A DNA stretch of 64,000 bases from Amoebophrya sp. A120 (lineage: Eukaryota > Protista > Dinoflagellata), in assembly GCA_905178155.1 (NCBI GenBank), contig CAJINV010000001.1, forward strand, positions 10,844,311-10,908,310, read 5' to 3'. The notes under the pieces were generated by a model. The model had not been told where the DNA came from, ran no database searches, and was given only the letters and a program-made list of their open reading frames with translations. The position numbers and the translations under genes are program-made. This document shows positions 1-64,000 of this stretch, piece after piece (position 1 is the first letter of the stretch; the number at the start of each line of letters is the position of its first letter).

Positions 1-784
1 ATGGTCAGAATGTAAGTATACGTAGACAGGTTCATCCTGATCCTCGCAGACTCACATCGCCGCGGGTGACGATACAAAATTACGATCGGAATTCGGAAAC
101 GACATATTCTTTATCGGAAGCAAAAGTGTTCCGATCTATGCCGCACATACTTAAACAACACGTAGAAGAAAAGGAACACAAGCTCAAAAAAAATCAAACG
201 CACAAGAAGGAAAATCAGAACTTCAAGCGGTGAACAGTAGACTCGATCTTGAGCCTCGCAAAGCAATCGGTGATGCATCAACCAAAAATCGTGTGCGGTC
301 GCACGCAAGAAAGCTCGGAATCACAGAAGTAAGATATGCGCTCATGAAGAAAATTTTTCCAGAATGGTGTTGCGCGGTTCTAACTGTGGCATATTACACT
401 AACCACTTACCACACTGGCTCACCTTGTACTCACGTTATTCCTGTTGACGGGCAAACAAATCATGGTCATTTTTATCTGATTTTCCCATCAGTCTAACCA
501 GATTTGGGAAGATCGGGATCGGCGCACTATTCATGTGCTCCCATCAGTATCTACAAGAATATTAGTGTTTTTCGTTTCCGCATTGCCGTACTGTACTCGC
601 TTCATGTTCATGGATAGGTCAGAATATTTTTGGTCCTCCTCGATAGATCAGAAGTGGTGGGCACAGACATTCGGAAGCCACGGCACATCGTCGTAGCGCG
701 ATTTGCTGTGTTTTGCGTTTCCCTTCACCCTTCATTTCCGCAGAGTCTTTCTCTCCCCCGCCCTTCTCCCTGCGATTCTTCAAG

Positions 785-2305
785 ATGGAAGGCCAGTACG
801 ATTTTGGCACAGAAATGCACGACCGCAGTGCGGGTAAAACGAATGCCCCCGCAGCCGACGCTGCAGCGCAATCTGCTGCAGGCGGGCGTCTTTTTGCCGA
901 GGAGAAAAGTGAGTTCGTAAGCGGAGAGCCACTTAACCGTCAGGCGCGAACGATGCCTGCGCACCGCCATGCAGCAGTTGGTGTGAAAACGAAGCAAGCT
1001 GCTCCGTCGCCACCTGGTGGAAGCGTCTTGTCAGCAGCTGTTTCGTATGCGGCCCTCGCTCTGGCGTGTCTGATTTTGTGGAAGCCAACAATCGTGGTAG
1101 CGTTTCCGGGCTTGCTGTATACCAAAGACCTGTCCACAGTCTACGTCCATGAGGCCTGTGTGCCGGGCTCAACGGCGACCATTCTGGTTTTTTGCATTCT
1201 CGAGGTGCTCGTTGCCGGCGTGCTGTTGAAACGATTTGTTTTGCCAAAATGGTTTCAAAATCCACCACGCGCAGCACAATTCGAGCCGCAGAACAAGAGC
1301 AACAATGCCAAGAGTAGTTGTGACGAAGTGGTGCCCAGCTCTACTTCGGACCTGGAGGATGAAGCTGCGAAACGGGACCGAGCGACTGCGAAGTCCGCCT
1401 GGGACGGCTTTGGCGCGGACAAGCAGAACCGGCTCACGGGATTTGCGAACAAGATTCTGGTGCGCCTCTCCTGTGCGGTGCAGGTTGGTCTGCTTTGCGG
1501 AAGATACCTCGATTTTGACCAAGGCATGGCTTTTATGGCGGGCGACGGATCAAGTATATCACGACAACCGCACGAGACCACAGGAACTACTAGTAACACC
1601 GTCCCCACCACTCCGCCTCCGTCGGTGAGGCAAGCTGGATTTGTAACGGACTACGTGAAGCACGGAAAGTTGACTACCTGTGCGGCTGCGGGCATGCGCT
1701 TGGAGGACGCGGTGGGGATCCGCGCCTGGATGTTCAGTCGTTACAATCTCGTCGCGGTCATGCTGTGGGAGCTGTGTTTCATTCCGCATTTGGGATTGGA
1801 CGCGTGGCTGCATCATTTGTTTGTCATCTTGGGGGTGGCGCTAACGCTGGACGAGCACTTTCAAGTTGATGACGAGAGCACCATGCCATTACGCGTTGAC
1901 GCAGGACAGCGCGCGGCCTCCACGTGCGACAACTCGAGCAAGCGGGCGGTCGTGCTGGAAGTGATTGGATACTGCCTCACACTCGGTGCGTGTTTGGCGG
2001 CGGTGGTGGAGCTCGGGGTGCTGGGGTACCATCTAAACGCGAACAACCCGCGACGACAATTCTACTACATGTTGCAGTCGATTGTCACCCAAGTGCTCGT
2101 GGTGGTTTTGTTCTTCGCGGCCCTACCCGCCTACTCCATCCTTCGCCACTTCGATAATCTGCACAGCCGGTGTGCGTTCGGGATGACGGCACTGATTGTT
2201 TTTCTCGTTTTTGTGGAGCTGAGTATGATCAGTACGAAATTCTCGGTGTTGCGACATATTCGGCGCAAAATGCTGAAGCTTGGTGAGGAAAAGAAGAACC
2301 AGTGA
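785..2305 (+). CDS. Multi-pass membrane protein, possibly TLC (TRAM/LAG1/CLN8)-like; single exon
   Basis: Long ORF (713..2305, first ATG at 785) with about 7-8 hydrophobic segments and a WLHHLFVILG di-histidine motif resembling TLC domains. Family call is from memory only. Confidence 0.55.
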   Translation: MEGQYDFGTEMHDRSAGKTNAPAADAAAQSAAGGRLFAEEKSEFVSGEPLNRQARTMPAHRHAAVGVKTKQAAPSPPGGSVLSAAVSYAALALACLILWKPTIVVAFPGLLYTKDLSTVYVHEACVPGSTATILVFCILEVLVAGVLLKRFVLPKWFQNPPRAAQFEPQNKSNNAKSSCDEVVPSSTSDLEDEAAKRDRATAKSAWDGFGADKQNRLTGFANKILVRLSCAVQVGLLCGRYLDFDQGMAFMAGDGSSISRQPHETTGTTSNTVPTTPPPSVRQAGFVTDYVKHGKLTTCAAAGMRLEDAVGIRAWMFSRYNLVAVMLWELCFIPHLGLDAWLHHLFVILGVALTLDEHFQVDDESTMPLRVDAGQRAASTCDNSSKRAVVLEVIGYCLTLGACLAAVVELGVLGYHLNANNPRRQFYYMLQSIVTQVLVVVLFFAALPAYSILRHFDNLHSRCAFGMTALIVFLVFVELSMISTKFSVLRHIRRKMLKLGEEKKNQ

Positions 2306-2966
2306 AAAAAACGCTCCTGCCCCCGGCGAGCCTTTTTCAGGGCTTCGAGACGACTGCGAGTAATAACAGCGAGCAACTAAGTACATGTGGTTTTAGTATA
2401 AGAAGATCTGTTAACATACTGTAGGATTGATACAAAAGGTTCGAAAAACGTGCGCGCTACACGATCGACACAAAAATGTACGAAAACTTAACTAATCACT
2501 TATAGTCTAACTAAGTTGACAAGAAGAAACTACAGAACGCATCCGTTTCCAGCGCATTCTCGAATGAAGAATCAGGTTTCAAACAAAGCCGCTGTCGTGT
2601 TCATATTCATAGACAAACGAAGAGTACGCTCGGTAGATCAACAGAAAAACCATCGTGTCTTCGGCATGGTCGGGAGTCATATTGTCACACATCAGCGTCG
2701 GTTTTGATATGGTATGCGAGAAAAGAGTCCTTCAGTAAAAGACAAAGAATGATTTTTTTACTTCGTATGGAGAAACACAAACACTACTCCATCAAAGAAT
2801 ACTTGACACCAGTTCCCCGTAGTTGTCGATTCGCGCCACCTGAATTAGTTTAGGGCTTATCTCCAACTGTTGTGGTAGCTGCATCAAGCCAAAATCATTC
2901 AAATTCGTTTCTTTTTGCATTCTATTCACTCTGGGGTAAGTGCTTCTTCATCCCAAACACCTAAGA

Positions 2967-5855
2967 ATGCTCAATACCAAGGCAGATAAACTTCTACTCA
3001 GCGTCTACGAGACCGCCCGTCTGCAGGGTGTTCCGGATGGCTGCGTTGGGTTAGCTGTGCGAGAAACGGTTGGTGTGCAGCGGTGTGTGGCTTTCAAGGG
3101 CTGCCCGGGTGTGATCGTCGCGCTCTGTGACTCCGCAGAAAGCGAGCGGGCGTTTGAGGCCAACTTGCACCGCAAACCCTGGAAAAAACTGACGAAGCGC
3201 GCAGCTAGTCTCCAGGTTGATCGGCAGCAGGTCGGGAAAACAGCTGGAGATAATCAACTCGACACGTGTGAGGTGATCCCGGCCTTGGATGACCGGAATC
3301 CCAGCGGCTACGGGAAAAAGATCAACGGTGAGAAACTGCAAGCAGTTTTGTTTGGGCAGCTTCTGGCAAAGGCCACCGGTGCAGCAAAAGCGTCCGTAGA
3401 GAAGCTGGCCAAGGATCTGCAGCCGCTGGTCGTTTCCGTTGGGGCAGACGGCGTGCTCGAGCCTTCGACTGTGGCAAGTTCCTCTGAAAATACTTCGAGT
3501 GAGAAAGCTTTCCAGCCGGCTTCTCGTGGGGCGCCTTCGAGCCCGATGCGAGGACCAGCCCCGGCGGTAGACGTTCTCTGCAACGATCCAGATGGCACAG
3601 CGGGACTGGCGGTGATGCGTGGGCTTGTTGCAAACGCGGACATTCCAAGCCTGGCGACGTCGTTGCTAGCGCACCCGAAGAAAATTCAGGCCGAATGCGG
3701 GGGCTTATGGAATAACAACCAGCCCGAGCCTCTGGGAATGCAGGGAAGAGTAGTTGCTGCGGTGGAAGGACTACCTCTGGAACAGTTCCCCGGTCTGCAC
3801 GGGCGTTTTCGCCTCGATGGAGCCAATGTTGGCGGTCGGACCGCCGATTTGCTCCCGTTGAACCCAAGTTTCGCCGACGTTTTGAAGAAGAACAGCCCAA
3901 ATCAACATGGTTCAGTCCCGGAAGTCTTAGCAGAGAAGCTGCGCCAGTTCCAAACGACGTCACTAGCCGTGTCTTGGGAGCAGGCGAACGGGCGCAAGTT
4001 GTCCCAGGAGCGCACCCTGTGCGGGTGGGCCTACGACGCCGATGCTGTCGATGGCACACCGGCCGTGTGGGTGAACCTCGGACGCGCGCCGGTTACCTGG
4101 GCTTTCAAAAGGCTGAAGAAAAACAACGCGGCCGATTTCACGATCACGCTTTCCCCGGGTGACGCAGCGATTCGCTGGGGGCAGAAGGCGAGGTGCGAAT
4201 GGTGCACTGCCTGTGTCGGGTTGGGAGATAGTGCGACAGAAAATGGAAAAAGGGAAGATGTTGCCAAGAAAGGCGTGCTCGATCTGATCAACGTGAAGCT
4301 GGAGGACCACCGCGCTCTTCGCTCCAAAAACGCCGCCTTGTTCGACAGGTTGCATCGGTCAGACGCGACGCTGACGCCCGATAAGTGGTTTCAGCTCGAG
4401 TTTGAACTTACGGAGAACACGACCACGACAAGCACGTCCGGCTTGGAAATTTCCGCGTTCTGGCCTGGGTCCAGGCCGGCTAAAAAATGCGTCGACGTTC
4501 AGGCTGCGGCTCCGGCTTCGAAGGCCGAAGTAAACTCCAAGCCCCGGTCGGGTAGATGGAACAAACGCAGAAAAACAGGTGACGAGGAGACTGACGCTGC
4601 GCCGACGGATGAACAGCCGGGTGCTCCTAGCTCTTTTGCAGCCGAGGAGAACAGGATATCACTGAAGTCTGCCGCACAGGTGCAAAGCGAGCAAATCGCA
4701 AAGAAGAATCCTCCACCGAAGGAGGATCAGAAACGCGGATCCGGCGCTGTCAGTATGAAATCCGCAGCCCGGGTCGCGGCCGAAAGTCTGTTTGCCGACC
4801 TGCAAACGCACATGGCGAACGACGACCTGATCAAGGGGTGGGAGGCACACCGCCGAACCTGCAACGGTAAGGCCCGTGGTCCCCTCCGCGCCGCCGCTCG
4901 GGACATTCGTCTGAAGGCACAGAAAGCCGCCGGGGAAACGTCTTTGGAATCTTCGACGTCAGGCGCCTACGTGGCGGCACTGCGGCTCTTGCACACGGAG
5001 CTGGCTCGCGCAGGCGAAGCCGACTTCGACGGACAGTTGCGGGATGGCGCTGCGTGGTTGGAAGAAAAACTAGCGAAGGTTGGAAGTGCGCAATCGGCAA
5101 ACAAGGACTTTGTGGAGAACGCCAACAACCCGCGTGAGGGTAGTACCAAGATAGCGGTTTCTGTGGACGAGTCGGTCGTGAAGAATATCCTATGTAAAAA
5201 CGTCCCTACACCAGAGTCAAGCTGGGGATCTCGCAACACAAATCGAGAAGTTTTGGGGGTCCAGCATGATAAGTTCGTCTCTGTATTGTAGTGTAGTTTA
5301 GCAAGCACAGCCGCAACACAAATCCATCTACTTATCCTGTCGACAGCATTACAAAGCGCAAAACGCGATTGGAAATGCCTCTCATGTGGATGCGCATATA
5401 GAAATCTTCCTGTAGCTGCAAATCTGCATGACAACTCTGGGCAAAGTGCGTCGCATTTCGTTTAGCATGACAACTCTGGGGTGGGTACATTTTTACTCAG
5501 GATAAAGAAAGATTATCCGAATCTGCTGGCGCGTTTGATGAAGCAAAGGGCCAGTGGGCACCGAGGAACGGCCTTCACTCGCGACTTGCGGCAAGCCACG
5601 CAGTGGGCGGATTCCTGTCGTGCGAGGTGGCAGAAGCTGCAAAACGACAGCGACCAGCAGCACAAGCAGAATCTCCAAAGTAGTTACCTCGACGCTGTGC
5701 AGCACTTGTGTGCTGAACTGGAAAAAGAAGGCGAGCCTGACTTCGACGGGCAGCTGCGGCGGGCCGTGAACTTTCTCCAGGGTACAAAGATGGAATACTT
5801 CCACCCAGGCCTCGAACCGGGGAAGAAGAAAACTACCAGGTCTTACATAGGCTAA
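2967..5855 (+). CDS. AlkB/2OG-Fe(II)-fold-like protein with duplicated C-terminal helical module; 2 exons (2967-5185, 5510-5855)
   Basis: ORFs 2940..5291 and 5481..5855 share a frame and join as SVVKKDYPNLL after removing 324 nt. GWAYDADAVDGTPAVWVNLG...LSPGDAAIRWG resembles the AlkB core. GEADFDGQLR / GEPDFDGQLR repeats lie on either side of the insertion. Confidence 0.65.
5186..5504. mobile_element. Family A TIR introner (A1)
   Basis: TIR TATCCTATGTAAAAACGTCCCTACACCAGAGT / ACTCTGGGGTGGGTACATTTTTACTCAGGATA; perfect TSD AAGAA (5181-5185, 5505-5509); GCATGACAACTCTGGG is duplicated near the right end; no GT-AG register. Confidence 0.92.
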
Positions 5856-6882
5856 AGAACCCCAGCAAGGGGGGCTCCTGTTTCATATTTGATTCCGCGT
5901 TCTTCTGCCTGTAGCTGTACACTGGTTTTCTGATTGTAAGTAGCACTATGGTGCCCAAGGAAAGGCCGCTCGATCTAAGTTCAAAGTAAAGTAGCACGTG
6001 AAATTGATACGTAAGGATATGTGAATAACACTAAGACGCAGGTGGATTTGCATGGTTGGTTTTCAAGGATTGAGAGTGAGTATCGCTACCTCAGTCCAAT
6101 GCACGCAAGACCGGTTTTAGCTCGATCGTGTGCAGAACAATTGGAGTAAGGATATGAAAATTGTATAGTTTTTTTTCTGTGTGCAGTAGGAGAAGACTAA
6201 GAGCAACAAGCTAACAGTTGTCAATGAAGAATGAGCAGTAGCAATTAGTTTCGCACTACACAGAGAATTCACCAGCACCAAGTAGATCGCGAATTTGATG
6301 CTGATCTAACTGTAGAAGTCATGCAGGGCAGCTTACTTCGACGCTTGCTTTTGCTTTGTCGTTGTCTGTCAGATCTTCATAATCTCTGCGTGCTACCGAT
6401 TGGTGTTCGCCGCATCTAGTACCAAACGTTATCTAATGGTCTTTTGGTAACTTCAAACTCAAAGGTCGTCGCTGTGCCGACGCAGTTTCTGAATGCGTCG
6501 TGCTTTGCAGTCGGTTCCATTCATTTTCCAGTCGTCGCCACAGGTACATCTTTATCTATCATAGAAAAGTACGGCTATTTTTAGCTTGTTCACATTCGGC
6601 GCTTAAGTTTTTTCTCATCAGAATAGTCCCTTTTCTGTCCTCGTGATCGTAACTGTAAGCTTCGTGATCGTGACTACTAACACAGTATCGTTTGGACGAT
6701 CCGTATTGGAGTTTCCTCATACATGATTTGCGTTTGCCCGTCCTGATAGGAACAAAAAAATATTTTTACCCAAAACTGACTACGGCTAAGAATGAATATC
6801 AATATGATTACTGGTATGGTGGAGAGATGCGCGATAGATAAGTTGCAAAAATACTAGAAAAACAAAAGCAAAAAGCAGCATT

Positions 6883-9800
6883 ATGCAAGACACTGACTTG
6901 CGCTTGTGGAGGTCAGCGGTGTCGGCTTGGCCGACGCTTTTTCTGCCCATCGAAATTCCCACGTGTCCACATCTAGACGAGCCACTCGCTCGCAGCCAAG
7001 AGAACAGTGATATTTTGAATTGTGCGCAACAGTGGTATCGTGAACAGAACCAAGAACTGGAACTACACGGTCCGGATCTTCGCAGTGCGACGGTTGTTCA
7101 GGGCTTGGTTTCGGGATTCTGCGATCTTCACAACACTGAGGACGGTGTCCTTGTCAGCTCGACATTGAAAACCGCTCTTGAGTCTGTCGCAGTTGGTGGC
7201 TACTTCGTCGTTTGGCTACGGGGTCAAAACGCTTGTTTGCTGATACACCGAGCAGATGCTTCTACGGGGACACTCTTTTCCTGGGAGGTGCAGTGCGGGA
7301 ACCGCGACATTACCAGCAACGTCACGTCGCCGTTGCAGGTATACTTATGTTGGCACGACTCTTAGACTTCCTAGACTTTTGTGTAGGTGTTTCCAGGGTG
7401 AACGAGGCTCTTTCACTGGCGCTTGCAAGCTGACGAGACAGGAGCCTTTTTTGAATATAATGGATCGCCTCTCTTACGTACCCGCTTGTGTGTGAGGAAA
7501 TTTATTCCAACTTACTTTCCACAGGACATCCCGAGAAGCGGGACCCGCGTACCCTGGGAGCAGGTGACAGCGCCTTCCTTCGCTGAGCTACTCGCCGATT
7601 TATCGAACACCGATGATCTGCCCCGGGCGGTTCCGCAGGTATACAAAGCCGGCGGAAACCACAAAGAAGTACGGGACGTACCGGGTGCGCTTTATGTCGT
7701 CGAGTTCCTCCTCGCCGCGGTCGGCGGGACGCCGCTGCAAAGTTGCAGTGTCACTGGGGTGCAAAAGAAGATGCGAGACGAGGTTCGCTACGAAAGCAGC
7801 TTGCATCCTTGGCGACGTGCGCCGGTGTGGCTGGCGCTCAAAGCAGCTGTGCACTTGGTGCTTGTGCAGGAACGGGGTGCGGGCTGCGGTGCTTTTTTTT
7901 ACAAGCTCTGGACTACCGCGTTTTTGGCGTTCGTCCTGCGCTCCGGCTGCAGTTCTCTCTCTCTATCCGCGTCGAAGCTGCTGGAGGCCTCTCGCAAGCT
8001 GATGCGACGATTAGCAAAATTAGAGCAAGCCTTCCCACAATTCTGCCAGGAAACCAATGGCCTCTACTCGTCAGTCGAGCCGTACGTCCGCCGTCACGGT
8101 CTGGTAGGCGCAGAAAGGGCGAGGAAAGACTGGGAAGCAAGGCAAACGAGGAGCGTTGCGGATACCGAACTGAGCATCTCGCCATTTGCGCTGAAAATGT
8201 CGAAAAAACACGCCCTGAAGGGGTGCGGCACGGTTTTGGACCAGCTCTGCTTTTTTCACCCTGACGGAAACATCGGCATGGGTGGCGCCGATGACGCAGG
8301 GGATATCAAGTTTCCTGAAGTGTTTGCAGATCGAAAGCGAGCGTGGTTCTCCGTGGACTTTCCGCGAAACATTGAAGAGCTGCGAGATACACTGGACAAG
8401 GTTGCTCAAGACGCGGATGCCACTCTGCAGGATATTGTTGGAGTCCTCGACGATATTGAAAGAACATTGCAAAAAGTGTTTGCGGCCGTGCTCTCAGGGA
8501 CCCCTGAGAATCTTGCGCTATCTTTTTGTCTGATCAACCTCAACTATGGCGGCGCAAGTGAACTGCTCATCCTGCTCGGAAAATTGGTGGAAATTGGCTT
8601 GAAGACGTTCAAAGCGGATCCTCGTGGGCTCAGTGGGGTCATTTTAACTGCGTTGACAGTGGTGGTAATCATCGACGCGCTTGCTTGTGAAAAAGAGAAG
8701 CTGCTGACCGAGCACAAGCTGGCTCCAGGTCTCGAGAGCATTTGTGCTTCGCTGTTGCTCACGAAGGCGTGCCAGTTAGAGCACTTGGCAAGGGTGGAGG
8801 GCTACATAAAGAAGAGAAACCAGGCCGCCTATCCTGCGACCTTGACCGGCGGCGACGCGCGGGCGACGTTTTTTTCCGTTCGCTATGCCAGCCAAGATGA
8901 TGAGATGCAGGACGCGCGACAAGAGATTTTACGCCAATGTTCAGAAAACCAGGAGCAGAAGCTCCGGGAGAAACAAAGGGAGCAAGAGCGTCATGACGAT
9001 CTGAAGCGCGAGATCAATTCAACCACATGTGAGTGCGAATACAACCACCCCCGGGGCTACCGGACGTATTTCTGCACTCGGTGTAGAAAGCAGAATGACA
9101 TATGGGACATCAAACTACATCACTACGAGAAGCTGTTACCGGACGAGGAGGTTAAGCAGCTTGCAATCGTCTACGAACTCCGCGAGCCGGAAATTCTGAC
9201 GCTTCAGCGGGAAAGCTTAGCGCTTTTCGCGTCGACCGTGTGCGGCATCGACTTGAACGATGGGGGCCAAGTGGAGGGGACTTGGCTGTGCGAGGACAGG
9301 CTCCAGTTCAAGCGACGTCGTTCGGGAAAAGTCGATCCGAAAATTAATCTGGGCTCCACCCGAAAGAAGCTCTCGCGGTCGCATTACGGTCGTGCCAGCC
9401 ACGTCACGGCGCATGCAACATTCGTCGTGAACCACGACTACCATGTCAAGTGGGTTACTGCAAGTAGCGAGCTTGCCTCGGCATCCACATGGAACTGGAC
9501 CATTGCAGAGCATTGCTGTTTGTCAATGGGCAGCACCTCGCGCTACAAGAGTGCAGAGAACTTCTTCTGGCAGGTCGATCTTACTGCCGAAAACAAGATC
9601 ATTGCGCACAAAAGCAAAGCCTCGAAGCAGCTCTCTTTGCGAGAGTACGAAGAGATTGGAACCCTTCGCGGCGGCGCCCGATTGCAGTGGGTGCGGCTAA
9701 AAGCGGCCCTGGAGCAGCGTGCGTTGTCGCTTGAGATGGAGGAGACGGGCTGGTTGCTGATGTTTGTTGCGTGGCAGGCTGGGTCGCGAGATCTTCCGGA

Positions 9801-12800
9801 CGCGCCGGTTACGCGTGACGCGGGGCACATTCTTGCTGACCCTGTTTTTGTCGAGGACTTTTGTAAGACACTGATGGATATTCTCGCCGGTTGCGCCAAG
9901 AATTGGTCTGCGCAAAACATTCTGCAAAGCATCATTTACCTTGCGCAAGCTATATTCGAGCGGACCTGCAACGGTACCTCCAAAACCGCTGTTGCGCATG
10001 TGCTGCGAGAGGCACGAAAGGTGGTAGTCGACTGGATCGGAGCAATCACTAACCTCTTGAATGGGTGTGACAGTGACGACGCCATGCAGAACTTTCGAAA
10101 CAAGCTTGTTGCTGTGTCAACGATGGGTGCGCTGACTTTTTCCGCGGATAAGTTGCTACTAAACAGCTCGGAGGACGTTGCGGACTGGTTGTATTTTCGC
10201 GCAACCGCGAAAGACAACACTTCACCGCACTGGCTCAAATCCGGCAAACAAGAGCGCAACGCAGTCCTGCACGCTATGAAGGTTGCAGAGGAGGTATTTG
10301 CGCGATTCGTCAAGCTGACTGATGCAGTGCGAATTCTCGGTCTGACGATTTTTTTCCAGCGGTACTACCGCCCGGGGAATTTGGCGGCGTGGCAGAAAGC
10401 CAAGGACGCGCCGTGGTGGTTTTCGGCGCGGTTTTCCAGCACCGGGGCCAAGAGCAGTAGTTGCTGCTTACAAATCGACGTCATCAGTGGGACTTTTTTG
10501 GTTAATGGGCTTCCCTGCAAGCGTCTGCCGGAATCTATAACCAGTCACGAAACCTACTCGAGCTTTTTTGGCTCCTCGGTGTTTGTGGTCCAGCCGCTGG
10601 GCAACGGTGGCTACCGGACCTCGATGTCCGTCCGTGGATTTTTTTTTGAGTTTTACCCTCCGGGCCACCGGACAGACTGCGGATTTAAGGAGGACTGCCC
10701 ACTCATTCTGTTCGAGCAAGAAAACACGCAGGCGCGCGCTGCGCTGGTGCCACGAAAAATGCTGCAGAAGGACTTCCCTACCCAGCTGAGCGCAAACTAC
10801 AGCCACTGGTTTCTGTTTGGCTCGAGGCACCTTCATTTTCGCGGAAGGACATACCGAGATGTCGAGTTTTACGATGTAGGCTTCCAGGAGGATCCGTGGG
10901 TCCTGGAGGCCGCAACGAAGCACGTGCTCGACCGGGAAACGGGAAAAAATCTTCTGTGCATACACAGCAGCGCTTTTTCCCGGCTCTACGACACAATCTT
11001 TCATCGCATGGCTGGCAGGACCGCGGTGCATGCGTTGGCGGACTCGTTCGGGTCGGAGTTGCTCGTGAATCTGCCGTTGATGCAGGGCTTGCGATTTCGC
11101 TACGTTCCTGAGGCGAAGCGCTTCGACTCCGTTGAGTATCCTGGACTGCATGTCGCCCGCTTCCAGGGGGGTAATGTCGACGGTGCGGGAGGTGCTTCGG
11201 CGCTGGTGGGATTGAAGCACGGCTTGCTCCTTATCGACGCGCAGGGCGATCAGAACTCTCGGTTTTTGTGTCCGCACGCAAAGACGACGTGCGCAGCGAG
11301 TGGCGAAGTGAGCGTGGCGGTCGAGAGCCCCCGAATCCCGCCTTTTTTCGTGTACGAAGTACGTCCCGAGTTGCAGGACCTGACCGCCAAAACACGAGAC
11401 GCCTGGCAGTACCTGGCACTACTGCACGCGCAGACCTCTGGCCTGTTTCCCGACTCCTTCACCGGGGTGACCGGTCTGGAGCGGGCGCTCGACATTCTGC
11501 GTTCCGGTCACTGTCGCGGAAATCTCGCGACCTCGCCCGGGGAAAAGAACAGAATTGCAAATACTGAGCAACGCGCCCTGCGGGAACTCGCTGAGATTTC
11601 CACTATGCGAGGCGACTATCACGGGATGGAGCAAGTGGAGCATCTTGGAAGCAGCCGGCCGCCAGACGCGCTGTGTGCGCATCCCGCCTTTGCGTTTCTG
11701 GCGAAGAAGCACACTGAAGACCTAGCGGATGCTCTTTGTCGCACTGGGATCGAGAACCCGACACTTGTACTCGGCCTGACGGACAAAGAGGGACATAATT
11801 TTTGGGCTAGCAAAACAAACGATCTCTGTTCTCGGGCGTATTTCCGGCTGCGTGGCATGTACCACGCAGACGAGCGACCGACGACAGACGAGGAGAGCGA
11901 GTTCTTTGGCACGTCGAAAGTTTCGTGGGACGTAAAGCCTTACAGTCCGGGTTTTGACCTTGCAGAGATCGATTTTCTGCAGGACCTGGGCCAGGCAGGC
12001 AAGTCACAGGATTGCGCCACGAGTCACCCGGCAGCAAGTCTGACTGAGCTTCTTGGAAATTGTGCCTACCTGGTCGGGTTTTCTGGGCTGCAATTAGCGG
12101 GGAACACAGTCCAATGCGCCTCCGCTTTGCTTGGTCTGACAGAGGATAGTCCAGCTTTACGGAGTACCGCGGGTCGTGCGGACGGTCTTTTTCCCAGTCT
12201 GTGGCTCTCTTTGTACACCATGTCGAAAACGGCGGGACTCGCCGGCGACGCAACCGAAGAGAGGAGAAAGCTTCAATACCTGTTGAGCTTTCTTGCCATC
12301 AGTTTTCCAAGTCATGTGGATCACCTGTACCAACTGCTCTTGGTTGCACACAACGCAAGAAAGTTTCCCGATGCGCCCCGGCATGGCCATTATGAACACA
12401 CACAGGAGACGTTTTTTCTATCCTGCTCGGTTGAAAGTGAAATCGAAAGCAATTTGGAGAATTTTTCCGATAGTGAGCCGTGTCGTTGGAACTACACTTC
12501 CGATTCGTCTTTTGATAGCGCGCACTCCCGATGGGAGACAAAAAAATCGAACCACGAAGCAGCTTGCCGGCAAACAAAAACGTCCCTCGTTTCCGAGCTT
12601 CGTGAAAAGTATTGGCTCGGCAGTGGGGTTTCGAGCTCTGCCGTCGCCAAGCCGAAGATTCTTTCTCCCGGTGTTTTGGCTTCTCGAATCCAGCACCTGT
12701 TCGATCGCTGGAGACGCGCGCGCGAATTAATGGACTTTCTCGGCTGCGTCACGCGCGGCCTGGAGGGAATTCGTGCGGGTACTGGAAGCTCACGGTCTAC

Positions 12801-15800
12801 GTCCGTTGCCAAGTTGCAGTTTGATGTCATCTCGGATGCGAGCGCATCTGCCTGCAGTAGCGCTCTTGCGGACGGCCAGTTTACACTTAGCGAGGGGTTG
12901 TCGTGGTTGAACAAAAGCGCGGGAACAACCGATGTAGGCGAGAACGAAGTGCGGTTTCTCTATCCCACTGATTCTCGGCGACCGAAAACTGTTGAAGCAC
13001 ACTCACAACCTTCGCACCCTGACGAATTGCGCCTCGTGGATCCTCCCCCCGAGGTGAAGATGGAATATCAAGAAATTTGGCAGCACTTTGAAGATTCGCT
13101 CAGGAAAAGCTACGATCTTGCTCACGGCGAGGGAGATGGAATAGGCACGTTACAGCTCGCGACAGGTGACGAAGGTGAATTGGTGTGCCAGCTGCGCGAG
13201 CACGGAAAGCGCACCTCTGCAGTGCTGTCAGGGTTGAGGAACACGATTCGAAGCATGACTGAAGACGCGTCGCCCGCAGGTGCGCGAATTTCCGCTGTCG
13301 GTTTGACGCTGAACTTGACGCCCGCAAAGATCATCCGGTGGCTGCTCAAGGTCCAGCTTGATGCGATATCAGGGAACAATCTACAACGGGACCAGCATGC
13401 GCTTGCTAAAATACTAGTGAAATATGCAGAAGCGATGCGTTCTCTGCAACGCACTCGTCGCTGTCTGCGCTTGTTGCAGAAAGGTAAGAATCGAAGCCAT
13501 CTTTTTTTTACAGCGCCATGTACATGATGCTGTGCGCCGACCTTTATGTCACAAACGAGGCGGACTTGCACTCGCAAGAGCAACACCGTTTCAGCTATGG
13601 TCTCTCTACCTCAATATCTAGCAACATATGGTGCAGCCATGACCCACTTTTCGACTTCATGTGTATAATTTTTGAAACTCGTCTGTCAGGTTGGACGGCC
13701 CACTTGCTACGAGAGTTGGAGAATCCTGGAGGTCATGGCTGGAGCCCTGCAGAGTACCCTGAATTTTTGGCGTTTGAAGTGGACAACGATTTGTGCATTC
13801 GCGAGAACCAAGCAGCAGTAGCGTTCCACATGCTTGAGAGTCCCGCTGGAAACACCCTCACGCAGCTGAACATGGGCGAGGGCAAGTCCGCTGTGATTAT
13901 GCCAATCATTCTCGCAGTGGCTGCGCGTCCGCAGAGTCAGAACATCGTCCGCGCCACGGTTTTGCATTCACTGTATGCAACGAACGCGGCTGCGTGGCAA
14001 AACGCTCTCGGTGGAGTTCTGGGTCGCCGGGTACATGGCCTCTATTGTCGCCGGGATCTGCCACTAGATGCAGCTGAAGCGAAGGCGCTCCGCTCCTTGT
14101 TGTTGCAAGTTCACAAGAGGGGCGACGTTGTCGTCACTGTGCCCGAGCACCGACTCTCCTTGGAAAACAAAGCCATTGAATTGGGCTCCGAAGAGAGCAT
14201 TCATCACGACCCAGATGCCGCGGAGAAGCTGTTGGACGTGGTGGACTTGCTTGCGAAGCATGGTCGCGAATTTTTGGACGAGAGCGACGAGATTTTGTCG
14301 CCGAAGTATCAGCTCATTTACACTCTAGGTGCCTCGGCGGAGGTCGACGGCGGAGCTTTGCGGTGGGCCGTGCACTCAGCAATCATCCGGAGCGTCGGAC
14401 GTCACGCGAAGAGTTTGCAGGAAAAGTATGGGAAGGACACCGTGGAGATTCTACATCCCTCCGCGGATCCGCGACGGCAGTTTCCGGGCGTTCGCTTACT
14501 CGATGGCAAAAATCTAGAGGCTGCTTACCAGGATCTGTGTGCCCTGGTTGCGGGCGATATTCGCAGCGGTGCCGCCGGCATAGCGCTGCAGCTGACACCC
14601 TCGGAAGAGCAGGTTTGGTCGCAGTGTGCAAGGAATGAGTCTTACAACCGTTCGGAATTCGGTGCGAGGCTTCCCGACACGGCGCAGAAAATCGCGCTCT
14701 GCCTTCGGGGATTACTGAAACAGGACGTGCTGAAGATAGTGCTTCGCAAACGTTGGCGCGTGGATTTTGGGGCGCACCCAACGCGGGAGGCCTATGACCT
14801 CGCTGTGCCTTTTCGGGCAAAAGACGTAGCTGCGGAACGCACAGAGTTCGGTTTCGCTGACATGCTCCTGTCACTCACTTACATACAGTACTACTTGGGC
14901 GGGTTGACAGCGGCGCAGCTGGAGAGTGTTTTCCGAGCCCTCCAGAGGCTCAGCGAGAGCGAAGCCAAAGCGATCTACCGGCGCTGGATGGAAAGTGTGC
15001 CCGCGACGGAAAAGGACGGCTTCGCGGAATTCAACGGCGTCAACTTGGAGGACTCCTTCACCTTCGAAGAGCGGATCTGGCCCACCCTTCGTTACCACAC
15101 TGGGGTTGTGGATTTTTGGTTGCAGCGACTCATCCTACCAGTGCAGGCGAAGCAATTTCCGAAAAAGCTGCTGTCAAATGCGGCGGATTTGTGCCGGGAC
15201 TCGACACTGCTGGCCGAGTGGAAGGCGGTGACGACCGGCTTCTCGGGTACGGACGATTTGAGCCTTGTTTTGCCGGAAACGGTGCGACAGCAGAACTTGC
15301 GGACTCTGGAAATGACGAATGGCATTCAGCTGCGAAATCTGCTGCGTCCAGAGAACAACGAGTACATCTGTCCAGATACCGACGCAGGTCTGTGCGAAGA
15401 GTCCGGCGCTTCTGCAACCGCAGCCAACTCGACGCTCGTACTGCTGGCGTATTTGAAGCGGAGAAAGGATATCAGTGTGGTGCTTGACGCTGGCGGGTTG
15501 ATCCTCCACTACAAGGACAATGAAGCATTCGCGCGCGCCTGGCTGGCTGAACGTGATCGCGACACGGAGGCCGTGGTGTTCTTTCGGGGTGACAAGACGT
15601 ATGTTGTTCGCCAGCGCGCACCCTCGCACGCAAGACCTGTTCCTCTGTCTTCCACTCCTTACGCCGAGGATTTGAGTAAGTGCATTATCTACCTAGACGA
15701 TGTGCACACGCGCGGAAGCGACTTTCGACTACCTCTGACCACCCGCGGGCTCCTCACACTGGGGAAGGGAATGCCAAAGGACAAGCTGCTCCAGGCCTGT

Positions 15801-17351
15801 ATGCGCCTGCGGCAGCTCGGGCACGGTCAGTCGTTGACGTTTGCTGCCTCGAGAGAAGTCGACCTGGCGCTGCAGCGGCACTATTTCCCAGCCGCTTTGC
15901 GGCTTCTCGGGTCGGACTCGGAACGCGAGAAAATCAGCGGAGTTTTGAGCTGGGCGATTTCCAACACCGTGATGCAGATTTGTGACCTTTTCCCCTACCT
16001 CGTGAACCAGGCGCGTTCCTCGCTTCGTAAGGCGATCGCGTTCAAGACGAAAAAGCAGGAGGGGCCTGCGTCCCTAGCAGCAGAGGTGGTCGAAGACGAA
16101 GTGTTGCAACTGGCGGACTTGTACGGACACGACCGGGATGTCGCCACGCTCGCTGACATCGCACGGCACCAGCTCGCGCGGTTTCTCCCGGAGCCGAGGA
16201 GCCAAGTTAGCTCCAAAAGGATGTCACCTGCAAGTGGGGGCTTGACGCCCCGGACAACGGCCAGCACGCCCGAGGTGGCGTCGTCCCCTGAGGAAGACGA
16301 CGGTGCGTGTCGGCGGCTCACGCCACGGGGGAACAGCTGCGGAACAACCGTAGTGGCTGCGGCCATAGTGGCTCGCGTGGAACGCCTCGTGCCGAATGTG
16401 CGAAGACCGTGCAACATGTTTGACGAGGAGCAAGAGCGGGAATTGGAAGCCGAGCTTGAGGAAGAAACACAGGTGGAGCGGCCTCCGCCGGCATCGCCTG
16501 CTGAGGCAGAGGTGTCTCACGAATTGCGTACTTTGCTGGAAAGCCATGCGATGTCTGAATCTGCAGGCTTTCCTTCTGCTGGAGCGCTTCTGAACGATAC
16601 CAGCTTGCGGCGTACACCGCTTCGTGATTGTCTGTACCAGGGGACGTTCGATCCCTCGCTTGCCGACGTCAGGTCGATCATCAGCTCCTACTCGAAGGTC
16701 GTTTTCACGACCGACTTTCTAAGAACTGTGACAGGGTGCTCGACCGCGCACAAGGACGACTACCTGAAGCGAATTCGGTTCATCGTCCGGGTAGAGCGAG
16801 GAGCGGTGCATGGAAGCAGTCCCGAGTTTCTCGTCGTCGTCTCGAATTTCGAAGCGGAGCACTACGCTCACCTGCTCCGCTCGTCTTTGCGGGAGCCGAA
16901 TCCGAAATTCAATCTTTACGCTTTCGCGGCACTGACGCGGCTCCAGCAACCCAGGCGATGCCTCACCATGTCCGGCATCGACGTGCCTCCGCTGGTGCAT
17001 CTTCTCGCAGGTAGCATCCATGTGGATCCCGAACTCCTCGGAGAAGTTGCCGCTTACTTGGGACTAGTTCCTCGATCGCCGCCACAGGAAGGAAATACGG
17101 AGCAATGGGACTTGTTATTCTCCACGGGGCTGATCCAACGTGACGGCTTTGTCGTGCCAGGCGCGAGGAGCTCCGTTGGCGGAACCCTAGGTCTCCGAGA
17201 AAAGCTCTCCGACAGTTCTTGTCCCTTCGCCAGCAGTGTCGTCGGCTTTGTGCACCGATTCCTCGCGGATTCGCGGCATTTAGCTGAGGATTTATCAACG
17301 TCGCCGGTTGGAAAACTTCTTGGCGTGTCGGAAGTGCAGGGCTGTGACTAG
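6883..17351 (+). CDS. Giant DUF6606/DUF3638/DUF3645 P-loop protein (~3,358 aa); exons 6883-7338, 7525-13483, 13690-17351
   Basis: GT-AG introns 7339-7524 and 13484-13689 join three ORFs in frame. Motifs: KKMRDEV..HPWRRAPVWL, QLNMGEGKS (Walker A), LDESDEIL (Walker B), LAVPFRAKDVAAERTEFG (DUF3645), TGFSGT, YLDDVHTRGSD, KDKLLQACMRLRQLG, DEEQERELE. Start codon uncertain. Confidence 0.88.
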
Positions 17352-18272
17352 ATAGTTTTGATGCACGGGTAGGGGGAAAACAAAAATAAGAAAAATTTTG
17401 CGACGAGACGCCTCCTAAAGCCAAAAGCACCGAGTGCCCCCTTGTAAGACTAAACAATGTAGTCGCTTTCGCTATTGCAATTGCGGATATCTTCACGCGG
17501 CGCTGGGGTAAACTGAAAGCAAGAGAACAAAGAAATGCTGTTTCTTAGTCTGAGTCATATCATGTTTTAACATTCATGCTAGACACTTATTGCGAAGTGA
17601 AAGTGATTGTGTGAAGATGCGCTGGTCATGATAGGCCGATGATATACAACCTGCACAGATCGAGTGATCATTTTGGTCACCTCATTCGTTTCTTTCGATC
17701 TTTCAGCTCCGAGCTCGAACTCATTCCAAGGTGTACAAAGACAAGCACATTTTCCCATTCAGACTGATCAAGGTCCAGTGCAATGATATCGTCGATACCA
17801 ATCCAGAAGAACAAAGCAGAGCTTTTGTGAGTTTTCGCTTCATCTCCGATTGTGATTGTCGAGCCAGCGACAGAAAGCCGGCCGCACAGCTTCCCCGAGT
17901 CGTTTTCCTTCCTGTTGTTTTTCGAAAACTGAGAGTTTGAAGAAGCGAGACAATCGAAACCCGTCGAGGTCAAGCAGGAGTGTGGAGACATTTGGATTCG
18001 TGTTTTCCTCACCACCGTCGTGATTTCCACCGGGGTTAGGGTGACATCGTTGATCGTGGCCGCGCGACATGGTCGTGTGTGATCTTTTCTCTTTCCTACG
18101 ACTGCAGTGCAAATTTCGATTTTCGATTGAGTCTTGCTCGGAGCCGTATTTTCTTTTAGTCAGGGCGATTCCAAGAATCGATCGGACGATCGTCCGCTGA
18201 CTTGGTGAGGGTATTTTTTGTAAAGTTCTCACCGGAACAAACGAAAATTGATAAACCCTTGTCTACCGCAAT

Positions 18273-21200
18273 ATGCTTGCCTCCGCCCAAGGTTCTCACC
18301 CGCTCGAGGGCGCTGGGCTGGTTGTGGGCGCCGAGGAGGTGTCCGAGGACGATCCGGAGACGGAGGGTCTGCTGGCTGCTGTGCCCTTCGTCGTGAACTG
18401 TGGGCGAGATGGCGTGCACGGATTGGTGACCATTTTGGTAACCCCGGTTTTTTTGAACGACCTAGAAAGCGACCAAGTCGAACGGTGCATCAAAATGGGC
18501 GTGCAGCAGGTCAACAAGTGGGTAGGACCCGACGAGCACTTCGTACTGAGATTCATACACGTAGTTGCTGAAGTAGAATGTAACATGAATTGCGCAACAT
18601 CTTTGTCGTAGCTTATCGTTCTTTCCTTATTTCGTCGGTGACTAGTATCTCCATCTTCATTCTCGCGCGAAAATTATAAACCAGATCGTCATTTTCAGCA
18701 GTACCGACGTTGCGATCTTGAAGCACGCAGAGATGTCCTCGCTCACGCACCTGGTGCCACTGGGGCTACAGTCACGGGCATACGAAGTTCTCATCCTGCA
18801 CCCTGACATGGCTTGGAATCTGTTCATGAGCACGCAAATGCCGTTTCTAGACGACGCAACGAAGGGAAAAATTGTCGAATACGAATCCCTGCTGCACTTG
18901 GTCTACGATTTGCATCCGCATTCCGCCGTGCGGAGATCGGAGCTGCTGCAGAAATTTCCATTGTACAACATCATATCAAGTTTAATGTAGTTGACTTTGA
19001 CACAAAGACAAAACTATCTGATCTTGTTCGTTGCCGGCTAGTCGTTCATTTTTTTTTGAAAATTGTGTACTGCTTGACATTGAACTACCTGATTCAAAAT
19101 CAATTCATCCACCAGCTACGTCCTGCGATACGAGTCCGTGAATTTCAATTTTCCGGAAAAGCTCGGGTCCGTGTTCGGGATGCCCCTTCCCCGCTTGTGT
19201 GCGTTGACCGGACAGGTGGACCGCTTCCTCTTCCCGGATTGCACCTTTCGGGGCGTGCCGTTTGTCTTGACCACACTCGCGCGCGAGATCCTGAACAAAG
19301 GCAAAGAGCCGGGGCAACCGGCGGCTCCGCTGTCGGCGCGGGACAACCTGTTTAGTGCATCCGTGAAGGACGTGCGCGCCCTCGTCGAACGCCTCGAGGC
19401 TGGGGAAGTGCACCGCATCAGGGAGGCGCCCCTCTCGGTGCTGTGGAGCGCTCTGCGGCTGTTCCTAAATTCTCTTCCGATGCCGCTGCTCGGCTTCACG
19501 ACCTTCGATCGTATGGTTGAGGGACCACCGAGCGGAAAGGATTCGTTTTTGCTCGAAGATACTATGATGTCCGCGGGGGAAAAAACTAAAACAGCGCCTG
19601 GGAAAGTAGTAGGACCCGGAACAGGCTTGCCTGGTGAGGGGGCTGGCGCGGCTCGTCCGCGTTCCGCACGACAGTGGGGCAGCAATAAAAGTCCCGCTTT
19701 ACTAGAAGTACAAAATGCGGGTAGCCAACCGGCGACGACAGCACAGCTGCAAGCCGTGCGGAATATCGGAGACACGTACCAGCAGCTGAGCGAAGTTTCG
19801 AGCCAGATGCAACACACTTTCTTCTATCCAGAGGACAACATGGAGGACGATGTGGATGACGACCGCGACAAAAACGAGCGTGAAGATGAAAGCGGGCAGG
19901 AAGGAGCAGCTCGTGATCTTCGAAACGACAGGAGTCTGAACTATGATGCTGCGGTTGCCACGGGTGACGCAGCTTCGACGTGGTCCATGAGTGTCCACGA
20001 GGCCGAGGATTTCTGGTCGCAACTGGATTATGCCTCCGCCTCGAACACGAGCCACGAGCAGTTCGCAATCCATCCGAAATTCGAGTCCTCCCACGACCCA
20101 TCAAGGCCCTCGCGGCTCAGGAAAAATCATGCGACGGCGAATATTGAAGTACGAAAAATAAACAAGAAAACCACGTCGTCGCCAGCATCAAAATCGGAAC
20201 TGGTGAAAAATGTTGCAGCAGCTGCTGCACTGGAGCCGAGTAGAAACAACAACAAGCAGGTCGTGGAGCCACTGAGAACGCCCTCGCCATGGAACCGTAC
20301 CACCAAACGGCATATCGATGATGTTCCCGATCCTCACAGCATCCTACCACATTTGTCTTCGGAATGGGAAGATGATGAGTCCAGCTCGTGTCCTGAAGAG
20401 CAGCTTTCGTCGATAAAGCGATGTCAATATCATGGTCCCGACAACGGCAGTGACGTCGGGAGTCCCAGGACGATTCCGTGGTCGGGTGGAAGTCGTCCTG
20501 GAGGAACGACAAACAGCCTGTTCTACTACCCGGAGCGGGATCAGGAAGTAGACGCTGGGTTGCCCGCCGCCGCCGGCGTCGGCGACACGGGTACGACCAC
20601 AAATGACGGCGTTGGTACAACCGTTGAGGACCGCAACGGATGGCAGGTGAACGAAGGCGCGCGCGCGTTCGTCGCTGGTCCTCAGCAGGATGCTGCGGCT
20701 CTACGGTTTCTGCGGATGCGCGTGTTTCCGCACCTCCCGTGGTACGTACTGCACACCCTGTTTTTCCTGCTGAAGCTTTTCCAACGCGTGATTCACGTCG
20801 AAAAGAAGGAGGGGTCGTCCGCGAAGAAGCTGCTGGCGCTGATTCAGGACCGGCGGGGCTACGGCAGCACGCTGGACAAGTTGGCGGAGGTGTTTGCGGG
20901 GCTGTTGATTCGCCCGCGCGCGTACCGGACGGAACTTTGGAAGTGCCTGGTTTGCTCCGAGGCGTTGTTCAAAGTTATGGTCGAGAACGTGGACGTGCTC
21001 CTGCCCGAGTGGACGCGCTTGCCGGACCACGATGCCGCGATGGATCTGAAAGAGGAGGAGGCAGTGGAGGAAGAGGTGGAGGAGCACGACTTTCTACGAC
21101 TCAGCAAAAGCTCCTTCTCGGCACAGGAAGAAGTAGTACTGAATAAAGTAGTGGATCCACGACCACCTCCAGTTGTACAAGCGACAGCAGATGCAGCGTC

Positions 21201-22104
21201 GAGCGCCGAAACGGGGACAAAGGACCAAGGTAGAAGAGGGAGCGAGGAGACCGCGATAGATTCGGTGCATGATCGTGCTATAGTTGGCGAACGCGATGCG
21301 GAACCTGCTGCACCGGAGCGAAGCCGGGCGACAGACCGTTTCGAAACTACGGGACAAGACGGTCAGAGAGCAAACCAGCAGGTCGGAGGCTCAGCGTCGT
21401 CAGTGCAGCTTTATTCCATGGACAACGATGAAAAAGCAGCAGCTGCGGAGCAGCGGGGGAAGCGCAAATTGGCTAGACTCTCATCACAGGGATTCTCTGG
21501 GGTGGAAGCAAATCCGGCATCCACAGTTGCTGAAGTGGAAGAAAACGTCCCGGCTGCGGCTGCGGAGAATGAAGCAGCCACTGCGGACGGGATAGTAGGA
21601 CACGACCCAGTTGTAGCTGGCGTAGCGGCCGCTGCGCCGAGTGATGTCGCAGTCGCAAATGCCGCTGAAGGCCGAGTGCCGGAAAGCGTGGTGCAACGCG
21701 AAGACACTCCTGCTGCTGCTGCTGCTGCGACGCAATACTACAACGATGCTGCAACCGATTCGGTAGAGGCAAACACATTGCCGGCCAGCCGCGGATCGCG
21801 CAGCTTTGCGGTTGACGGTGCCGGAACTACGGACGAGGGCCGCGAGCCTCCAGCAGCGCGTGGGTCCTTCGGCATTCCTGCAGAGGACGATAGTACTCCT
21901 GCAACAAACGTTCACGTAGACGAGGTAGAACACGCCGCTGTTGACGAGACACAAACGGACAGAAGACAAAAGGCAAAACCAGTCGGGGTGCTGGAATCGC
22001 GACAAAGTCGCAAGATCGAGAAACAAATAGGCTTGAGCTACTTGAACCTTGGAAACAAGAACGACGGCTCTGATGGAATCTACAGACCCCGAAGACCGAG
22101 TTGA
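18273..22104 (+). CDS. CRAL-TRIO(BCH)+RhoGAP-like protein (ARHGAP1-type architecture); introns ~18561-18684 and 18963-19115
   Basis: N-terminal Sec14-like segment (VLILHPDMAWNLF..PFL..KGKIVEYESL), then RhoGAP-like motifs VFGMPL, ALRLFLNSLPMPLLGF, LPWYVLHTLFFLL and LAEVFAGLLIRP. GT-AG introns restore the frame. Confidence 0.7.
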
Positions 22105-22532
22105 TAGATGTCTCAGTTTTAGTGCGATCTTCACGCTCGTAGTTCATTTGAAGCTGCACTCAGTGTACAGAATACACGAATACAAGGAAGCGAAGATGGC
22201 GGGTTGTTCAGGAATAAATTGTAGGCATTTTAGAAAGTGGTCGTTCGATGTGTTAGCCATTCGCCAGCGTCGTTGTTGCTTTATCGCTGAGAGACGTTGG
22301 TTCTGCGGCAGGGTTTTCGACACGTGTGCCTGTGTGTGCACTGGGCTTCTCTCCTGGAGACGAGGCAGCCTGAGAGCGTGCATGCTGAAATAAAGTCGGT
22401 GAACCAGATTTATTTTCGCACCACCCACGACCCTCGGACGGAGTGCCAGAGAGGGCGACGGCGCACAGTGATTGACCTGGTGTGTCGTGGCCGGTCTCTC
22501 TCTCTTTCCCCGCGCCCACAGAATCGATAAAA

Positions 22533-25500
22533 ATGTTGTCTCGGCTGCTTGGAAAGTCCGGATCGAAGGCCCAGGTGAAACCTGTGGTCGTCGAGCAGCC
22601 TTCCGTGGGGATCAGTGCGAGCTCCGGTTCCCGCTCGAAACCGGAAATTGGGAAGTCGCCTGAAGCAGCGCAAAAGCTCAAGGACCAGATATCCGATCCC
22701 TCCTTTTCCGGCGCATCGCCCAAGACCATGACGGCGCAACAGGCCTGGACAGGTCCGTCCGACGGCGAGGCGATGCCAAGCAAGAGTGCACAAGCAGGAT
22801 CTGTGTCCCCTTCAACAGCGCACAAGCACCAGCCGCAAAACTACCCGCAGAGCAAAGCCGCTGCGAGCTCGTCGTCGTCTTCCCCGACCAACGCACAACA
22901 TCAGAGCAAAAGTCTGGGGACCACGACTCTGTTACAGCAACAGGAGGATCACGGCGGTGAGGCGTCGACGGTGAACAAGCGAAACAACAGCAACGGGCAA
23001 AGCAGCGCGGGCGGGAAGACAAGCACGACCGCCATCAGCAAAAAGGAACAGCAAGAGGTAGAGAATTCGAGTCATCCGAGCAAGATTCTGCCAACGGCGT
23101 CGACGTCGACGGCGCAGTCGTCAGTGCTGGCGGCCTACAACGCGGCGACCAGTCCCACCACGCCCCAGCTCCAGCGGCAAACCAATAGTCACATCAAGTC
23201 CCCGGGTCAACGTTCGCAGGAGTCGAAGCCCCCGTCTTCGAGTGGTGGCCCGGCGGGGCAAACAACGTCGCCGGGTACTAACAGGGAGCGCCGCTCGCGA
23301 CGGCTGTCGGACCCGCCGCCCGCTGGGGAAATGCTCGCTCGGCCCCGGACCGATCCGTGTTTGTCGACCAGCACAAACCGCAGCCATCGAACGGAGAATT
23401 CCCAAGTGCTCGCGAGCAGCGTCGAGTCTATCAGCATGGTGCACGGAGGGTCTGCGGGGGTCGACCCGCAAGCTGCGGGCAACTGGTTGGACCAGTGCGC
23501 GAGTGCGCCACAGCTCGGGAAGGGCATGTTGTTGTTTGGCGATGCTGGCATGCCGAAGAACCTGCACCAGGCCTGGGAAGGCGAAACGACCCGCTCTAGC
23601 ACGCGCTCGCCCGTGAACATGAGAGGGGTGCCCCGCGACGCCGTTCCCAAGCCCTCGGAAGTGATCCAAGAGTTACTGCAGGTGGAGGTGCTTCACGACA
23701 CGGAGTACTGCGTGACCCTCTGCTGCTGCTCCACCTTCGACCCTACGCCGCTGTACGAGGTGAAGTTCATTTCCTTATTCCCTTTTGCTTTATTTTCATA
23801 GAGCACAAGAATAACTTAACGGTTTTGGTCAAGCTTTACTGGTGGATCTTTTCGAGGCACTAAAGGACGTAACTACATTCTTGATCATCGTCAACGGGAA
23901 AAACCAGAGCGTGTAGTCTGGCTGTCTGCCTGTATCTGAGCGCATAATTTCATGTGAGATAAACGTGAACATCAATAGCGTTTCCCTGCGGTGACCTTCG
24001 TGCCAGAATTCACGACGGACGAGCACGCGGAGGCGTTGGCGAACAATTTGTTTGCGGAGGACTCGCAACTGCGGTGCTGTATCATCATTGCGTTCTTGAC
24101 TGACGAAGAAAATCCGGTCAACAATGACAGCATCCTCGTGTCCCGCTTGCTGAAGACATTTGACTGCTCCTCTTTCGTTCCGCCTATCCTTGTATATCAT
24201 CATGCTGTTGCTTTTGATCATGTAAGTATTCATCTGATTACCTTGTTGAGATGAGTCAATGACAATGTATGTCCTTGACGCTCATGGTGACCGATCATTC
24301 TCGTTTTGCTCACATGGGACGAGATGTTTTATCATATCTTTCAGGTATTGACACCGTACTTCGAAGACGGATTCGCCGGCATGAGTGAAATGGAGGCACA
24401 GCAACGCTATTCTACTGAAAAGCATTCCCACCGCAGAGTCAAAGTGTCAGCTCTGCTATACTTTTGTAGGTTGGAGGCATCCGATGCAGAACAAGTTTTG
24501 CGAGTACTATCGCGGCCTACGACATTGACATGAGTGGTTTTGATTCGCTGGCAAAGCCGCATTACAGAGCCACTTTCTTTCTAGTTGTCAGAGCATCGCC
24601 ATCGCAAATTCCTGAACGGCTGAGAGAGTTCCTTCCATGTACAGGGGCAACATCCATCGCGTCTGTCACTGCAATTACGTACCGTTTCGCATGACAAGCA
24701 TGGACTTCTGCGCGTGGACGTTTTTACGCAGGATCAGCGCTTGGTTGACCGCAGCAAAATCTTTGCTGGGTACGGGGCGGATGACTTTTTGTTTTGGAAA
24801 GTGAACAATTGGAATTCGTTGGCGACCCGCCGGAGCCGCAGCGCATCCCCCGCGGCCACGGACCAGCACCACCTCGCAACTGCGAGTAGCACTAAGACCG
24901 ATACGTCGAGAAACCGCACGGAAGGCAACAAGGAAAACGAGGCGCCAGGCACGACGAGCGGCGGGGAGAAGGAAAACCGCTCGACGTCTTCGAACTCCAA
25001 TGCGAGAGAGAACAAGGGTAAGCGAAGTACCAGAGACCACCAAATAAACGGTATCCTGCGTAAAAACGTCCCCACCCCAAAGTCAAACTGGAATCTCTGC
25101 AACACAAATCCCGAAGTTTATATTTGGTAGAAGTCACGCATGACAAGTTTCGGTGGTAGGCGGGTTTGTGGCAAGCAAAGCCGCCTCACAAAGACGCGAG
25201 CTTATCCTGTTCACAGCATAGCACGACCAGAAATGCCTCTCATGGGGATCGATTATCTGCATAAACAACTTTATTTGCTTTGATCTCTGTGAGCAGATTG
25301 ATTGGGGCGTTTTTCCTCAGGATACAAGGCGCGGATGTGGATGAAAGAGGACAAAGTGAAACGGAAAGTGCGATCCAGCAGAGCATGCGGCAAGTTCAGA
25401 CGCTACGGGAGCAGATTTTCGAGCTGCAGAGCCGGGAACTGGAACTGGACATCGAGACTTCCTTGGCCTGGATCAACCACAACTTGGAGACTATGCGGAA

Positions 25501-27979
25501 CCAGCTGTCCGGCTCGGAGGCGATGAATACGATGATGACCAACTACGTCGAATTCAAAAAGAAGCAAAGCGCCGAGCTCGTCTGGGACTACATTGCGCAG
25601 CACCTGATGCCCTCCTTTCCGCGGTCGACGAGCTGGGCCCTTTGTGAGTCCGACACAAGCCTGGGAAACATGAAGTTCGTTGGAAAGCTGGGGGAAGGGA
25701 TGATCGGGAGGGTGTACAAGGTAAGGAAAGCACGAAAAGAAATAGAGCGCCCGGAGTTGTACATACAAGCTTGTAGTTCTTGTTTATTCATCACTGTATC
25801 GAGAAAATGAAAATGTGCTGGACTCAAATACTGTGTTACTACACAAAATCTGTCATGATCTTGGAGGAGGTCAGCACGACCAAAATATTGTGAAGGATTT
25901 CGAAAAAATACAACGCACAACAGGGAATGTTGATGAAACCATCCGAAATGGCGGAGAAGCAAGTGAAATTACAGGACTTGCTGGCGAATTGGAATACGGA
26001 CCCGAGACGGAAAGGCCAGCCCCGACCCAAGCACTTTGCCGTGAAGAAAATTCCCAAGTGGCGCTTCGAAAACGGTCCGGAGCTCGAGGCCCTGCTGCGA
26101 GAGTGCAGGATTCTGTCCAGCTTTAACCCGCACCCACGAATAGTTGAATTGTACAACATCGTTATCGAAGGAAAATGAAACTGTGATAGTGTAACAGTCT
26201 TGCGTTGACAGCATGTAGTTGACAAATGTGCTGCTCTGCATGGCGGAGAAAACCTGTCATGCACCATGGCTACCACTTGAAAACCCACAAGAAAAGACGA
26301 CTTGGTGGGTCGTGTCTGGCATGACCGGTGTGACTGTTTGGCATTTTCTGCATCACAGACTTACGCTCACGCCGTTTTTCTCTTGCATGACCGTGGCGTC
26401 GGACACCTTCATCTACATCATACTCGAATATGCCGGGAGAAACAGTCTTTTCGAGTACTTACCTGTGACATGTATGCGATTTCGACATCATGATCGTCAA
26501 AAATTCTACTCTCCCGGGATGAAAATGAATCACCACACACGCCGCGGCAGGGTCGCGCATGTGCGAGCGCTTCTGTTTTTTCGTGGTGCAATAAGAGCAA
26601 CATTTGCAGCTAGTTGATACGAGTATGATTGTAGTTGTAAGTGTTTTGAATCTTACTTGAACAACTTGTGTAGAGTTTACTGATTGATAAAACAGTCTGC
26701 TGGCCCACGAGCAAAGAAACTCGGGCGGACCAGTGGACGGCTTCCTCGCGCAGCGGCTTTTCTTGCACATCACCGAGGGACTGGCGTACTGCCACGGAAG
26801 GTTTGTCTGTCACCGCGACTTGAAGCCGGAGAATTTCATAATGGAGACGCCTAAGGACCATGCGCGCTACAATCCCGACCGGCCATGGTCAAGTGACTCT
26901 TTGAAGATTGCGGACTTCGGTCTCGTATGCATTGCAAATATGTCTGGACTATTTGTCATTGTCATTGCATGTTCAGAGCAAAACCAAAAGCAATAAAAAA
27001 CTTCTGATGCTGTCATGCCGTACAAGTAGATGCTACTTAGTACTATGTATGCGATGCAAGTAGCAGCAACACAAACTTCCAGACCCAGACATAGTTTCAA
27101 AGCATATCTCGCCGCCACCTTGAAAGCGGGGCAGAGACTGATGGCGCAGTGCGGCTCCATGCCCTTTGCGGCGCCCGAAGTGATGGCTGCAAAGAGCTAC
27201 GACGGGTATTTGTGATTGATTGTGGTGGATATTCGTCTTCACTTGTGCAAATGCGCAGACAAGTTTGAAGATAGTACTTACCATCAACATCAAGATCAGC
27301 ATGTTCGCTGGGGTGTATGTACAACACAAGAAAGTAGATGATGACCACGATGAAAGTGTGTGTGTCTTTGTCTCACGTAAGTAGGTACTTGCGTCGTAGG
27401 GAAGATGAGAAGTACAACTATCGATCCTCGAGGTGAGGTCCGCAGCTTCTGTGAAAACAAGGTTTAAGCTGGACGTGTGGAGCATTGGCGTGGTTTTGTT
27501 GGAGCTGACGTGTGGCGTAAGTAAGATGGAACGCTTGATGCGGTGGCCGATGGACGGGGCACTGTTTGCGGACGAAGAGAAGGCCCGGGAGATCTTCCAA
27601 AGAACCTCTAACGAGGAAAAGTTTCGGAACGACATCGTGCGCGACTTTCGACCCGACTACATGCGAAAAGCCGGCAACGAGTCCATCAAAAACCTCCTCA
27701 ACATGTTAACCAGAGAGCTGCTGGTATGATATCTCGAGGATAGATACTCTAGCTACTAGTGTTGATCTTCCGTGTTGTAATTCCGTGGCGCGAATCTGAA
27801 TCACAACTGGTGCTGGTAGCGGATCTAGATAGAAAATTCAACCCTCGGGATGATTGGATCTAGACGTAGAAACGATCCCTCAGGTCTTCGACGAGGCAAG
27901 ACGGTCCAGCATAACGCAGATCGAACAAAGCCCGTGGGTGGTCGACGCGAGACGCCGCGCAAAAGAATGGGGTCGTTAG
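22533..27979 (+). CDS. Ser/Thr protein kinase (CAMK/SNF1-like domain) with long N-terminal extension; 10 introns
   Basis: Spliced motifs LGEGMIGRVYK, FAVKKI, HPRIVELY, YIILEYA, CHRDLKPEN, KIADFGLA, CGSMPFAAPE, DVWSIGVVL, ELLVFDEARRSS. Introns 23760-23990, 24222-24344, ~24423-24698, 25051-25328, 25721-25923, 26161-26392, ~26458-26695, 26925-27110, 27206-27461, 27724-27883. Confidence 0.9.
25052..25324. mobile_element. Family A TIR introner (A2), forming GT-AG intron 25051-25328
   Basis: TATCCTGCGTAAAAACGTCCCCACCCC...GGGGCGTTTTTCCTCAGGATA; diverged TSD AACGG/CAAGG; removal gives QINGADVDERG. Confidence 0.88.
26163..26389. mobile_element. Degenerate TATC-starting introner in the kinase gene
   Basis: Begins TATC, flanked by ATCGT/ACCGT, several GCATGAC/GTCATGC motifs; removing 232 nt gives LYNIVASDTFIYIILEY. 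Confidence 0.6.
26926..27106. mobile_element. Degenerate family B introner immediately after the kinase DFG motif
   Basis: TATGCATTGCAAATATGTCTGG...CTTCCAGACCCAGACATAGTTTCAAAGCATA; perfect TSD TCTCG; removing 186 nt gives DFGLAATLKAG. Confidence 0.88.
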
Positions 27980-29582
27980 TGAGGCTGTCGCTGTCCTGCC
28001 CCCCGGGTGCGCTGCAAGAATCGTAGGAGTACTGGTGGCCTGCTACCGCGGCGAGTACTATTCACCAAAGTTTTTTTTCGACGAGCCTACGAACGTACCT
28101 CGGGTAGAGATCAAAAGTAAGATTGTCTTGTTCACTCGCGTACTAGCTTTTATCTCTAGAAGGTTTTAGAACAAATTGTTGATTTCGTCCGCGCTCTTGT
28201 CGTCAACCACACACAAATCAATCGCTAACACTAAGATAGACTCGATGCTTATATCTAGACTTATGTACAAAAGCAAAAAACTGAGCTGCCATAGTTGTTT
28301 TGATAAATGATACTGATGAGCTACAGCTGAGAAAGCTGCTGTCGTGGTAGCATGGTAGGATGAGCATCCTATCCTCCTGTAAAATTCAAATTGAAGATGC
28401 GACGAAAGCCAGCACTTGGATATCAGTAGTGATAGCTACATCTAGTACAGTACACCTAGTATACATAGTAATTACAGGCTTGTCTTCCCTCTGAGACGGC
28501 CCACCTCCTGTGACGCAAGCAAATTGCTCACGAGGTTATTCTAGAGTAAATTTCGTAAAGAAGTGTGCAAGCGAAACAGCGACTAGCACGGAGGTGCATG
28601 AGTCAGGTCAGAAAAAAAAAAAACCTCTGGAAGATACTTGAAGTTGGCTTACTATGTAGTGCTGTCATTCTTTTTGTCTGACTCTGAGTAGATTAATATG
28701 TACAAAACCTGCGTAGAGGTAGTAACTGTAGCTGCTTTCTGCGTGGACTACAATTAGGATAAATGAAAATAAAGGAGACCATATGCATTTCTTGAAGCGA
28801 CGCTTGGTGACCCTGTAGTGAAAGCTGTATGGGCAGCGGGAGGCGGCTTGTTCCGTTGAAGGGTGAGCCAGCAAGCCCTGCGGATTTGGAGGAGTCAGGG
28901 AGCTCGTCCTTTGCTTTCCGTCGCTATAGCATGGCAAGGTCAGACCCGCTGAACTGTCACCACTGAAAACAAGCGTAAACAGTACAGGTCATTGAACATT
29001 GTCGCGATTTTTATCTGGTGACTTTCCCACATGATGATAATGGTGATTGGCTGCCAGGCAGCACGACCTACACCTTTTCGTGCCAGTTCACGCATCTCAT
29101 GTTCGGAATCTGGGAGGCAGGATGCAGTGGGAGTCTATCGCGTTTCTGAACACTTGATCCCGACGGAAAACTTGAATTGTTGCTGTGCTGACCTGGTCAG
29201 TGAATAGAGTATTCTGTTTGTTGGAGTACGGTACCGTTCTCATGAGGTATCTATGAAGGGCGTTCTTTCGATCGGTGGATCGATCCGGGCAGTGACTTCT
29301 TGGTGTGTGGTTGCTACGTACCAGTGAAGCTTGAGCGATGTAGTGGAGAAGGCTATGGGAAGGTTATACTAGGCCCTAGCGAATGTCTTTTAAGCTGACG
29401 CGGCGGTGGGTGGACGACAAGATTTTTTCCGCATTTTTCAAGGCCGGAGCCAACTGGCAAAAGTATTAGGACTACATTCACGACAATCGAAGCAAAAGCT
29501 GAGGAGGTGGTCTGCAATGCATTTGTTCTCACCTTCTACCTAGAATTGGAATTCAAGATTCAACCGCTAAGCGTGTTTCACG

Positions 29583-32500
29583 ATGCCGTATTCTTCTGTT
29601 TATCCGCCAGTCACATCCTCATCAAGCTCGCCTCGCCGCAGAAGACGTCCGCTGGACTATCGAGGCCCGCGGCTCGCCACACTGTTGGCGTACTCGGTCG
29701 AGCAGCGGGGGCTGGGCATAGCAGATGATGAGACAGAGAACAGGACGAGCGAAGACCAAGACAGAAAAAGGCCCGGAAAAAACGGAGTCAAGGACGAAGA
29801 TGGCTTTACTGCGGCGACAGAGCAGGAGCATGATTCGGCTTCTTTCACCATATCGGACCCAAACAAGTTCATGACGAAAAATCTCCTTTTGGGCTCTGCG
29901 TCCAAACCGTCGCTGCGTGCAAAAATTGGTGGTTCGTATTCACAGAAACCTCCTCCCTCTGTTCCCGTGCTGAAGAAACCAGAGGAGCTCGGAAATATGC
30001 GACCCGGTGAGGATGCGAAGCCAGTGCGCGCCGGTGCTGGAACCAGTGTCAGTGCAGCTGAAGGAACAGCACTAGAACTTCCGGCTGTTGTGGCAGAGTG
30101 CCAAGCGCAGGAGGAGAAAGCTGCGCGGCCGGCGGGCTTGCTGCAAATAGAAGAGAGCCTGGTGCTGCCGATGACGGACCTGTTGGCGCAGCCGTCAAGA
30201 GTAGCCGCGGGGCCTTCAAGTACAAGTTTTGTTGGTCGTGACCAGTCCGAGGAAACGAGTACTAGATCCAATAAAAAATCACAACAAAAACAGAAAGGGA
30301 ACAAAGCAAAAAACGATCAAGGCACAACTGCGCGGCTCGTGGCCAGGTCTCCGGCGAGGCTCACCCGAGTGCTATTTGGAGGAACAAGTACCGAGTTAAA
30401 CGAGATGCAACCAGATCTAACGAATACTAAAAGTGCAGACGATGCGAATTTGAAAGGTGGTAGAGCCGGGCGGATGCAATTTACCGTGGAAGAGGAAGAA
30501 GAACATAATTCCTACGGTGTTGGAGGCGGGGAAGAAAGAACAAGCAAATCGAAATCAGCAGTGTCTGCCCCGAACACAGACTTGCGGAGGCGGCTGCGTG
30601 CTCTGCGAAAGCGGTATCGGAAGCTGGAGCGCGCCTGCGAGTATTACCGGAAGCGGCTGCGCAAACTGGAAGGAGGACAAGAAATATCGGACGCTGACGA
30701 GGACGAGTTTCCTGTTGCACAAAGGGTTTCATTTGACAAACATGGTGCGCGTTTTGAGCCTTGCGCCCAGGTGGAACAAGCCTCCCTGCAGATGAAGGTC
30801 CATTCTGATGACGGGGGCGTTGGTGCGCAGCTGGAGGATCCTCTTCCCGCGTCGGACGACTTCGATGCAGGGCCGGCGGTCAAAACAATGCGCACTACGG
30901 TCGTGAAGCACATGTCCTCGACGAGGACATTAGACTCCCCCAGGATTTCGAATCTGCGAGCTGGTCCTGGTCTTTCTTCATTCCTGCAATCTCCGGAACA
31001 AGGCGACAGGAATTCTTTGATACCTGGCACGATATCAAAAAAAGCCGGCTCGCTGCAGCATGCCCGGGAAGAAGAAGAAGGTGAACAACGAACTGACAAT
31101 GAGACGTCTTGCAGCCGCGGCTCTTTTCTCATGTCGAAGATGATAACGAGGAGGAAAAAATCTTCGCGGATGCTAATGGCGCAGAGCAGATACTCCCGAG
31201 CAACGACGGCCTCGAAACGCACCTCAAGGAGACGCACAGGGCACAATTTGGGTGTTTCGTCGTTGCGTAGGTCGACGCACATCAACAGAAGCGTCAATTC
31301 TAGCACACGCAGAAGCCGGAGGACTACGGCGTTCGCGTCTGTCGCGGAGCAGGCAGCCGCGGAGCTCTCGGACATCGTGCTGGATTCCTTCGTGGAGGTT
31401 TATTTGCAGCACAGCTGTAGTGCGGATGCAATAACAAGTCCTCGCGGGTTCTACTTGGATGAACGGCCGCAGGAGGAGGAGCGGCAGACTGTCTCGGGTG
31501 AGGGCGACGCGGGACGAGCCACCGGAAGTGGAATCAACAAAGAACTGAGAAGCGACCAACTCGTTCTCACGCCCGAAGACAGAAACATTCTGGTTCCGGA
31601 GGTGGAGTATCAGCTTAAGTTGCTGCTCGTGCGCAACCGGCCGCTGCTGGATTCGGTTGTAGAAACTGCAGCGCACTGGCAGGGCAATCAGAAGCGGTTT
31701 GACCAAATCCCTGCGACCAAGGTGGAAGAAGCCTGCGTGCGTTTGTTGCGGTACTACAACTCAAAGGGGTCCTCGTACGATGCCAATAGTAACGGCGGAA
31801 GTTGTCTTCATCGCGCAGGACGAGCGCCGCACACCGACCCTGTTTGTAATCAAAAAGGTCCTCCGGGGGATGATGTTGCAGTTGTCAGGAGTAAGAAGGA
31901 AGATGTGTCTGCTCCTTCGTCGCGTGTGAATCAGCAGTCCACGACGACGACCTCACCGAGGCTGACCTCCTTGATGTCGTTGTCATCACCAGGAGCGTGT
32001 CCGAGGGTGAGACCCTCGGCGGCAGGAACGTTCTCTCCCTCATCTCCGTTTCCGCGCCACACACGCATGCAAGGAAGACATCTGTACGCGACAGGAGCAA
32101 CCTTAGCGGCCTCTCCATCCGTAGTAGTACAAGCACGGAACAAACACAGCCCCGTAGTCGCGCCGCCGTACGCAGGCGACGCAGGTGCCGCTCCTGCAGG
32201 AGCTGACTTTTTGGGTGAGTTTTTGCAGGTGCTGGAGAGCCTCTTTATCGGCGAGGCGGAGATCACCGCGACTCTGTACTTTCAGGGTGACTTAGCAGCG
32301 TACGGTTTTCCGGAACTGTTGGCGCAGCGGAATATTCCCCTCCGGGGGCCGGTGGAAGGCGGCTGCAGCAGCGCGCTTGGAGCTTGTGCTCCTGGCGGCG
32401 GAGCCCTAGTACAGGATCACCGCGCGGCCGCGGTGTTGCAAGTTGAGAGGTTCTTCGTGAACTCAACGGTGACAACTGGCGTAACCCTGTCGAAGCAGCG

Positions 32501-35078
32501 CATCTCCAAACCGCGCTCGTTTCTGCAGCTGCCGCAGTGGCATCGCGGCGGTGTGGTATTTGAGCTTTCGTCCACGGGGCCACTGCGTATCCTGGTTTCT
32601 CTTCAGATCGCCGGCGCGGCGCCCGCCCGTAGTACGGGTTACAACTGTTCGGCTGACGATTTTTGTGGGAAGAAATTTAGCCACACGACTCCCCGGGACG
32701 TTCATCTTGACAACAACGCGACGTCGCCGATTAAAAACAAAAATCAGTTGCTTTCTCCAACGCTGTCGCGTGCATCACAGGTGTCGCCTTGGATACCAAG
32801 GGCAAGTGGGCATGCATCAATGCGACGACCGAACCAAACCGGGCACCCCAATGTGTACGATGGGGCTTTATTCAGCCAGATTTTTCGGGAGCTAGATGAG
32901 CACTCCGACCTCGCGAATGAAGTCGCGCAAGCTGCGGCCGAGAAACGAAAACGGCAGAGTGCTCAGTTGGGCGTGCACCTAGATACCAGAGAGCTCAGTG
33001 ACACGACCAGAGAAACCAGCAGGTTTCATCCCCCGGTGTCTCGCCGTCAGGATGAAAAACCACTGCCAGCACTGTCCCCGTTGACCTCAACCCTGGGTGG
33101 CCTCAATCATGGGTGGAGCCATCAGATGAAGAGTCCAGTTGCAGCAGTGGATAGGCTCAAACTGGCGGATCTTCTCGGGGCCATAGCTGCATCGCACGTG
33201 CGCCGAAAGGTCTTTCAGATGACGCTAGCGCACCTGACAGCGGTGCGGTTTGTCGGCAAGCTGGCACTGGACCTCTTTCGCCTGTTTGAAGGCAACATCG
33301 CGCGAGCGGCCGCGAGCCGACGCGGATTGGCGTTTCTAGGCCATCTTCGAGGCGAAATGTTGCTTCGGTCGGGCAGCGATGATGGGCGCGGAATCTTAGG
33401 GGTTTTGGAATCCGGGATGAAAAAGGTATAGGATGCCATACATATCGCGTTTTTTTTTTATTTTTTAGAAGTGAATCTTGTTGAGCGATTGCATTGTTTT
33501 TGATCCTTGCAGTGAGCTGCGATCTTCGCTCGATGTGGATTGCTCTCTGTGGTCACCAGAGAATTTACTTTCTTGTGAAAGCGTTCAACTCTCGCGACAC
33601 GTTGGGAAATTGAGTTGTACTACCATGAAAAATAACGTTCAGCGGCTGGAGGAGTTGTTGCCTGGCTCGCACATGGCCCGGATTTTGCTCGTAATGGGCG
33701 ACTATCTTGTGGTCGCACCGTTTACTGCCATGGTGTTTGTTGACGGGGATAGTCAAAAATATGCCGAGCTCCGGTCCCCAAGCCACCTTCTGAATGCCAA
33801 TGGGACCACGTCAGCTGCCCCTGCTACTACACCATCGCGAACGACGAACACTGCTACCACGACATCAAGAGTGACGAGACATAAAATGGCCTTTGGAGGA
33901 GTTGGCATGTCGAGAAAGCAGCACGTCTTTCTCCCCCGTTCGCGGGGTTTCTCTGGCTACACATCGAGGGCGGGCGGTGGAGGGCAGCAACGCGTTGGTA
34001 GTTTTTCGGCGGCTAGTTTTCACACTTCCAAGCTGGTGAGCAGCAGCGCAAGCCACGTGCGCGCTGAAGGAAGATACTCCACGTGCTTCTATCTCTGCGC
34101 CGACACGCGGCAGTACTACCACGAGCGGGGGGCCTTCCTTGATCCCGAAGTCGACGGTGCGGAGTTGTGCTTTAGCAAACACACGGCGCACACGCTGGAC
34201 GACGTGCATTTTTTGTCGGCGCCGGTGTTCCTCTCGCCGCAGGTAGCGGGGAAGATGCTGGAGGAAGGGAGCCACTTTCACAGCGAGGCCGTCCCCCCAG
34301 ATGTGGCGCTGCTTCAGCAGAAAAACCAGCTTCTGCGCCTTCCACTTCCCCCGTATAGCTTGCTCAGACGCTACAATCTCAAACGTTACAATAGAATCTG
34401 GAATTTGTCTTGCATGCTGAGCATGACAGAATCGCAGAGCGTTCCACTTTCTGCAATACAAACTTCGCCTGATTGTAGTGGGGTTTGGGACTCCGGAACT
34501 TGTCATGCGCGATCCTATGAGAGTTGGCTAGATCATGCACTCTTGCATCACAGATTTCCATATTATATTGTAACGTTTGAGATTGTAACACCTTAGCGGG
34601 TTATACCCCAACCGCGGCCATTTTGCACGCCCAGAAACTACAACCTACAGCCGCGGTCGTTGGGGACACTACTTCAGCGGATCGTGACGAGAATCAAGGT
34701 GGCGAGGGAGGAGCCGCAGGAAACTCGGTAGCAACGACTACTGCACCTCCCCTAACGAGTTGCGCAAGCGGGATGAGCAACATACAACACGACGCCTTCG
34801 CTGTTGTGCAAATACTTTCCTATCGCAGGCCGTTTTCACCCACCGATGTGGACAACTTTCAGCACGCAGTGGATGTCTTCAGCCTCTCGCTCGAATCGGC
34901 TCTGCTCTCCCACTATTTAGATCGGGCCGAATTTGCTACCCTGGGTGAGTAGAGAAGGGCTGTGATCAAAGGTGGAGAAAAATGCAGCTGTTGCTGCACC
35001 TTCTGCTGCGCAGGATTAGAAGCGCGACCCGACCGCAGTGGAGGGGGGCAGATCGGACGAGAAGTGAATAGAATATGA
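29583..35078 (+). CDS. Large, mostly low-complexity protein with a possible degenerate C-terminal GAF-like segment; introns ~33426-33633, 34367-34596, 34945-35013
   Basis: A 1282-aa ORF followed by ORFs joinable in frame. FAVVQILSYRRPFSPTDVDNFQHAV resembles the last strand and helix of GAF domains (weak). End approximate. Confidence 0.55.
34367..34596. mobile_element. TIR intron of a distinct family (D), GA-AG boundaries
   Basis: ~38-bp TIR TACAATCTCAAACGTTACAATAGAATCTGGAATTTGT (from 34372) / ACAGATTTCCATATTATATTGTAACGTTTGAGATTGTA (to 34587); internal GCATGAC (34421) and GTCATGC (34502); removal restores the frame (SLLTGYTPTAA). Confidence 0.78.
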
Positions 35079-36225
35079 ATGTATGATAAGTGTAGGATTG
35101 CTCGCTCTCTTCAGTTTCTAATGAATCAGCGGCATCTTATTTACTTGTAAACAAGATGGACGGAGCCCCCGATTAGTGATCAATGTTGACGTAGTTCGAT
35201 GCTTCTGGAAGTAGAGATAAACGGTGAAAGGCAACATTGACTTCCTGCAAAAGGAAGGACTACAAAAAGAAAATGACAGGAGTATTAGATTGAGGAGAAA
35301 AGTAGCAATGCGGAAGTCCTTCAGGACGATACATGGCCCGCAGTGGAGGGAACAATAGATCGATCTCGATAGATGCTATATTCATTTTGTTACAACTCCC
35401 TGACGTGGAAAGTAAAGGTTCTGATGGGGAAATAGAAATGTGCGAATTTACGCTGTCTCGGTACGGAAAAAAATGTATGACGGAAGAATCGGTTTTGCCC
35501 TCGATCTCGGAATCGGTGATGAATGTGATGAAAGTGCTTTTCCATGAAAGCGGAAGGATCTGAAATTAGTTGTTTCTACTCACACGAAAATCAAGAGATC
35601 GAAAATTATAGTTTTCTTTAACTACGCCATCAAGGTCCTCATGAAATGTTCAAGAAAGCACCCATTGCCATTTCCACCATATCATTTCACGTGTAACACT
35701 CTCAAGATGTTGGAATTTTCCATGCGCAAAATGAGATTGAGAAAGTATAAGTAAAAGCAAAATGCAATACCCGTACGCAACGCTAGCTGGCTCGTAAGAA
35801 GATGGTTTTTGATCACACGGCAAGGCAAGAAATGAGCTCCCGAAAATGCAGCATGGTAGTTGTAGGTTTTTCAGGATGTTTTTCTTTTCTTCATAACGTA
35901 GTGATAGTTCCTTGAAGATTTCAATTCATGCAACTGGTGCCACAGGGAAAAGAGACAACGCAAACCGCCGCTGGACAGCGGCTGGTTGGTAGTAGAAAAA
36001 AGGGTAGATTTGATTCGAAAAAGTTGCCTGTACCAGAAAAACAACAACAAGATTAAGTAGGAGAATGAATATACCAGCAATACTTCTTGCGAACTACAAC
36101 CACAAGTACTGATTTATTTTCACGTGAAATAAATAAAAAAAATTCTCGATCAAGAGGTACTTACTCATCATGTCCTCTCTGTGGTGGTTTCTACAATCAC
36201 TAGTAAATGCGAGAAGTGGATTAAA

Positions 36226-39200
36226 ATGGATTTTCCAGTAGAAGGAAGTACTCGAACTCGACGCAGGAAGGTCCCCCTCCTCTCCGCCCCATTTCTCTGG
36301 GGGAGCGCACAGCTTGCGGCGTACCTGGTCATCTCCCATGTCGTTACCTCATCCATCCCGGCGGCATCGTACTCGCTGCCGGTGCGCGTCGGCGATCTGG
36401 TTGCGGTCCGAGGGGTGCACGACGGCTCCCTGTTCGAGGTGATTGAAAAACAGGGGAAGGATTCCTGCACGGTGCAGTGCCTACACACGGACAAAGTGAA
36501 CACGGAGAACTGCCGGCTGTTGGAACCCGTGCGCCCTCTGTGGCGGCCCGCGGACGCGCACTGCCTCCGGCTGGAGAAGCCGGCGCCGACAAACGCCTAT
36601 TTTGACCCGCCTCCCGCGGCGGATCCGGATTCTGCGAACGAGGACGGGAGAGGACCACCCGACCATGGGGACGGTGCAGCGCACGTGGCACGGGTGGTGG
36701 CGGAGAGTGTCGCCCGGCCGCTGCAGGTCTGTCCGAGCAGCGCCACCAAGGACAGTATGAGGACGGATCGAGTGCTGAGCGCACTGGCCCGAGCGCACGC
36801 GGCCGACAAGGCTGAGGAGCAACGTAAAGCTGGAGGCGACGCGCCCGCGCCGGTCAGAAGTGGTGGTGGTGCTACTATCAAGGTCGTGGATACGCAGCTC
36901 TTTCGGACCATGAACGCACTATCCGCTGACATGCAGCGCCGGCTGGGGATTGCGACGAACGCCTTGATGTCGTCGCAGAGGTCAGGTGGTAGCTACGCCG
37001 GAGTTCTGGGGCCGCTGGGTATGGGACTGAACAAGCCGCGGGCCAAAAGCGAAGCCGAGATAATGAATGCGTGGCTCGATACGTATCTAGTGGCCGCCGT
37101 GGAGGAAGTGATGCAGCAGCAGGCCGCCGTTGAAGGAAGTGCGGTCGCTTCCGTGGCGGCGCTCAAGTGGGTCGAGTCTAGAGGGCGGGGAAGTGGATCA
37201 TCGCTACAAAGTTCGCGGGAGGAACATCAAGTGCAAGTGGACGCACTCGCACAGCTGGCGCGGACATCCCACGGAGCAGGCTCCGCGGGGACAACGCCGG
37301 GAGTCTCTGCGTCGCCGACGGGGCGAGTCGCAGCTGCCTTCGGGGTGATGCAAGCCCGCGCAGACAGGGAGCGGCGGACTACTGTCGACTTCCAGTCTAA
37401 TAGGTATCTACGCGTCTTTTTTTTGCGTTATTCGATGAATATCTACCTGCTACAACCTTTGCCGTTCTGCCGGGTCCGAGATTTATTTCTGATTTGACTT
37501 CCTCTGATCAACCATGTTGCATTCGCCTTGGCATAAACTACACTAAGTAAGCGCTGCGGTTGAACATGCGAAAGAAGTATTGACCATGCATAGAACCTTC
37601 ATCACTTTGATCGCACTAAAACAGATTTCACGAAACTCGCGCCCCTCTGCCAAACGAGGAATTATTTGCCGTCAAAAACTTGGAACGGCGGAAGGCGTGG
37701 GAATATGGACTTGAAGATTATATCGAGCGCGGAAGTGCCGTAGCGGGACATGACTCAGCCTTGACCGAACCACCACACGCTGCGAAAGTGCTAACGGTAT
37801 CTCCAAACTACGACGCAAACACTGGCGAGTTCAAGGGTGTCGGTCTCGCCTGGGTTCTTGCGAGAGAGAGTGGGCTACAACTACAACTGCCTGCCGCGGG
37901 CGGGGACGATCCTCGTGGAATTCTGTACAGGAACGCGCAATTGTGGGCGTTAGCGGAGTCTTCAAACCCGGCGAAACTGCCCTACGCGGTTGTCGACGAG
38001 GAGGAGGTATCAAATGTAAAAATGTCTGGGTCTGGAAGATTGCCAGGTTTGTCATGCACATTTTGCATGACTCCTGATGTCTGTGATGCATGCCGTAGCA
38101 TCACAGATTTTGTGAGGGCTTCCTGATGCCTATACCGCATGACAAATGCTCTTTCCGCGTAGCAAAACTTGGACTCTCTTTGCTGCTCATGCGATACAGA
38201 TTTTTTTAGAATCCAAAATCAGCATGACAAGTTGGATTCTTCCAGACCCAGACATTTTTACATTTGATAGGAGGTGGCGCGGCAGTTTGGCGCGGGCGCG
38301 GTGTCCCACTTTTTCAACAACGACCTCCGGCAGATGCGGGACCAGCGTCTCAGCTACGTCCAAACCGGGTACTGGAACCAGAATCGGGGAAGCGCCTCGC
38401 TGTTCCCACTGCTGATAGTGCTGATCGTGCTGGCCAGTCTGGGCATCCTGTTCCAGGTCTCGCTGCTCGTGCCCCTGGGAAAGGACCCGGAGGTGGATCC
38501 CGCCTGGATGCGGGAGGCCGCCTTGTGGGAGATGTGGCGTGCGGAAAATCCGGACGAGGAGTGCGAAAGCATCGCGGACGTGAAAAAGCGTCTGGAGGAA
38601 TTCAGATTCAAGCTCGAGAGCGAAAGCAAGGGAGTTGTACCAGACACGACGACCGCATCTACTTCTTCACATCTCGGAAACCCGTCGGAAGTGCAGCCGG
38701 TTGTTCCCAGTACGGCGCCGGTCGAAAAAAACCAGGTGGACGGGAACACCAGTCAGGAAAACCAGGAGGACTTCCCGGAGCTGCGGTCGGAGGAGGATTT
38801 TCTGCAGCCGAAGCTGTCCAACTTGAAGCCGTCTTCCAAGCGACAGCACGCACTGACGGCGGAGGAGAGCGAGTTTCTGGGCAAGCAGGTGGCGGCGTTC
38901 CTGGAGGATCAGGACGTCGAGGGGCGGTTCGAGCGCTCCAATTCGGGGACGACGGACTCGGAGCTGGGCGGGCACAAGGGGCTGGCGAAACAAAACGCCG
39001 TGAAGAATGCAACCGTCTGTGGGGACAAGGGGCAGGAGATGCGCGAGGCCGCGCTGAAGGCCGCGAGAGGCCGCCACGCCGGCATTTGGTGCGACCGCCG
39101 CAAGCGCCGGCCCTGGGCCAACCGGTGGGGCACCGGCGGTGGCTCGGATCATCAGCAGCCGGGAGTCGTCGTCCCGGGCTCCTCCCCGACGGGGTCGGCG

Positions 39201-42200
39201 ACCGAAAACAGCAATGGCGGGCTCCTGTCCGACTTCCACTCCGCGAACAAGAACCAGCAGGTATCCTGAGTAAAAACGTACCCACGCCAGAGTCGGGATG
39301 GGGATTTTGCAACACAAACCTAGGAGTTTTGTGAGTCACGCATGACAAGTTTCAGTCCGTAAGGTAGTGCAAGTTAGCAAGGAAAGCCGCATCACAAATC
39401 GATCTGCTGATCCTGTTTACAGCATTACAAGTTCCCAAACACGATTGAAAATGCCTGTCATGGGGTTGCGCATCACAAATGTTCCTGTCATGGCAAATCT
39501 GCATGACAACTCTGGTGTGGGTACGTTTTTACTCAGGATAACAGGTTACCAGCTACAAACCGGCCGGGCACGAGGTGCAGATCGCCTACGACCGTAACTA
39601 CCCGCCGGCGCTGGCCTACCCGCTGCCCGGGGACGACGACCTGTCTTGCTGGTCGGATTTTGGCGAAGAGTCTCCCAAGCGGAACAAGGCCCCCCGGTCG
39701 TCGACCGATAGCGACCAGCTGCATTTCACCGGCAGGTAAGTAATATGCATATACATTGGGCTGTTGTTCTAGTGTATGACTTTTGATGCTTTTCCACCAT
39801 CTTCAAGGGTCATTGTCCTTTGGAACTTACTAGATGATTGACATTCATGATCTTTCATGTCAGTCATTGTCCCATGTTGGAGTAGTTGACGCTGCTCCTG
39901 TTGTTGGTTGTCACTGGTCTTTGTCTTTCTAGAGCATTCATTGCTTGAAAGTCCCTACAATGCCATTCGTTACTGCATCAAAAATAAGTCGTTGGGGAGG
40001 TGCACTTCGGGCACACTTAGTCGCATCGAAAGATGACGCGCCACGCTTTTGTCATGTAGTTCATGTGAACCTCAGTAAAAAAAAAATCTAAACGAATTCA
40101 TTGACATGATCTTCAGGTCTTCGAATCATGTGGATTCCTGTGTGCCACTGTACTGCGGTTTTGGGGACCACGAAGACTCGCAGGAAATAGGCACGTCCAG
40201 CGCCAGCAGTGTGATGGCGGACTTTCATCGCGCCGGAAACAACGGAAACCTTAGCTCAAGCAGCAGCAGCGCGAAAGACCTGTTCTGGTCGGACTATCGG
40301 AACTCAAAACTACTGGTGAACAAGCGAGACGGCATATCCTGCGTAAAAACGATCCCAGTTATATGTAGTGAGGTCACCGAACGGTTCTAACCGGGGAGTT
40401 TTTTTGCCATGTCCCGTGAAAAACGACCGTCAGTTTTCAAGCGGTCGGAAGCGTTTTTTGACATAAAAAATTTTTAATTATCAAGCGGTCTGTGCTTTGC
40501 TGTCAAACAAGCCCGGTCGTAAACTATCGATTCGCACTTGATAAAACGACGCAGGGGAGCCGGCAAAAGGGGCGCCCTTCTGAGGCGCCCGCCGCCTTAG
40601 TTTCTGGCGATTTGGGGCGCCCAAAAAGGGGCGCGCAAAAAACGCGCCCAAAATCAGAACAGCGAAACAGCATGGCACGGCCGCGATTTCGGAGCATTTT
40701 GGACGGCCGCGAAAGCGGCCGCCTTTTCGCCGGTTTCAGAGCCTGGGAAGCTTTGCAAAAAGCGCCGGCGTGAAAAATAAAAACGCGAAAAAGAAAAAGC
40801 GGCCCGCACGCGCAAAGCCAATCCGCATGCTATGGGCCCGATTTTTCTTCGCTTTTTGGGCGCCCCCCGTGGCACCCGGATCGGCCCCATAGCATGGGGG
40901 CTGGCTTTCGGGAAGGAATTTCGGGAATTTGCCAAAATTTGCGATGTTTCCCAAGTGGCCGCCATACCGTGCGGCATAACGTTACTCGCGGTGGTATGGT
41001 GAGCCCATAAAAAGCAAAGCCGCGGCCAAGGCTGCGGTCGGCAAAAAAACGCCCACGACCTCACTACCCCCGCCCCGGCGGCTATATTTGGTACCCGATT
41101 GTCAACAACTACACGGATTTATATGCGCAAACAAACTCCCGGCGAGCTTTGCGGCTTGCTAACGCATGAGGACACGACACGAGCTGGATTTGTAGCATAG
41201 TCGTGTCCTGCTCCTGTAGCTAATCTGGCCGCATAACTACACATCCACGGCCTCATCCTGATATTGGAGTTGTACATTTGTACAAAGTTGCTGGTTCCAA
41301 ACAACTACAACATGTTGACTAGTACGAATAGACTAAAGAGCCGCAACAGAAACAAGCATGCGAGTATGTTGCTGCTTAAGTTAGGGCAAATGAGATTATA
41401 CATTATACATATGATATACGTCATGAAAAACCTTGGGCGGGGACGTTTTTGCTCAGGATACGGCACACGCGGGTCCGGTTCTGACGAATTGGAGCCTTTC
41501 CCTGAGGCGGACGAGGAGGACTTGGAAGATTTCCCCGACCTCGACGAAAATTCGGAGTGGGCGGACCCTGGGCAGGGCCCCGGGTACTCCGTCCGCGCGG
41601 TGGACCCGGCGGCGATCCACAGCGATCTGATTTTCTCCGGCCGAGAGCTTCCCGAGGACTGGCACCCGCCTGCGGGTCCGCCGTCGGCCGCGTATCATGA
41701 TGTGGAACGGGAGGGACGAGGTGGTGCTCCTGCTCGTGGGAACAAGCTGATGAGTGGGTCGTCCGACGAAATAGACGATGGCGAGCTGGAGGATTTTCCA
41801 GAAATGGAAGATTGCCCCGACAACGAACTAAACTTGTTTGCTCCTCCTGCGAACGGTTCGAATTTCGACGACCAGCCGGTGTCGTCGAGGAGGTTCCACA
41901 ACCTGAGCGGGTCGGACGACGCAAATTTGGAGGACTTTCCGGGGATGGAGGAAGAGGAATACGACCACCTGTGCGCCGGCCAACATCTCGCACGGGGCAA
42001 CAACCAGGAGCAACCGCTGTTGAACCAAGTTGGCGAGACGCAAAGTCAAGCGGCGGCTACTTCCGGGACAATCAGAAGTACGTTGAATAACAAAATGGAT
42101 GAAGAGGTCGATGACTCCGTGCTAGGTGATGCGAAAAATGGTCGCCGGGCGCCTCATTTGCAGCGCAGTCGCAGTTTCCCGCTGCCCCAGAGGAATCCTG

Positions 42201-44207
42201 GGGATAGTACGGACAGCGCGACATCAGCGGGGAAGCAGGATGATGAGCTGTACTTCCAGAGGTTCAACGAGCGCTGGAACAACGGTAAAAGCCAACAGAA
42301 GTTAGCTATGCCACCTCTGGCGCCCAGCCTGATGAGCCGAAATCTGCTACCGAAGTCCGGGTTAGACAACGAGCGCAGCGCGTCTACCATTCACGAATCG
42401 CACAGCTCTTTGGAGCAGTTTCCCGGTAGCGGCGTGGACAGCTTGCAGAAACGCGACGTGGCCGAACTGCCGTCCCCGATGGAAGACCGCAAAAACGTGG
42501 AAAGCCTGCCCGGGTCGCACGTGTACTCCGACCCGCCGGCGCTGCAGGAACGGGACAACATGTCCTTTGTCGTCGCAGACTACCATCAAGGAAGCTCCTC
42601 CTCGTTCGGGGGAAACCATAAAACGGACGTGAACCTCCAGTATGAAGACCATGACAACGGAATGAAGATGTTGCAGCAGCCCCGAGGAACGGACTGGGCC
42701 CACGTGCCGGCCAAGGATCTAGGCTTTGTGGCACAACAAGAGGAGCAACAAGTAGCCTCCACTCCTAGCACGGCGGGAGTTGTTGTTGGGCCTCAGAACA
42801 AAACACCAGTGGAAACACCAGTGGCTCCAAGTAGAACGCCGGCAGCAGCTGCTGCGGTGCCGCAAGTTCTAGTACAACAACATCTTCCCCAAACTACGAG
42901 CCGTAAGTACTCGAAGCCGCTGGAAACGGGCGCGGATCATGCTTTCGCGGAGAGATCTACCGACACCGGAGGGAGCGGGGGCCCTCGGACGAATAGCACC
43001 AGCACCTCCAACGGATCGCCCACCGGAGTCCGGGGGCACACGAACGAAGACGCCGTGTACGCGACTGCGAATCTTCCCCCGAAGCGCCGCCTGACGCGGT
43101 CCTATCAAATGTAAAAATGTCTGGGTCTGGAAGAATGCAACTTGTAGTGCGTATTTCAGAACACAGAAAAGTCTCTCATGCATACGTAGCAAAAGCTCCC
43201 ACTTTTTGCCAGCAAAATAGGGGACTTGTCATGCGGATTCGGCATTGCGGAAGGTTCTCGAAACCTGTGATGCTAGAGCTTCCATGCCAGACCTTCTCTG
43301 TCATGCAAAAACAGCATGACTCTTCCAGACCCAGACATTTTTACATTTGATAGGTCCATCAGCGACACCAATCTGTACGGCAGCGGAGCCGCTGCGGGGA
43401 AGGAATCCGAGAGGCGAACGAAGTGGAGGGATGCCAAACAAATGATCAAAACAGAGAAGGCCAAGAACGCGGTCAAGCAAGCGAATGCTGTCACGCACGT
43501 TGAAAATAAATGGAACGCCACCACCGTGCCGGCGTTGGAGACGTCGATGGTATGATTTAAGTACTATATTTGTACCGCTGAAATAAAGATGACGCGGGTA
43601 CTCATATAAGTAAGTCAAAGTTATGTAAAAAACTTCTAACACCGATGATCATGAACATGATTGCGTCTTCAAGAGCAGTGAAAGTTCTCCATTCTATTTG
43701 ACTTTCGTTCGTGACATCAACTCCGTATCATGCTAGCGGCACGTTCGACCCTGTTGAAAGCAAAAGGTGGAAACCCCAACCCCGCAACATACCGTCTCAC
43801 AAGGACGAGTTGCGTGTATTAAAAATAGGTGAACGTCGACTGAATAACATTAATAAACCAAATGAAACTTCTATATACAGGTGCAGCAAGAGTACTCGAA
43901 CCGCGAGGCGGGGCTGGAGAACGACAAGCTGCGACACGCTGCAGGTCTCGATACGGACTCGGACAACTTTGATTGTCGAACGGACAGCACGGAGGAGGAC
44001 GACGTTTCGGACCGGAGCAGCCTGATGTACTACCAGCAGGCCCGGTACCATCGGTTCGGCCACAGTGGCGAAAGCGGGGATTGGCACTACAGCGAGGGCG
44101 GGCCCTACGGGGAACGCGCCCGCAAGGCCTTCGTCATGTCCCTTGTGACAGAGAAGACAGAAGAGCTCTACGAGATTCTCGACCGTTGTGGCATCCACGT
44201 GCGGTAA
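36226..44207 (+). CDS. Large hypothetical membrane protein with acidic LEDFP repeats; 7 introns, 4 of them TIR introners
   Basis: Exons 36226-37403, 37625-38006, 38274-39260, 39545-39735, 40117-40334, 41466-43098, 43354-43549 and 43881-44207 all join in frame. Hydrophobic N-terminal segment, a TM helix (LFPLLIVLIVLASLGILF) and four (E/N/D)LE(D/P)FP repeats at 41487-41945. Confidence 0.75.
38008..38269. mobile_element. Family B TIR introner (B1), GT-AG intron 38007-38273
   Basis: Perfect TIR TATCAAATGTAAAAATGTCTGGGTCTGGAAG / CTTCCAGACCCAGACATTTTTACATTTGATA; TSD GGAGG; removal gives VDEEEVARQFG. Confidence 0.95.
39262..39540. mobile_element. Family A TIR introner (A3), GT-AG intron 39261-39544
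   Basis: TATCCTGAGTAAAAACGTACCCACGCCAGAGT / ACTCTGGTGTGGGTACGTTTTTACTCAGGATA; TSD GCAGG/ACAGG; interior homologous to A1. Confidence 0.93.
40335..41460. mobile_element. Family A-type introner (A5, 1126 bp) carrying a nested family F element
   Basis: TATCCTGCGTAAAAACG...GGGCGGGGACGTTTTTGCTCAGGATA; perfect TSD CGGCA; removing 1131 nt gives KRDGTRGSGSDEL. Confidence 0.9.
40361..41067. mobile_element. Family F element (short copy) nested in the left TIR of A5
   Basis: ATAT-GTAGTGAGGTC...GACCTCACTAC ends; 40361-40540 is homologous to 54357-54537, and 40541 onward to 55888 onward. Confidence 0.82.
43103..43352. mobile_element. Family B TIR introner (B2), GT-AG intron 43099-43353
   Basis: Perfect 31-bp family B TIR; TSD GGTCC; near-identical to 47811-48061; removal gives RLTRSISDTNLY. 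Confidence 0.95.
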
Positions 44208-44895
44208 AAGAAAAGTTTGGGAGTAGTTCTCACTCGAGATTTGTCTTCCGTCTTGCGGGGAATGATATAAGTAAGTACTTACTTCCCTAGCTGCCTGCTC
44301 TTCTTCTAGGGCTATTAATTATATCTTCCGTGTCGAATGAGTAAAATACGCTGGTGGAATAAAGAAAACTGAAAGCAGCACGGTTCTCGGTACGCCTGTA
44401 CAGCGCTCTGCGAAATGTCTATGATAAAATTCGACCTCTATGTCGCGAATTATAATCAACATCTAGAGAAGGGCAAGCCGCGAACTTTTGTAAACACCTA
44501 TCCAACGACTTATAAGTACTTGAAGGAGATGAAATATGGTGATAGCGATAATTTCTAGATGTACTGCGAAACAATGTAGTATCCTAAGCGACGCGCGACC
44601 CGGGTGCTAGTAGAACCTCCTCCAGATAAGACTCGAACCACTTAGGGAAGCACTTTCGTAGTTTATTACGATAGGGAGTAAAGTTGAAAGAACTTGGATC
44701 AGTAGCTCCTGGTATAAACAAACGATCAAACGACTTCTTCATTTGATGGTGCCAAAAAAATGTACCTGACTGTAAAAAATAAAATTTGTACAACGAGTGA
44801 TAAGTATGAAACCTCCGATGCTGGCAAGACCCTCGTCGTAAATAGTCATTTTTGGAACGATGTTGTTTCTGTAATTCATTTTGGCTCCTCAAGGT

Positions 44896-44936
44896 CCGGT
44901 CGACGAGACCGGTTTGAAACCGGTTTCGTCGACCGG
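44896..44936. repeat. Near-perfect 41-bp palindrome
   Basis: CCGGTCGACGAGACCGGTTT-G-AAACCGGTTTCGTCGACCGG; 19 of 20 arm positions are complementary. Confidence 0.85.
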
Positions 44937-45436
44937 TTTGTTGCCGTAGATTTTTCAAGGATTGTTGCGTTTATTTTTCGTTGTACTCTTGATTGTCATC
45001 CCTTCTCTGAGTCAGCGTTTGAAAGTGCGTTGCTTTGGCACCACGAGCCATTGGCGTGCCCATGTTTTCTTGACTTTCGTTTTGCCGTTATCTTGTTGAG
45101 CGCGATCAGCGTTGTGGAGTCGTCCCGATGCTATCTTCTTTGTTTTCCCAAATCTTTCGAGAGACAGCTGCAACAGTCGTTGCTCTAGCAGGAGTGGCGA
45201 GTGCAGTGGTTCGCTTCTTCAAAATTGCTGCTGCTGTTTCAAAGACTTGATAATCGCGGCGAATACGCGAGTGCGGAAATGCGGAGAGAAAAGATGAGCG
45301 GATCAAAATGAACTGTTTTTTCTGCAGATCAAACGTGGTCTGAGCTTGAGCAGTACTGGCGCAAGGAGAGGAGAAGCAGAAAGAAAATATTTAGCACTTC
45401 CCCGGACGACGGAGGGAAACAAAATAGTAGAAAAAA

Positions 45437-46774
45437 ATGACGGAAACTATCGCAACACGCCCCGCGCCGGTGGGTTCCTCCACCGTGGCGTCAACTGAGC
45501 AGGCATCATCCTCCAGCAAGAACACAGCCGTCGTTGCAGACGCAGAGGCACTGCGGAAGAAGCGGGTTCTGGAACTCTGCATGAACTTTGTCCAGCTCCT
45601 CCGAAGAAGACGGTTCAGTTTTTTTGTTGCGCATACAGTAGTTTTCGTTTCGCATACAGTTTCGCGGCTGGGCGAGAACAAACATGCAAAAGGGGGCGCA
45701 TGACTCGAGACAGAAGTTCTTTCACTTTTAAAGACAAAGAAGGTTCTTGCCGCGTGTACTTCTGGATGACCATCTTGTTGTCGCGGAAGAATCCCTGTGT
45801 TTCGTAGTGTTGTCGAGCGTGTAAGTACTTCCAATCAAACGACTAAGGTTCAAGCCCGCGTTGGAGATGGCTGGGGAGATTTTAAAGTTAGAGCCAAACC
45901 ATCCGCAAGTGGTTATCCTGAGTAAAAACGTCCCCACCCCATAGTTGTCATGCAGATTTGCGATTACAGGAAGATTTGCAATGCGCATCTCCATGAGCGG
46001 CATTTCCAATCGCATTTTGGAATTTGTAATGCTGTAAACGCGATGAACAGATGGATTTGTGATGCGGCTGCACTTGCTAAACTGCACTACAGGACGGACT
46101 GGAATTTGTTATGTGTTGCTCCCAAAGCTTCTGGGTTTGTGTTGCTAAGTTCCCAAGTTGACTATGGGGTGGGGACGTTTTTACATATGATAGTGGTACA
46201 GCACCTGGACATGCTGGAGGAATTGGCAGCGTCGTCTTCGGAGTCCGACGCGGGTTCCAGTTCCTCCTCCTCGTCCGATTCCGAGGAGGACGAGCCCGAG
46301 CTTCACTACGTGGCCACTCAGCAGTTCAACCCACAAGACTATCAACATGAATTGAAGTAGTGTCCCCACCACCGGCCCACATGGCAAAGTTTTCAAATAA
46401 AGACTTTTGGTCCGCGTCTTGCACGTTTCTTTGAGCGAAGACTATCTCTGCTTCAGATTCATCTAGGTGCGCGAAGCAGCTCCTACATGACAAGTCCCCG
46501 CCCCGGTGCTGCGCCGTTCGGCAACATAGACACTCGCTAATATTCTTGCTTGCAAGAAATGTGTCATGCTGATAAAAAATGCCAGGTCGTGGCAAGTGTT
46601 TTCATAATTGGGAACTGTTGCAATGCAAACATTTTCCCTTTCATCTGGGGTGGGGGCGCCTTTCAATTTGATAAAGACGGGGAAGCTGGCTCCACCCGCC
46701 CGCCCTCGGTCGGCGGGGCGGCGTCGGATACAGGGACCGCACCCTCGGAGTATCCCGTGCGGCGCCTCGACTAG
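45437..46774 (+). CDS. Small ERICH2-like (TPR-like helix pair plus acidic Ser-rich tail) protein; 3 introns
   Basis: Exons 45437-45612, 45848-45913, 46198-46339 and 46679-46774 give NFVQLLRRRRFKPALEMAGEILKLEPNHPQVVQHLDMLEELAASSSESD...NPQDGEAGS. The ERICH2 resemblance is from memory. Confidence 0.65.
45914..46192 (-). mobile_element. Family A TIR introner (A4), inverted relative to A1/A3
   Basis: TATCCTGAGTAAAAACGTCCCCACCCCATAG...CTATGGGGTGGGGACGTTTTTACATATGATA; perfect TSD GTGGT; interior is the reverse complement of the A1/A3 interior. Confidence 0.92.
46340..46673. mobile_element. TIR introner with A/B-hybrid termini
   Basis: TATCAACATGAATTGAAGTAGTGTCCCCACCACC...CTGGGGTGGGGGCGCCTTTCAATTTGATA; perfect TSD AAGAC; removing 339 nt keeps the frame. 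Confidence 0.85.
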
Positions 46775-47216
46775 TTTTTGTGAGAAACAATCTGGATCAC
46801 AACTTCATTCGAAATTTTTACCAAATTGTGGCTCCCTCGCGTGCAGCCACACGTGAACTTCTCGACAGGCGAGATGCATATTATCGAAATGAAGAGAACT
46901 GATTTGAACACGCAGTGCCTCGCTGTAGCATCGAACAAATTTTTTGCTGATCAAGAAGCTACTGTTCCGACATCTCAGCATTACCTTCTCTCTCCTTTCG
47001 GTCTTCGCGCACGATTTCGATTGCATTCTTGCACTGCTGCGTGTTGTCTGTAGCATCGACGCATCGTCTGCTTTTCCGATTGATTGTTTTGATGGAGAAT
47101 TTCCGTGCAGAAGCAGCTTTTGCACCAAGAGAAAAGAAGCAGCGTTTCGATCAAGAAAAAAAAGCAGCTTTTACATTCAACAAGAAAGAAACAGATTTGA
47201 CCTCAAAGAAATCAGC

Positions 47217-48823
47217 ATGGTGTACACCGGCACCCCAAAGATTTTTCTGTACGGCGACAGCTTGACGTATCACGAGAAAAAAGTGTTACAGTTACACAGT
47301 AAAGTGCAAGCCCAGCATGACAGGCAACCTCTGTCATGCCAGAAATGCTTCTGAGGTTCATTTCATACGTGTTTTCCCTTATGGTCTGCGCATTGCAAGT
47401 TTTCCCTCTCATGCAGAGAAAATTTGTGTTGCTGAAGGTACAACAAATGTGTATCTGTAACACTTTTTTCTTGTGATATGACGCAGTACGGGTCTAGTGA
47501 GGTTGGCGGGTGGGCGGCCCGCCTCCAAGGCCTTTACAGTCGCCGCGCCGATGTTGTGAATCGTGGCTTATCGGGCTGGAATAGCCGCTGGGCGCGCGAA
47601 TACGTCGATGGTGTGGTCTCGCGCGACCTCGGTAACGACAAGTGCATGTTTGCGAGTGTGTGGCTCGGCGCGAACGACGCCTGGCTGCCGTCCGCGACCG
47701 CGGGGGGTAACAAAGGCAGCCGGTATGCGGTTGGTGTGGAAGACTTCAATGCGAATCTGTCTTACATAGCGAGGTGTTTGCTTGACAAGACGGATCTGGT
47801 CTTCGTTCTCTATCAAATGCAAAAATGTCTGGGTCTGGAAGAATGCAACTTGAAATGCGTATTTCAGAACACAGAGAAGTCTCTCATGCATATGTAGCAA
47901 AAGCTCCCCACTTTCTGTCAGCAAAATAGGGGACTTGTCATGCTGATTCGGCATTGCGGAAGCTTCTCGAACTCTGTGATGCTAGAGCTTCCATGCCAGA
48001 CCTTCTGTGTCATGCAAAAACAGCATGACTCTTCCAGACCCAGACATTTTTACATTTGATATTCTCACCCCACCTCCCATCGCGGAAGACCGGCGCAGGG
48101 CGTACGCCCTCCAGCTATACAACGAATATGTTTGCGATCGCGAGCTATGCATATGGTAAAATATGTCGTGGTGGTCTGGAAAGTTATAAATGCAATTTTG
48201 GGAATTATGATCAGATTACATCAGATTGGCGCACTGCAATACGTGGCCGAGCATGACAAGTGTTGCAAAGGTTTTAATGGCGACGGTGCAAAGGTTTTTG
48301 ATGAGGTGCAGTCGGGTATGCGTGAAAAGTGTTGCCATGTGTTGCGCATTCGGCATGGCAGACTGCATTTCTGCATGACAGGCAAGACGATTTTTTCGTG
48401 GCTATGCATTACAGAGTTCAGAGCCATGCCCGACGAGCATGGCAAACCTTCCACTCTTTCAGACCCAGACATCATATTTGCACTGGATACGAAAACGCGC
48501 ACACAGGAAAATACCGGGACGAAGTGAAGAAGGTCGTCGACAGCCTCAGCCAGGCGATAACTGTACGTGGCGAGAGCAAGCGAGTCGTCCTAGTGGACGT
48601 GTATGAACTGTTTTGGTCGCGCAGAGAGGACTTGCTACCTGACGGCCTCCATCTCGGCGAGGAGGCAAATACGATCCTGTTTGGCCACCTGAGTTCCCTT
48701 CTACACACCGAGGGTCTGGGCGTTGTCGCAGATCCGGTACGGGGACACACGGGGTGCAGTGCGGCGAAGAGCTCCCTGCCGAATCCGCTCCCTTGGCACG
48801 ACGACACAGCGCAACTGAGATGA
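47217..48823 (+). CDS. IAH1: Isoamyl acetate-hydrolysing esterase-like SGNH/GDSL hydrolase; 3 introner introns
   Basis: Reconstructed KIFLYGDSLTQYG, RRADVVNRGLSGWNSRW, VWLGANDA, VFVLTPPPI, DRENAHTGKY, LPDGLHL. Exons 47217-47267, 47484-47810, 48067-48143, 48493-48823. Confidence 0.9.
47268..47478. mobile_element. Family C TIR introner inserted in the GDSLTQ catalytic block
   Basis: TIR TATCACGAGAAAAAAGTGTTACAG / CTGTAACACTTTTTTCTTGTGATA; perfect TSD TGACG; internal GCATGACAG..CTGTCATGC. Confidence 0.93.
47811..48061. mobile_element. Family B TIR introner (B3), no GT-AG register
   Basis: Family B TIRs; perfect TSD TTCTC; removing 256 nt restores VLTPPPI. Confidence 0.95.
48146..48489. mobile_element. 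Degenerate family B introner
   Basis: TATGCATATGGTAAAATATGTCGTGGTGGTCTGGAAAG...CTTTCAGACCCAGACATCATATTTGCACTGGATA; TSD CGAGC/CGAAA; removing 349 nt gives YVCDRENAHTGKY. Confidence 0.78.
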
Positions 48824-49368
48824 AAACCAAAAGAGCGCCGTTCAGCATCAAGCAGCTGCCCGTGAGAAGGGCATTGATGAACTACGATGTCGTGTGTCTG
48901 TTGATGTTCCTTGCTCTAGCTCTGTGAATGTCGTGTCTACTGCCTTCATTGAAAAAATCTGTCTGCCGAAGGATCACCCGTCATCCTCGGCCAGTTGATT
49001 TCTGACTGCCAGTAAGAAGTACCACTTTGTGAAACTGAAAACAAACAGATCGGAACGCTGAAGATGCTCGCTGATAGCTCGAACACAACTAGAAGGGTGC
49101 GATCAAATTACTTTGACTTCTACGGGAGCAGAAACACTCCCAGTAGCAACATACGCTAAGCACTTTTTTGTCCTGAACTCTCCGCTTGGCGTTGTACATC
49201 AAATTTTTCCGCAAAAACCTTGCTGCTCTTTTCATCTTGTATACAGCGAGCGCTCCTCTCTGTCCCAAAAAGAGAACGGAACTTCCTCTAGGAGTTCGAC
49301 GTCGGGGAGTTTATGCAGCGAGCAAAGTACTGCTCAGGTAGAGCACGAAGAGCAAGTACAAAGCAACA

Positions 49369-50411
49369 ATGTCTTCCGGTTGTCCTGCGAGCAAGAAATT
49401 TCAAGTTCTGTGCCTGCACGGCCACGCCCAGACAGCGGAGGCGTTTCGGGGTCGTATCGGTTCCATACGCTCGCCGCTGAAGAAGTGGTGCGATTTCCAC
49501 TTTCTAGACGGCCCCTTTGAGGTCCCTCCGTGCGCGCATTCCGCCGAGCCGGCGCGCAGCTGGATGCAAGTGAGCCCGGACACGGCGCCGAATGTTGACC
49601 CGAAGACAGTTTTCGAGTCTTGGCAGACGAGTCTGGAGTTCATTGATAGAATCATCGCTGAGAAGCAGATCGACGCTTTGCTGGGGTTCAGCCTGGGGGC
49701 GGCGATGTCGCTCGGGGTGATGCTCAACGACATCGCAACTGTGAGTCGAGGAACAAACGAAGGACCCGAAACAGCATCTTCAAGATATAAGTTCGTCGCC
49801 CTCTTCGCTGGGTTCATCCCCTTCAAAAACCCCGAGCTGGAGCACATCTTGCGAGCGAAACTGAGAGAAGTTGGATATCGTAGGGGAAAATCCTCCCTCC
49901 CCATATCGAAAAGATATGTCTCAGAAAATTTGTAATGCTGATTTGTGTCCACAAATCGTCTCTGTCTTGCAAGAACGCAACTCCACTGGCTCCGCCGCAT
50001 TCTGCAGGCGGTTTGTGATGCTGTTGGCCCTACAGACTAGACGTTTGCCATGCTCAGCGCCTGGCCCAAAACGTCGCTACTCAGTCTGAGTACACTACGC
50101 ATAGGCCTGCAGTCCTCTCCAGCACGACAGGCCTGATTTGTGTACGCAAATCCAGCGTCAGAAACTTCGCGGCGATATGGGAAGGGGGGATTGTTCCTTT
50201 TGGTATCGGAAGCTCCAGGCTTCCGCCAAGTTTTCACTGTTACGGGATGGACGACCATATTATTCTTGCAGAGCACAGTGAGGAGGTCGCCACTTTTTTT
50301 CCCGATGCCTGCGTCTTTACTCACCCAGGGGGGCACTTGGTGCCCTCCCAAGCAAAAAATCCGCTGCGCGATTTCGTGCAGCTACTAAGCGAAAAATCGC
50401 AGGCGCCCTGA
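49369..50411 (+). CDS. FSH1/OVCA2-family serine hydrolase; exons 49369-49875, 50211-50411
   Basis: VLCLHGHAQT, FLDGPF, LLGFSLGA (nucleophile), then PSFHCYGMDDHII and HPGGHLVP (Asp, His) after removing a 335-nt insertion. Confidence 0.9.
49876..50205. mobile_element. Family E TIR introner
   Basis: Imperfect ~33-bp TIR TATCGTAGGGGAAAATCCTCCCTCCCCATATCG / CGATATGGGAAGGGGGGATTGTTCCTTTTGGTA; TSD TTGGA/TCGGA. Confidence 0.85.
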
Positions 50412-50838
50412 ACCAGGACAGACTAGTAGAAGTACTATAATCCTTAAGTGAAGATAAGTCGAAGTGTTATAACTTCGGTTGAGTTGTGACCGAAAGAAAA
50501 AAGAAACAGGCACACTGCTCGGGGTTCTCGCGCAAACGGCGAAGAAGCCTCTTGTTGCAGACGTTGCAGTGGGCTCGCCTCCGACCTAGACTCACCGGGT
50601 TTCTGTCGTCGAAATGATTCAGAGTGTACTTAAGTGGAAGTGCGTAAGGACGTCAGCGAGGGCGGATAAATTTTAGAGAGCATGTGTTTTGAAAGGCGTC
50701 ACGTTTGCCGTGAAGTATGGGCCGCGGCTCTTGTCGTGTCAATTGCTTAATACGTCGAACAACTACATCGTTAGGTTAAGGTTTTGACCTCGATCTGAAT
50801 ACGAGATAACGTAATACAAGATATCATGAAGTGACGCG

Positions 50839-52083
50839 ATGGGCGGCTTTCGCTGCCCGGCGCCCCCAGGAATCGTGGGCCTTTGCCTACTTTCTTTGCC
50901 CTTGCAGTTGGTCCTATGGTGCGTCCCTTGTGTCGCTGAATTACAACAAAGCGTATTCGCCGCTTGCGGATACCACTGGACCGCCGGCCAGGTCTCGATC
51001 GCGAGCACGCGCTTCGCGGACGATGCGCATCGCCAGGGCCTTGGTCAAAAATGGAGCGCGTCGTCCCGGGGCACCGGGAGCGCTTCGACCGCCTCGGCGA
51101 ACTTGCGTACCCTGGAAATGGGGGTAATCACCGCATCGGACTGCGTTACTAAACAAATGCATGGCAATGTTCCTGGCAGGAAGAAGCTTCGGCGCAATTG
51201 TGCGAAATCTCATCTCCGGAAAAAGGGAGAAAGTGCCGGGCTATTATGGAGCACCACGCTTGCGGGTATCTCGGTGGGCGCTTTTCGATCGTTCTCATGA
51301 CAACATTGTTGCAAGTTGTACAAACTTCCGCAGTTATCTAAAGTTTCGTCATATGGTCACAAATATTAATCTACGCTCTCAGGTGTCGCTGTGGCAAGCG
51401 CCAATGGAGGTTGGGACTCCTTAAGTGAATTTGTTCCCTATGGGTACAAACTACTTTCTCTATGTCTATCACGCAACCTGCAAAAGTCTCCTTGGGCTTC
51501 ATATTGCCGTGGAAATGCAGACCAAGGAGAGCTACGGCCCTCATGTCCGGCCAGCGGAGCTGATGAGCAGGAATATCGCACCGGCTACGGTATACGACGT
51601 ACAAGAACTTACGGCATGGCGACTTTTTTAATTTGATGCGGGTCCAATGGTCTTGTGTCCGTGTGTGGATGTGAACGAAAGTGCGTCGCTCTGTCTGGGA
51701 CAGCATGCGCTTGAACTGGACTTTCTTTCCTGGAATGACGGCGGAAAAAAAAGCAGCTTTTGCATTTTCGTTCGGAAAAAACCTTTTTTCAAGGTCTACT
51801 CGTGGCTCTCTACTGCACATCTGCGAAAGGCAGCGCCCCCGAGGGCAGAGAAGGGGCTACGCCTTGCACAAGTTTAGCGGCTCTGCAAAGTCGCATCGGT
51901 ATGAAGGACGGCTCGACGTCGCGCGAGTTTTTCGGCTCGCCCTGGCAAAGGCACCTGACAGCGTATGGCAGCGTCACATATGAGCCATCCTCTTCGCACG
52001 AAGAGTCCAGCACACTGACCGGTGGAATCGTGGTCCATGCGTTCCTGCCGGCCGGAAGGTACATCTATTCGCTCTTGCTCTGA
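50839..52083 (+). CDS. Putative small multi-exon gene with signal-peptide-like start; structure unresolved
   Basis: ATG ORF with hydrophobic N-terminus (GIVGLCLLSLPLQLVLWCV) and candidate acceptors at 51382 and 51520. The exon chain was not established. Confidence 0.3.
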
Positions 52084-53743
52084 GCACCATGCATCGCATT
52101 CTCATTCAACCGCACGTCGTCGCCGCAGTCTAACCGTTGAAGGTTCAAGCGCTGCATTGACTTTGGTTCAGGTGTAGACCACCTGGGGCCGGAATGGCCT
52201 TACTGCAACATGTGTTTCGTTCTGCATGTATACTTAATATATAAGAAATGTAAATGTGATCTTTTTGCAAAGGATTCTGACGACCAGACATCGAGACTCA
52301 TACACCTGTGAGCGGTCAGCGAGATAAAATGCGAAAGCGCTTTAGTCAGCCGTGGCCACCCCGTGCGTGCACGTTAAGGCCACACACGGCACCCGGAGCC
52401 GATGGTAACGGCGCTGGGCGCCGACGGTAGGCGCAGGACGCAGTTCGCTTTGTGCGTGGCACGCTGTGCCGCATCGCCGCACCATAGTGGTAGGCGCCCC
52501 CTATTTCGCTGGTCCAGCAGGAAGTCTCGCTTGGCGATTCACTTTTTTGCACAATGCTCTGGCTGTCGACTATGGACTTAAGACGGGATGCTGTGAACGT
52601 GCCGGGCCTTACGTTCGTAGTCTTCACGTGATTCGATTGTTGCGCTTTGCTGGCGAGAAACGCCCTCGCGCGCTCACATCATCCAGCTACTGTTCCTATT
52701 GGCAGCATGGTCGTGCCAACCATGTGTAGACTTACTTGATAATGATATTAGTGATACCACATTACCAGCCCCAGGCCCAGCCGGACATGTAGCAGCCACC
52801 CGAGTGGCGAAGACGGGCCGGGTAGTTAGGTGCCGCACTGCGTGCAGGCTTACCACAGCCAGCTCTGGTTTACAATTTTGAGCCCGTGATAGATTAGACA
52901 AGCCGGCGACTCATCGCGCCGGCGGGTCAAAGCCGGCTGGATTCGTGCGGCCGACGAGGTGCCACAGGGCGTCGGTTTTAGATGGAGGCGCAAGGCGTGC
53001 GCTCCTGGGCTCGCTCCTGCTCCTGTCGCACTTACTGTTGTGACTTATTTGTGCAGTGCTGCAGGAGCACGGGCACGGCGGAGGAGCGCGGCCACTTTTC
53101 TGGCGCGGGCTTCGCGGTGGCAGTGCTGTGCCTACTGCGCGCCGCGCCGCTGGATGGTGGCTGCACAAACGACGCTGCGACACATCGCTGACGCTACTTT
53201 TTGTACAGAACGAAGTCGCCTCTTGTGGTGAAGACGGCGATGAGATATTCATACACAAGCCGCAAGCCTAGGGGTAGCAGCGCCACAAGTATTTTGGAAA
53301 AAGCAGTATCGGTCGTGCTCGTGTAGCAAGAACAATTATGCAAAAACAAATGAAATAGAAAGACACCATGGACCAGGCGCCAAGTGTGCGGAACGGGCAG
53401 GACGTTGATGTTGACGTTGGAAGAGTCGCTGCAAGAACCCGAGAACGCAGACTGGATGTCGCTGGCCACCCTGCTGCTTGTTATTTGGGTACTGGAATTA
53501 CTGCCCGTCGAGCACAAAGGTAGTGCGATCCTGAACTCTGTCGCGACCCAAATTTATTACCGGCGCGGGGGGAGCTTCCAGCTATCGCGCAGTCATTCGA
53601 GGCGCCGAGGAGCGGCCCTCGCCGAACAGGCCGGGCCACGGAAAGGAGAGACCCAGGCGGAGCATGAGCTGCACGCATCCCCTTTCCCAGACTGCGTGGG
53701 GGCTGGCGATCGTCGCCGCCACAGCTGCACGCATTCCCGCGCT

Positions 53744-56700
53744 ATGTGGGGGCTGGCAATCGTCTTTCTCGGGTCGCCGCTGGTCGTTCCACGACAGGCG
53801 CAGAAGCAAGGTCCTGTCGTCCGCGGGTTGGTGGTTGACAACGCGGACCAGGGTGCGCTCGCTCCCGGTGTACCAGACCACCACAGCCTCAGAAAAAATA
53901 CGAATCCCGAGGAAGACCCAGACTCTTGGGAGACGGACCCGGACGAATTTGAACAAGCGAGACTTCCCCGCGACGCGACGCCCAACCTAACGAGTCCGGG
54001 TGGTGCCGCGGCCCATTTTGAGCAGGAGAAACTGTACCACGCCATCCTACACCCCGAGCACAGCTTTGAGCAACGTGGCATGACTTTCGTTGACCTCGGA
54101 CTGGGGCCGAACCGTGCTGCTGGAGGCTGCCTGGGTAGTTGCCTCGGGGGGCTCATGAGTCGCGTCGGGATGACTGAGGCTCACTCTGCGGAGGCTGCCG
54201 AGTGGGACCACAACCACTTAGAAAACCTCAAAAGCCACGCAGAACAAGGACAGACGAGCAAAACTGCTTCCCTTCTGTTGCGTAAAGTGCAACAAAATCT
54301 GCGAGAAGCACTCACCGGGCAGAAAGCGGAAAAAGCGACGCAACAAGGTGGTCGTGATATGTAGTGAGGTCACGAGCGTTCTAATCTAGCGGCTTTCTTG
54401 ACAGCCCACACGCAAAACGACCGGAAGTTTGCAATCGGCCGGAAGTGTTTTTGGACAAAAAGGGTTTCCATTCATCAATCGGGTGCGGCCTTGTTGTCAA
54501 ACAAGTGCGGGCGAATTCTATCGATTGCCGATTGATGTGGCAGCCAAAGCGTGCCCCGCGCGCAAAGCGCTCTTTGCGAGATGCTCATCCATCGCAAACG
54601 CGGCGCGAGTAGGCTCTGCTGTTGCCATATGGGACAGACTCGAGGGCACGCAATCACTCGCAAAGCCGGGTAGTTCCACTGCCGTTTGGCCGCCAGAGAG
54701 CGGGCTTCGGAAAAGTTGGCCAATTTTTCGAAAAAGCAGAAAAATCTGCGCAGCCAGTTCGGAGGACAGGTTAAAAAGCGGGCTTTTTCGGGTTCGCCCG
54801 ATGTGATTCCGAAGAAAGGGGCCCGATGGTTGGGCTGCGCCCGATGTTGTGGAGCGTTTGGCTGCGGAAACTGCGTCACCTCCAGGCCGCTGCGGCCGAT
54901 CTGTTTGCGCACAAAAAAAAAGCGCACTGCTTTGCACAATACAAGTGGCTCACGACGGACAAAGTCGAGTGATTTTGTTCGGGGTCCTGTGTTCAAAGTC
55001 CGGTCGATGGACCCTCGCCGATGATTTTCGTCTCTTCTTTTTCTGGCCGGTGCTTATTTTTCGAGCTTGACCTCGATGTCTTGCCGACCACTGATGTCCA
55101 CCTTTTGCAGTGTCCACGCACAAGCGGGATCGTCGAACGCGGGATGGGGAGGGGCCCCATTTGTTTGCCGCGGCGCGAGGCCGCAAGCTTCGGGGCCACG
55201 TCTACCACCAGAAGTAGTCCGCCCGGGGGCCGCTCCATGGGTCTGTGTCTGAAGCCTAGTACAGGCATCCGCAAAAAAGGAAACGCCCGCACTTTTTTGC
55301 AGATATGAACCCAAAAAAAACGGCCGACTTTCTGTATTGCCCGAAAGCCGATGCTGGGCACCCGAAAAGCCACTTTTTTTTCCAAAATGCAAAGCCGCCC
55401 GATCGAAAGTGGCCGCTGGAAGATGATTTTAGAAATTTCCGCGACTCCATGCCATCGGGATTGCATGAGCAAGAATGGAGTCAGATCCTGCGGAGGCGTG
55501 TCACACCCGCACGGCTTCCGCCCTCTGTGAGGTTCAAGGCGGAATCCCTTCCCCGTATTGGAATCGGCCGACTAACTTGGGTGGCCCAAATGGGCATCCT
55601 GAAATGAAGGGAATTGCGCAACTTTTTCAAGTTTGTGCATTTTTTCTGGCTAGCGTGCCCCCGTGCATAACGGTATGCGCGACGGAATGCTGCTCGCCGA
55701 AAAGCGCAGTCTTTTCTTTGTGCGACACAGTGCTGCCCGTCAAGTTTGCGGTCCAACACTGCAGCCCGCCTCGGGCCGCGCTCTCATCCTCTGACCAGGA
55801 GGTCAAGGAATGCGCGGCAGCCTTCGCGCGGACTAGGGTGCTTCGCACACTTTCGGTTATCGATATCGGCTTCCGGGCGCGACCTTCATAAAACGACGCA
55901 AGGGAGCCGGCAAAAGGGGCGCCCATCTCAGGCGCCCCGCGCACCTAATTCCGCCGATATGGGGCGCCGAAAAAGGAGTCGCCAAAAAAAGTGGCAAGAG
56001 TAGAAAAACCGCGAAGCTGCATGCTATGGGCGTCATTTTTGCCTGCTTTCGGAGGTCGCAAAGCCGGCCACCAAGGTAAAAGAAAAAAAGGCAAACGCCG
56101 CCAAAATTCGAAGGCGGCTCCGCATGCTATTGGCCCGACTCTGGGGGCCCGTAGGGCGGGCCCTGGCGGAGGCCCGGGAGTGGCCATAGCATGCGGGGGG
56201 GCGCTTGCGCTTCTCTTCTGGAGGCAGCAGGGGCGTGGCTTTTCAGCCAAGAAAACCAAAAAGCGCGAGCGCGATCAGAGGCAGCACGCCAAGCGGCATG
56301 CGATGGGCCCGATTTGGGGGGCCATAGGGCCGACCGTGGCGGACGCCCTGGAGGGGCCATAGCATGCTGGGAAGGTTTTCGGGCTTTGGAGACGGGGAGA
56401 TGGCGACTTGTGGCCATGATACCCACCGCCCCCGAGACCATGCGCTGGGGGCTTGCAGTTAATTAAGAAAGCCGCTATGACCTCCTCACTACCGCCGCGG
56501 ACGCGGCTGCTATTGGTAGTAAAAGCATGAGCACGAAGATGGCAGCGCAGACACTCAAAGCAATTGCCCGAAAAGAAACCTTCGAAAAGTTTTCAAGTGG
56601 AGCGGTCAAGAGCTTTGCCGGCGACTTTTGGATGGCTCTAAAAAGTGTGCCCGCGCTATCTGGTTCCGCAAATGGTCTCCAAGTGCTAACGTCGCATTTC

Positions 56701-58988
56701 CATGAGCCTGGCGGGCTCGGGACGTGGATGCGCAAAGAGCTGCAAGTGCATTTGATCGAGATGGTCGCGGAGCAAGTTCTACATTACAGTTTTCGAAGAA
56801 AACGATGCGCACGATGAAGCTCTGCGCAAGGTTTTTGAAAAGCCGGACAACGTCGGCGAGACGCACGCCCCGCGGGGGCACAGCAGACGCGACAAACATG
56901 AAGCGCTAGCAAAACACAGAGGCAAGCGGGGCGATCGACATCATGAGAGGAAAGAAAGCAGAGCTTCGGGCGGAGCGTGGTCCCAACACCTCAAGACGGC
57001 CCATGTGCACAAGACGACAAGCAGCGCGAAGTTTACATTTTACAATGAGGTCAAAGATTGCCCCAAGCCCGGCACCCCAGCCCCCGACGCGGATGCAATT
57101 CCAATTTTTTGCTTTAAGCCGTTGTACAAAAAGGAAGGCGGCGTCCGAATCAACCAACTCCGTATTCGCGCTCCCGACGGGAACGCGCGTAATGCGCTCA
57201 CGATCCCCAATAAGCTCCTCACTGAAGCGCACAATCTACTTCACAAAGACCATCTGGGCACGACGTTGCTGAGCTTGCTGTCGGATGCAGTCAGCGACTA
57301 TTTTTTAATTCTGGTTTGGGAGGAATTGAAGGACGCAATCGTGGTATTCTTTCAGGACGTTGCGCAAGGAATCCTCGGCGCCATAATTGGCAGTCTACCG
57401 GGCTTTGAATCCTTGATTCGACACGTCACGAATGCAGCTAATGCGCTGATGCTGAAATTCATAGCGCGGAAGATTATGGAGGTGGTTAACACCGTGCCGG
57501 AAGCTGTGCTTGAACGCGGGATTCCAGACTTTATAATGAGTGAGACTGTTACGCACCAGCTCGAATCCTTCAATTGGGTTGCAATCGCAGTGCTGGCCTT
57601 GAAAGAACCCAAGTTGCTGGAAATATGGGGGCGCAAAAGTTGTATTTGCCGAAAGTTGTGAAAAGCCTTTTGCTGTAGTCAAAAAAATGCGTATAGCCTG
57701 CCACTATTGAATACCTAACGGGGCTGCTAGCTTACTGACGGCGCCTCTCAGGAGCTAAAGAGGAAAATCTCCGCGCTGCTGCTCCGCGGACTTGCCTCTG
57801 ATCGCCCCGAAAGGCTGGAGGTGCTTCAGCACGGCCTCATGCAGTCCAGCGGCTAGGCAATGCGTTTCACTTTCAATCTGTACAAGCCGGCCGGAGTGGA
57901 GGGCGCACATGTAAACGGCCGCGGCTGCGTTTCCGCTTGGCCCTACTGCCTCGCAGCTGTGCGCGCGTGTGTCGGCACTTGCGCGCGCTCTTTGACCCTT
58001 TTGGAGAGGGGCCGGTAGGGCCATCGCGATTCGAAGAAAAACTGGCCGGCTCGCTTTTTTTCTAGGGTTCCGGGCGGCCCTCCGGCCGCCCCTCTTTGGG
58101 AGGGTTCCGGAAAGGCCTGCGCGGCTAACGAATGTGCGCGGAACCCGCTAGAGACGACAACGCCAGGGCCTGCGTAGGTATCTCGCGGGGCGCCCGCAGC
58201 TTCTAGGCCTTGATCCATGCCATGGCGACAAGCATCTGCAGCAAGAGCGCGACCAGGGAACCGAGGCAACATATTGCGAGCGCCCAGCGCTTTTGCAATA
58301 AAACACTAACCACAAAACGACCCGCAGCGCCCCGGCGCCCCCCCCGCGTCAGTCTTGCTTCTCTTAGCCCTTAGCGCATTTTTGCTTTTGGGAACAAACA
58401 AGCTGGCGAAAACAAACGGCGCGCAAGCCAGCCCCCCGCCCTTGTCCGTGCGCACTTTGCCAAGCTAGGCGCCGCGGAAAAATGCGCGCAGAAAGTTTTT
58501 CACGGCGTGCGACTTTTGCGACGCGATGCAAGAGCTGGACGAGCAGCGGCGCGGCCGACGGGCAGCCGGCTGCACCATTGCCACTCGCTACGAGATGGGA
58601 CACATTTGTCAGCGACCATCTGGACCCGTCGAAGGTAGCGCCCGTCGTCGTCGACGATCTGGCAGCGAATTCGCTTGCGCTTTCCGTGGAAGCCGCGCTG
58701 TGCCATGTGATTGGAGACAGCTTTCTAATTTTGCTCAAGGATTTTGGAGTAGCGGATCTGATGGCGATCATCACTCTAGCGCGGCCACTGGTGCGTCGGT
58801 TCGCAGAAGAGGTGGGCTGGCAATTCTTTGGCGCTTTGTACAAGATGAAAGTCGGTCAGGCCGGCCTGCAGCCAGGACTCGTCGGCGGCGCTCGGAGCGC
58901 GATCACCACGAGCGTCAAGGCATGGATGGAGTCACAGCGCTTCGGAGTCTACGTCCACAACGTCAAAAACGCGGGCGCCGGAGTATAG
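53744..58988 (+). CDS. Putative secreted protein interrupted by two large TIR elements and one apparent frameshift (possibly a pseudogene)
   Basis: Signal-peptide-like MWGLAIVFLGSPLVV. Segments 53744-54356, ~56492-56780, ~56789-57631 and 58521-58988; both element removals are in frame. 3' end uncertain. Confidence 0.55.
54357..56492. mobile_element. Family F element (long copy, ~2.1 kb), no TSD
   Basis: ATAT-GTAGTGAGGTC...GACCTCCTCACTAC ends; homologous to 40361-41067; repeated GCATGCTATGGGCCC-like motifs; no convincing ORF; removing 2135 nt rejoins QQGGR to AADAAAIGSKSM in frame. Confidence 0.82.
57632..58520. mobile_element. 889-bp TIR insertion (family G), no TSD
   Basis: Ends CGCAAAAGTTG.../...CGACTTTTGCG; exact removal joins LLEIWG to TRCKSWTSSG in frame. 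Confidence 0.65.
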
Positions 58989-59344
58989 ATACAATGAACG
59001 CCCTGCACCGATCAGGAGGAGTCAAGTCGACCCACAGCCGCCGAGGGACCTCCAGGAGACGCCTAGTAGCCTACTAAGTAAGGAAGCGCTTGCCCTTTAT
59101 TTCATCATCGAACCGAGGAGGGGCGCCATCGATAACCCCTCACAGTTTCGACGATGGTGGGCCGGCAATGGTTGCGCCCCCCCGAGGCGCCCGGCATTGT
59201 AAGTTCTGGCGATCCATCTGGCGCGCCCAAAAAAACCGCGCGCGAGGCCAGAGGCGCGCAATCGCATGGCCTGGCCGCGCGCGGTGTTGATGGTGGCGTT
59301 TTTTTGCGGCCGCCCGCGGATTTCTTCTTTTTTCCCCCGGGCCA

Positions 59345-59562
59345 CCAGCCTGCGAAGCTTCGCGGGAAGGGCGCGGCGCCTTCCGAAACATGTCGGGCAA
59401 AGAAGATAGAGCGAATCAGGCCCGTGAAGCCGGCCGGCGGGGTGTTGGCCCGCGGGGGCAGGGCAGGCCCCCAGCCTGCGGAGGCCCGCGGAAAGGGTGT
59501 GGCGCCTTCCAAAAAACGTCGGGCGAAGAAGATAGAGCGCATCCGGTCCGTGAAGCCGGCCC
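59345..59562. repeat. Diverged direct repeat, 126-bp period (~90-bp matching blocks)
   Basis: CCAGCCTGCG...AAGAAGATAGAGCG...CGTGAAGCCGGCC at 59345-59436 and 59471-59562. Confidence 0.85.
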
Positions 59563-59565
59563 GCC

Positions 59566-59655
59566 AGGGCAGGGCAGGGCAGGGCAGGGCAGGGCAGGGC
59601 AGGGCAGGGCAGGGCAGGGCAGGGCAGGGCAGGGCAGGGCAGGGCAGGGCAGGGC
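59566..59655 (+). repeat. (AGGGC)18 pentanucleotide microsatellite
   Basis: 18 perfect AGGGC units, counted directly. Confidence 0.97.
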
Positions 59656-59863
59656 AGGCGCGCGGGCAGCGGTTGACCTTCACGCCGAGCCCCGCCCTCT
59701 TACTTGCTGCCCTTGTGTGGTTACCCCTCGGCCCACGTGCTCTCGTTGTGCCTTGTGTTGCTCTGAAAGAATGCGTGGCCTTCGTTGCCCGCCCGGGCCG
59801 GTGGCTCTCCCGCCTAACCTTGGCCCATGGGCTTGCCGACCTACCTTCACGCCGGTGAATTCT

Positions 59864-61374
59864 CATCCTGAGCAAAAACACCCCCGCCCCAGAGTCCCAG
59901 CGAGAAGCACGGCGCGGATTCGGTTACCAAATCCAAAAAGAAGCAAGGGCGCGCGCATTTTGTGGGCTCCATAGATAGCATGCGGAGAAGATTCCAGCCG
60001 CCTCCCAATGCCGACCATGGCGCGGCGGACGGCTACCAAAAAGCTTCGGACAATGCAAACTCTTGCGATTTCAGTAGTGTGCTGGTGCGCAGACAAGCGG
60101 CCGGCAGGGTGCTCCATAGATGGGCAGCGCCCCTCTTCGTTTTGTCGACGTTGACAGAGGAACTCCGCCAGTTCCTTGGCTATTAGACCGTTACACGACC
60201 AGCAACCGAGCGCAGAGGCTCGGGCGGGCTGAACGCGTTGCGCCTTGTGTGTAGAGTGGGGCCAGGTCGTGACTCCGGTCCTTTTTAGTTGCGTTCAGTC
60301 CCTGCGCGCTCCTTGGAGACTGCGCTTCTTGAAACACGGGCCAGGTGCTGTCAGGCTTGGCTCTAAATCAGGCCACTTTCCTTGTGATCGTCGCCGTCGG
60401 ATGTAAGTCGTTGGGCGGCATGGGCACCTAGATTCGTTGCGATTCTTCGCCAGTTCGTGTGGTTTGGAATGATTTCGCGGGCCGCCGGGCTCGATTTCTT
60501 GATCTGCCTTGCATTGGCTAAAAACGGCGAGCCCCGAGGGCGCCATGGCTGCCCCCGGGGTTCCGCAAATTATGCCAATCCCCCTGGTATGGCCCCCCTC
60601 GCATGATCAGCCAGAACCCGCGGGGCCGAGCGACCGTAGCAGCGCCATGCCGCCGGGAGTTGGGCCCCCTGTCGCCCTCGGGGGGCCCCTAGCGTGCGGC
60701 CTCGGGCGCGCCCTTTTTCATTTTGCGAAAGCAGGCAGCTTCATGGGCCAGAAGATAACTAACAGCGAACCCCGGCGCCACGGCCGCCCTCTGGGTTCCG
60801 GCCGGCTGGCAATTATGCACATCCGCATGCTATTGCCCCCCGTGCTGTATCACACACCCATACCCCGCCGGGCCTTGGCCGCGCCATACCAACCTTCCGG
60901 ACTGAAGTCCCCTCCCTTCCTCGAGGGAGGCCCATGGTGTGCGGCTTCGGGCGCGTTTTTTCTTTTTTGCGAAGGCCGGCAGCCTCGAGGGCTGGCATAA
61001 TTCGCGGGGCCCCTTGCGTGGCCAGGCCGCCGGGGCTCGCAGTCCATTTTCTAAGCACTCAAGAAATTGGCGAAGATGAAGATCTCAACTGTCAGAAAAA
61101 GCGAAGGGGGCGCGGCACTATGACGCACCCCGGCCGACCGATTGTCTGCGACCGAGCGTGCCAGAATGCCACTGCAGTCGGAAGGATTTGCATCGCTTCA
61201 AGCTTTTCAGTAACCGCCGCGCCATTGTCGGAATAAATTGGGCAACGGCTGTCATTCTAATCCGCATGCCATGAGGGCCACAAATTGCGCGCATTCTTTT
61301 TTTGGATTTGGTAACCAGGCCGACGCCAATCCCCTCGACGCAGCTCTGGGGCGGGGCTGTTTTTGCTCAGGATA
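59864..61374. mobile_element. 1.5-kb element with family A-type tips and ~110-bp TIRs, containing a nested inverted-repeat unit (~60509-61062)
   Basis: CATCCTGAGCAAAAACACCCCCGCCCCAGAG...GGTTACCAAATCCAAAAAG pairs with TTTTTGGATTTGGTAACC...CTCTGGGGCGGGGCTGTTTTTGCTCAGGATA; no clear TSD. Confidence 0.8.
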
Positions 61375-62287
61375 GTGCCTGTGCCTGTTTTTCGATCGTT
61401 GAATGGGGCCAGTCGCTGAGGCCCTGCCTCGGCAAATCGTTGAGGCCTCCCAGGCCGCTGGGGTGCACTCGTTGAGATGCAGCCGCTGGGATTTCAATTT
61501 CTGTATAACAACCGACAATAAGTAATCCTAAGCGGCAGGGCGGTTGGATAGAGAAACGGCGGCAAGCTTTCGCAGTGTCGAGTGAGAAGGATTGCGCACA
61601 CTTTGCGCTTGGGCACGTTTGTGGAGTCCAACTCCAAGTCTGTAGTCGAGTGCATCATGTACGAAGACACGTGGCAACGTGATGCAGTACTGCAGGCGGG
61701 GGATATCGCAGCACATGCATACAACAGCAAGAAATGCCCTGCGCTCAAGCATCACGAGCAGCCAAACCGATCCACAGCCCCATGGATGCGCATCTTCGTC
61801 AAGTGCCTTATATAGAATACCACGCAAGCAAAAGCACCCACGCCGGCACCTCGGCGAATTACTGACATGGCTGACCTTTTTATCCGGCCCTTGAATATGT
61901 GAGCTCACAGGCTGAAGAATCAATAGAGTTCTGGTTTGTGTGACAAGGAAACAGCTCGGGCCTAGCGAAGCGGCCCGGGCAGGCGGCGCAGGAACACAAG
62001 GCGGATTTTTATAAATTGATGCGTCCTACTTCTCGCCTGGCGTTGCCCGTGTTGTTCTGGTCCCGGGAAGCCCTTAAACTCGCGGCCAAGTTTCATCGCG
62101 GTTGTAGGTCTCTCAGTTTCCCAGAAATTTTTCTCCCACCTTGCCCGCCCTCAGTCGTGCTTCGCGGGTTTGTTGTCGAGACAAAACCCTTATCCAGCGG
62201 GGTGCGGTCTGGCGACCTGCGTTCGCCAGCTAGGCCCGTTGTTGTTTCCGACGGATCAACTTATAAAATGTAGAACTACATAAACAG

Positions 62288-63686
62288 ATTCGCACTCTGC
62301 CACCTCCTACTTGGTCAGTGTGTTCATTCTTGGACTGCAGAAGGACTCCTCGACAAGGTGCAGAGCTACTTCGAGGACGAGAAGCGGGTCGCTCCGATTG
62401 CTGCGCCCCGCCAACGCGCGACGGGCCCACGCCCCCCCGAAACGGCGCCAGATCTGGCGAAGAAGACCGGCCGCGCGCGCCAGCCCCCAGCCCACGCGAC
62501 GCGTCCAAAGATGAAGCCGAGGCTGCGAGGAGCCTCGTTTATTCAAGAAAGCGTCGAAGTTGGCGATCGGATCGAAAACTACTTCGGAGTGACGGAAGAC
62601 GCAGAGGTTGAAGGCTCCGCGCACCAAACAGCTGACCTGCTTTTGCCAGGTGGTCCGCTACACTACAATACCACGGCAGACATAGAGCGCGGAGCGTTCC
62701 TACAGTTGTCACAGGAGCAGCATGTCGGGCGTTCATTTTTTCTTGCGGAAGAAACCGTAAAAAAAGTCACGGAATTTTTTAACGACGGCCGCAGTGTTCT
62801 CGTAAAAACAATCACGTCGCTTTTTATGGGCTCTTTTGTCAGCAAGTTTGTGCCGACGACTGCCATCCTGGACCTCCTGCATGACATCGACGCGATGCTC
62901 CGGCACTGTGCGGCCGAAGCGGCTGTTTCCTCAGTGATAACCGCGGTCGTTGAGCAGAGGGATGTGGATTTCAGTCCGCACGAGGTTGCGGCTCTCACGC
63001 ACGTCTTGTCACAAGAATTTCACGGCGATGCAGAATTCTGGAAACAGGCCCGCTGGTTCCGCTTGCCAGACGAACTCGTCAGTGACCAACTTCAGGGGAT
63101 TGAGGAAACAGTGGGTGCTGTTCTGCCGAGTCTGCACGAATTCATAACAATGAAGGACTTCAACGGGGAGGCCATCACGAAGGCCATCGAGGATGCCATC
63201 ACGAAGGGTGTTGAGGAAGTAGATAAATTGATCAAGCGCCTCAAGGACAAGATCGCCAGCCACGGGCACGGGAACGACAACCGAGCCAGCTATCTTGAGC
63301 TTCGCGACCAGGGCTCCCGTCCGAGTGCATTTGCGCAAGCAGCACCATCGCCGGATCGTGCTGCCAGGTACGCGAAAAAGGCGCTCCGAACACGGGCTTC
63401 CACGGCCATGCCAGCAGGGCCGGCGGCTGCGCTGAAGAGTTTGCCCGGCCACGACCTCGAGGTTGATTGGACCGGAGAGTTTTCCGACCCTACACCGTTC
63501 GAGGAGTACACGCACGAAGGGCACCTCGCGACAGCGTTGGCGAAGCAACTATGCGTCGCGAATATAAAGTCAGGGTCAGAGCAGGTAGCTAAAGCACAGA
63601 CATTGACAGTTCCGCTTGTGTGGGGAAGCAAGGTTCAACCACGCAGACAGACGCTATTAAGTAAGTTTTTGTTTGCGCCGCGATAG
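62288..63686 (+). CDS. Main exon of a putative secreted protein with SFLQ-like motifs; gene ends unresolved
   Basis: Open frame from the acceptor at 62287 (FALCHLLLGQCVHSWTAEG) through ORF 62358..63686; probable donor GTAAGT at 63661. Confidence 0.6.
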
Positions 63687-64000
63687 CTAGACTCCAAAAT
63701 GATAGAAGGAGTGAGTCCTCGCACATGGACAGGCGAAGCGTTAGAGTCGAACAGATTCAACTCATCAGGTCGCACCATGAAAATTTCTGAAGTCGCAATT
63801 TATTACCAGCTTCCCGCACATTCGCGCCAGCAGACTTTTGAGGTCCATTACCGCTCCTCCTGTGTTGAACATGAGCCGCTTTCTGCCTGACGATGACGCC
63901 TCTTCGCAATGCATAGCAAGGCATCGAGTCGAGCCCCGAGCCTGAGAGTACGAGCCAACTCAGCGAATTACCTTCGCCGGACGAACCCGAAGCCCCCCCG

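What the first reader, a model, noticed from the sequence alone, without database searches (positions are those of the whole stretch)
5181..50210. Multi-family TATC...GATA TIR elements with 5-bp TSD behave as precisely removed, mostly non-GT-AG introns
Seen in sequence: 14 insertions in six genes (starts 5186, 25052, 26163, 26926, 38008, 39262, 40335, 43103, 45914, 46340, 47268, 47811, 48146, 49876). They come from at least four TIR families plus a hybrid, with largely unrelated interiors but shared TATC/GATA-type tips and 5-bp TSDs (9 perfect). In every case element plus one TSD removes to an intact frame, often through conserved motifs (GDSLT|Q, DFGL|A, VL|TPPP). Only 4 allow GT-AG in any register. 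Established: inverted-repeat introners and abundant non-canonical introns are reported in Amoebophrya, but to my knowledge their removal mechanism is unresolved. Inference: removal is guided by the TIR hairpin and TSD, either at RNA level (atypical spliceosome or endonuclease-ligase) or as stage-specific DNA excision similar to ciliate IES elimination.
Basis: partly seen in the sequence, partly recalled or inferred. Interest (0 to 1): 0.9.

Follow-up and report, generated by a model that had tools for sequence, protein, structure and literature searches.

The report
Transposon-born hairpin introns of Amoebophrya
Small jumping-gene insertions that interrupt genes of the algal parasite Amoebophrya A120 are present in its DNA but missing exactly from its messenger RNA, a phenomenon already published for this genome; one imperfect copy here likely reveals the fixed cut position, which the original study left unknown.

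Summary
Observation confirmed: 14 of 14 elements, 9 perfect 5-bp TSDs (shuffles: mean 0.02), six genes, 4 GT-AG-compatible; two more found. The window is Amoebophrya sp. A120 (a window-encoded protein is 100% identical to a named A120 protein), and the elements match the A120 introners of Farhat et al. 2021 (TAT-N7-AAA inverted repeats, short direct repeats). The phenomenon is therefore known. Of 10 elements laid with reads, RNA fixes exact removal of element plus one TSD for 5, implies it for 1 (about half retained), partly supports 2 and is silent for 2. A DNA run holds the elements in place, so IES-like DNA excision is disfavoured. New here: at the imperfect TSD of 48146 the RNA contig reads CGAG|A, placing the cut 1 nt before TAT and 4 nt after ATA. 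That is the register of three GT-AG copies and lies outside the microhomology that RT slippage or DNA repair would use (one case, inferred from contig coordinates). Best reading: RNA splicing in a tip-measured register by an altered spliceosome (0.55); separate hairpin-guided machinery 0.3. The scan noted one similar intron in another dinoflagellate.

The parts
5186..5504 (.). Family A element, TSD AAGAA/AAGAA, no GT-AG in any register; in an 863-codon frame
   Evidence: no RNA laid here
24408..24735 (.).
   Evidence: join collinear with the AT5 orthologue P0016; no RNA laid
25052..25324 (.). Family A element, TSD AACGG/CAAGG, GT-AG when cut 1 nt before TAT; kinase gene
   Evidence: no RNA laid
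26163..26389 (.). Degenerate element (right tip CATG), TSD ATCGT/ACCGT, no GT-AG; kinase gene
   Evidence: published A120 model P0015 joins across it as NIVASDT; collinear with AT5
26926..27106 (.). Element with TATG/CATA tips, TSD TCTCG, inside the kinase DFGL|A motif
   Evidence: collinear with AT5 DFGLAV; no RNA laid
34354..34605 (.).
   Evidence: no RNA laid
38008..38269 (.). Family B element, TSD GGAGG, GT-AG-compatible, opposite orientation to 43103 and 47811
   Evidence: X3 contig skips 267 nt = 262+5; X9 has no read at 5 listed interior places
39262..39540 (.). Family A element, TSD GCAGG/ACAGG, GT-AG-compatible
   Evidence: X9 has no read at 39295 and its bin depth drops; the join itself is not shown
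40335..41460 (.). 1126-bp composite: family A tips around a second repeat; TSD CGGCA; no GT-AG
   Evidence: 14 X9 reads continue from the left TSD into 41466 onward; X9 depth 0 over 40487-41368
43103..43352 (.). Family B element, TSD GGTCC
   Evidence: 19 X9 reads continue from the left TSD into 43358 onward; X3 contig gap 196 nt as predicted
45914..46192 (.). Family A element in reverse orientation to 5186, 25052 and 39262; TSD GTGGT
   Evidence: no join shown
46340..46673 (.). Element with weak TIR match (11/20), TSD AAGAC
   Evidence: whole in DNA contig; a depth-3.4 X3 contig lies inside it; no join shown
47268..47478 (.). Element in GDSL|TQ of an SGNH hydrolase, TSD TGACG
   Evidence: X3 contig piece stops at 47479, one side only; collinear with AT5
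47811..48061 (.). Family B element (95% like 43103), TSD TTCTC, no GT-AG
   Evidence: X3 contig gap of 83 nt equals 48062-48144
48146..48489 (.). Hybrid element, TSD CGAGC/CGAAA; the only copy that pins the cut (join CGAG|A)
   Evidence: X3 contig resumes at 48494 with 0 other letters; gives DRENAHT, like AT5 DRTNAHT
49876..50205 (.). Element with degenerate right tip (GGTA), TSD TTGGA/TCGGA, FSH1 hydrolase gene; partly retained in RNA
   Evidence: X3 retained contig 49846-50237 at depth 15.6 against 31.1 upstream; break points fit a spliced path TTGGA; annotated P0011 equals the joined product 235/235
22534..27730 (+). Ser/Thr protein kinase gene (approximate bounds) with four elements and canonical introns
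   Evidence: Pkinase on the AT5 orthologue
47218..48822 (+). SGNH/GDSL hydrolase gene with three elements
49369..50412 (+). FSH1 serine hydrolase gene, A120 protein CAD7926833.1

Best explanation
These are short non-coding TIR insertions with a 5-bp target duplication in Amoebophrya A120 genes that stay in the DNA and are removed from the RNA, likely by an altered spliceosome cutting in one fixed register measured from the repeat tips. Shown: element plus 5 nt is missing from transcripts and the protein is restored. Inferred from one copy: the 5' cut falls 1 nt before TAT (N|TAT) and the 3' cut 4 nt after ATA, so the mRNA rebuilds one TSD from 4 left and 1 right letters. Inferred: the symmetric TIR supplies, in either orientation, a donor-like N-U-A-U and a U-run 11-19 nt before the 3' cut, and usually a terminal stem that holds both ends together; the +1 G and the AG are not required but are favoured. 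Inferred from established transposon biology: the elements spread as MITE-like passengers of a 5-bp-TSD transposase encoded elsewhere, a candidate being the integrase-related A120 family 38.
For: RNA removal: 14 and 19 raw X9 reads cross 40335 and 43103 exactly, X9 depth is 0 inside 40335 with 20-57 per direction beside it, X3 contigs fix 38008, 47811 and 48146. DNA run X1: listed unique contigs cross 15 of the 20 element-flank junctions without a break at the TSD. Register: X3 contig 12 resumes at 48494, not 48490 or 48495; 49876 and 26163 need at least 2 left letters kept. The same register gives GT-AG in 3 of 16 copies, against an exonic AGG frequency of 0.018 (binomial p about 0.003, a test chosen after seeing the data). 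At this register 16 of 16 donors read N-T-A-T; 9 of 10 canonical donors listed have A at +3 (one of these donors was later moved). All 9 commonest A120 non-canonical motifs in Farhat Table S4 begin N-T. Farhat found 83 of 89 spliceosomal proteins and U2, U4, U5, U6 but not U1 in A120. Family B is removed in both orientations (38008 against 43103 and 47811). Fritillaria shows that changed U2AF and snRNA modification can widen splice-site range (abstract, discussion).
Against: The register rests on one copy and on contig coordinates, not raw reads; a variant or assembly error at 48145 would leave cuts at the TIR edge open. Table S4 motifs come from an aligner that can slide within the TSD, so they are only consistent with the register. 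No lariat, branch point or spliceosome dependence was tested. In 10 of 14 copies neither GT-AG pair exists, which ordinary spliceosome chemistry tolerates poorly (own knowledge). Euglena introns have a similar fixed spacer from a paired motif and are cut by unknown machinery. The U-run and TAT may be transposase signals only.
Confidence: 0.55

Rival explanations
1. Removal is at RNA level but by a separate, non-spliceosomal machine (endonuclease plus ligase, or a protein that measures 1 and 4 nt from the TIR stem), as proposed for euglenid nonconventional introns.
For: No G or AG is needed; terminal stem predicted with mean pair probability 0.72-1.0 in 13 of 15 folded copies; orientation-independent; U1 not found in A120; Euglena code has fixed asymmetric spacers from a paired motif (abstract); the copy with a damaged right tip (49876) is partly retained.
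Against: The register coincides with GT-AG in 3 of 16 copies, more than chance; 15% of canonical A120 introns have the same repeats, a continuum that one machine explains; 48146 is removed although its ends are predicted not to pair (0.01).
Confidence: 0.3
2. Stage-specific DNA excision, like ciliate IES elimination.
For: Life stage of DNA run X1 is not on record; Logan contigs drop rare variants (tool note).
Against: No break at the TSD in 15 listed DNA junctions; RNA holds both forms of 49876; the 48146 join lies outside the CGA microhomology that end-joining would use. With no separate germ-line nucleus known in Amoebophrya (recalled, not checked) excised copies would be lost from descendants.
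Confidence: 0.04
3. The joins are reverse-transcriptase slippage across a hairpin between direct repeats; real mRNA keeps the elements or the genes are dead.
For: Hairpin plus direct repeats is the classic substrate (own knowledge; a paper search for it found nothing); X9 carries tagmentation adaptor ends, so cDNA was likely made before fragmentation.
Against: X9 shows no reads inside four elements of an expressed gene; retention breaks all 16 frames; joined proteins are collinear with AT5 orthologues; the 48146 join is not in the shared letters.
Confidence: 0.03
4. RNA-level removal with a variable register, sliding within the TSD to the best local GT or AG look-alike.
For: Farhat Fig. 3 legend calls splice sites variable relative to the hairpin; 43103 offers GT-AG at another register; Polarella introners use several frames; perfect TSDs hide the register.
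Against: At 48146 the join gives CT..AA ends, no better than other registers; all constrained copies (3 of 3) fit one register.
Confidence: 0.08

Closest known systems
Introner elements (non-canonical introns) of Amoebophrya sp. A120, Farhat et al. 2021, PMC7789003 (read: abstract, sections 10-12, 16, 32, methods parts 1 and 3 of 3, supplement passages)
   Same: Same strain; TAT-N7-AAA inverted repeats; 3-5 nt direct repeats (5 bp in Fig. S19 legend); about 240 nt; RNA-seq-supported removal; many families; no internal transposase; mechanism open.
   Different: Nothing in kind. The paper leaves border positions unknown; this report proposes a fixed N|TAT register, and notes orientation independence and partial retention.
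A120 introner families of Gozashti et al. 2025, PMC12130899 (read: passages; Dataset S2 rows 1-40 of 58)
   Same: 58 A120 families, mostly TIR DNA of unknown superfamily, about half of the sites non-canonical; family 38 is annotated 'Ginger, 5-bp TSD, TA/TA termini' with homology to a Copia-type putative transposase.
   Different: Automated TSD and splice-mechanism calls vary between families; I did not match window elements to named families.
Euglenid nonconventional introns (PMC12501133 abstract; review PMC11282704 passages)
   Same: Paired ends, TSD-like repeats, no GT-AG, fixed asymmetric spacer between paired motif and exon, unknown machinery.
   Different: Signature N3CDG..CHG N5-6|R is absent here (+4 is T in 16 of 16); spacers here would be 1 and 4 nt.
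Fritillaria borealis non-canonical introns (PMC13326754 abstract and discussion part 1; PMC11282704 passages)
   Same: MITE-derived, TIR and TSD, removed by a modified spliceosome.
   Different: Favoured ends AG-AC/AG-AT, U1 kept, U2AF duplicated; here the first and last letters come from the TSD and vary freely.
Polarella and Symbiodinium introner-like elements (bioRxiv 10.1101/2020.10.14.339549, passages)
   Same: Class 12 has a 5-nt TSD and can take the donor from the last TSD base plus the first element base and the acceptor from NNAGG; several classes work in both orientations.
   Different: They need G at +1 and AG; here 10 of 14 lack GT-AG.
Ciliate internal eliminated sequences (recalled)
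   Same: Transposon-derived, precise removal leaving one copy of the target repeat.
   Different: Removed from DNA, TA boundaries; here kept in DNA, 5-bp TSD.

Membership tests
Amoebophrya A120 introner elements | Host genome is A120 | tested here: met
   P0011 100% identical, named A120; P0015 is an A120 gene model
Amoebophrya A120 introner elements | Terminal inverted repeat with motif TAT-N7-AAA | tested here: met
   22 of 28 tips exact; 13 of 14 elements on at least one tip (counted; motif)
Amoebophrya A120 introner elements | Direct repeat of 3-5 nt at the borders | tested here: met
   5-bp TSD, 9 of 14 perfect, rest 3-4 of 5
Amoebophrya A120 introner elements | Removed from transcripts | tested here: met
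   5 of 10 laid elements fixed, 1 implied, 2 partly, 2 not shown
Amoebophrya A120 introner elements | Repeated in the genome | tested here: met
   Two families with 3-4 copies in the window; X1 summed depth up to 3e5 on elements against about 43 on flanks, not a copy number
MITE / non-autonomous TIR DNA transposon | TIR, TSD, no coding capacity | tested here: met
   no Pfam family in 11 ORFs of the three larger repeats
MITE / non-autonomous TIR DNA transposon | Cognate autonomous element with a transposase | not testable with these tools
   No whole genome held; Farhat found no transposase in A120; family 38 is a candidate
U2-type spliceosomal intron | GT (or GC) ... AG ends | tested here: not met
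   GT-AG possible in 4 of 14 only; no GC-AG register among the 16
U2-type spliceosomal intron | Lariat with 2'-5' branch, spliceosome dependence | not testable with these tools
   No lariat or inhibition data
U2-type spliceosomal intron | Fixed cut position aligned with donor consensus | tested here: inconclusive
   One copy pins N|TAT, two more are compatible
Ciliate-type IES (DNA elimination) | Absent from somatic DNA | tested here: not met
   15 of 20 junctions crossed unbroken in listed X1 contigs; 5 not among listed records; one DNA run of unknown stage
Euglenid nonconventional intron | N3CDG ... CHG N5-6|R signature | tested here: not met
   Ends listed; signature
Euglenid nonconventional intron | Release as full-length circular RNA | not testable with these tools
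   No suitable library laid

The most novel reading that the evidence does not exclude
Amoebophrya A120 has a general detox route that turns any insertion with TAT...ATA tips into a perfect intron: it cuts at fixed distances from the tips (1 nt before, 4 nt after), ignores the identity of the first and last intron bases, works in both orientations, and needs no U1; this would be either a spliceosome that has dropped both terminal dinucleotide rules or a second nuclear splicing machine.
Probability: 0.5. Interest if true: 0.75.

Novelty: already known. Interest (0 to 1): 0.35.

Why it matters
The elements are published, but how tens of thousands of introns with arbitrary ends are removed is open. 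Imperfect-TSD copies read out the cut position from RNA-seq that already exists, which separates a relaxed spliceosome, a hairpin-measuring nuclease, DNA repair and RT artefact. A tip-measured, orientation-blind route would explain how several transposon families invade exons at little cost, and would offer scarless removable inserts.

Tried and rejected
No whole genome is held, so no genome-wide census or transposase search. No holder is on record as RNA; X3 was judged RNA because its contigs also lack a canonical intron. X8 does not cover the host genes and X9 not the genes at 45338-50600, so they say nothing there. The joints table was filled by X1 repeat-to-repeat joints (477 rows hidden), so joins were read from loose ends and contig pieces. 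Elements 5186, 24408, 25052, 26163, 26926 and 34354 have no RNA laid on them; 34354 and 25052 would have tested the register. A protein search with a kinase exon found nothing; no annotated copy of the SGNH protein came up. Rfam found 0 matches in the window. No Pfam family in ORFs of the larger repeats. No direct-repeat join restoring a frame across the 54347-56490 repeat was found. Cryptic in-frame GT-AG pairs within 30 nt exist for 14 of 16 elements but are not used at the joins shown. My kinase model still has 4 stops after the last guessed canonical intron. Searches for a published mechanism or register found none beyond the papers cited; subscription papers and bioRxiv supplements were not seen, nor figure images (Farhat Figs. 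3, S19-S25), which may show the same register. The template-switching paper search returned 0. Look-ups of earlier findings by place and sequence were empty.


Full report
Observation. All 14 starts are real TIR elements of 181-344 bp, plus one of 1126 bp, with 5-bp flanking repeats, 9 of them perfect. A scan for TAT..ATA pairs with at least 11 of 16 TIR matches and a perfect TSD finds 9 in the window and on average 0.02 in 100 shuffles. Two more were found, 24408-24735 and 34354-34605. Removing element plus 5 nt opens long frames in seven genes; retention shifts the frame in 8 of 16 and meets a stop in the other 8 (one read by eye).

Identity. The first exon of the gene at 49369 is 100% identical to an Amoebophrya sp. 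A120 protein (CAD7926833.1), whose 235 residues equal the product joined across 49876. A second A120 model joins across 26163. Farhat et al. 2021 describe A120 introners with inverted repeats starting TAT, seven variable bases and at least three As, direct repeats of 3-5 nt, 29,850 members in 1,954 families, no U1 snRNA found and no transposase. 22 of 28 tips here fit that motif. Orthologues from strain AT5, whose introns are 99.98% canonical, align without a gap at 6 of the 7 kinase and hydrolase joins tested; the seventh (25052) lies in a poorly conserved stretch. This is a member of a known class in the genome where it was described.

RNA against DNA. Reads were laid on 37400-50600, which holds 10 elements. 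In raw RNA run X9 (2865 of 3186 reads at 99% or more) 14 reads run from the left TSD of 40335 into the sequence after the right TSD and 19 do so at 43103; depth is 0 over 40487-41368, and no read covers the listed interior places of 38008, 39262, 40335 and 43103. Contigs of X3, which also skip a canonical intron, skip 267 nt at 38008 (262+5) and leave gaps of 196 and 83 nt that match exact removal of 43103, 47811 and 48146. 47268 is seen on one side only; 45914 and 46340 show no join, and a depth-3.4 contig lies inside 46340. At 49876 a contig of depth 15.6 retains the element against 31.1 upstream; its ends (49846, 50237) are those expected of a 31-mer bubble whose other path reads TTGGA. In DNA run X1 the eight listed unique contigs cross 15 of 20 element-flank junctions with no break at the TSD; the other 5 are not among the listed records. 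X1 may be the source of the assembly and its stage is unknown.

Register. Perfect TSDs hide the cut. At 48146 (CGAGC/CGAAA) three products are possible: CGAAA, CGAGA or CGAGC. The tool places joints at their leftmost position; the X3 contig resumes at 48494 with no other letters, which only CGAG|A gives. The 5' cut is then 1 nt before TAT and the 3' cut 4 nt after ATA. It yields DRENAHT, with the Asn of the AT5 orthologue. 49876 and 26163 are compatible. The join lies outside the shared CGA that RT slippage or microhomology repair would use. The same register gives GT-AG at 25052, 38008 and 39262 (3 of 16; p about 0.003 after the fact), all 16 donors read N-T-A-T, and the nine commonest A120 non-canonical motifs all start N-T (aligner-dependent). 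Caveat: one copy, a contig, and a variant at 48145 is not excluded. Farhat's Fig. 3 legend leaves border positions unknown; five paper searches found no later answer.

Mechanism. Shown: insertion with a 5-bp duplication, persistence in DNA, exact loss from RNA, in both orientations for family B. Inferred: a fixed tip-measured register. Predicted: a terminal stem in 13 of 15 folded copies, but not in 48146, which is still removed, so tip sequence may matter more than the stem; the copy with a damaged right tip is the one partly retained. Most likely (0.55) a U2/U5/U6 spliceosome with relaxed +1 and AG rules, given the overlap with GT-AG copies, the 15% of canonical A120 introns with the same repeats and the Fritillaria precedent. 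A separate hairpin-measuring machine as suspected in Euglena stays at 0.3; variable register 0.08; DNA excision 0.04; RT artefact 0.03. For mobility, A120 family 38 is annotated as Ginger-like with a 5-bp TSD and TA termini; no transposase ORF lies in this window's larger repeats.

Verdict. Observation confirmed; interpretation partly supported; already known class. Interest 0.35, for a concrete and cheap test of an open splicing question rather than for the elements themselves.

Noticed in passing
window, interiors of the 16 elements: GCATGA/TCATGC occurs in 15 of 16 elements of otherwise unlike families, 6.5 per kb against 0.4 per kb in ten canonical introns and about 17-fold over the rest of the window (top of many 6-mers, families not independent). 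Possibly a shared transposase or splicing-factor site.
   Followed up: partly
window 59864-61374: 1.5-kb element with family A tips (CATCC.../...GGATA), long nested inverted repeats, inner TACCAAA tips, no TSD, apparently outside coding sequence; no Pfam hit in its ORFs.
   Followed up: partly
window 40358-41070 and 54354-56490: A second repeat type (GTAGTGAGG...CTCACTAC) sits inside element 40335, and a 2.1-kb relative follows an ORF that ends at 54361; no frame-restoring join found. The 1126-bp composite is still removed exactly.
   Followed up: partly
window 38221-38269, run X8: About 130 X8 RNA reads match the family B right end with 3 changes and continue into a further 30-nt inverted repeat, while the window's genes have no X8 reads: a transcribed, unspliced relative at another locus.
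   Followed up: no
window 47479-49875: One X3 contig runs at even depth through the SGNH gene, the spacer and the FSH1 gene; long UTR or read-through, not proof of one transcript.
   Followed up: no
window 22534-48822: AT5 orthologues of the kinase (g6778) and the SGNH hydrolase (g6775) have neighbouring gene numbers, suggesting kept synteny.
   Followed up: no
window 59565-59660: Run of about 19 GGGCA units.
   Followed up: no
window 1-64000: All genes and canonical introns that I modelled are on the + strand, and elements cluster: none found between 5505 and 24407, ten between 38008 and 50205.
   Followed up: no

Follow-up and report, generated by a model that had tools for sequence, protein, structure and literature searches.

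The introners of Amoebophrya sp. A120 number about 30,000 and fall into 1,954 families (PMC7789003). In the available portions of the published accounts, these insertions have inverted repeats that open with TAT, seven loose bases and AAA, short direct repeats (3-5 nt) and mostly non-canonical splice ends, and the repeats and families are described without an internal motif or spacing rule (PMC7789003, PMC12130899). The accessible supplement text of Farhat et al., figures apart, holds no match to gcatgac or gtcatgc; that work found no transposase in A120, argued against general mobilisation by a transposase and detected no U1 snRNA in A25 or A120 (PMC7789003). One A120 introner, the Ginger-like family 38, is listed with TA/TA termini and a 5-bp TSD and bears integrase-like ORFs (PMC12130899). 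IS3EU/GingerRoot elements also have TA..TA termini (TAY..RTA in fungal IS3EU) and a TSD that is usually 6 bp (PMC10045372, PMC12730594); no subterminal motif turned up in a search of the literature on them. Subterminal repeats of MITEs, CACTA, hAT and Tc1/mariner elements, as described for Emigrant/Lemi1, are several short repeats internal to the TIRs that occur in both orientations, are bound cooperatively by transposase in MITEs and depend on their arrangement for this binding (PMC1636448).

Introner elements of the window

We analysed a window of 64,000 nt of the A120 genome, in which a sequence-only reading had reported that GCATGAC/GTCATGC recurs in different intron families and in eroded introns, with few copies in exons. 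All 19 copies that it had located were found to be GCATGAC or GTCATGC, and 15 further copies were detected (1757, 6318, 26256, 39340, 39501, 43228, 43300, 43314, 45698, 45947, 46563, 47937, 48009, 48023 and 62879). The resulting 34 sites compare with 9.07 ± 2.94 expected from 100 dinucleotide shuffles, the largest of which gave 19. When the window was divided by hand into element, intron, exon, intergenic and repeat classes, 28 of the 34 sites fell in elements, either eroded or short with TIRs, that together span 4.1 kb (6.8/kb). The scarcity of exonic copies was confirmed, with four in 40.3 kb (0.10/kb), at 1757 and 62879 in addition to 13253 and 54078 of the earlier reading. Introns other than elements had one site in 3.1 kb, the intergenic part had one, and the long GC-rich repeats had none in 4.8 kb.

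The heptamer-bearing introns are TAT..ATA elements with a 5-bp TSD, matching the published A120 introner signature (Table 1). Their TIRs start with TAT-N7-AAA at both ends, with families D, G and H retaining the TAT without the A run, and they share with the published families lengths of 150-320 nt and location in co-oriented genes (PMC7789003, PMC12130899). The strongest TSD-flanked inverted pairs of the window all begin with TAT although no end filter was applied; by contrast, the finder used on metagenome contigs required TAY..RTA ends, such that TA..TA termini hold by construction in that set. The TSD differs from the published range in being uniformly 5 bp, with exact copies flanking 239 of 277 elements and 118 of 138 picked without regard to TSD, and differs from that of IS3EU/GingerRoot in that a 6-bp duplication was found in 0 of 277. 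Short, non-coding, flanked by TIR and TSD and dispersed in many copies, the elements have the features of MITEs.

The elements listed for analysis numbered 279 (131 loci plus the window), with at least 268 from metagenome contigs added to those of the window and at least 126 B-type and 63 A-type copies among them; 268 of the 279 derive from a single metagenome assembly, and the search pattern favoured intact A/B ends. Families were typed by TIR, in place of a single-linkage clustering that fused several families via shared motif stretches, and lineages were defined by 60% interior alignability; some families (C-I, A-G and D-G) align in part. The near-duplicate loci L037 and L054 were both kept, and 270 of the 279 elements were used for site and orientation analyses after those above 420 nt or unclassified were dropped. 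No orthologue of the window locus was found among the 131 metagenome loci, a TIR-pattern search of viral and prokaryote contigs gave no match, and no transposase, binding protein or autonomous partner was detected among the 22 ORFs of the window.

Splice joints of six elements (those starting at 38008, 39262, 40335, 43103, 45914 and 46335) were present in three 'RNA?' read sets and not in the comparison set; the former were treated as transcript-derived, given that these joints are missing from the latter. Among the joints listed, none belonged to the remaining window elements. No GT-AG is possible in three of these six, and in the larger set GT-AG ends are possible in 11 of 242 elements, the ends being mostly non-canonical. 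From the raw RNA run, 6 reads were placed.

Table 1. Elements of the window with their TSDs, full sites and splice joints (positions within the window)
Element	Position	Strand	TSD	Full sites	Remarks
Family A TIR element	5186..5504	.	AAGAA	5233, 5264, 5313, 5346, 5426, 5465 (all +)	
Eroded A-like element in kinase gene	24440..24733	.		24559, 24599, 24689	Right TIR alone; left limit approximate
Family A element, interior rearranged	25052..25324	.		25099, 25138	
Decayed family I element	26160..26407	.		26251(-), 26350(+), 26375(-)	74% identity over 229 nt; limits approximate; bare heptamers 26319, 26385
Short B-type element	26926..27106	.	TCTCG		Kinase DFGLA...APE intact again once the element and one TSD copy are taken out (hand reading)
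Family D element	34354..34605	.		34402(-), 34421(+), 34453(+), 34497(-), 34545(+)	
Family B element	38008..38269	.	GGAGG	38046(-), 38078(-), then 38098, 38137, 38191, 38222(+)	Spliced out, joint 38001-38269
Family A element	39262..39540	.		39309, 39340, 39389, 39422, 39470, 39501 (all +)	Three 31-33-bp doublets; spliced out, joint 39257-39542
Long A-type element	40335..41460	.	CGGCA	None near ends	Nested repeat of another class inside; spliced with non-canonical ends, joint 40329-41459
Family B element	43103..43352	.	GGTCC	Five, all antisense	Spliced out
Family A element, reverse insertion	45914..46192	.	GTGGT	Five, all antisense	Spliced with non-canonical ends, joint 45908-46191; no sense GCATG
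Eroded element, non-canonical intron	46335..46673	+		46485(+), 46558(-), 46620(+)	Right end TIR-like; spliced; no sense GCATG
Family C element in GDSL lipase gene	47268..47478	.	TGACG	Five	
Family B element	47811..48061	.	TTCTC	Five, antisense	95% identity to 43103-43352
Diverged B-type element	48146..48489	.		48251, 48353, 48373, 48406, 48437	
Family F element in FSH1 gene	49876..50205	.		Six	Absent from the sequence-only reading; exact GCATGAC in none

Composition and spacing of the internal site

The heptamer recurs as first described, but it is the commonest form of a longer unit, a full site of 10-12 bp with the consensus GCA(T/A)NACA(A/G)(A/G)TT that is present in 2-5 copies per element. 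GCATGAC was the top shared 7-mer after family collapse, found in 9 of 10 families at about 24-fold over shuffles (family-collapsed mean per element 1.37, compared to 0.058 shuffled). By use of a leave-one-family-out PWM, 1.7-5.2 sites per element were detected in all ten families, compared to 0.04-0.17 in shuffled sequence. A narrower consensus, SCATNRCA, fitted more poorly than the learned PWM. Full sites reached 25/kb in element interiors of the element set compared to 0.14-0.15/kb in window exons, and within the window their density was 15.6/kb in elements and 0.34/kb in intergenic DNA. The fifth position was G in 52%, C in 26% and T in 21% of sites. A site was located within 55 bp of both ends in 251 of the 270 elements. 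A report of this motif was not found in literature searches on Amoebophrya and introners, subterminal sites, IS3EU/GingerRoot and the motif letters, the last of which returned no title on transposons or protists among the matches listed.

Of 23 lineages, 19 had a same-strand site pair at 31-33 bp (null mean 3.2, maximum 9 of 1000). Same-strand spacing had a best period of 10.4 bp (R 0.46), and this became 15.7 bp when pairs were weighted by family; convergent pairs had a 15.6-bp period. Past the doublet, sites were weakly phased with the helix (p 0.04 against a rigid-doublet null). The spacers of the doublets were 32% identical between families compared to 29% when shuffled, and the doublets are not tandem copies (27.5 compared to 25.9% identity). 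Taken together, these non-coding TIR insertions with a 5-bp TSD hold sites in both orientations and conserve the spacing of these sites while the spacers change freely. The sites resemble subterminal repeats in that copies lie near both ends and are oriented with respect to the element, independently of transcription. They differ from the repeats of Emigrant (PMC1636448) in that they are not copied from the TIR, are shared by families with unrelated inner TIRs and form 31-33-bp doublets throughout the interior.

Constraint by branch

Change in the site was compared to that in the spacers across five subfamilies comprising 192 copies. On internal branches, the O/E was 0.17 (CI 0.10-0.24) for the site core and 0.21 for the inner TIR; on terminal branches, it was 0.37 (0.31-0.45) and 0.51, respectively. 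The fifth position changed at the spacer rate, and 'bare' GCATGAC outside full sites was unconserved (O/E 1.12 on terminal and 0.97 on internal branches, 31 columns). Constraint on the sites is strong on still-transposing lineages, peaking on those that kept spreading, and relaxes on terminal branches like that on the TIR. The terminal core rate of 0.024 per site lies within the hand-computed neutral range of a TSD clock, 0.0125-0.025, from which 4 of 138 elements with a TSD match of 2 or less were excluded (mismatch 0.049 per site when included); this clock is compatible with a residual constraint of as much as about 40% once elements have inserted, and assembly errors would likewise inflate terminal-branch rates.

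The selected cis-signal proposed in the sequence-only reading is supported by these data, as the enrichment outlasts family collapse and control for composition, under which it had been expected to vanish if due to common ancestry, and the site columns are conserved relative to the flanking spacers. By contrast, persistence of the motif after TIR decay could not be upheld as a sign of host selection, since constraint on the motif and on the inner TIR is loosened jointly on terminal branches. Alongside such persistence the opposite was also seen: the element at 40335-41460 kept its TIRs and TSD yet has no GCATGAC.

Candidate functions of the site arrays

The site arrays are probably subterminal and internal dsDNA binding sites for the transposition machinery of TAT..ATA introners. 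As 31-33 bp corresponds to three turns of the DNA helix, several protomers of one DNA-binding protein are predicted to load on the same helical face, where they may help assemble a paired-end complex. The likeliest candidates for this protein are a transposase of integrase-like type and a companion protein that an autonomous partner would supply. Competition for it would favour the copies whose site arrays are good, and by this competition many families with different inner TIRs would keep, or converge on, one site. Once inserted, sites would undergo roughly neutral decay, and splicing would be independent of them, with the terminal hairpin and the TSD as candidate splice cues. Two features stand against a transposase, in that, in contrast to the repeats of Emigrant, no part of the TIR is copied in the site, and the inner TIRs differ by family; a shared host cofactor would fit these features equally well. 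IHF and HMGB1 are host cofactors of other transposons, and a host architectural or chromatin factor that binds the dsDNA site as the common cofactor of family-specific transposases is a possible, though clearly less probable, agent of the same selection at transposition. Such a factor would account for one site outside the TIR that recurs in ten families, each with a different and conserved inner TIR, and the geometry and branch evidence suit it equally; however, the 11.7 kb of intergenic DNA in the window showed no clustering of sites, as a common host site might show. Pure inheritance from a single ancestral element, with the sites as unselected remnants, would agree with the TAT..ATA ends and 5-bp TSD common to all families and with their partial alignments. 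As a full explanation it is nonetheless contradicted, and very unlikely, since on internal branches the core changes at a small fraction of the rate seen in spacers and spacing is kept though spacer sequence barely exceeds shuffles; common ancestry of the site and selection on it may coexist.

Orientation relative to transcription bears on functions in RNA. Strand was called by a second-order model, which was correct for 143 of 148 elements in leave-one-out, agreed for 247 of 273 same-locus pairs and was right for 10 of 11 window elements (45914 was miscalled); orientation counts from a fourth-order model were discarded, as this was correct for 51 of 87. Among 237 elements, 625 sites were sense and 665 antisense, and fully polar family A copies were sense in 21 of 39. 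Family B had 36 majority-sense and 62 majority-antisense copies, and in one of 9 tests a B subfamily was skewed (4 compared to 15, p 0.019). The consensus of RBFOX is (U)GCAUG, and these letters are within the commonest form of the site; an element marking the intron for an RBFOX-type RRM is, however, highly improbable, as GCATG was sense in 417 and antisense in 475 cases, 42 of the 237 elements had none in sense, the introns at 45908-46191 and 46335-46673 are spliced without it, and the strand-neutral site has a free fifth base, a conserved ACA(A/G)(A/G) tail and a fixed three-turn spacing. Just as improbable is a self-pairing seed for hairpins of RNA or single-stranded DNA. Short stems can arise from opposed pairs, which occur at distances of 13 and 19-20 nt, but at least 40 of 61 family A copies carry all sites on one strand, and across the alignments of five subfamilies compensatory co-changes build no interior helix; the mirrored co-changes that recur are TIR pairs. 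An apparent interior hairpin of family B had no stacked covariation. Thus, of the three functions offered by the sequence-only reading, a transposase site fits, whereas the RBFOX-type site and the pairing seed fail.

A role of the site as an orientation-independent intron mark on DNA, with an array-bound chromatin protein that recruits splicing co-transcriptionally, appears unlikely. It would account for splicing in either orientation and would suit the lack of a detected U1 snRNA (PMC7789003), and the terminal O/E leaves residual post-insertion constraint possible. By contrast, the intron 40329-41459 is removed at non-canonical ends that have no full site near them, other introns of the window are nearly site-free, and constraint on terminal branches is less than half of that on internal ones, a drop that a host need would not predict. 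A similarly slim chance is given to a single DNA-binding protein that would read a phased array within every TAT..ATA introner family and have two roles, as the transposition factor common to them and, for as long as the array persists, as a mark in chromatin by which the U1-less spliceosome could remove new insertions in either orientation; if true, the intron would be defined on DNA rather than RNA.

To return to binding sites of the transposition machinery, one conserved site with one spacing rule across families points to a single shared mobilising system, and the site provides a precise pull-down bait and a signature in the search for an autonomous partner. The internal motif drops out as an RNA splice signal, which leaves the terminal hairpin and TSD as candidates. 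The site also offers a means of telling which 'singleton' non-canonical introns are decayed introners. The eroded introns named earlier as carriers do contain heptamers but are decayed copies of the same elements, as 26160-26407 is 74% identical to family I and 24440-24733 retains an A-type right TIR.

The GCATGAC site in the window and across introner families

The heptamer GCATGAC/GTCATGC was present at 19 of 19 coordinates cited in the sequence-only reading, and the window was found to hold 34 heptamers compared to 9.07 ± 2.94 expected (0 of 100 dinucleotide shuffles were as high). By a hand partition, short TIR elements and eroded ones, 4.1 kb in all, held 28 of the heptamers; one lay between genes, one in other introns and four in exons. 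Window repeats start with TAT, end with ATA and carry TIRs of 20-35 bp flanked by a 5-bp duplication; these elements match the published IR signature of Amoebophrya A120 introners, TAT followed by seven loose bases and at least three A (PMC7789003).

The two-ended TIR pattern of families A and B was found at a minimum of 131 loci in one metagenome assembly. These at least 131 listed loci and the window supplied 279 elements with a TSD match of 4 or 5, which TIR typing sorted into ten families (A-D as in the sequence-only reading, E-J newly defined) plus six others; A and B were over-represented and biased to intact ends, and C-J were taken from flanks at 3-30 copies each. The TSD was 5 bp in 239 of 277 sample elements and 6 bp in none. 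Among 242 insertions at the metagenome loci no target-site preference was visible, and GT-AG was possible in 11 sense versus 8 antisense, such that insertions were not filtered for canonical ends.

The enrichment, which the sequence-only reading had allowed might reflect common ancestry and base composition, survived control for both: with families weighted equally and TIRs masked, GCATGAC was the top 7-mer. Nine of ten families carried 0.4 or more copies of it per element (mean 1.37 versus 0.058 in dinucleotide shuffles). The learned site, GCA(T/A)(G/C/T)ACA(A/G)(A/G)TT, occurred at 25 per kb in element interiors versus 0.14 per kb in exons. A leave-one-family-out matrix detected 1.7-5.2 sites per element in the omitted family versus 0.04-0.17 when shuffled, with a small circularity in that training sites were called with the full matrix. 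Taken together, the family-weighted rank and the omitted-family matrix revealed that the enrichment is real across families.

Spacing of sites and timing of selection

In each of the ten families, 31-33 bp (the doublet) ranked with the most frequent same-strand spacings, and such pairs occurred in 19 of 23 lineages, compared to a mean of 3.2 and maximum of 9 in 1000 trials of random placement. Doublet length was at the mode in 58-98% of copies within subfamilies. Doublet spacers were not tandem copies when tested as such, and their identity between families was 32% versus 29% shuffled. Per lineage, same-strand spacing had a best period of 10.4 bp (R 0.46; p 0.0025, the lowest value that 400 permutations can give). 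Most of this signal came from the doublet itself, p being 0.04 once doublets were kept rigid. Convergent pairs had a period of about 15.6 bp. For the outermost outward-pointing site, the usual distance to the element terminus was 28-33 or 37-41 bp; in 251 of 270 elements each end had a site no more than 55 bp away. A spacing of three helical turns over free spacer sequence would be expected under selection by proteins that sit on the same face of double-stranded DNA.

Site core and spacers were compared on trees built for five subfamilies (192 copies). The core changed more slowly: relative to spacers its rate was 0.17 (CI 0.10-0.24) on internal branches, which are lineages that went on transposing, and 0.37 on terminal branches (0.31-0.45); inner TIRs gave 0.21 and 0.51, and relaxation from internal to terminal had the same direction in 5 of 5 subfamilies. 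TSD mismatches (17 in 134 × 5 sites, or 0.025 per site, with 4 of 138 elements dropped) gave a post-insertion divergence of 0.0125-0.025. The terminal core rate was 0.024, and a two-part model gave neutral core decay of about 0.016 (by hand), within that range. These values fit selection at transposition with near-neutral decay thereafter, residual constraint of up to about 40% being allowed. The core/spacer ratio was higher in copies with a TSD mismatch (0.49 versus 0.35). The selected signal proposed earlier is upheld by core constraint on internal branches. The eroded introns are old copies that began with several sites, so a few remaining sites are to be expected in them and give no evidence of host selection. 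A 1.08-kb region with 86% identity between two metagenome contigs is possibly a duplicated gene usable for a test of post-insertion decay.

Readings of the site

The motif is real, selected and DNA-level. Of the three functions suggested from sequence alone, spacing, strand indifference and lineage-level constraint favor the transposase-site type over an RBFOX-type RNA signal or a self-pairing seed. With a strand model 97% correct on 150-nt pieces, 237 elements held 625 sense versus 665 antisense sites. Among the 39 fully polar A copies, 21 were sense, and 42 of the 237 elements had no sense GCATG. The fifth base, G of GCAUG, evolved as fast as the spacers (0.072 on terminal and 0.040 on internal branches), compared to 0.002-0.004 for G1, C2, A3 and A8 on internal branches. 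Contigs of three runs taken as transcripts (X3, X4, X5) skip at least ten introns at 37.4-46.7 kb that are kept in run X1, among them elements 38008, 39262, 40335, 43103 and 45914; a GT-AG reading is impossible for three of these introns, and introns without sense GCATG are spliced. Family B leans antisense by majority (36 sense versus 62; one subfamily 4 versus 15), which counts against a clean strand null yet runs opposite to an RNA enhancer. As for pairing, no stacked compensatory change was found in an interior helix in five subfamily alignments, and inside the TIR almost no structure is left in the consensus fold of family A. Left and right TIR positions were seen to change jointly on several branches in the alignments of A (18/259, four times) and B (9/252, three times), so the two TIRs are kept symmetrical, whether through pairing or through conversion of one end by the other.

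We infer that one DNA-binding protein would load cooperatively at both element ends and the interior, and that this loading would lead to assembly of a transposition complex. Emigrant/Lemi1 offers a precedent: its subterminal repeats are bound cooperatively by transposase, and how they are arranged affects this binding, with CACTA, hAT and Tc1/mariner cited as like cases (PMC1636448). IS3EU/GingerRoot elements share TA..TA ends with the sampled introners but differ in their usual TSD of 6 bp rather than 5 bp (PMC10045372, PMC12730594). Introner family 38 of A120 is entered as 'Ginger, 5-bp TSD, TA/TA termini' and has ORFs resembling LTR integrases (PMC12130899). Based on these ends and ORFs, an integrase-like transposase or its companion leads as candidate and is probably the binding protein. 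A host cofactor binding the sites is the main rival and rather less likely; in its favor, inner TIRs differ from family to family, and PMC7789003 reports that no transposase was found in A120. Introner elements are already known and subterminal binding repeats are of a known kind; no description of the motif or spacing was found in the literature searched on introners, subterminal sites and IS3EU/GingerRoot, nor of the motif or spacing rule in the text covered of PMC7789003, PMC12130899 (38 of 58 A120 supplement rows), PMC1636448, PMC10045372, PMC12730594 and review PMC11282704.

Other features of the window

Placeable genes lie on the + strand (ORFs; Pfam kinase, GDSL, FSH1, RhoGAP, DUF3638). 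This co-orientation and the IR match both point to Amoebophrya A120 as the probable source. The intron holding element 25052-25324 may have gained a canonical donor at GTAAGC; no RNA joint for it was present among the joints listed. A second repeat class, possibly Helentron-like, is without the GCATGAC motif; it starts with ATATGTAGTGAGGTCAC, its end consists of an incomplete inverted copy and a hairpin rich in GC, and a word of its own, GCATGCTATGG, recurs in it. The spliced A-type element holds one nested copy, about 25 bp from its end.

Coordinates of features in the window and of the duplicated metagenome region
Feature	Position	Observation
Very long gene	7402-17351	~3,300 codons; DUF6606, DUF3638, DUF3645; without TIR introner
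Upstream of element 25052-25324	25013-25051	CAAGG, the 5-mer 3' of the right end, recurs ~34 nt upstream of the left TIR, then GTAAGC
Intron	40329-41459	GCATGAC absent from both strands
Introns	45908-46191, 46335-46673	Non-canonical splice ends; without sense GCATG
Second repeat class	40360-41086, 54357-56512	
Related block	59170-59250	
GC-rich blocks in common	40537-40642, 55884-55989	80%
Tandem duplication	59340-59591	126 nt
(GGCAG)n microsatellite	59554-59666	Adjoins the tandem duplication
GC-rich element	59864-61373	1.5 kb; inverted ends 75 bp, A-like, 77%; no TSD; no Pfam match in three overlapping ORFs; second internal word in place of main motif
Region shared by two contigs	L036:1807-2831, L052:114-1157

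Follow-up and report, generated by a model that had tools for sequence, protein, structure and literature searches.

When an intron-like element has inserted into another one, do both leave the transcript as a single block, can the inner one leave on its own, and must it do so before the outer one can be cut? This question is raised by a locus of Amoebophrya, a parasite that kills marine algae, and was followed in a stretch of 64,000 nucleotides from Amoebophrya sp. A120 (the window; all positions refer to it unless a locus is named). The window is dense in elements with terminal inverted repeats (TIRs) that start with TAT and end with ATA. One of these, A5, interrupts the coding sequence of a host gene and itself contains an insert, F. 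Assembled contigs point to a twintron-like nest at this locus, built from two non-canonical introners that each belong to a known kind, and they give evidence for a form from which the inner element has been removed. At one named locus and in many other F copies, it becomes testable in which order the elements leave and in which form the RNA is excised, and inside-out splicing of nested introners may offer a way into a poorly understood splicing system.

The host gene and removal of the outer element

The host exons and the outer element comprise the following features:

40117–40334, forward strand: upstream coding exon of the host gene, residues about 913–985 of protein P0001 (tblastn of P0001; spliced contigs 40114–40334 in runs X3 and X6)
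40330–40334, forward strand: left CGGCA target repeat, 5 nt (sequence)
40334–41464, forward strand: outer intron, 1131 nt, AT..GC (register deduced from elements A4 and F; one of seven that fit)
40335–41460, no strand assigned: A5, an introner with TIRs, of the TAT...ATA family; length 1126 nt including F, body single-copy (sequence; depth in X1)
40335–40351, forward strand: left TIR core of A5, 17 nt, with four further pairs possible past a bulge, at 40353–40356 (folding)
41092–41460, forward strand: remaining A5 body, retained in the putative intermediate (455-nt contig)
41444–41460, forward strand: right TIR core of A5 (folding)
41461–41465, forward strand: right CGGCA copy (sequence)
41466–43102, forward strand: downstream coding exon, residues about 985–1531 of P0001, same transcript (tblastn; 6377-nt contig of X5)

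Transcript evidence was taken from Logan contigs, which carry neither read counts nor strand, of four runs (X3, X4, X5 and X6) that are RNA-like according to the tool's guess and represent two samples of one study, X3, X4 and X5 sharing one sample. The DNA-like run X1 stems from a sample other than that of X3 and X6 and behaves as DNA, since the intron at 39890–40048 is covered there like exons. In X3 and X6 both neighbouring upstream GT-AG introns are skipped and the depth at 39890–40048 is 0, so that genomic DNA is not evident in these runs. In a run of raw reads (X17) two reads could be placed, neither of them informative.

The exon following A5 agrees with P0001, a protein of 1703 residues from Amoebophrya sp. 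A120, at 100% over 544 residues, and a second exon of the window matches P0002, likewise labelled Amoebophrya sp. A120. The public annotation may have been built on these RNA-like runs, and P0001 is therefore not counted as independent support. In the tblastn map the P0001 gene covers 36226–44204 with eight exons, and at least four of its introns are TIR elements (38008, 39262, 40335 and 43103). Pfam returned no family for P0001, P0002 and eight frames inside F2, a relative of F described below. Searches with two host exons gave no homologue outside A120, so that there is no empty orthologous site for comparison.

The initial annotation had recognised a perfect CGGCA target site duplication around A5 and had stated that removal of 1131 nt restores the open reading frame. 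The repeat is indeed present at 40330–40334 and 41461–41465, and the removal joins an 85-codon frame to a 548-codon frame, a joint that also occurs in P0001. The expected junction of 40334 with 41466 was found as joint 40328>41460 in the contigs of all four RNA-like runs (depths 135.8, 107.6, 174 and 28.8). In X5 a single contig of 6377 nt crosses it, such that the transcript neither ends before 40335 nor leaves the downstream exon to a separate gene. The frame in which A5 is left in place runs into a stop. In full, the direct repeat around A5 measures 6 nt (40329–40334 and 41460–41465); six letters fit either side of the joint, and seven cut registers reproduce the P0001 junction, none of them with GT-AG or GC-AG borders. 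Borders of the minor AT-AC type would require a shift by +1, which is excluded by the range of the joint and by P0001.

A5 is a non-canonical introner. In the passages describing them (Farhat et al., 2021; PMC7789003), A120 introners have non-canonical borders, an inverted repeat of 8–20 nt that starts with TAT and contains a run of A, and a direct repeat of 3–5 nt. Most borders are blurred by direct repeats. A5 fits these border and repeat features: it carries an inverted repeat in the range of 8–20 nt at its ends with the TAT start and the A run, is bordered by CGGCA on both sides, and is absent from the transcript with non-canonical borders (4/4 RNA-like runs, 0/7 registers GT-AG). Over the 17 positions of the core, 15 Watson–Crick pairs, one G-U pair and one mismatch are formed, with a binomial chance of 7e-8 at fixed register. 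The ends of A5 are common to other elements of the window; its body is single-copy at 90% likeness, and the depth over 41162–41320 in X1 is 28.6, i.e., exon-like, so that no A5 paralogue is seen. A further element of the A family, 1511 nt in length (59864–61374), has a long TIR and an imperfect target repeat; within it, concentric inner inverted repeats (60008/61234, 60081/61157 and 60539/61031) make further nesting likely.

The inner element and its copies

The inner element, the intron derived from it and its longer relative are located as follows:

40361–41090, forward strand: inner intron as excised, 730 nt, AT..TG, position unambiguous (joint 40360>41091 in X3 and X6)
40364–41091, forward strand: F (F1), 728 nt, between TA 40362–40363 and TA 41092–41093, no coding role seen (comparison with L001–L004 and F2)
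40365–40375, forward strand: left subterminal inverted repeat of F, 11 nt, 1 nt from the left end (pairing P 0.997)
41057–41067, forward strand: right subterminal inverted repeat of F, 24 nt from the element end (sequence, folding)
41067–41081, forward strand: C-rich tail of F with a weak GC hairpin (copy comparison, folding)
54357–56518, forward strand: F2, relative of F within a coding exon, longer and diverged, AT..TA (frame, comparison with P0002)

The start of the insert 26 nt inside the left end of A5, as originally described, is borne out by the sequence. Its right end, placed at 41067 in that description, had to be moved, as the element reaches 41091 and the RNA-like contigs in question lack 40361–41090. 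Nor does F part the TIR of A5 from a C-rich CCCCCGCCCC tract (41067–41076). Four other F copies in unrelated flanks run through this tract to the ...TTTGG-TA end, and the tract therefore belongs to F itself; it formed part of the search pattern for copies, whereas the shared end and the unrelated flanks did not. With the tract assigned to F, the TIR core of A5 is not split from a continuation of its own.

Copies of F were drawn from the window, from one metagenome scan that provided four loci (L001–L004) and from run contigs, while a viral scan yielded none. The metagenome copies are 92–97% like F1. Left ends read TA-TGTAGTGAGGTC in five of five cases and right ends TTGG-TA in all six (F1, L001–L004 and the diverged F2). 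F1 differs from all of L001–L003 in 8 of 723 columns, and at four of these also from most X1 copies; such private changes would fit an old insertion. The summed depth of F in X1 is about 100–400 times that of single-copy sequence, which is a hint of a large family rather than a count. All but the exonic F2 appear to lie inside other introns (A5 and those of L001 and L002; L003 and L004 likely represent plain introns), so that nesting beside a TIR is not special to A5. The six copies all appear in sense orientation, judged for two from annotated proteins and for four from the direction of the longer open frame in a single flank, the opposite flank disagreeing or being tied in L001–L003. The A family, unlike these six F copies, occurs in both directions, A6 (45914–46192) being inverted with respect to A1 and A4.

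Locus L001 contains an A-family introner with a perfect 5-nt repeat (411–1438), within which a full copy of F lies about 155 nt from the end; by eye, we take its host exons to resemble a PG-rich repeat protein. At L002 (772–1700), F is located at the inner edge of another element's perfect 35-bp TIR, a layout like that of A5.

Cutting F2 opens 334 + 99 codons, and in the annotated protein P0002 it is removed in frame, 54356/56519 being the sole cut pair, of those tried, that gives P0002. The 5' cut is identical to that of F1 and the annotated 3' cut lies 3 nt further. F2 measures 2.16 kb, of which about 1.36 kb (54527–55883) are missing from F1; this extra stretch points either to a nested insert or to a longer parental form. 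When F1 and F2 were aligned globally, the central part gave no usable alignment. The window holds a third F-like internal segment, which is diverged (59149–59233, within about 59070–59700; 72%); a 126-nt tandem pair and then a GGCAG array come after it. The end of P0002 (about 56814) overlaps a 301-codon frame (56756–57661) in another phase (region 56516–57661), possibly owing to a missed intron or a frameshift.

A form lacking F and the order of removal

In X3 and X6, i.e., in two of the four RNA-like runs and in both samples, a 455-nt contig joins 40305–40360 to 41091–41489. Its order is exon, left end of A5, body of A5, exon, with no other letters among the pieces listed. An intermediate lacking 40361–41067 and retaining A5 had been predicted; it exists, albeit with ends that differ, as 40361–41090 is missing. 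The inner joint has a depth of 10.1 in X3 and 5.19 in X6, falls on the same base in both and shares no letters between its sides (no microhomology); the contig has 56 letters on the short side and unique exon at either end. X4 and X5 are without the inner joint and hold a contig from 41064 that carries the end of F (depths 5.29 and 6.13). Contigs that retain A5 amount to roughly 3–15% of the outer joint plus retained depth, a rough value in that contig depth is a mean over length. The F-less form contains stops and must therefore be either an intermediate or a dead-end product. The order of removal is unreadable from steady-state forms. The F-less form is likely a splicing intermediate of an inside-out route.

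The inner joint is unambiguous and lies outside any selected reading frame, and it thus fixes a cut register, in which the 5' cut falls 1 nt ahead of TAT and the 3' cut 4 nt past an ATA. The same -1/+4 register turns A4 into a GT..AG intron within the range of the A4 joint in RNA, and on sequence grounds it gives GT..AG for A3 and the 38008 element (23 candidate pairs listed, several of them spurious). N-T donors account for 68–71% in the large A120 families fam1, fam18 and fam2 in the data consulted from PMC12130899. Pairing of TAT with ATA at the ends of F is not predicted in context (P of at most 0.02), and the register therefore appears as a sequence rule. The inner joint, with its fixed register, suggests that signals of its own suffice for an introner to be recognised, also where it lies within another intron.

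Folding results depend on the chosen flank length. The predicted fold of F has -317 kcal/mol and brings its ends near each other, and the stem of F is predicted in every context with P of 0.99 or more. With F in place, the core stem of A5 reaches a mean P of 0.92–0.94 at flanks of 30 and 100 nt and 0.23 at 200 nt; in F-less RNA it is predicted at 30 and 60 nt and lost at 100 and 200 nt. In the full precursor, pairing is predicted between the C tract of F and the inner portion of the right arm of A5 (P 0.93–1.0), and the F hairpin is opened by it; this pairing would explain why the tract had been taken to resemble A5. When F is present, the four inner pairs of A5 are displaced by this tract (P 0.05 vs. 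0.93). In nascent RNA without the right arm of A5, the F hairpin is predicted with P 0.83–0.84. The pattern of an open and a closed hairpin suggests a period for cutting F before the right arm of A5 exists, with a one-step exit thereafter. A longer A5 TIR upon removal of F was considered and discarded, as merely the four pairs left of F are regained. The initial annotation had posed a choice between about 17 bp of TIR being enough and a sequential removal; the sequential form occurs (2/4 runs) and the core, which is situated entirely to the left of F, is predicted to pair with F present, so that the two do not stand as exclusive options.

As for the history, A5 would have entered the exon with a 5-nt duplication, and F would later have entered at a TA 27 nt inside A5. 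The excision signal of each element would consist of an end-joining stem together with the fixed -1/+4 register, counted from the terminal TAT and the matching ATA. F is finished 370 nt before the right arm of A5 is transcribed and could thus be cut first, after which the remaining 401 nt would be cut as an ordinary A-family introner. Were F still present upon arrival of the right arm, the A5 stem is predicted to form and the whole block would exit in one step. Judged by folding, removal of the inner element first is likely possible and probably not obligatory.

We consider it fairly probable that the locus represents nested non-canonical introners with a main form lacking 1131 nt and a rarer form lacking the inner 730 nt, where inside-out removal can occur and is probably not required. 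A strict twintron, in which A5 is uncuttable until F is out because the tail of F pairs with the right arm of A5 or its bulk blocks the machinery, would account for the F-less intermediate in the contigs, for the displaced inner pairs of A5 and for an A5-retaining depth of 5–10, compared with 0 in the canonical neighbour intron, which suggests slow removal. It is nevertheless unlikely, given that nothing disrupts the 17-bp core, for which pairing is predicted even when F is there, and that in L001 the F copy sits far from the TIR of its A-family host element. An improbable explanation is a jump of reverse transcription over the F fold or an assembly artefact, with F as a passenger of an A5 that leaves in one step. 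The strong fold with its close ends and the low depth in two of four runs of one study would be in accord with it; the joint, however, has no shared letters and falls on the identical base in two samples, a jump between the TA repeats would more simply keep A40361, length and donor fit a listed family (fam26) of 32 annotated introns, and P0002 requires splicing of F2.

There is also little to recommend an F-less allele or cell line as the source of the F-less transcript, be it by lack of insertion or by excision from DNA. X1 does stem from a sample different from those of X3 and X6, and the joint would equal the empty site if the first base of F were a variable A or G and insertion always took place before GTA. 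The inner joint removes A40361 and keeps G41091, while among F copies the base before the left TA varies (A 2/5, G 3/5) and the right G is fixed (6/6). With the variable base dropped and the fixed one kept, the joint is likely not the pre-insertion site, and the scenario in which F begins with a variable base and always inserts before GTA is less likely. In X1, contigs run unbroken over 39515–40387 and 41066–43050, across both ends of the F piece, so that no branch indicative of an F-less allele is seen in DNA; this absence of the inner joint rests on the unbroken contigs, 15 of 56 joints being listed and rare variants being dropped from contigs. F1, moreover, carries private changes, and the end that contains F is present in X4 and X5, which share their sample with X3.

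Relation to known introners, twintrons and mobile elements

With regard to twintrons, the likeness of the A5/F nest to twintrons and stwintrons lies in an intron within an intron and in an inner-removed intermediate, as set out in the parts of PMC8393795 consulted. The difference is that those are group I, II, III or U2 GT-AG introns, whereas A5 and F are non-canonical. In the broad sense the locus conforms to a twintron, both joints being seen in contigs with a presumed order of precursor and product. According to the same source, the inner intron of a strict twintron breaks an essential element, and removal of the inner intron is often non-essential; in A5 the TIR core and the target repeat, the features examined, are intact, and on this basis the nest is not classed as a strict twintron or stwintron.

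F likely corresponds to catalogued A120 family 26, a match made by description, and as an introner it would thus be already known. In file 8 of PMC12130899, fam26 comprises 32 introns of 730 bp with a TIR of 10, donors gt:20, at:10 and NC:2, and acceptors NC:32. The family, which has a sibling in fam71, is listed among 58 A120 families as TIR DNA of unknown superfamily, counted from annotated introns, in the sections used (Gozashti et al., 2025; PMC12130899). F and its inner joint agree with this entry in the 730-nt intron, a TIR of about 10, a GT or AT donor, in keeping with G or A as the first base, a non-canonical acceptor and a short target repeat; F differs from the listing in being cut from another intron and in its subterminal right repeat. 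Motif searches in supplements (including file 3 of PMC12130899) found nothing. PMC7789003 uses the word 'nested' neither in its main text nor in its supplement, and its passages describing introners mention neither an intron within an introner nor intermediates. No report of nested Amoebophrya introners was found in the literature searched, subscription-only papers and figures in supplements being outside its scope.

According to PMC7789003, non-canonical borders are present in more than 60% of A120 introns, a search for U1 snRNA found none, and how these introns are spliced is an open question; our best guess for the catalyst would be this U1-less spliceosome. A bolder proposal holds that a non-GT-AG machine reads introners locally (N/TAT ... 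ATA+4/), exon context being unneeded, in a strictly inside-out manner, and that F is a one-way Helitron2-like element found sense-only in introns because it is cut first; we regard this as rather doubtful. If true, nested copies would provide hundreds of unambiguous junctions and natural intermediates with which to crack the mechanism.

The likeness of F to Helitron2/HINE elements may serve as a lead, by analogy. In the parts of PMC4067079 and PMC5148889 consulted, Helitron2/Helentron, HINE and DINE-1 elements have an inverted repeat close to the 5' end and about 20–40 nt short of the 3' end, with a small hairpin behind it, and are one-way; F is alike in the placement of its repeats and in its one-way structure. 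The asymmetric subterminal repeats of F are 11 nt long, shorter than the 12–15 nt given in that part of PMC4067079. A 3' hairpin is present in F1 and F2, with z values of 0.84 and -1.98 against shuffles; that of F is weak and, at z 0.84, does not outdo shuffled sequence in folding. Insertion differs, F being situated at R-TA and those elements at TT; instead of a TT insertion without duplication, TA flanks F on both sides (5/5 left, 6/6 right), a duplication of TA and an insertion into T^A being indistinguishable here. A Rep/helicase partner for F was not found by Pfam in the eight F2 frames, and none of the 18 mentions of helitrons in file 8 of PMC12130899 is from Amoebophrya. Four DNA contigs of X1 pass from the right end of an A-family element directly into the left end of F (joint 39540>40362), and F may also insert at the terminal TA of A elements.

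Follow-up and report, generated by a model that had tools for sequence, protein, structure and literature searches.

The A4 element and its host gene

The window, meaning the whole 64,000-nt stretch of DNA analysed here, comes from Amoebophrya, and two of its genes match proteins labelled Amoebophrya sp. A120 at 100% identity. One plus-strand gene is interrupted by a short element, A4, that is bounded by terminal inverted repeats (TIRs) and a target site duplication (TSD). The features of A4 and of its host gene are as follows.

45909..45913, unstranded: left TSD copy, GTGGT (from the sequence)
45914..45945, unstranded: left TIR of A4, 32 nt, starting with TAT and with an A-run at positions 11-15 (the two ends are 91% complementary)
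45914..46192, minus strand: A4, an introner of the Amoebophrya A120 type, non-autonomous and bounded by TIRs, 279 nt, facing opposite to A1, A2 and A3 (alignments and contig joint)
46161..46192, unstranded: right TIR of A4, with three mismatches near its end, ending with ATA (from the sequence)
46193..46197, unstranded: right TSD copy, GTGGT (from the sequence)
45913..46196, plus strand: likely true intron at A4, 284 nt, TT...GG (length from RNA contigs, register inferred from the element at 48146-48489)
45352..45611, plus strand: host exon 1, in which the CDS starts at 45437; the 235-nt GT-AG intron after it fixes the strand (contig)
45847..45907, plus strand: host exon 2, 61 nt, upstream of A4, in leftmost-joint coordinates (contig)
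46192..46334, plus strand: host exon 3, 143 nt, downstream of A4, in leftmost-joint coordinates (contig)
46340..46673, unstranded: second non-GT-AG element of the host gene, with an AAGAC duplication and a degenerate TIR, 339 nt removed (contig)
46674..46939, plus strand: host exon 4, completing a 159-aa product identical to P0001 (contig and protein match)

A preliminary description of this DNA had proposed that A4 is the reverse complement of the interior of A1 and A3, and alignment agrees: A4 matches the reverse complement of A3 (39262-39540) at 81% (E 3e-74) and that of A1 (5186-5504) at 79% (E 1e-59). With 35 nt of TIR trimmed off each end beforehand, the interior of A4 scored 214 against A3 and 190 against A1 when the two were set in opposite orientations, compared with 20 and 18 when they were set alike; shuffles reached 22 at most. 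The GTGGT duplication described earlier is indeed perfect, with both copies in place, and the assignment of the host gene to the plus strand is secured by the GT-AG intron within the same contig. Excision of A4 with one TSD copy (284 nt) restores HPQVVQHLDMLEEL, as had been claimed, and yields the product P0001; with A4 kept in, the host protein ends at 90 of 159 aa. The 284-nt removal can be placed in seven registers (AG-AT, GT-TA, TG-AG, GG-GT, GT-TG, TT-GG and TA-GT), and neither GT-AG, as already noted in that description, nor GC-AG, the ends by which a U2-type intron would be recognised, occurs in any of the seven. The GT-AG and GC-AG pairs near A4 would take out 272-297 nt, never 284, and the only such pair to leave the frame intact, with 293 nt taken out, would cost three codons.

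The A4 joint, 45907>46192 with a skip of 284 nt, was found in a single contig of run X3 and a single contig of run X5; the two runs represent one sample, which is taken to be RNA by a guess. Upstream of A4 the same contig also leaves out the GT-AG intron, and downstream it leaves out the non-canonical 339-nt element, which was overlooked in the preliminary description. The host exons sum exactly to the length of the contig (260+61+143+266 = 730), so nothing is inserted at the joints. Joining of the RNA-defined exons predicts a protein of 159 aa that is 100% identical to P0001, a public protein labelled Amoebophrya sp. A120 in which A4 is already handled as an intron, and six homologues, those aligned out of 11 other matches, run gap-free across the A4 joint. 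Contigs of the DNA-like run X1, possibly the window's own source and as such not independent of it, contain A4 in place and cross both of its junctions at a depth of 43-45. Twelve runs were listed and six mapped, with X10 and X12 contributing 145 and 7 reads from this organism; X8 and X9 (share 0.05) were left out. The joint table that included X1, in which no empty-site DNA joint was seen, was swamped by other copies. Transcript evidence at A4 consists of contigs, as the raw reads (X10, X11 and X12) do not reach the host gene. No circle-type joint, one that goes back, was present among the joints at A4, and poly(A) and contig data are not expected to reveal one.

The host protein (P0001, 45437-46774) combines a short helical core with a tail that is acidic and rich in serine. 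A Pfam search with it returned no family above the cut-off (a single match, E 0.07); the protein may resemble ERICH2. The host gene is present in X3 and X5, with none of it in X11. Between the upstream gene and the host gene lies a 41-nt near-perfect palindrome (44896-44936).

A4 is an introner of the kind known from Amoebophrya A120 (Farhat 2021, PMC7789003). As described in the text of that paper, A120 introners have inverted repeats that start with TAT, 7 nt and an A-run, 3-5 nt direct repeats, non-canonical ends, a predicted hairpin and a mean length of about 240 nt (PMC7789003). A4 shares the organism label and these traits: both ends read TAT, 7 nt and at least three A, GTGGT is repeated over the two exon/intron borders, and the element is missing at non-GT-AG ends from the X3 and X5 contigs (one sample, with RNA guessed). 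TIRs here reach 32 nt, whereas 8-20 nt were reported (PMC7789003). The same source states that more than 60% of A120 introns are non-canonical, finds 'no clear signature' and leaves the splicing mechanism open; nearly all spliceosomal proteins are described as present and U1 snRNA as undetected, and no transposase is reported (PMC7789003). The family to which A4 belongs also has the character of a miniature inverted-repeat element (MITE) or non-autonomous TIR transposon, with TIRs, a constant TSD length, short copies and independent insertions in both directions.

Related elements in the window and the position of the cut

Further elements with similar ends lie in the window.

39262..39540, plus strand: A3, forward family-A copy, with an imperfect duplication GCAGG/ACAGG and an in-register GT-AG; removed in 50 raw reads
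5186..5504, plus strand: A1, forward family-A copy whose precise removal restores a frame (DNA evidence)
25052..25324, plus strand: A2, diverged forward family-A copy with a GT-AG register available (DNA evidence)
38008..38269, minus strand: family B copy, reverse to those at 43103 and 47811, with a GT-AG register; removed in 65 raw reads
43103..43352, plus strand: family B forward copy with a GT-AG register available; removed in 70 raw reads
47811..48061, plus strand: family B forward copy without a GT-AG register; the lengths of the contig pieces imply its removal
40335..41460, unstranded: 1126-nt element with family-A TIRs, a different interior and no GT-AG register; 64 raw reads skip 1131 nt here
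47268..47478, unstranded: family D element with a TGACG duplication and no GT-AG register; skipped in one X3 contig
48146..48489, unstranded: element with an imperfect duplication CGAGC/CGAAA; register 48145-48493 (CT...AA, 349 nt), from contig pieces

A strict scan for TIRs with a TSD, which demanded TA(T/C) ends, returned 12 matches in the window and 1 in 40 shuffles. A loose scan (14 of 25 matches) was dropped, having given 32 matches in the window against 32-45 in shuffles. Twelve introns are supported by RNA, nine by joints within 37700-47000 and three read off one contig. All nine RNA-supported TIR elements start with TAT and end with ATA, with variable stems, and every one of the six RNA-supported introns that lack a GT-AG register is a TAT...ATA element with a 5-bp duplication. 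The three RNA-supported introns without TIRs are all GT-AG, with no obvious pyrimidine tract. In run X11 no reads fall at the sampled positions within A3 and the elements at 38008, 40335 and 43103, and their flanks have tens of reads.

Family A is thus removed in both orientations, as the preliminary description had held, with the reverse copy A4 skipped in contigs and the forward copy A3 in raw reads. Its comparators A1 and A3 are opposite to A4 in orientation, but both are weak as non-canonical controls, with an in-register GT-AG at A3 and a GT-AG gene model at A1. The host gene of A1 matches an A120 gene model at 100%, and that public model, P0002, places a GT-AG intron at 5178-5507, 6 nt wider than the precise removal of A1, with a product two codons shorter. 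The homologues P0003 and P0004 are diverged at the joint, where 324 and 330 nt both fit, and the GT-AG pair of P0002 is either a forced annotation or a real alternative. A search for homologues of the gene containing A2 gave none at E 1e-30. Family B also occurs in both orientations, and its reverse copy is GT-AG compatible. By the RNA of the window alone, no family is removed non-canonically in both orientations; the window by itself is weak evidence on this point because A3 has a GT-AG register and the joint of A1 is ambiguous.

The position of the cut is hidden at A4 because its duplication is perfect. It can be read at the element at 48146-48489, whose duplication is imperfect. Record 13 of X3 has one piece that ends at 47805 and another that starts at 48494, with 83 nt of the contig between them, and these pieces are predicted by only one register, in which the cuts fall 1 nt ahead of TAT and 4 nt past ATA; this case is one contig, with its middle piece inferred from lengths. 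The same register, 48145-48493, also gives a continuous GDSL-hydrolase frame. Applied elsewhere, the 1/4 register yields GT-AG at A3 and at 38008, and the element at 43103 fits GT-AG in another register as well. All nine predominant non-canonical pairs of A120 in Table S4 begin with N-T (PMC7789003), a comparison in which the authors' placement of ambiguous joints may differ from ours. The ends of A4 are therefore likely TT-GG (45913-46196), by a register inferred from the one imperfect-duplication element; so placed, the intron would start TTATCC... and end ...GATAGTGG, with T as the next exon base. The 3' dinucleotide appears free, with 14 different pairs in 38 copies of the larger sample described below.

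The fixed register indicated here differs from the account of A120 introners, in which the legend of Fig. 3 describes splicing at variable positions with respect to the hairpin (PMC7789003). We found no statement on element orientation or on a fixed register for Amoebophrya in the passages of text and supplement of that paper that were searched or in the open literature searched. The two-way behaviour and the fixed register of the Amoebophrya elements are apparently unreported, though the figures of PMC7789003 may show the register.

Several other features of these elements were recorded. A1 carries a sub-terminal duplication of about 40 nt, and the 1.1-kb element at 40335-41460, with its family-A ends, is removed as precisely as the 280-nt elements. 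The interior of that long element resembles 54354-54526 and 55884-55989, and a stretch 93% identical to it lies in locus L034 (1800-2531). A 1.5-kb element at 59864-61374 has family-A ends, an inverted repeat of about 290 nt at 70% and no duplication, and adjoins a GGGCA tandem array; the longest frames in the two long A-type elements of the window are 154 and 165 codons, the latter at 59864-61374. A further TIR element with a near-perfect duplication lies at 49876-50205 and has relatives of 71-77% identity that flank loci L011 and L030. The family-A copy at 24406-24734 is degenerate, its ends eroded and a duplication not evident, and it aligns in the orientation of A1-A3. Reads of X11 over 38614-44377 contain a mixture of changes, both C>T and G>A (at 42719, C>T in 50/82 reads), which may reflect allele, strain or editing.

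Orientation in a larger sample of copies

The family is repeated at unrelated sites, with A1, A2, A3 and A4 in the window and 51 further copies recovered by a two-TIR pattern search, all of them in assembly JACKZZ01. These copies are selected by pattern, come from one assembly and provide DNA evidence only; the pattern itself dictates TIR positions 1-17, and these were excluded as evidence of conservation. Identity of the copies to A4 ranges from 67 to 84% and reaches 96% to A3, and the duplications are perfect in 42 copies and have one mismatch in seven. The host strand was called by codon use, with 11 uncertain loci left out. A caller of this type was correct for 22/22 held-out chunks of the window, all window genes being taken as plus, and it agrees in strand with all eight Pfam matches, which cover only 8 of the 51 loci.

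The 40 confident copies are nearly evenly split, 22 of them facing forward and 18 in reverse (p = 0.64), and both orientations are intermixed over the tree of copies. The larger sample agrees with the removal in both directions that the preliminary description put forward, and copies of both kinds restore frames: precise removal did so in 9 of 12 forward copies (p = 0.004) and in all 8 reverse copies (p = 1.5e-4), counting copies callable on both sides and with p against one third. The remaining three of the 12 callable forward copies do not have their frame restored. The same test, applied to RNA-supported joints of the window, was correct for 7/8.

Two more copies were left out for poor duplications, leaving 38 for register counts. 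A GT-AG register is available in 3/21 forward and 0/17 reverse copies, so that 35/38 are without one. An apparent excess of GT-AG in the window (3/8, p = 0.002) was not upheld in this sample (3/38, p = 0.15), and 'canonicalisation' was dropped as an idea. Individual loci agree with removal of reverse copies that have no GT-AG. At L046 such a copy splits a UDP-glucose dehydrogenase into residues 206-223 and 225-252, with exactly one codon between, and at L049 another splits a 14-3-3 protein collinearly (profile 1-26 and 30-91). A forward copy without GT-AG, L029, interrupts CobW.

Signals for removal

Orientation independence takes the interior of the element off the list of needed signals. The earlier suggestion that strand-specific interior signals are unlikely to explain removal thus stands insofar as they are not needed, given removal in both orientations, but a branch point or T-tract may still play a part, with a T-run in the TIR and, in 26/40 copies (16/18 reverse and 10/22 forward), a TGAC placed 28-50 nt from the 3' end. 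In A4, A3, A1, 38008 and 47811 this motif falls between -34 and -45; that of A4, at -34, is a candidate branch site. The companion suggestion, that the symmetric TIR is the shared signal, survives in part. The symmetric ends are likely the removal signal, but orientation does not separate a hairpin from a sequence motif: any signal with this symmetry, sequence or structure, would allow removal both ways, so a hairpin mechanism is not shown by orientation alone. Orientation independence shows the symmetry of the signal and not its nature.

In the reading that we somewhat favour, A4, a backward A120-type introner, would be removed by a divergent spliceosome, which would use symmetric ends and not GT-AG. 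The element would have been inserted by a cut-and-paste transposase provided in trans. Cutting at fixed places, 1 nt ahead of the terminal TAT and 4 nt beyond the terminal ATA, would then take out the element with one duplication, and the first T of TAT would supply U at +2 of the 5' splice site in any target and either orientation. Pairing of TIR with TIR would join the ends and place a sequence-free 3' cut by distance. The same signals would be read in either orientation because both ends begin with TAT and the T-run is inside the TIR.

In-silico end pairing was 0.70-0.99 in seven TIR elements versus 0.07-0.37 in three introns without TIRs. On the transcribed strand, TIR mismatches had no excess of G-U over A-C (3 vs 5 forward, 4 vs 7 reverse), and thus no selection on RNA pairing was detected. 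The element at 46340 is removed precisely despite having its first 9 nt unpaired in the predicted fold, and that at 48146 is cut precisely although its ends match weakly; both speak against a pure hairpin ruler. Covariation between the TIR ends (positions 19 and 25) was considered as evidence of RNA structure and discounted, as subfamily descent explains it.

Similar elements have been described elsewhere. In Polarella glacialis, introner-like elements are TIR/TSD DNA transposons that make introns either way, some of them using TSD bases as splice sites, and two-orientation introners are also known from Aureococcus as cited in the same paper (10.1101/2020.10.14.339549). The Polarella elements described there have GT/GC/GA-AG sites and need suitable targets, whereas 35/38 copies here lack GT-AG, and Polarella classes 6, 8 and 10 are said to be biased to one orientation, in contrast to 22:18 here (10.1101/2020.10.14.339549). 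Introns of Fritillaria borealis resemble A4 in being derived from TIR/TSD elements (MITEs) and mostly non-GT-AG, and have species-specific positions; they are reported as U2-spliceosomal, with AG-AC and AG-AT dominant and a divergent U2AF, unlike the N-T start and free 3' dinucleotide inferred here (PMC11282704; 10.1101/2025.08.15.670264). Nonconventional introns of euglenids, for which a MITE origin is proposed, are likewise non-GT-AG with paired termini, TSD-like repeats and fixed spacers; they differ in having CAG/CTG with spacers of 3 and 5-6 nt, a purine exon start and circles, compared with TAT/ATA and 1 and 4 nt here (PMC12501133, PMC11282704). The euglenid CAG/CTG motif (+4..6, -8..-6, with a purine exon start) is absent from A4 in the inferred register, the only one compared.

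A rival reading, after the pattern of the euglenid introns, is a removal that is not spliceosomal but guided by structure, in which the TIR stem would be measured, the cuts would fall at the 1-nt and 4-nt spacers and a circle would perhaps be released. The fixed asymmetric spacers near paired ends do recall the Euglena N3CDG...CHG N5-6 arrangement (PMC12501133), U1 snRNA went undetected in A120 (PMC7789003), the 3' dinucleotide is as free as the pairs counted above indicate, and long stems are predicted. Degenerate stems are nevertheless still precisely cut. A U at +2 is expected of spliceosomal chemistry, and the inferred register keeps one while giving GT-AG at A3 and 38008. The TIR-derived non-canonical introns of Fritillaria, moreover, are reported to be spliceosomal, and we consider a euglenid-like route unlikely.

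We hold it equally improbable that the spliceosome or an adaptor protein reads terminal motifs (TAT, the T-run and a TGAC-type branch site), with TIR pairing incidental. Such reading would agree with the constancy of the TAT and ATA ends over varying stems, with the placement of TGAC in five window elements and 26 copies, and with the lack of G-U bias in TIR mismatches. TGAC, however, is missing from 12/22 forward copies and from the elements at 47268 and 46340, and TIR positions 5-8 vary between families. A canonical-looking T-run and CAG, 4 nt inside the 3' end of A3, also go unused, which fits burial in a stem.

A hairpin with a direct repeat is the classic setting for template switching, all libraries here are cDNA or of unknown type, and the RNA and DNA runs come from different samples. 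It is nonetheless very improbable that the joints are artefacts of reverse-transcriptase switching or of an RNA strain lacking the elements in its DNA, given the absence of X11 reads at the sampled positions of four elements, a 48145-48493 joint without shared letters for switching, X1 contigs with A4 in place, own-locus contig pieces with no other letters, a host protein that is truncated by A4 retention, and conserved enzymes that need the removal.

A4 is thus genuine and belongs to a system that is already known, and two of its properties, two-way removal and a fixed register, have apparently gone unreported. The surprise is limited, as the element class and the two-way introners of other algae are already known. 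If genome-wide, the fixed 1/4 register would turn 'no clear signature' into a simple rule, in which the +2 U comes from the TIR and the sequence-free 3' site lies at a fixed distance. Such a rule, if true, would explain the tolerance of tens of thousands of exon insertions, and it can be checked with existing genome and RNA-seq data through copies with imperfect duplications. More tentatively, any TAT...ATA inverted-repeat insertion of 180-1130 nt, either way round, might be cut at 1 nt ahead of the repeat and 4 nt beyond it with no target-sequence requirement, whether by a U1-less spliceosome for which the repeat sets both sites or by a separate machine. If this were true, it would amount to a target-free splicing code that made such exon insertions nearly neutral.

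The GT-AG introns without TIRs at 39733-40113, 43549-43879 and 45612-45846 have direct repeats of 5, 3 and 6 nt at their joints, and some of these introns may be old introners whose TIRs have decayed.
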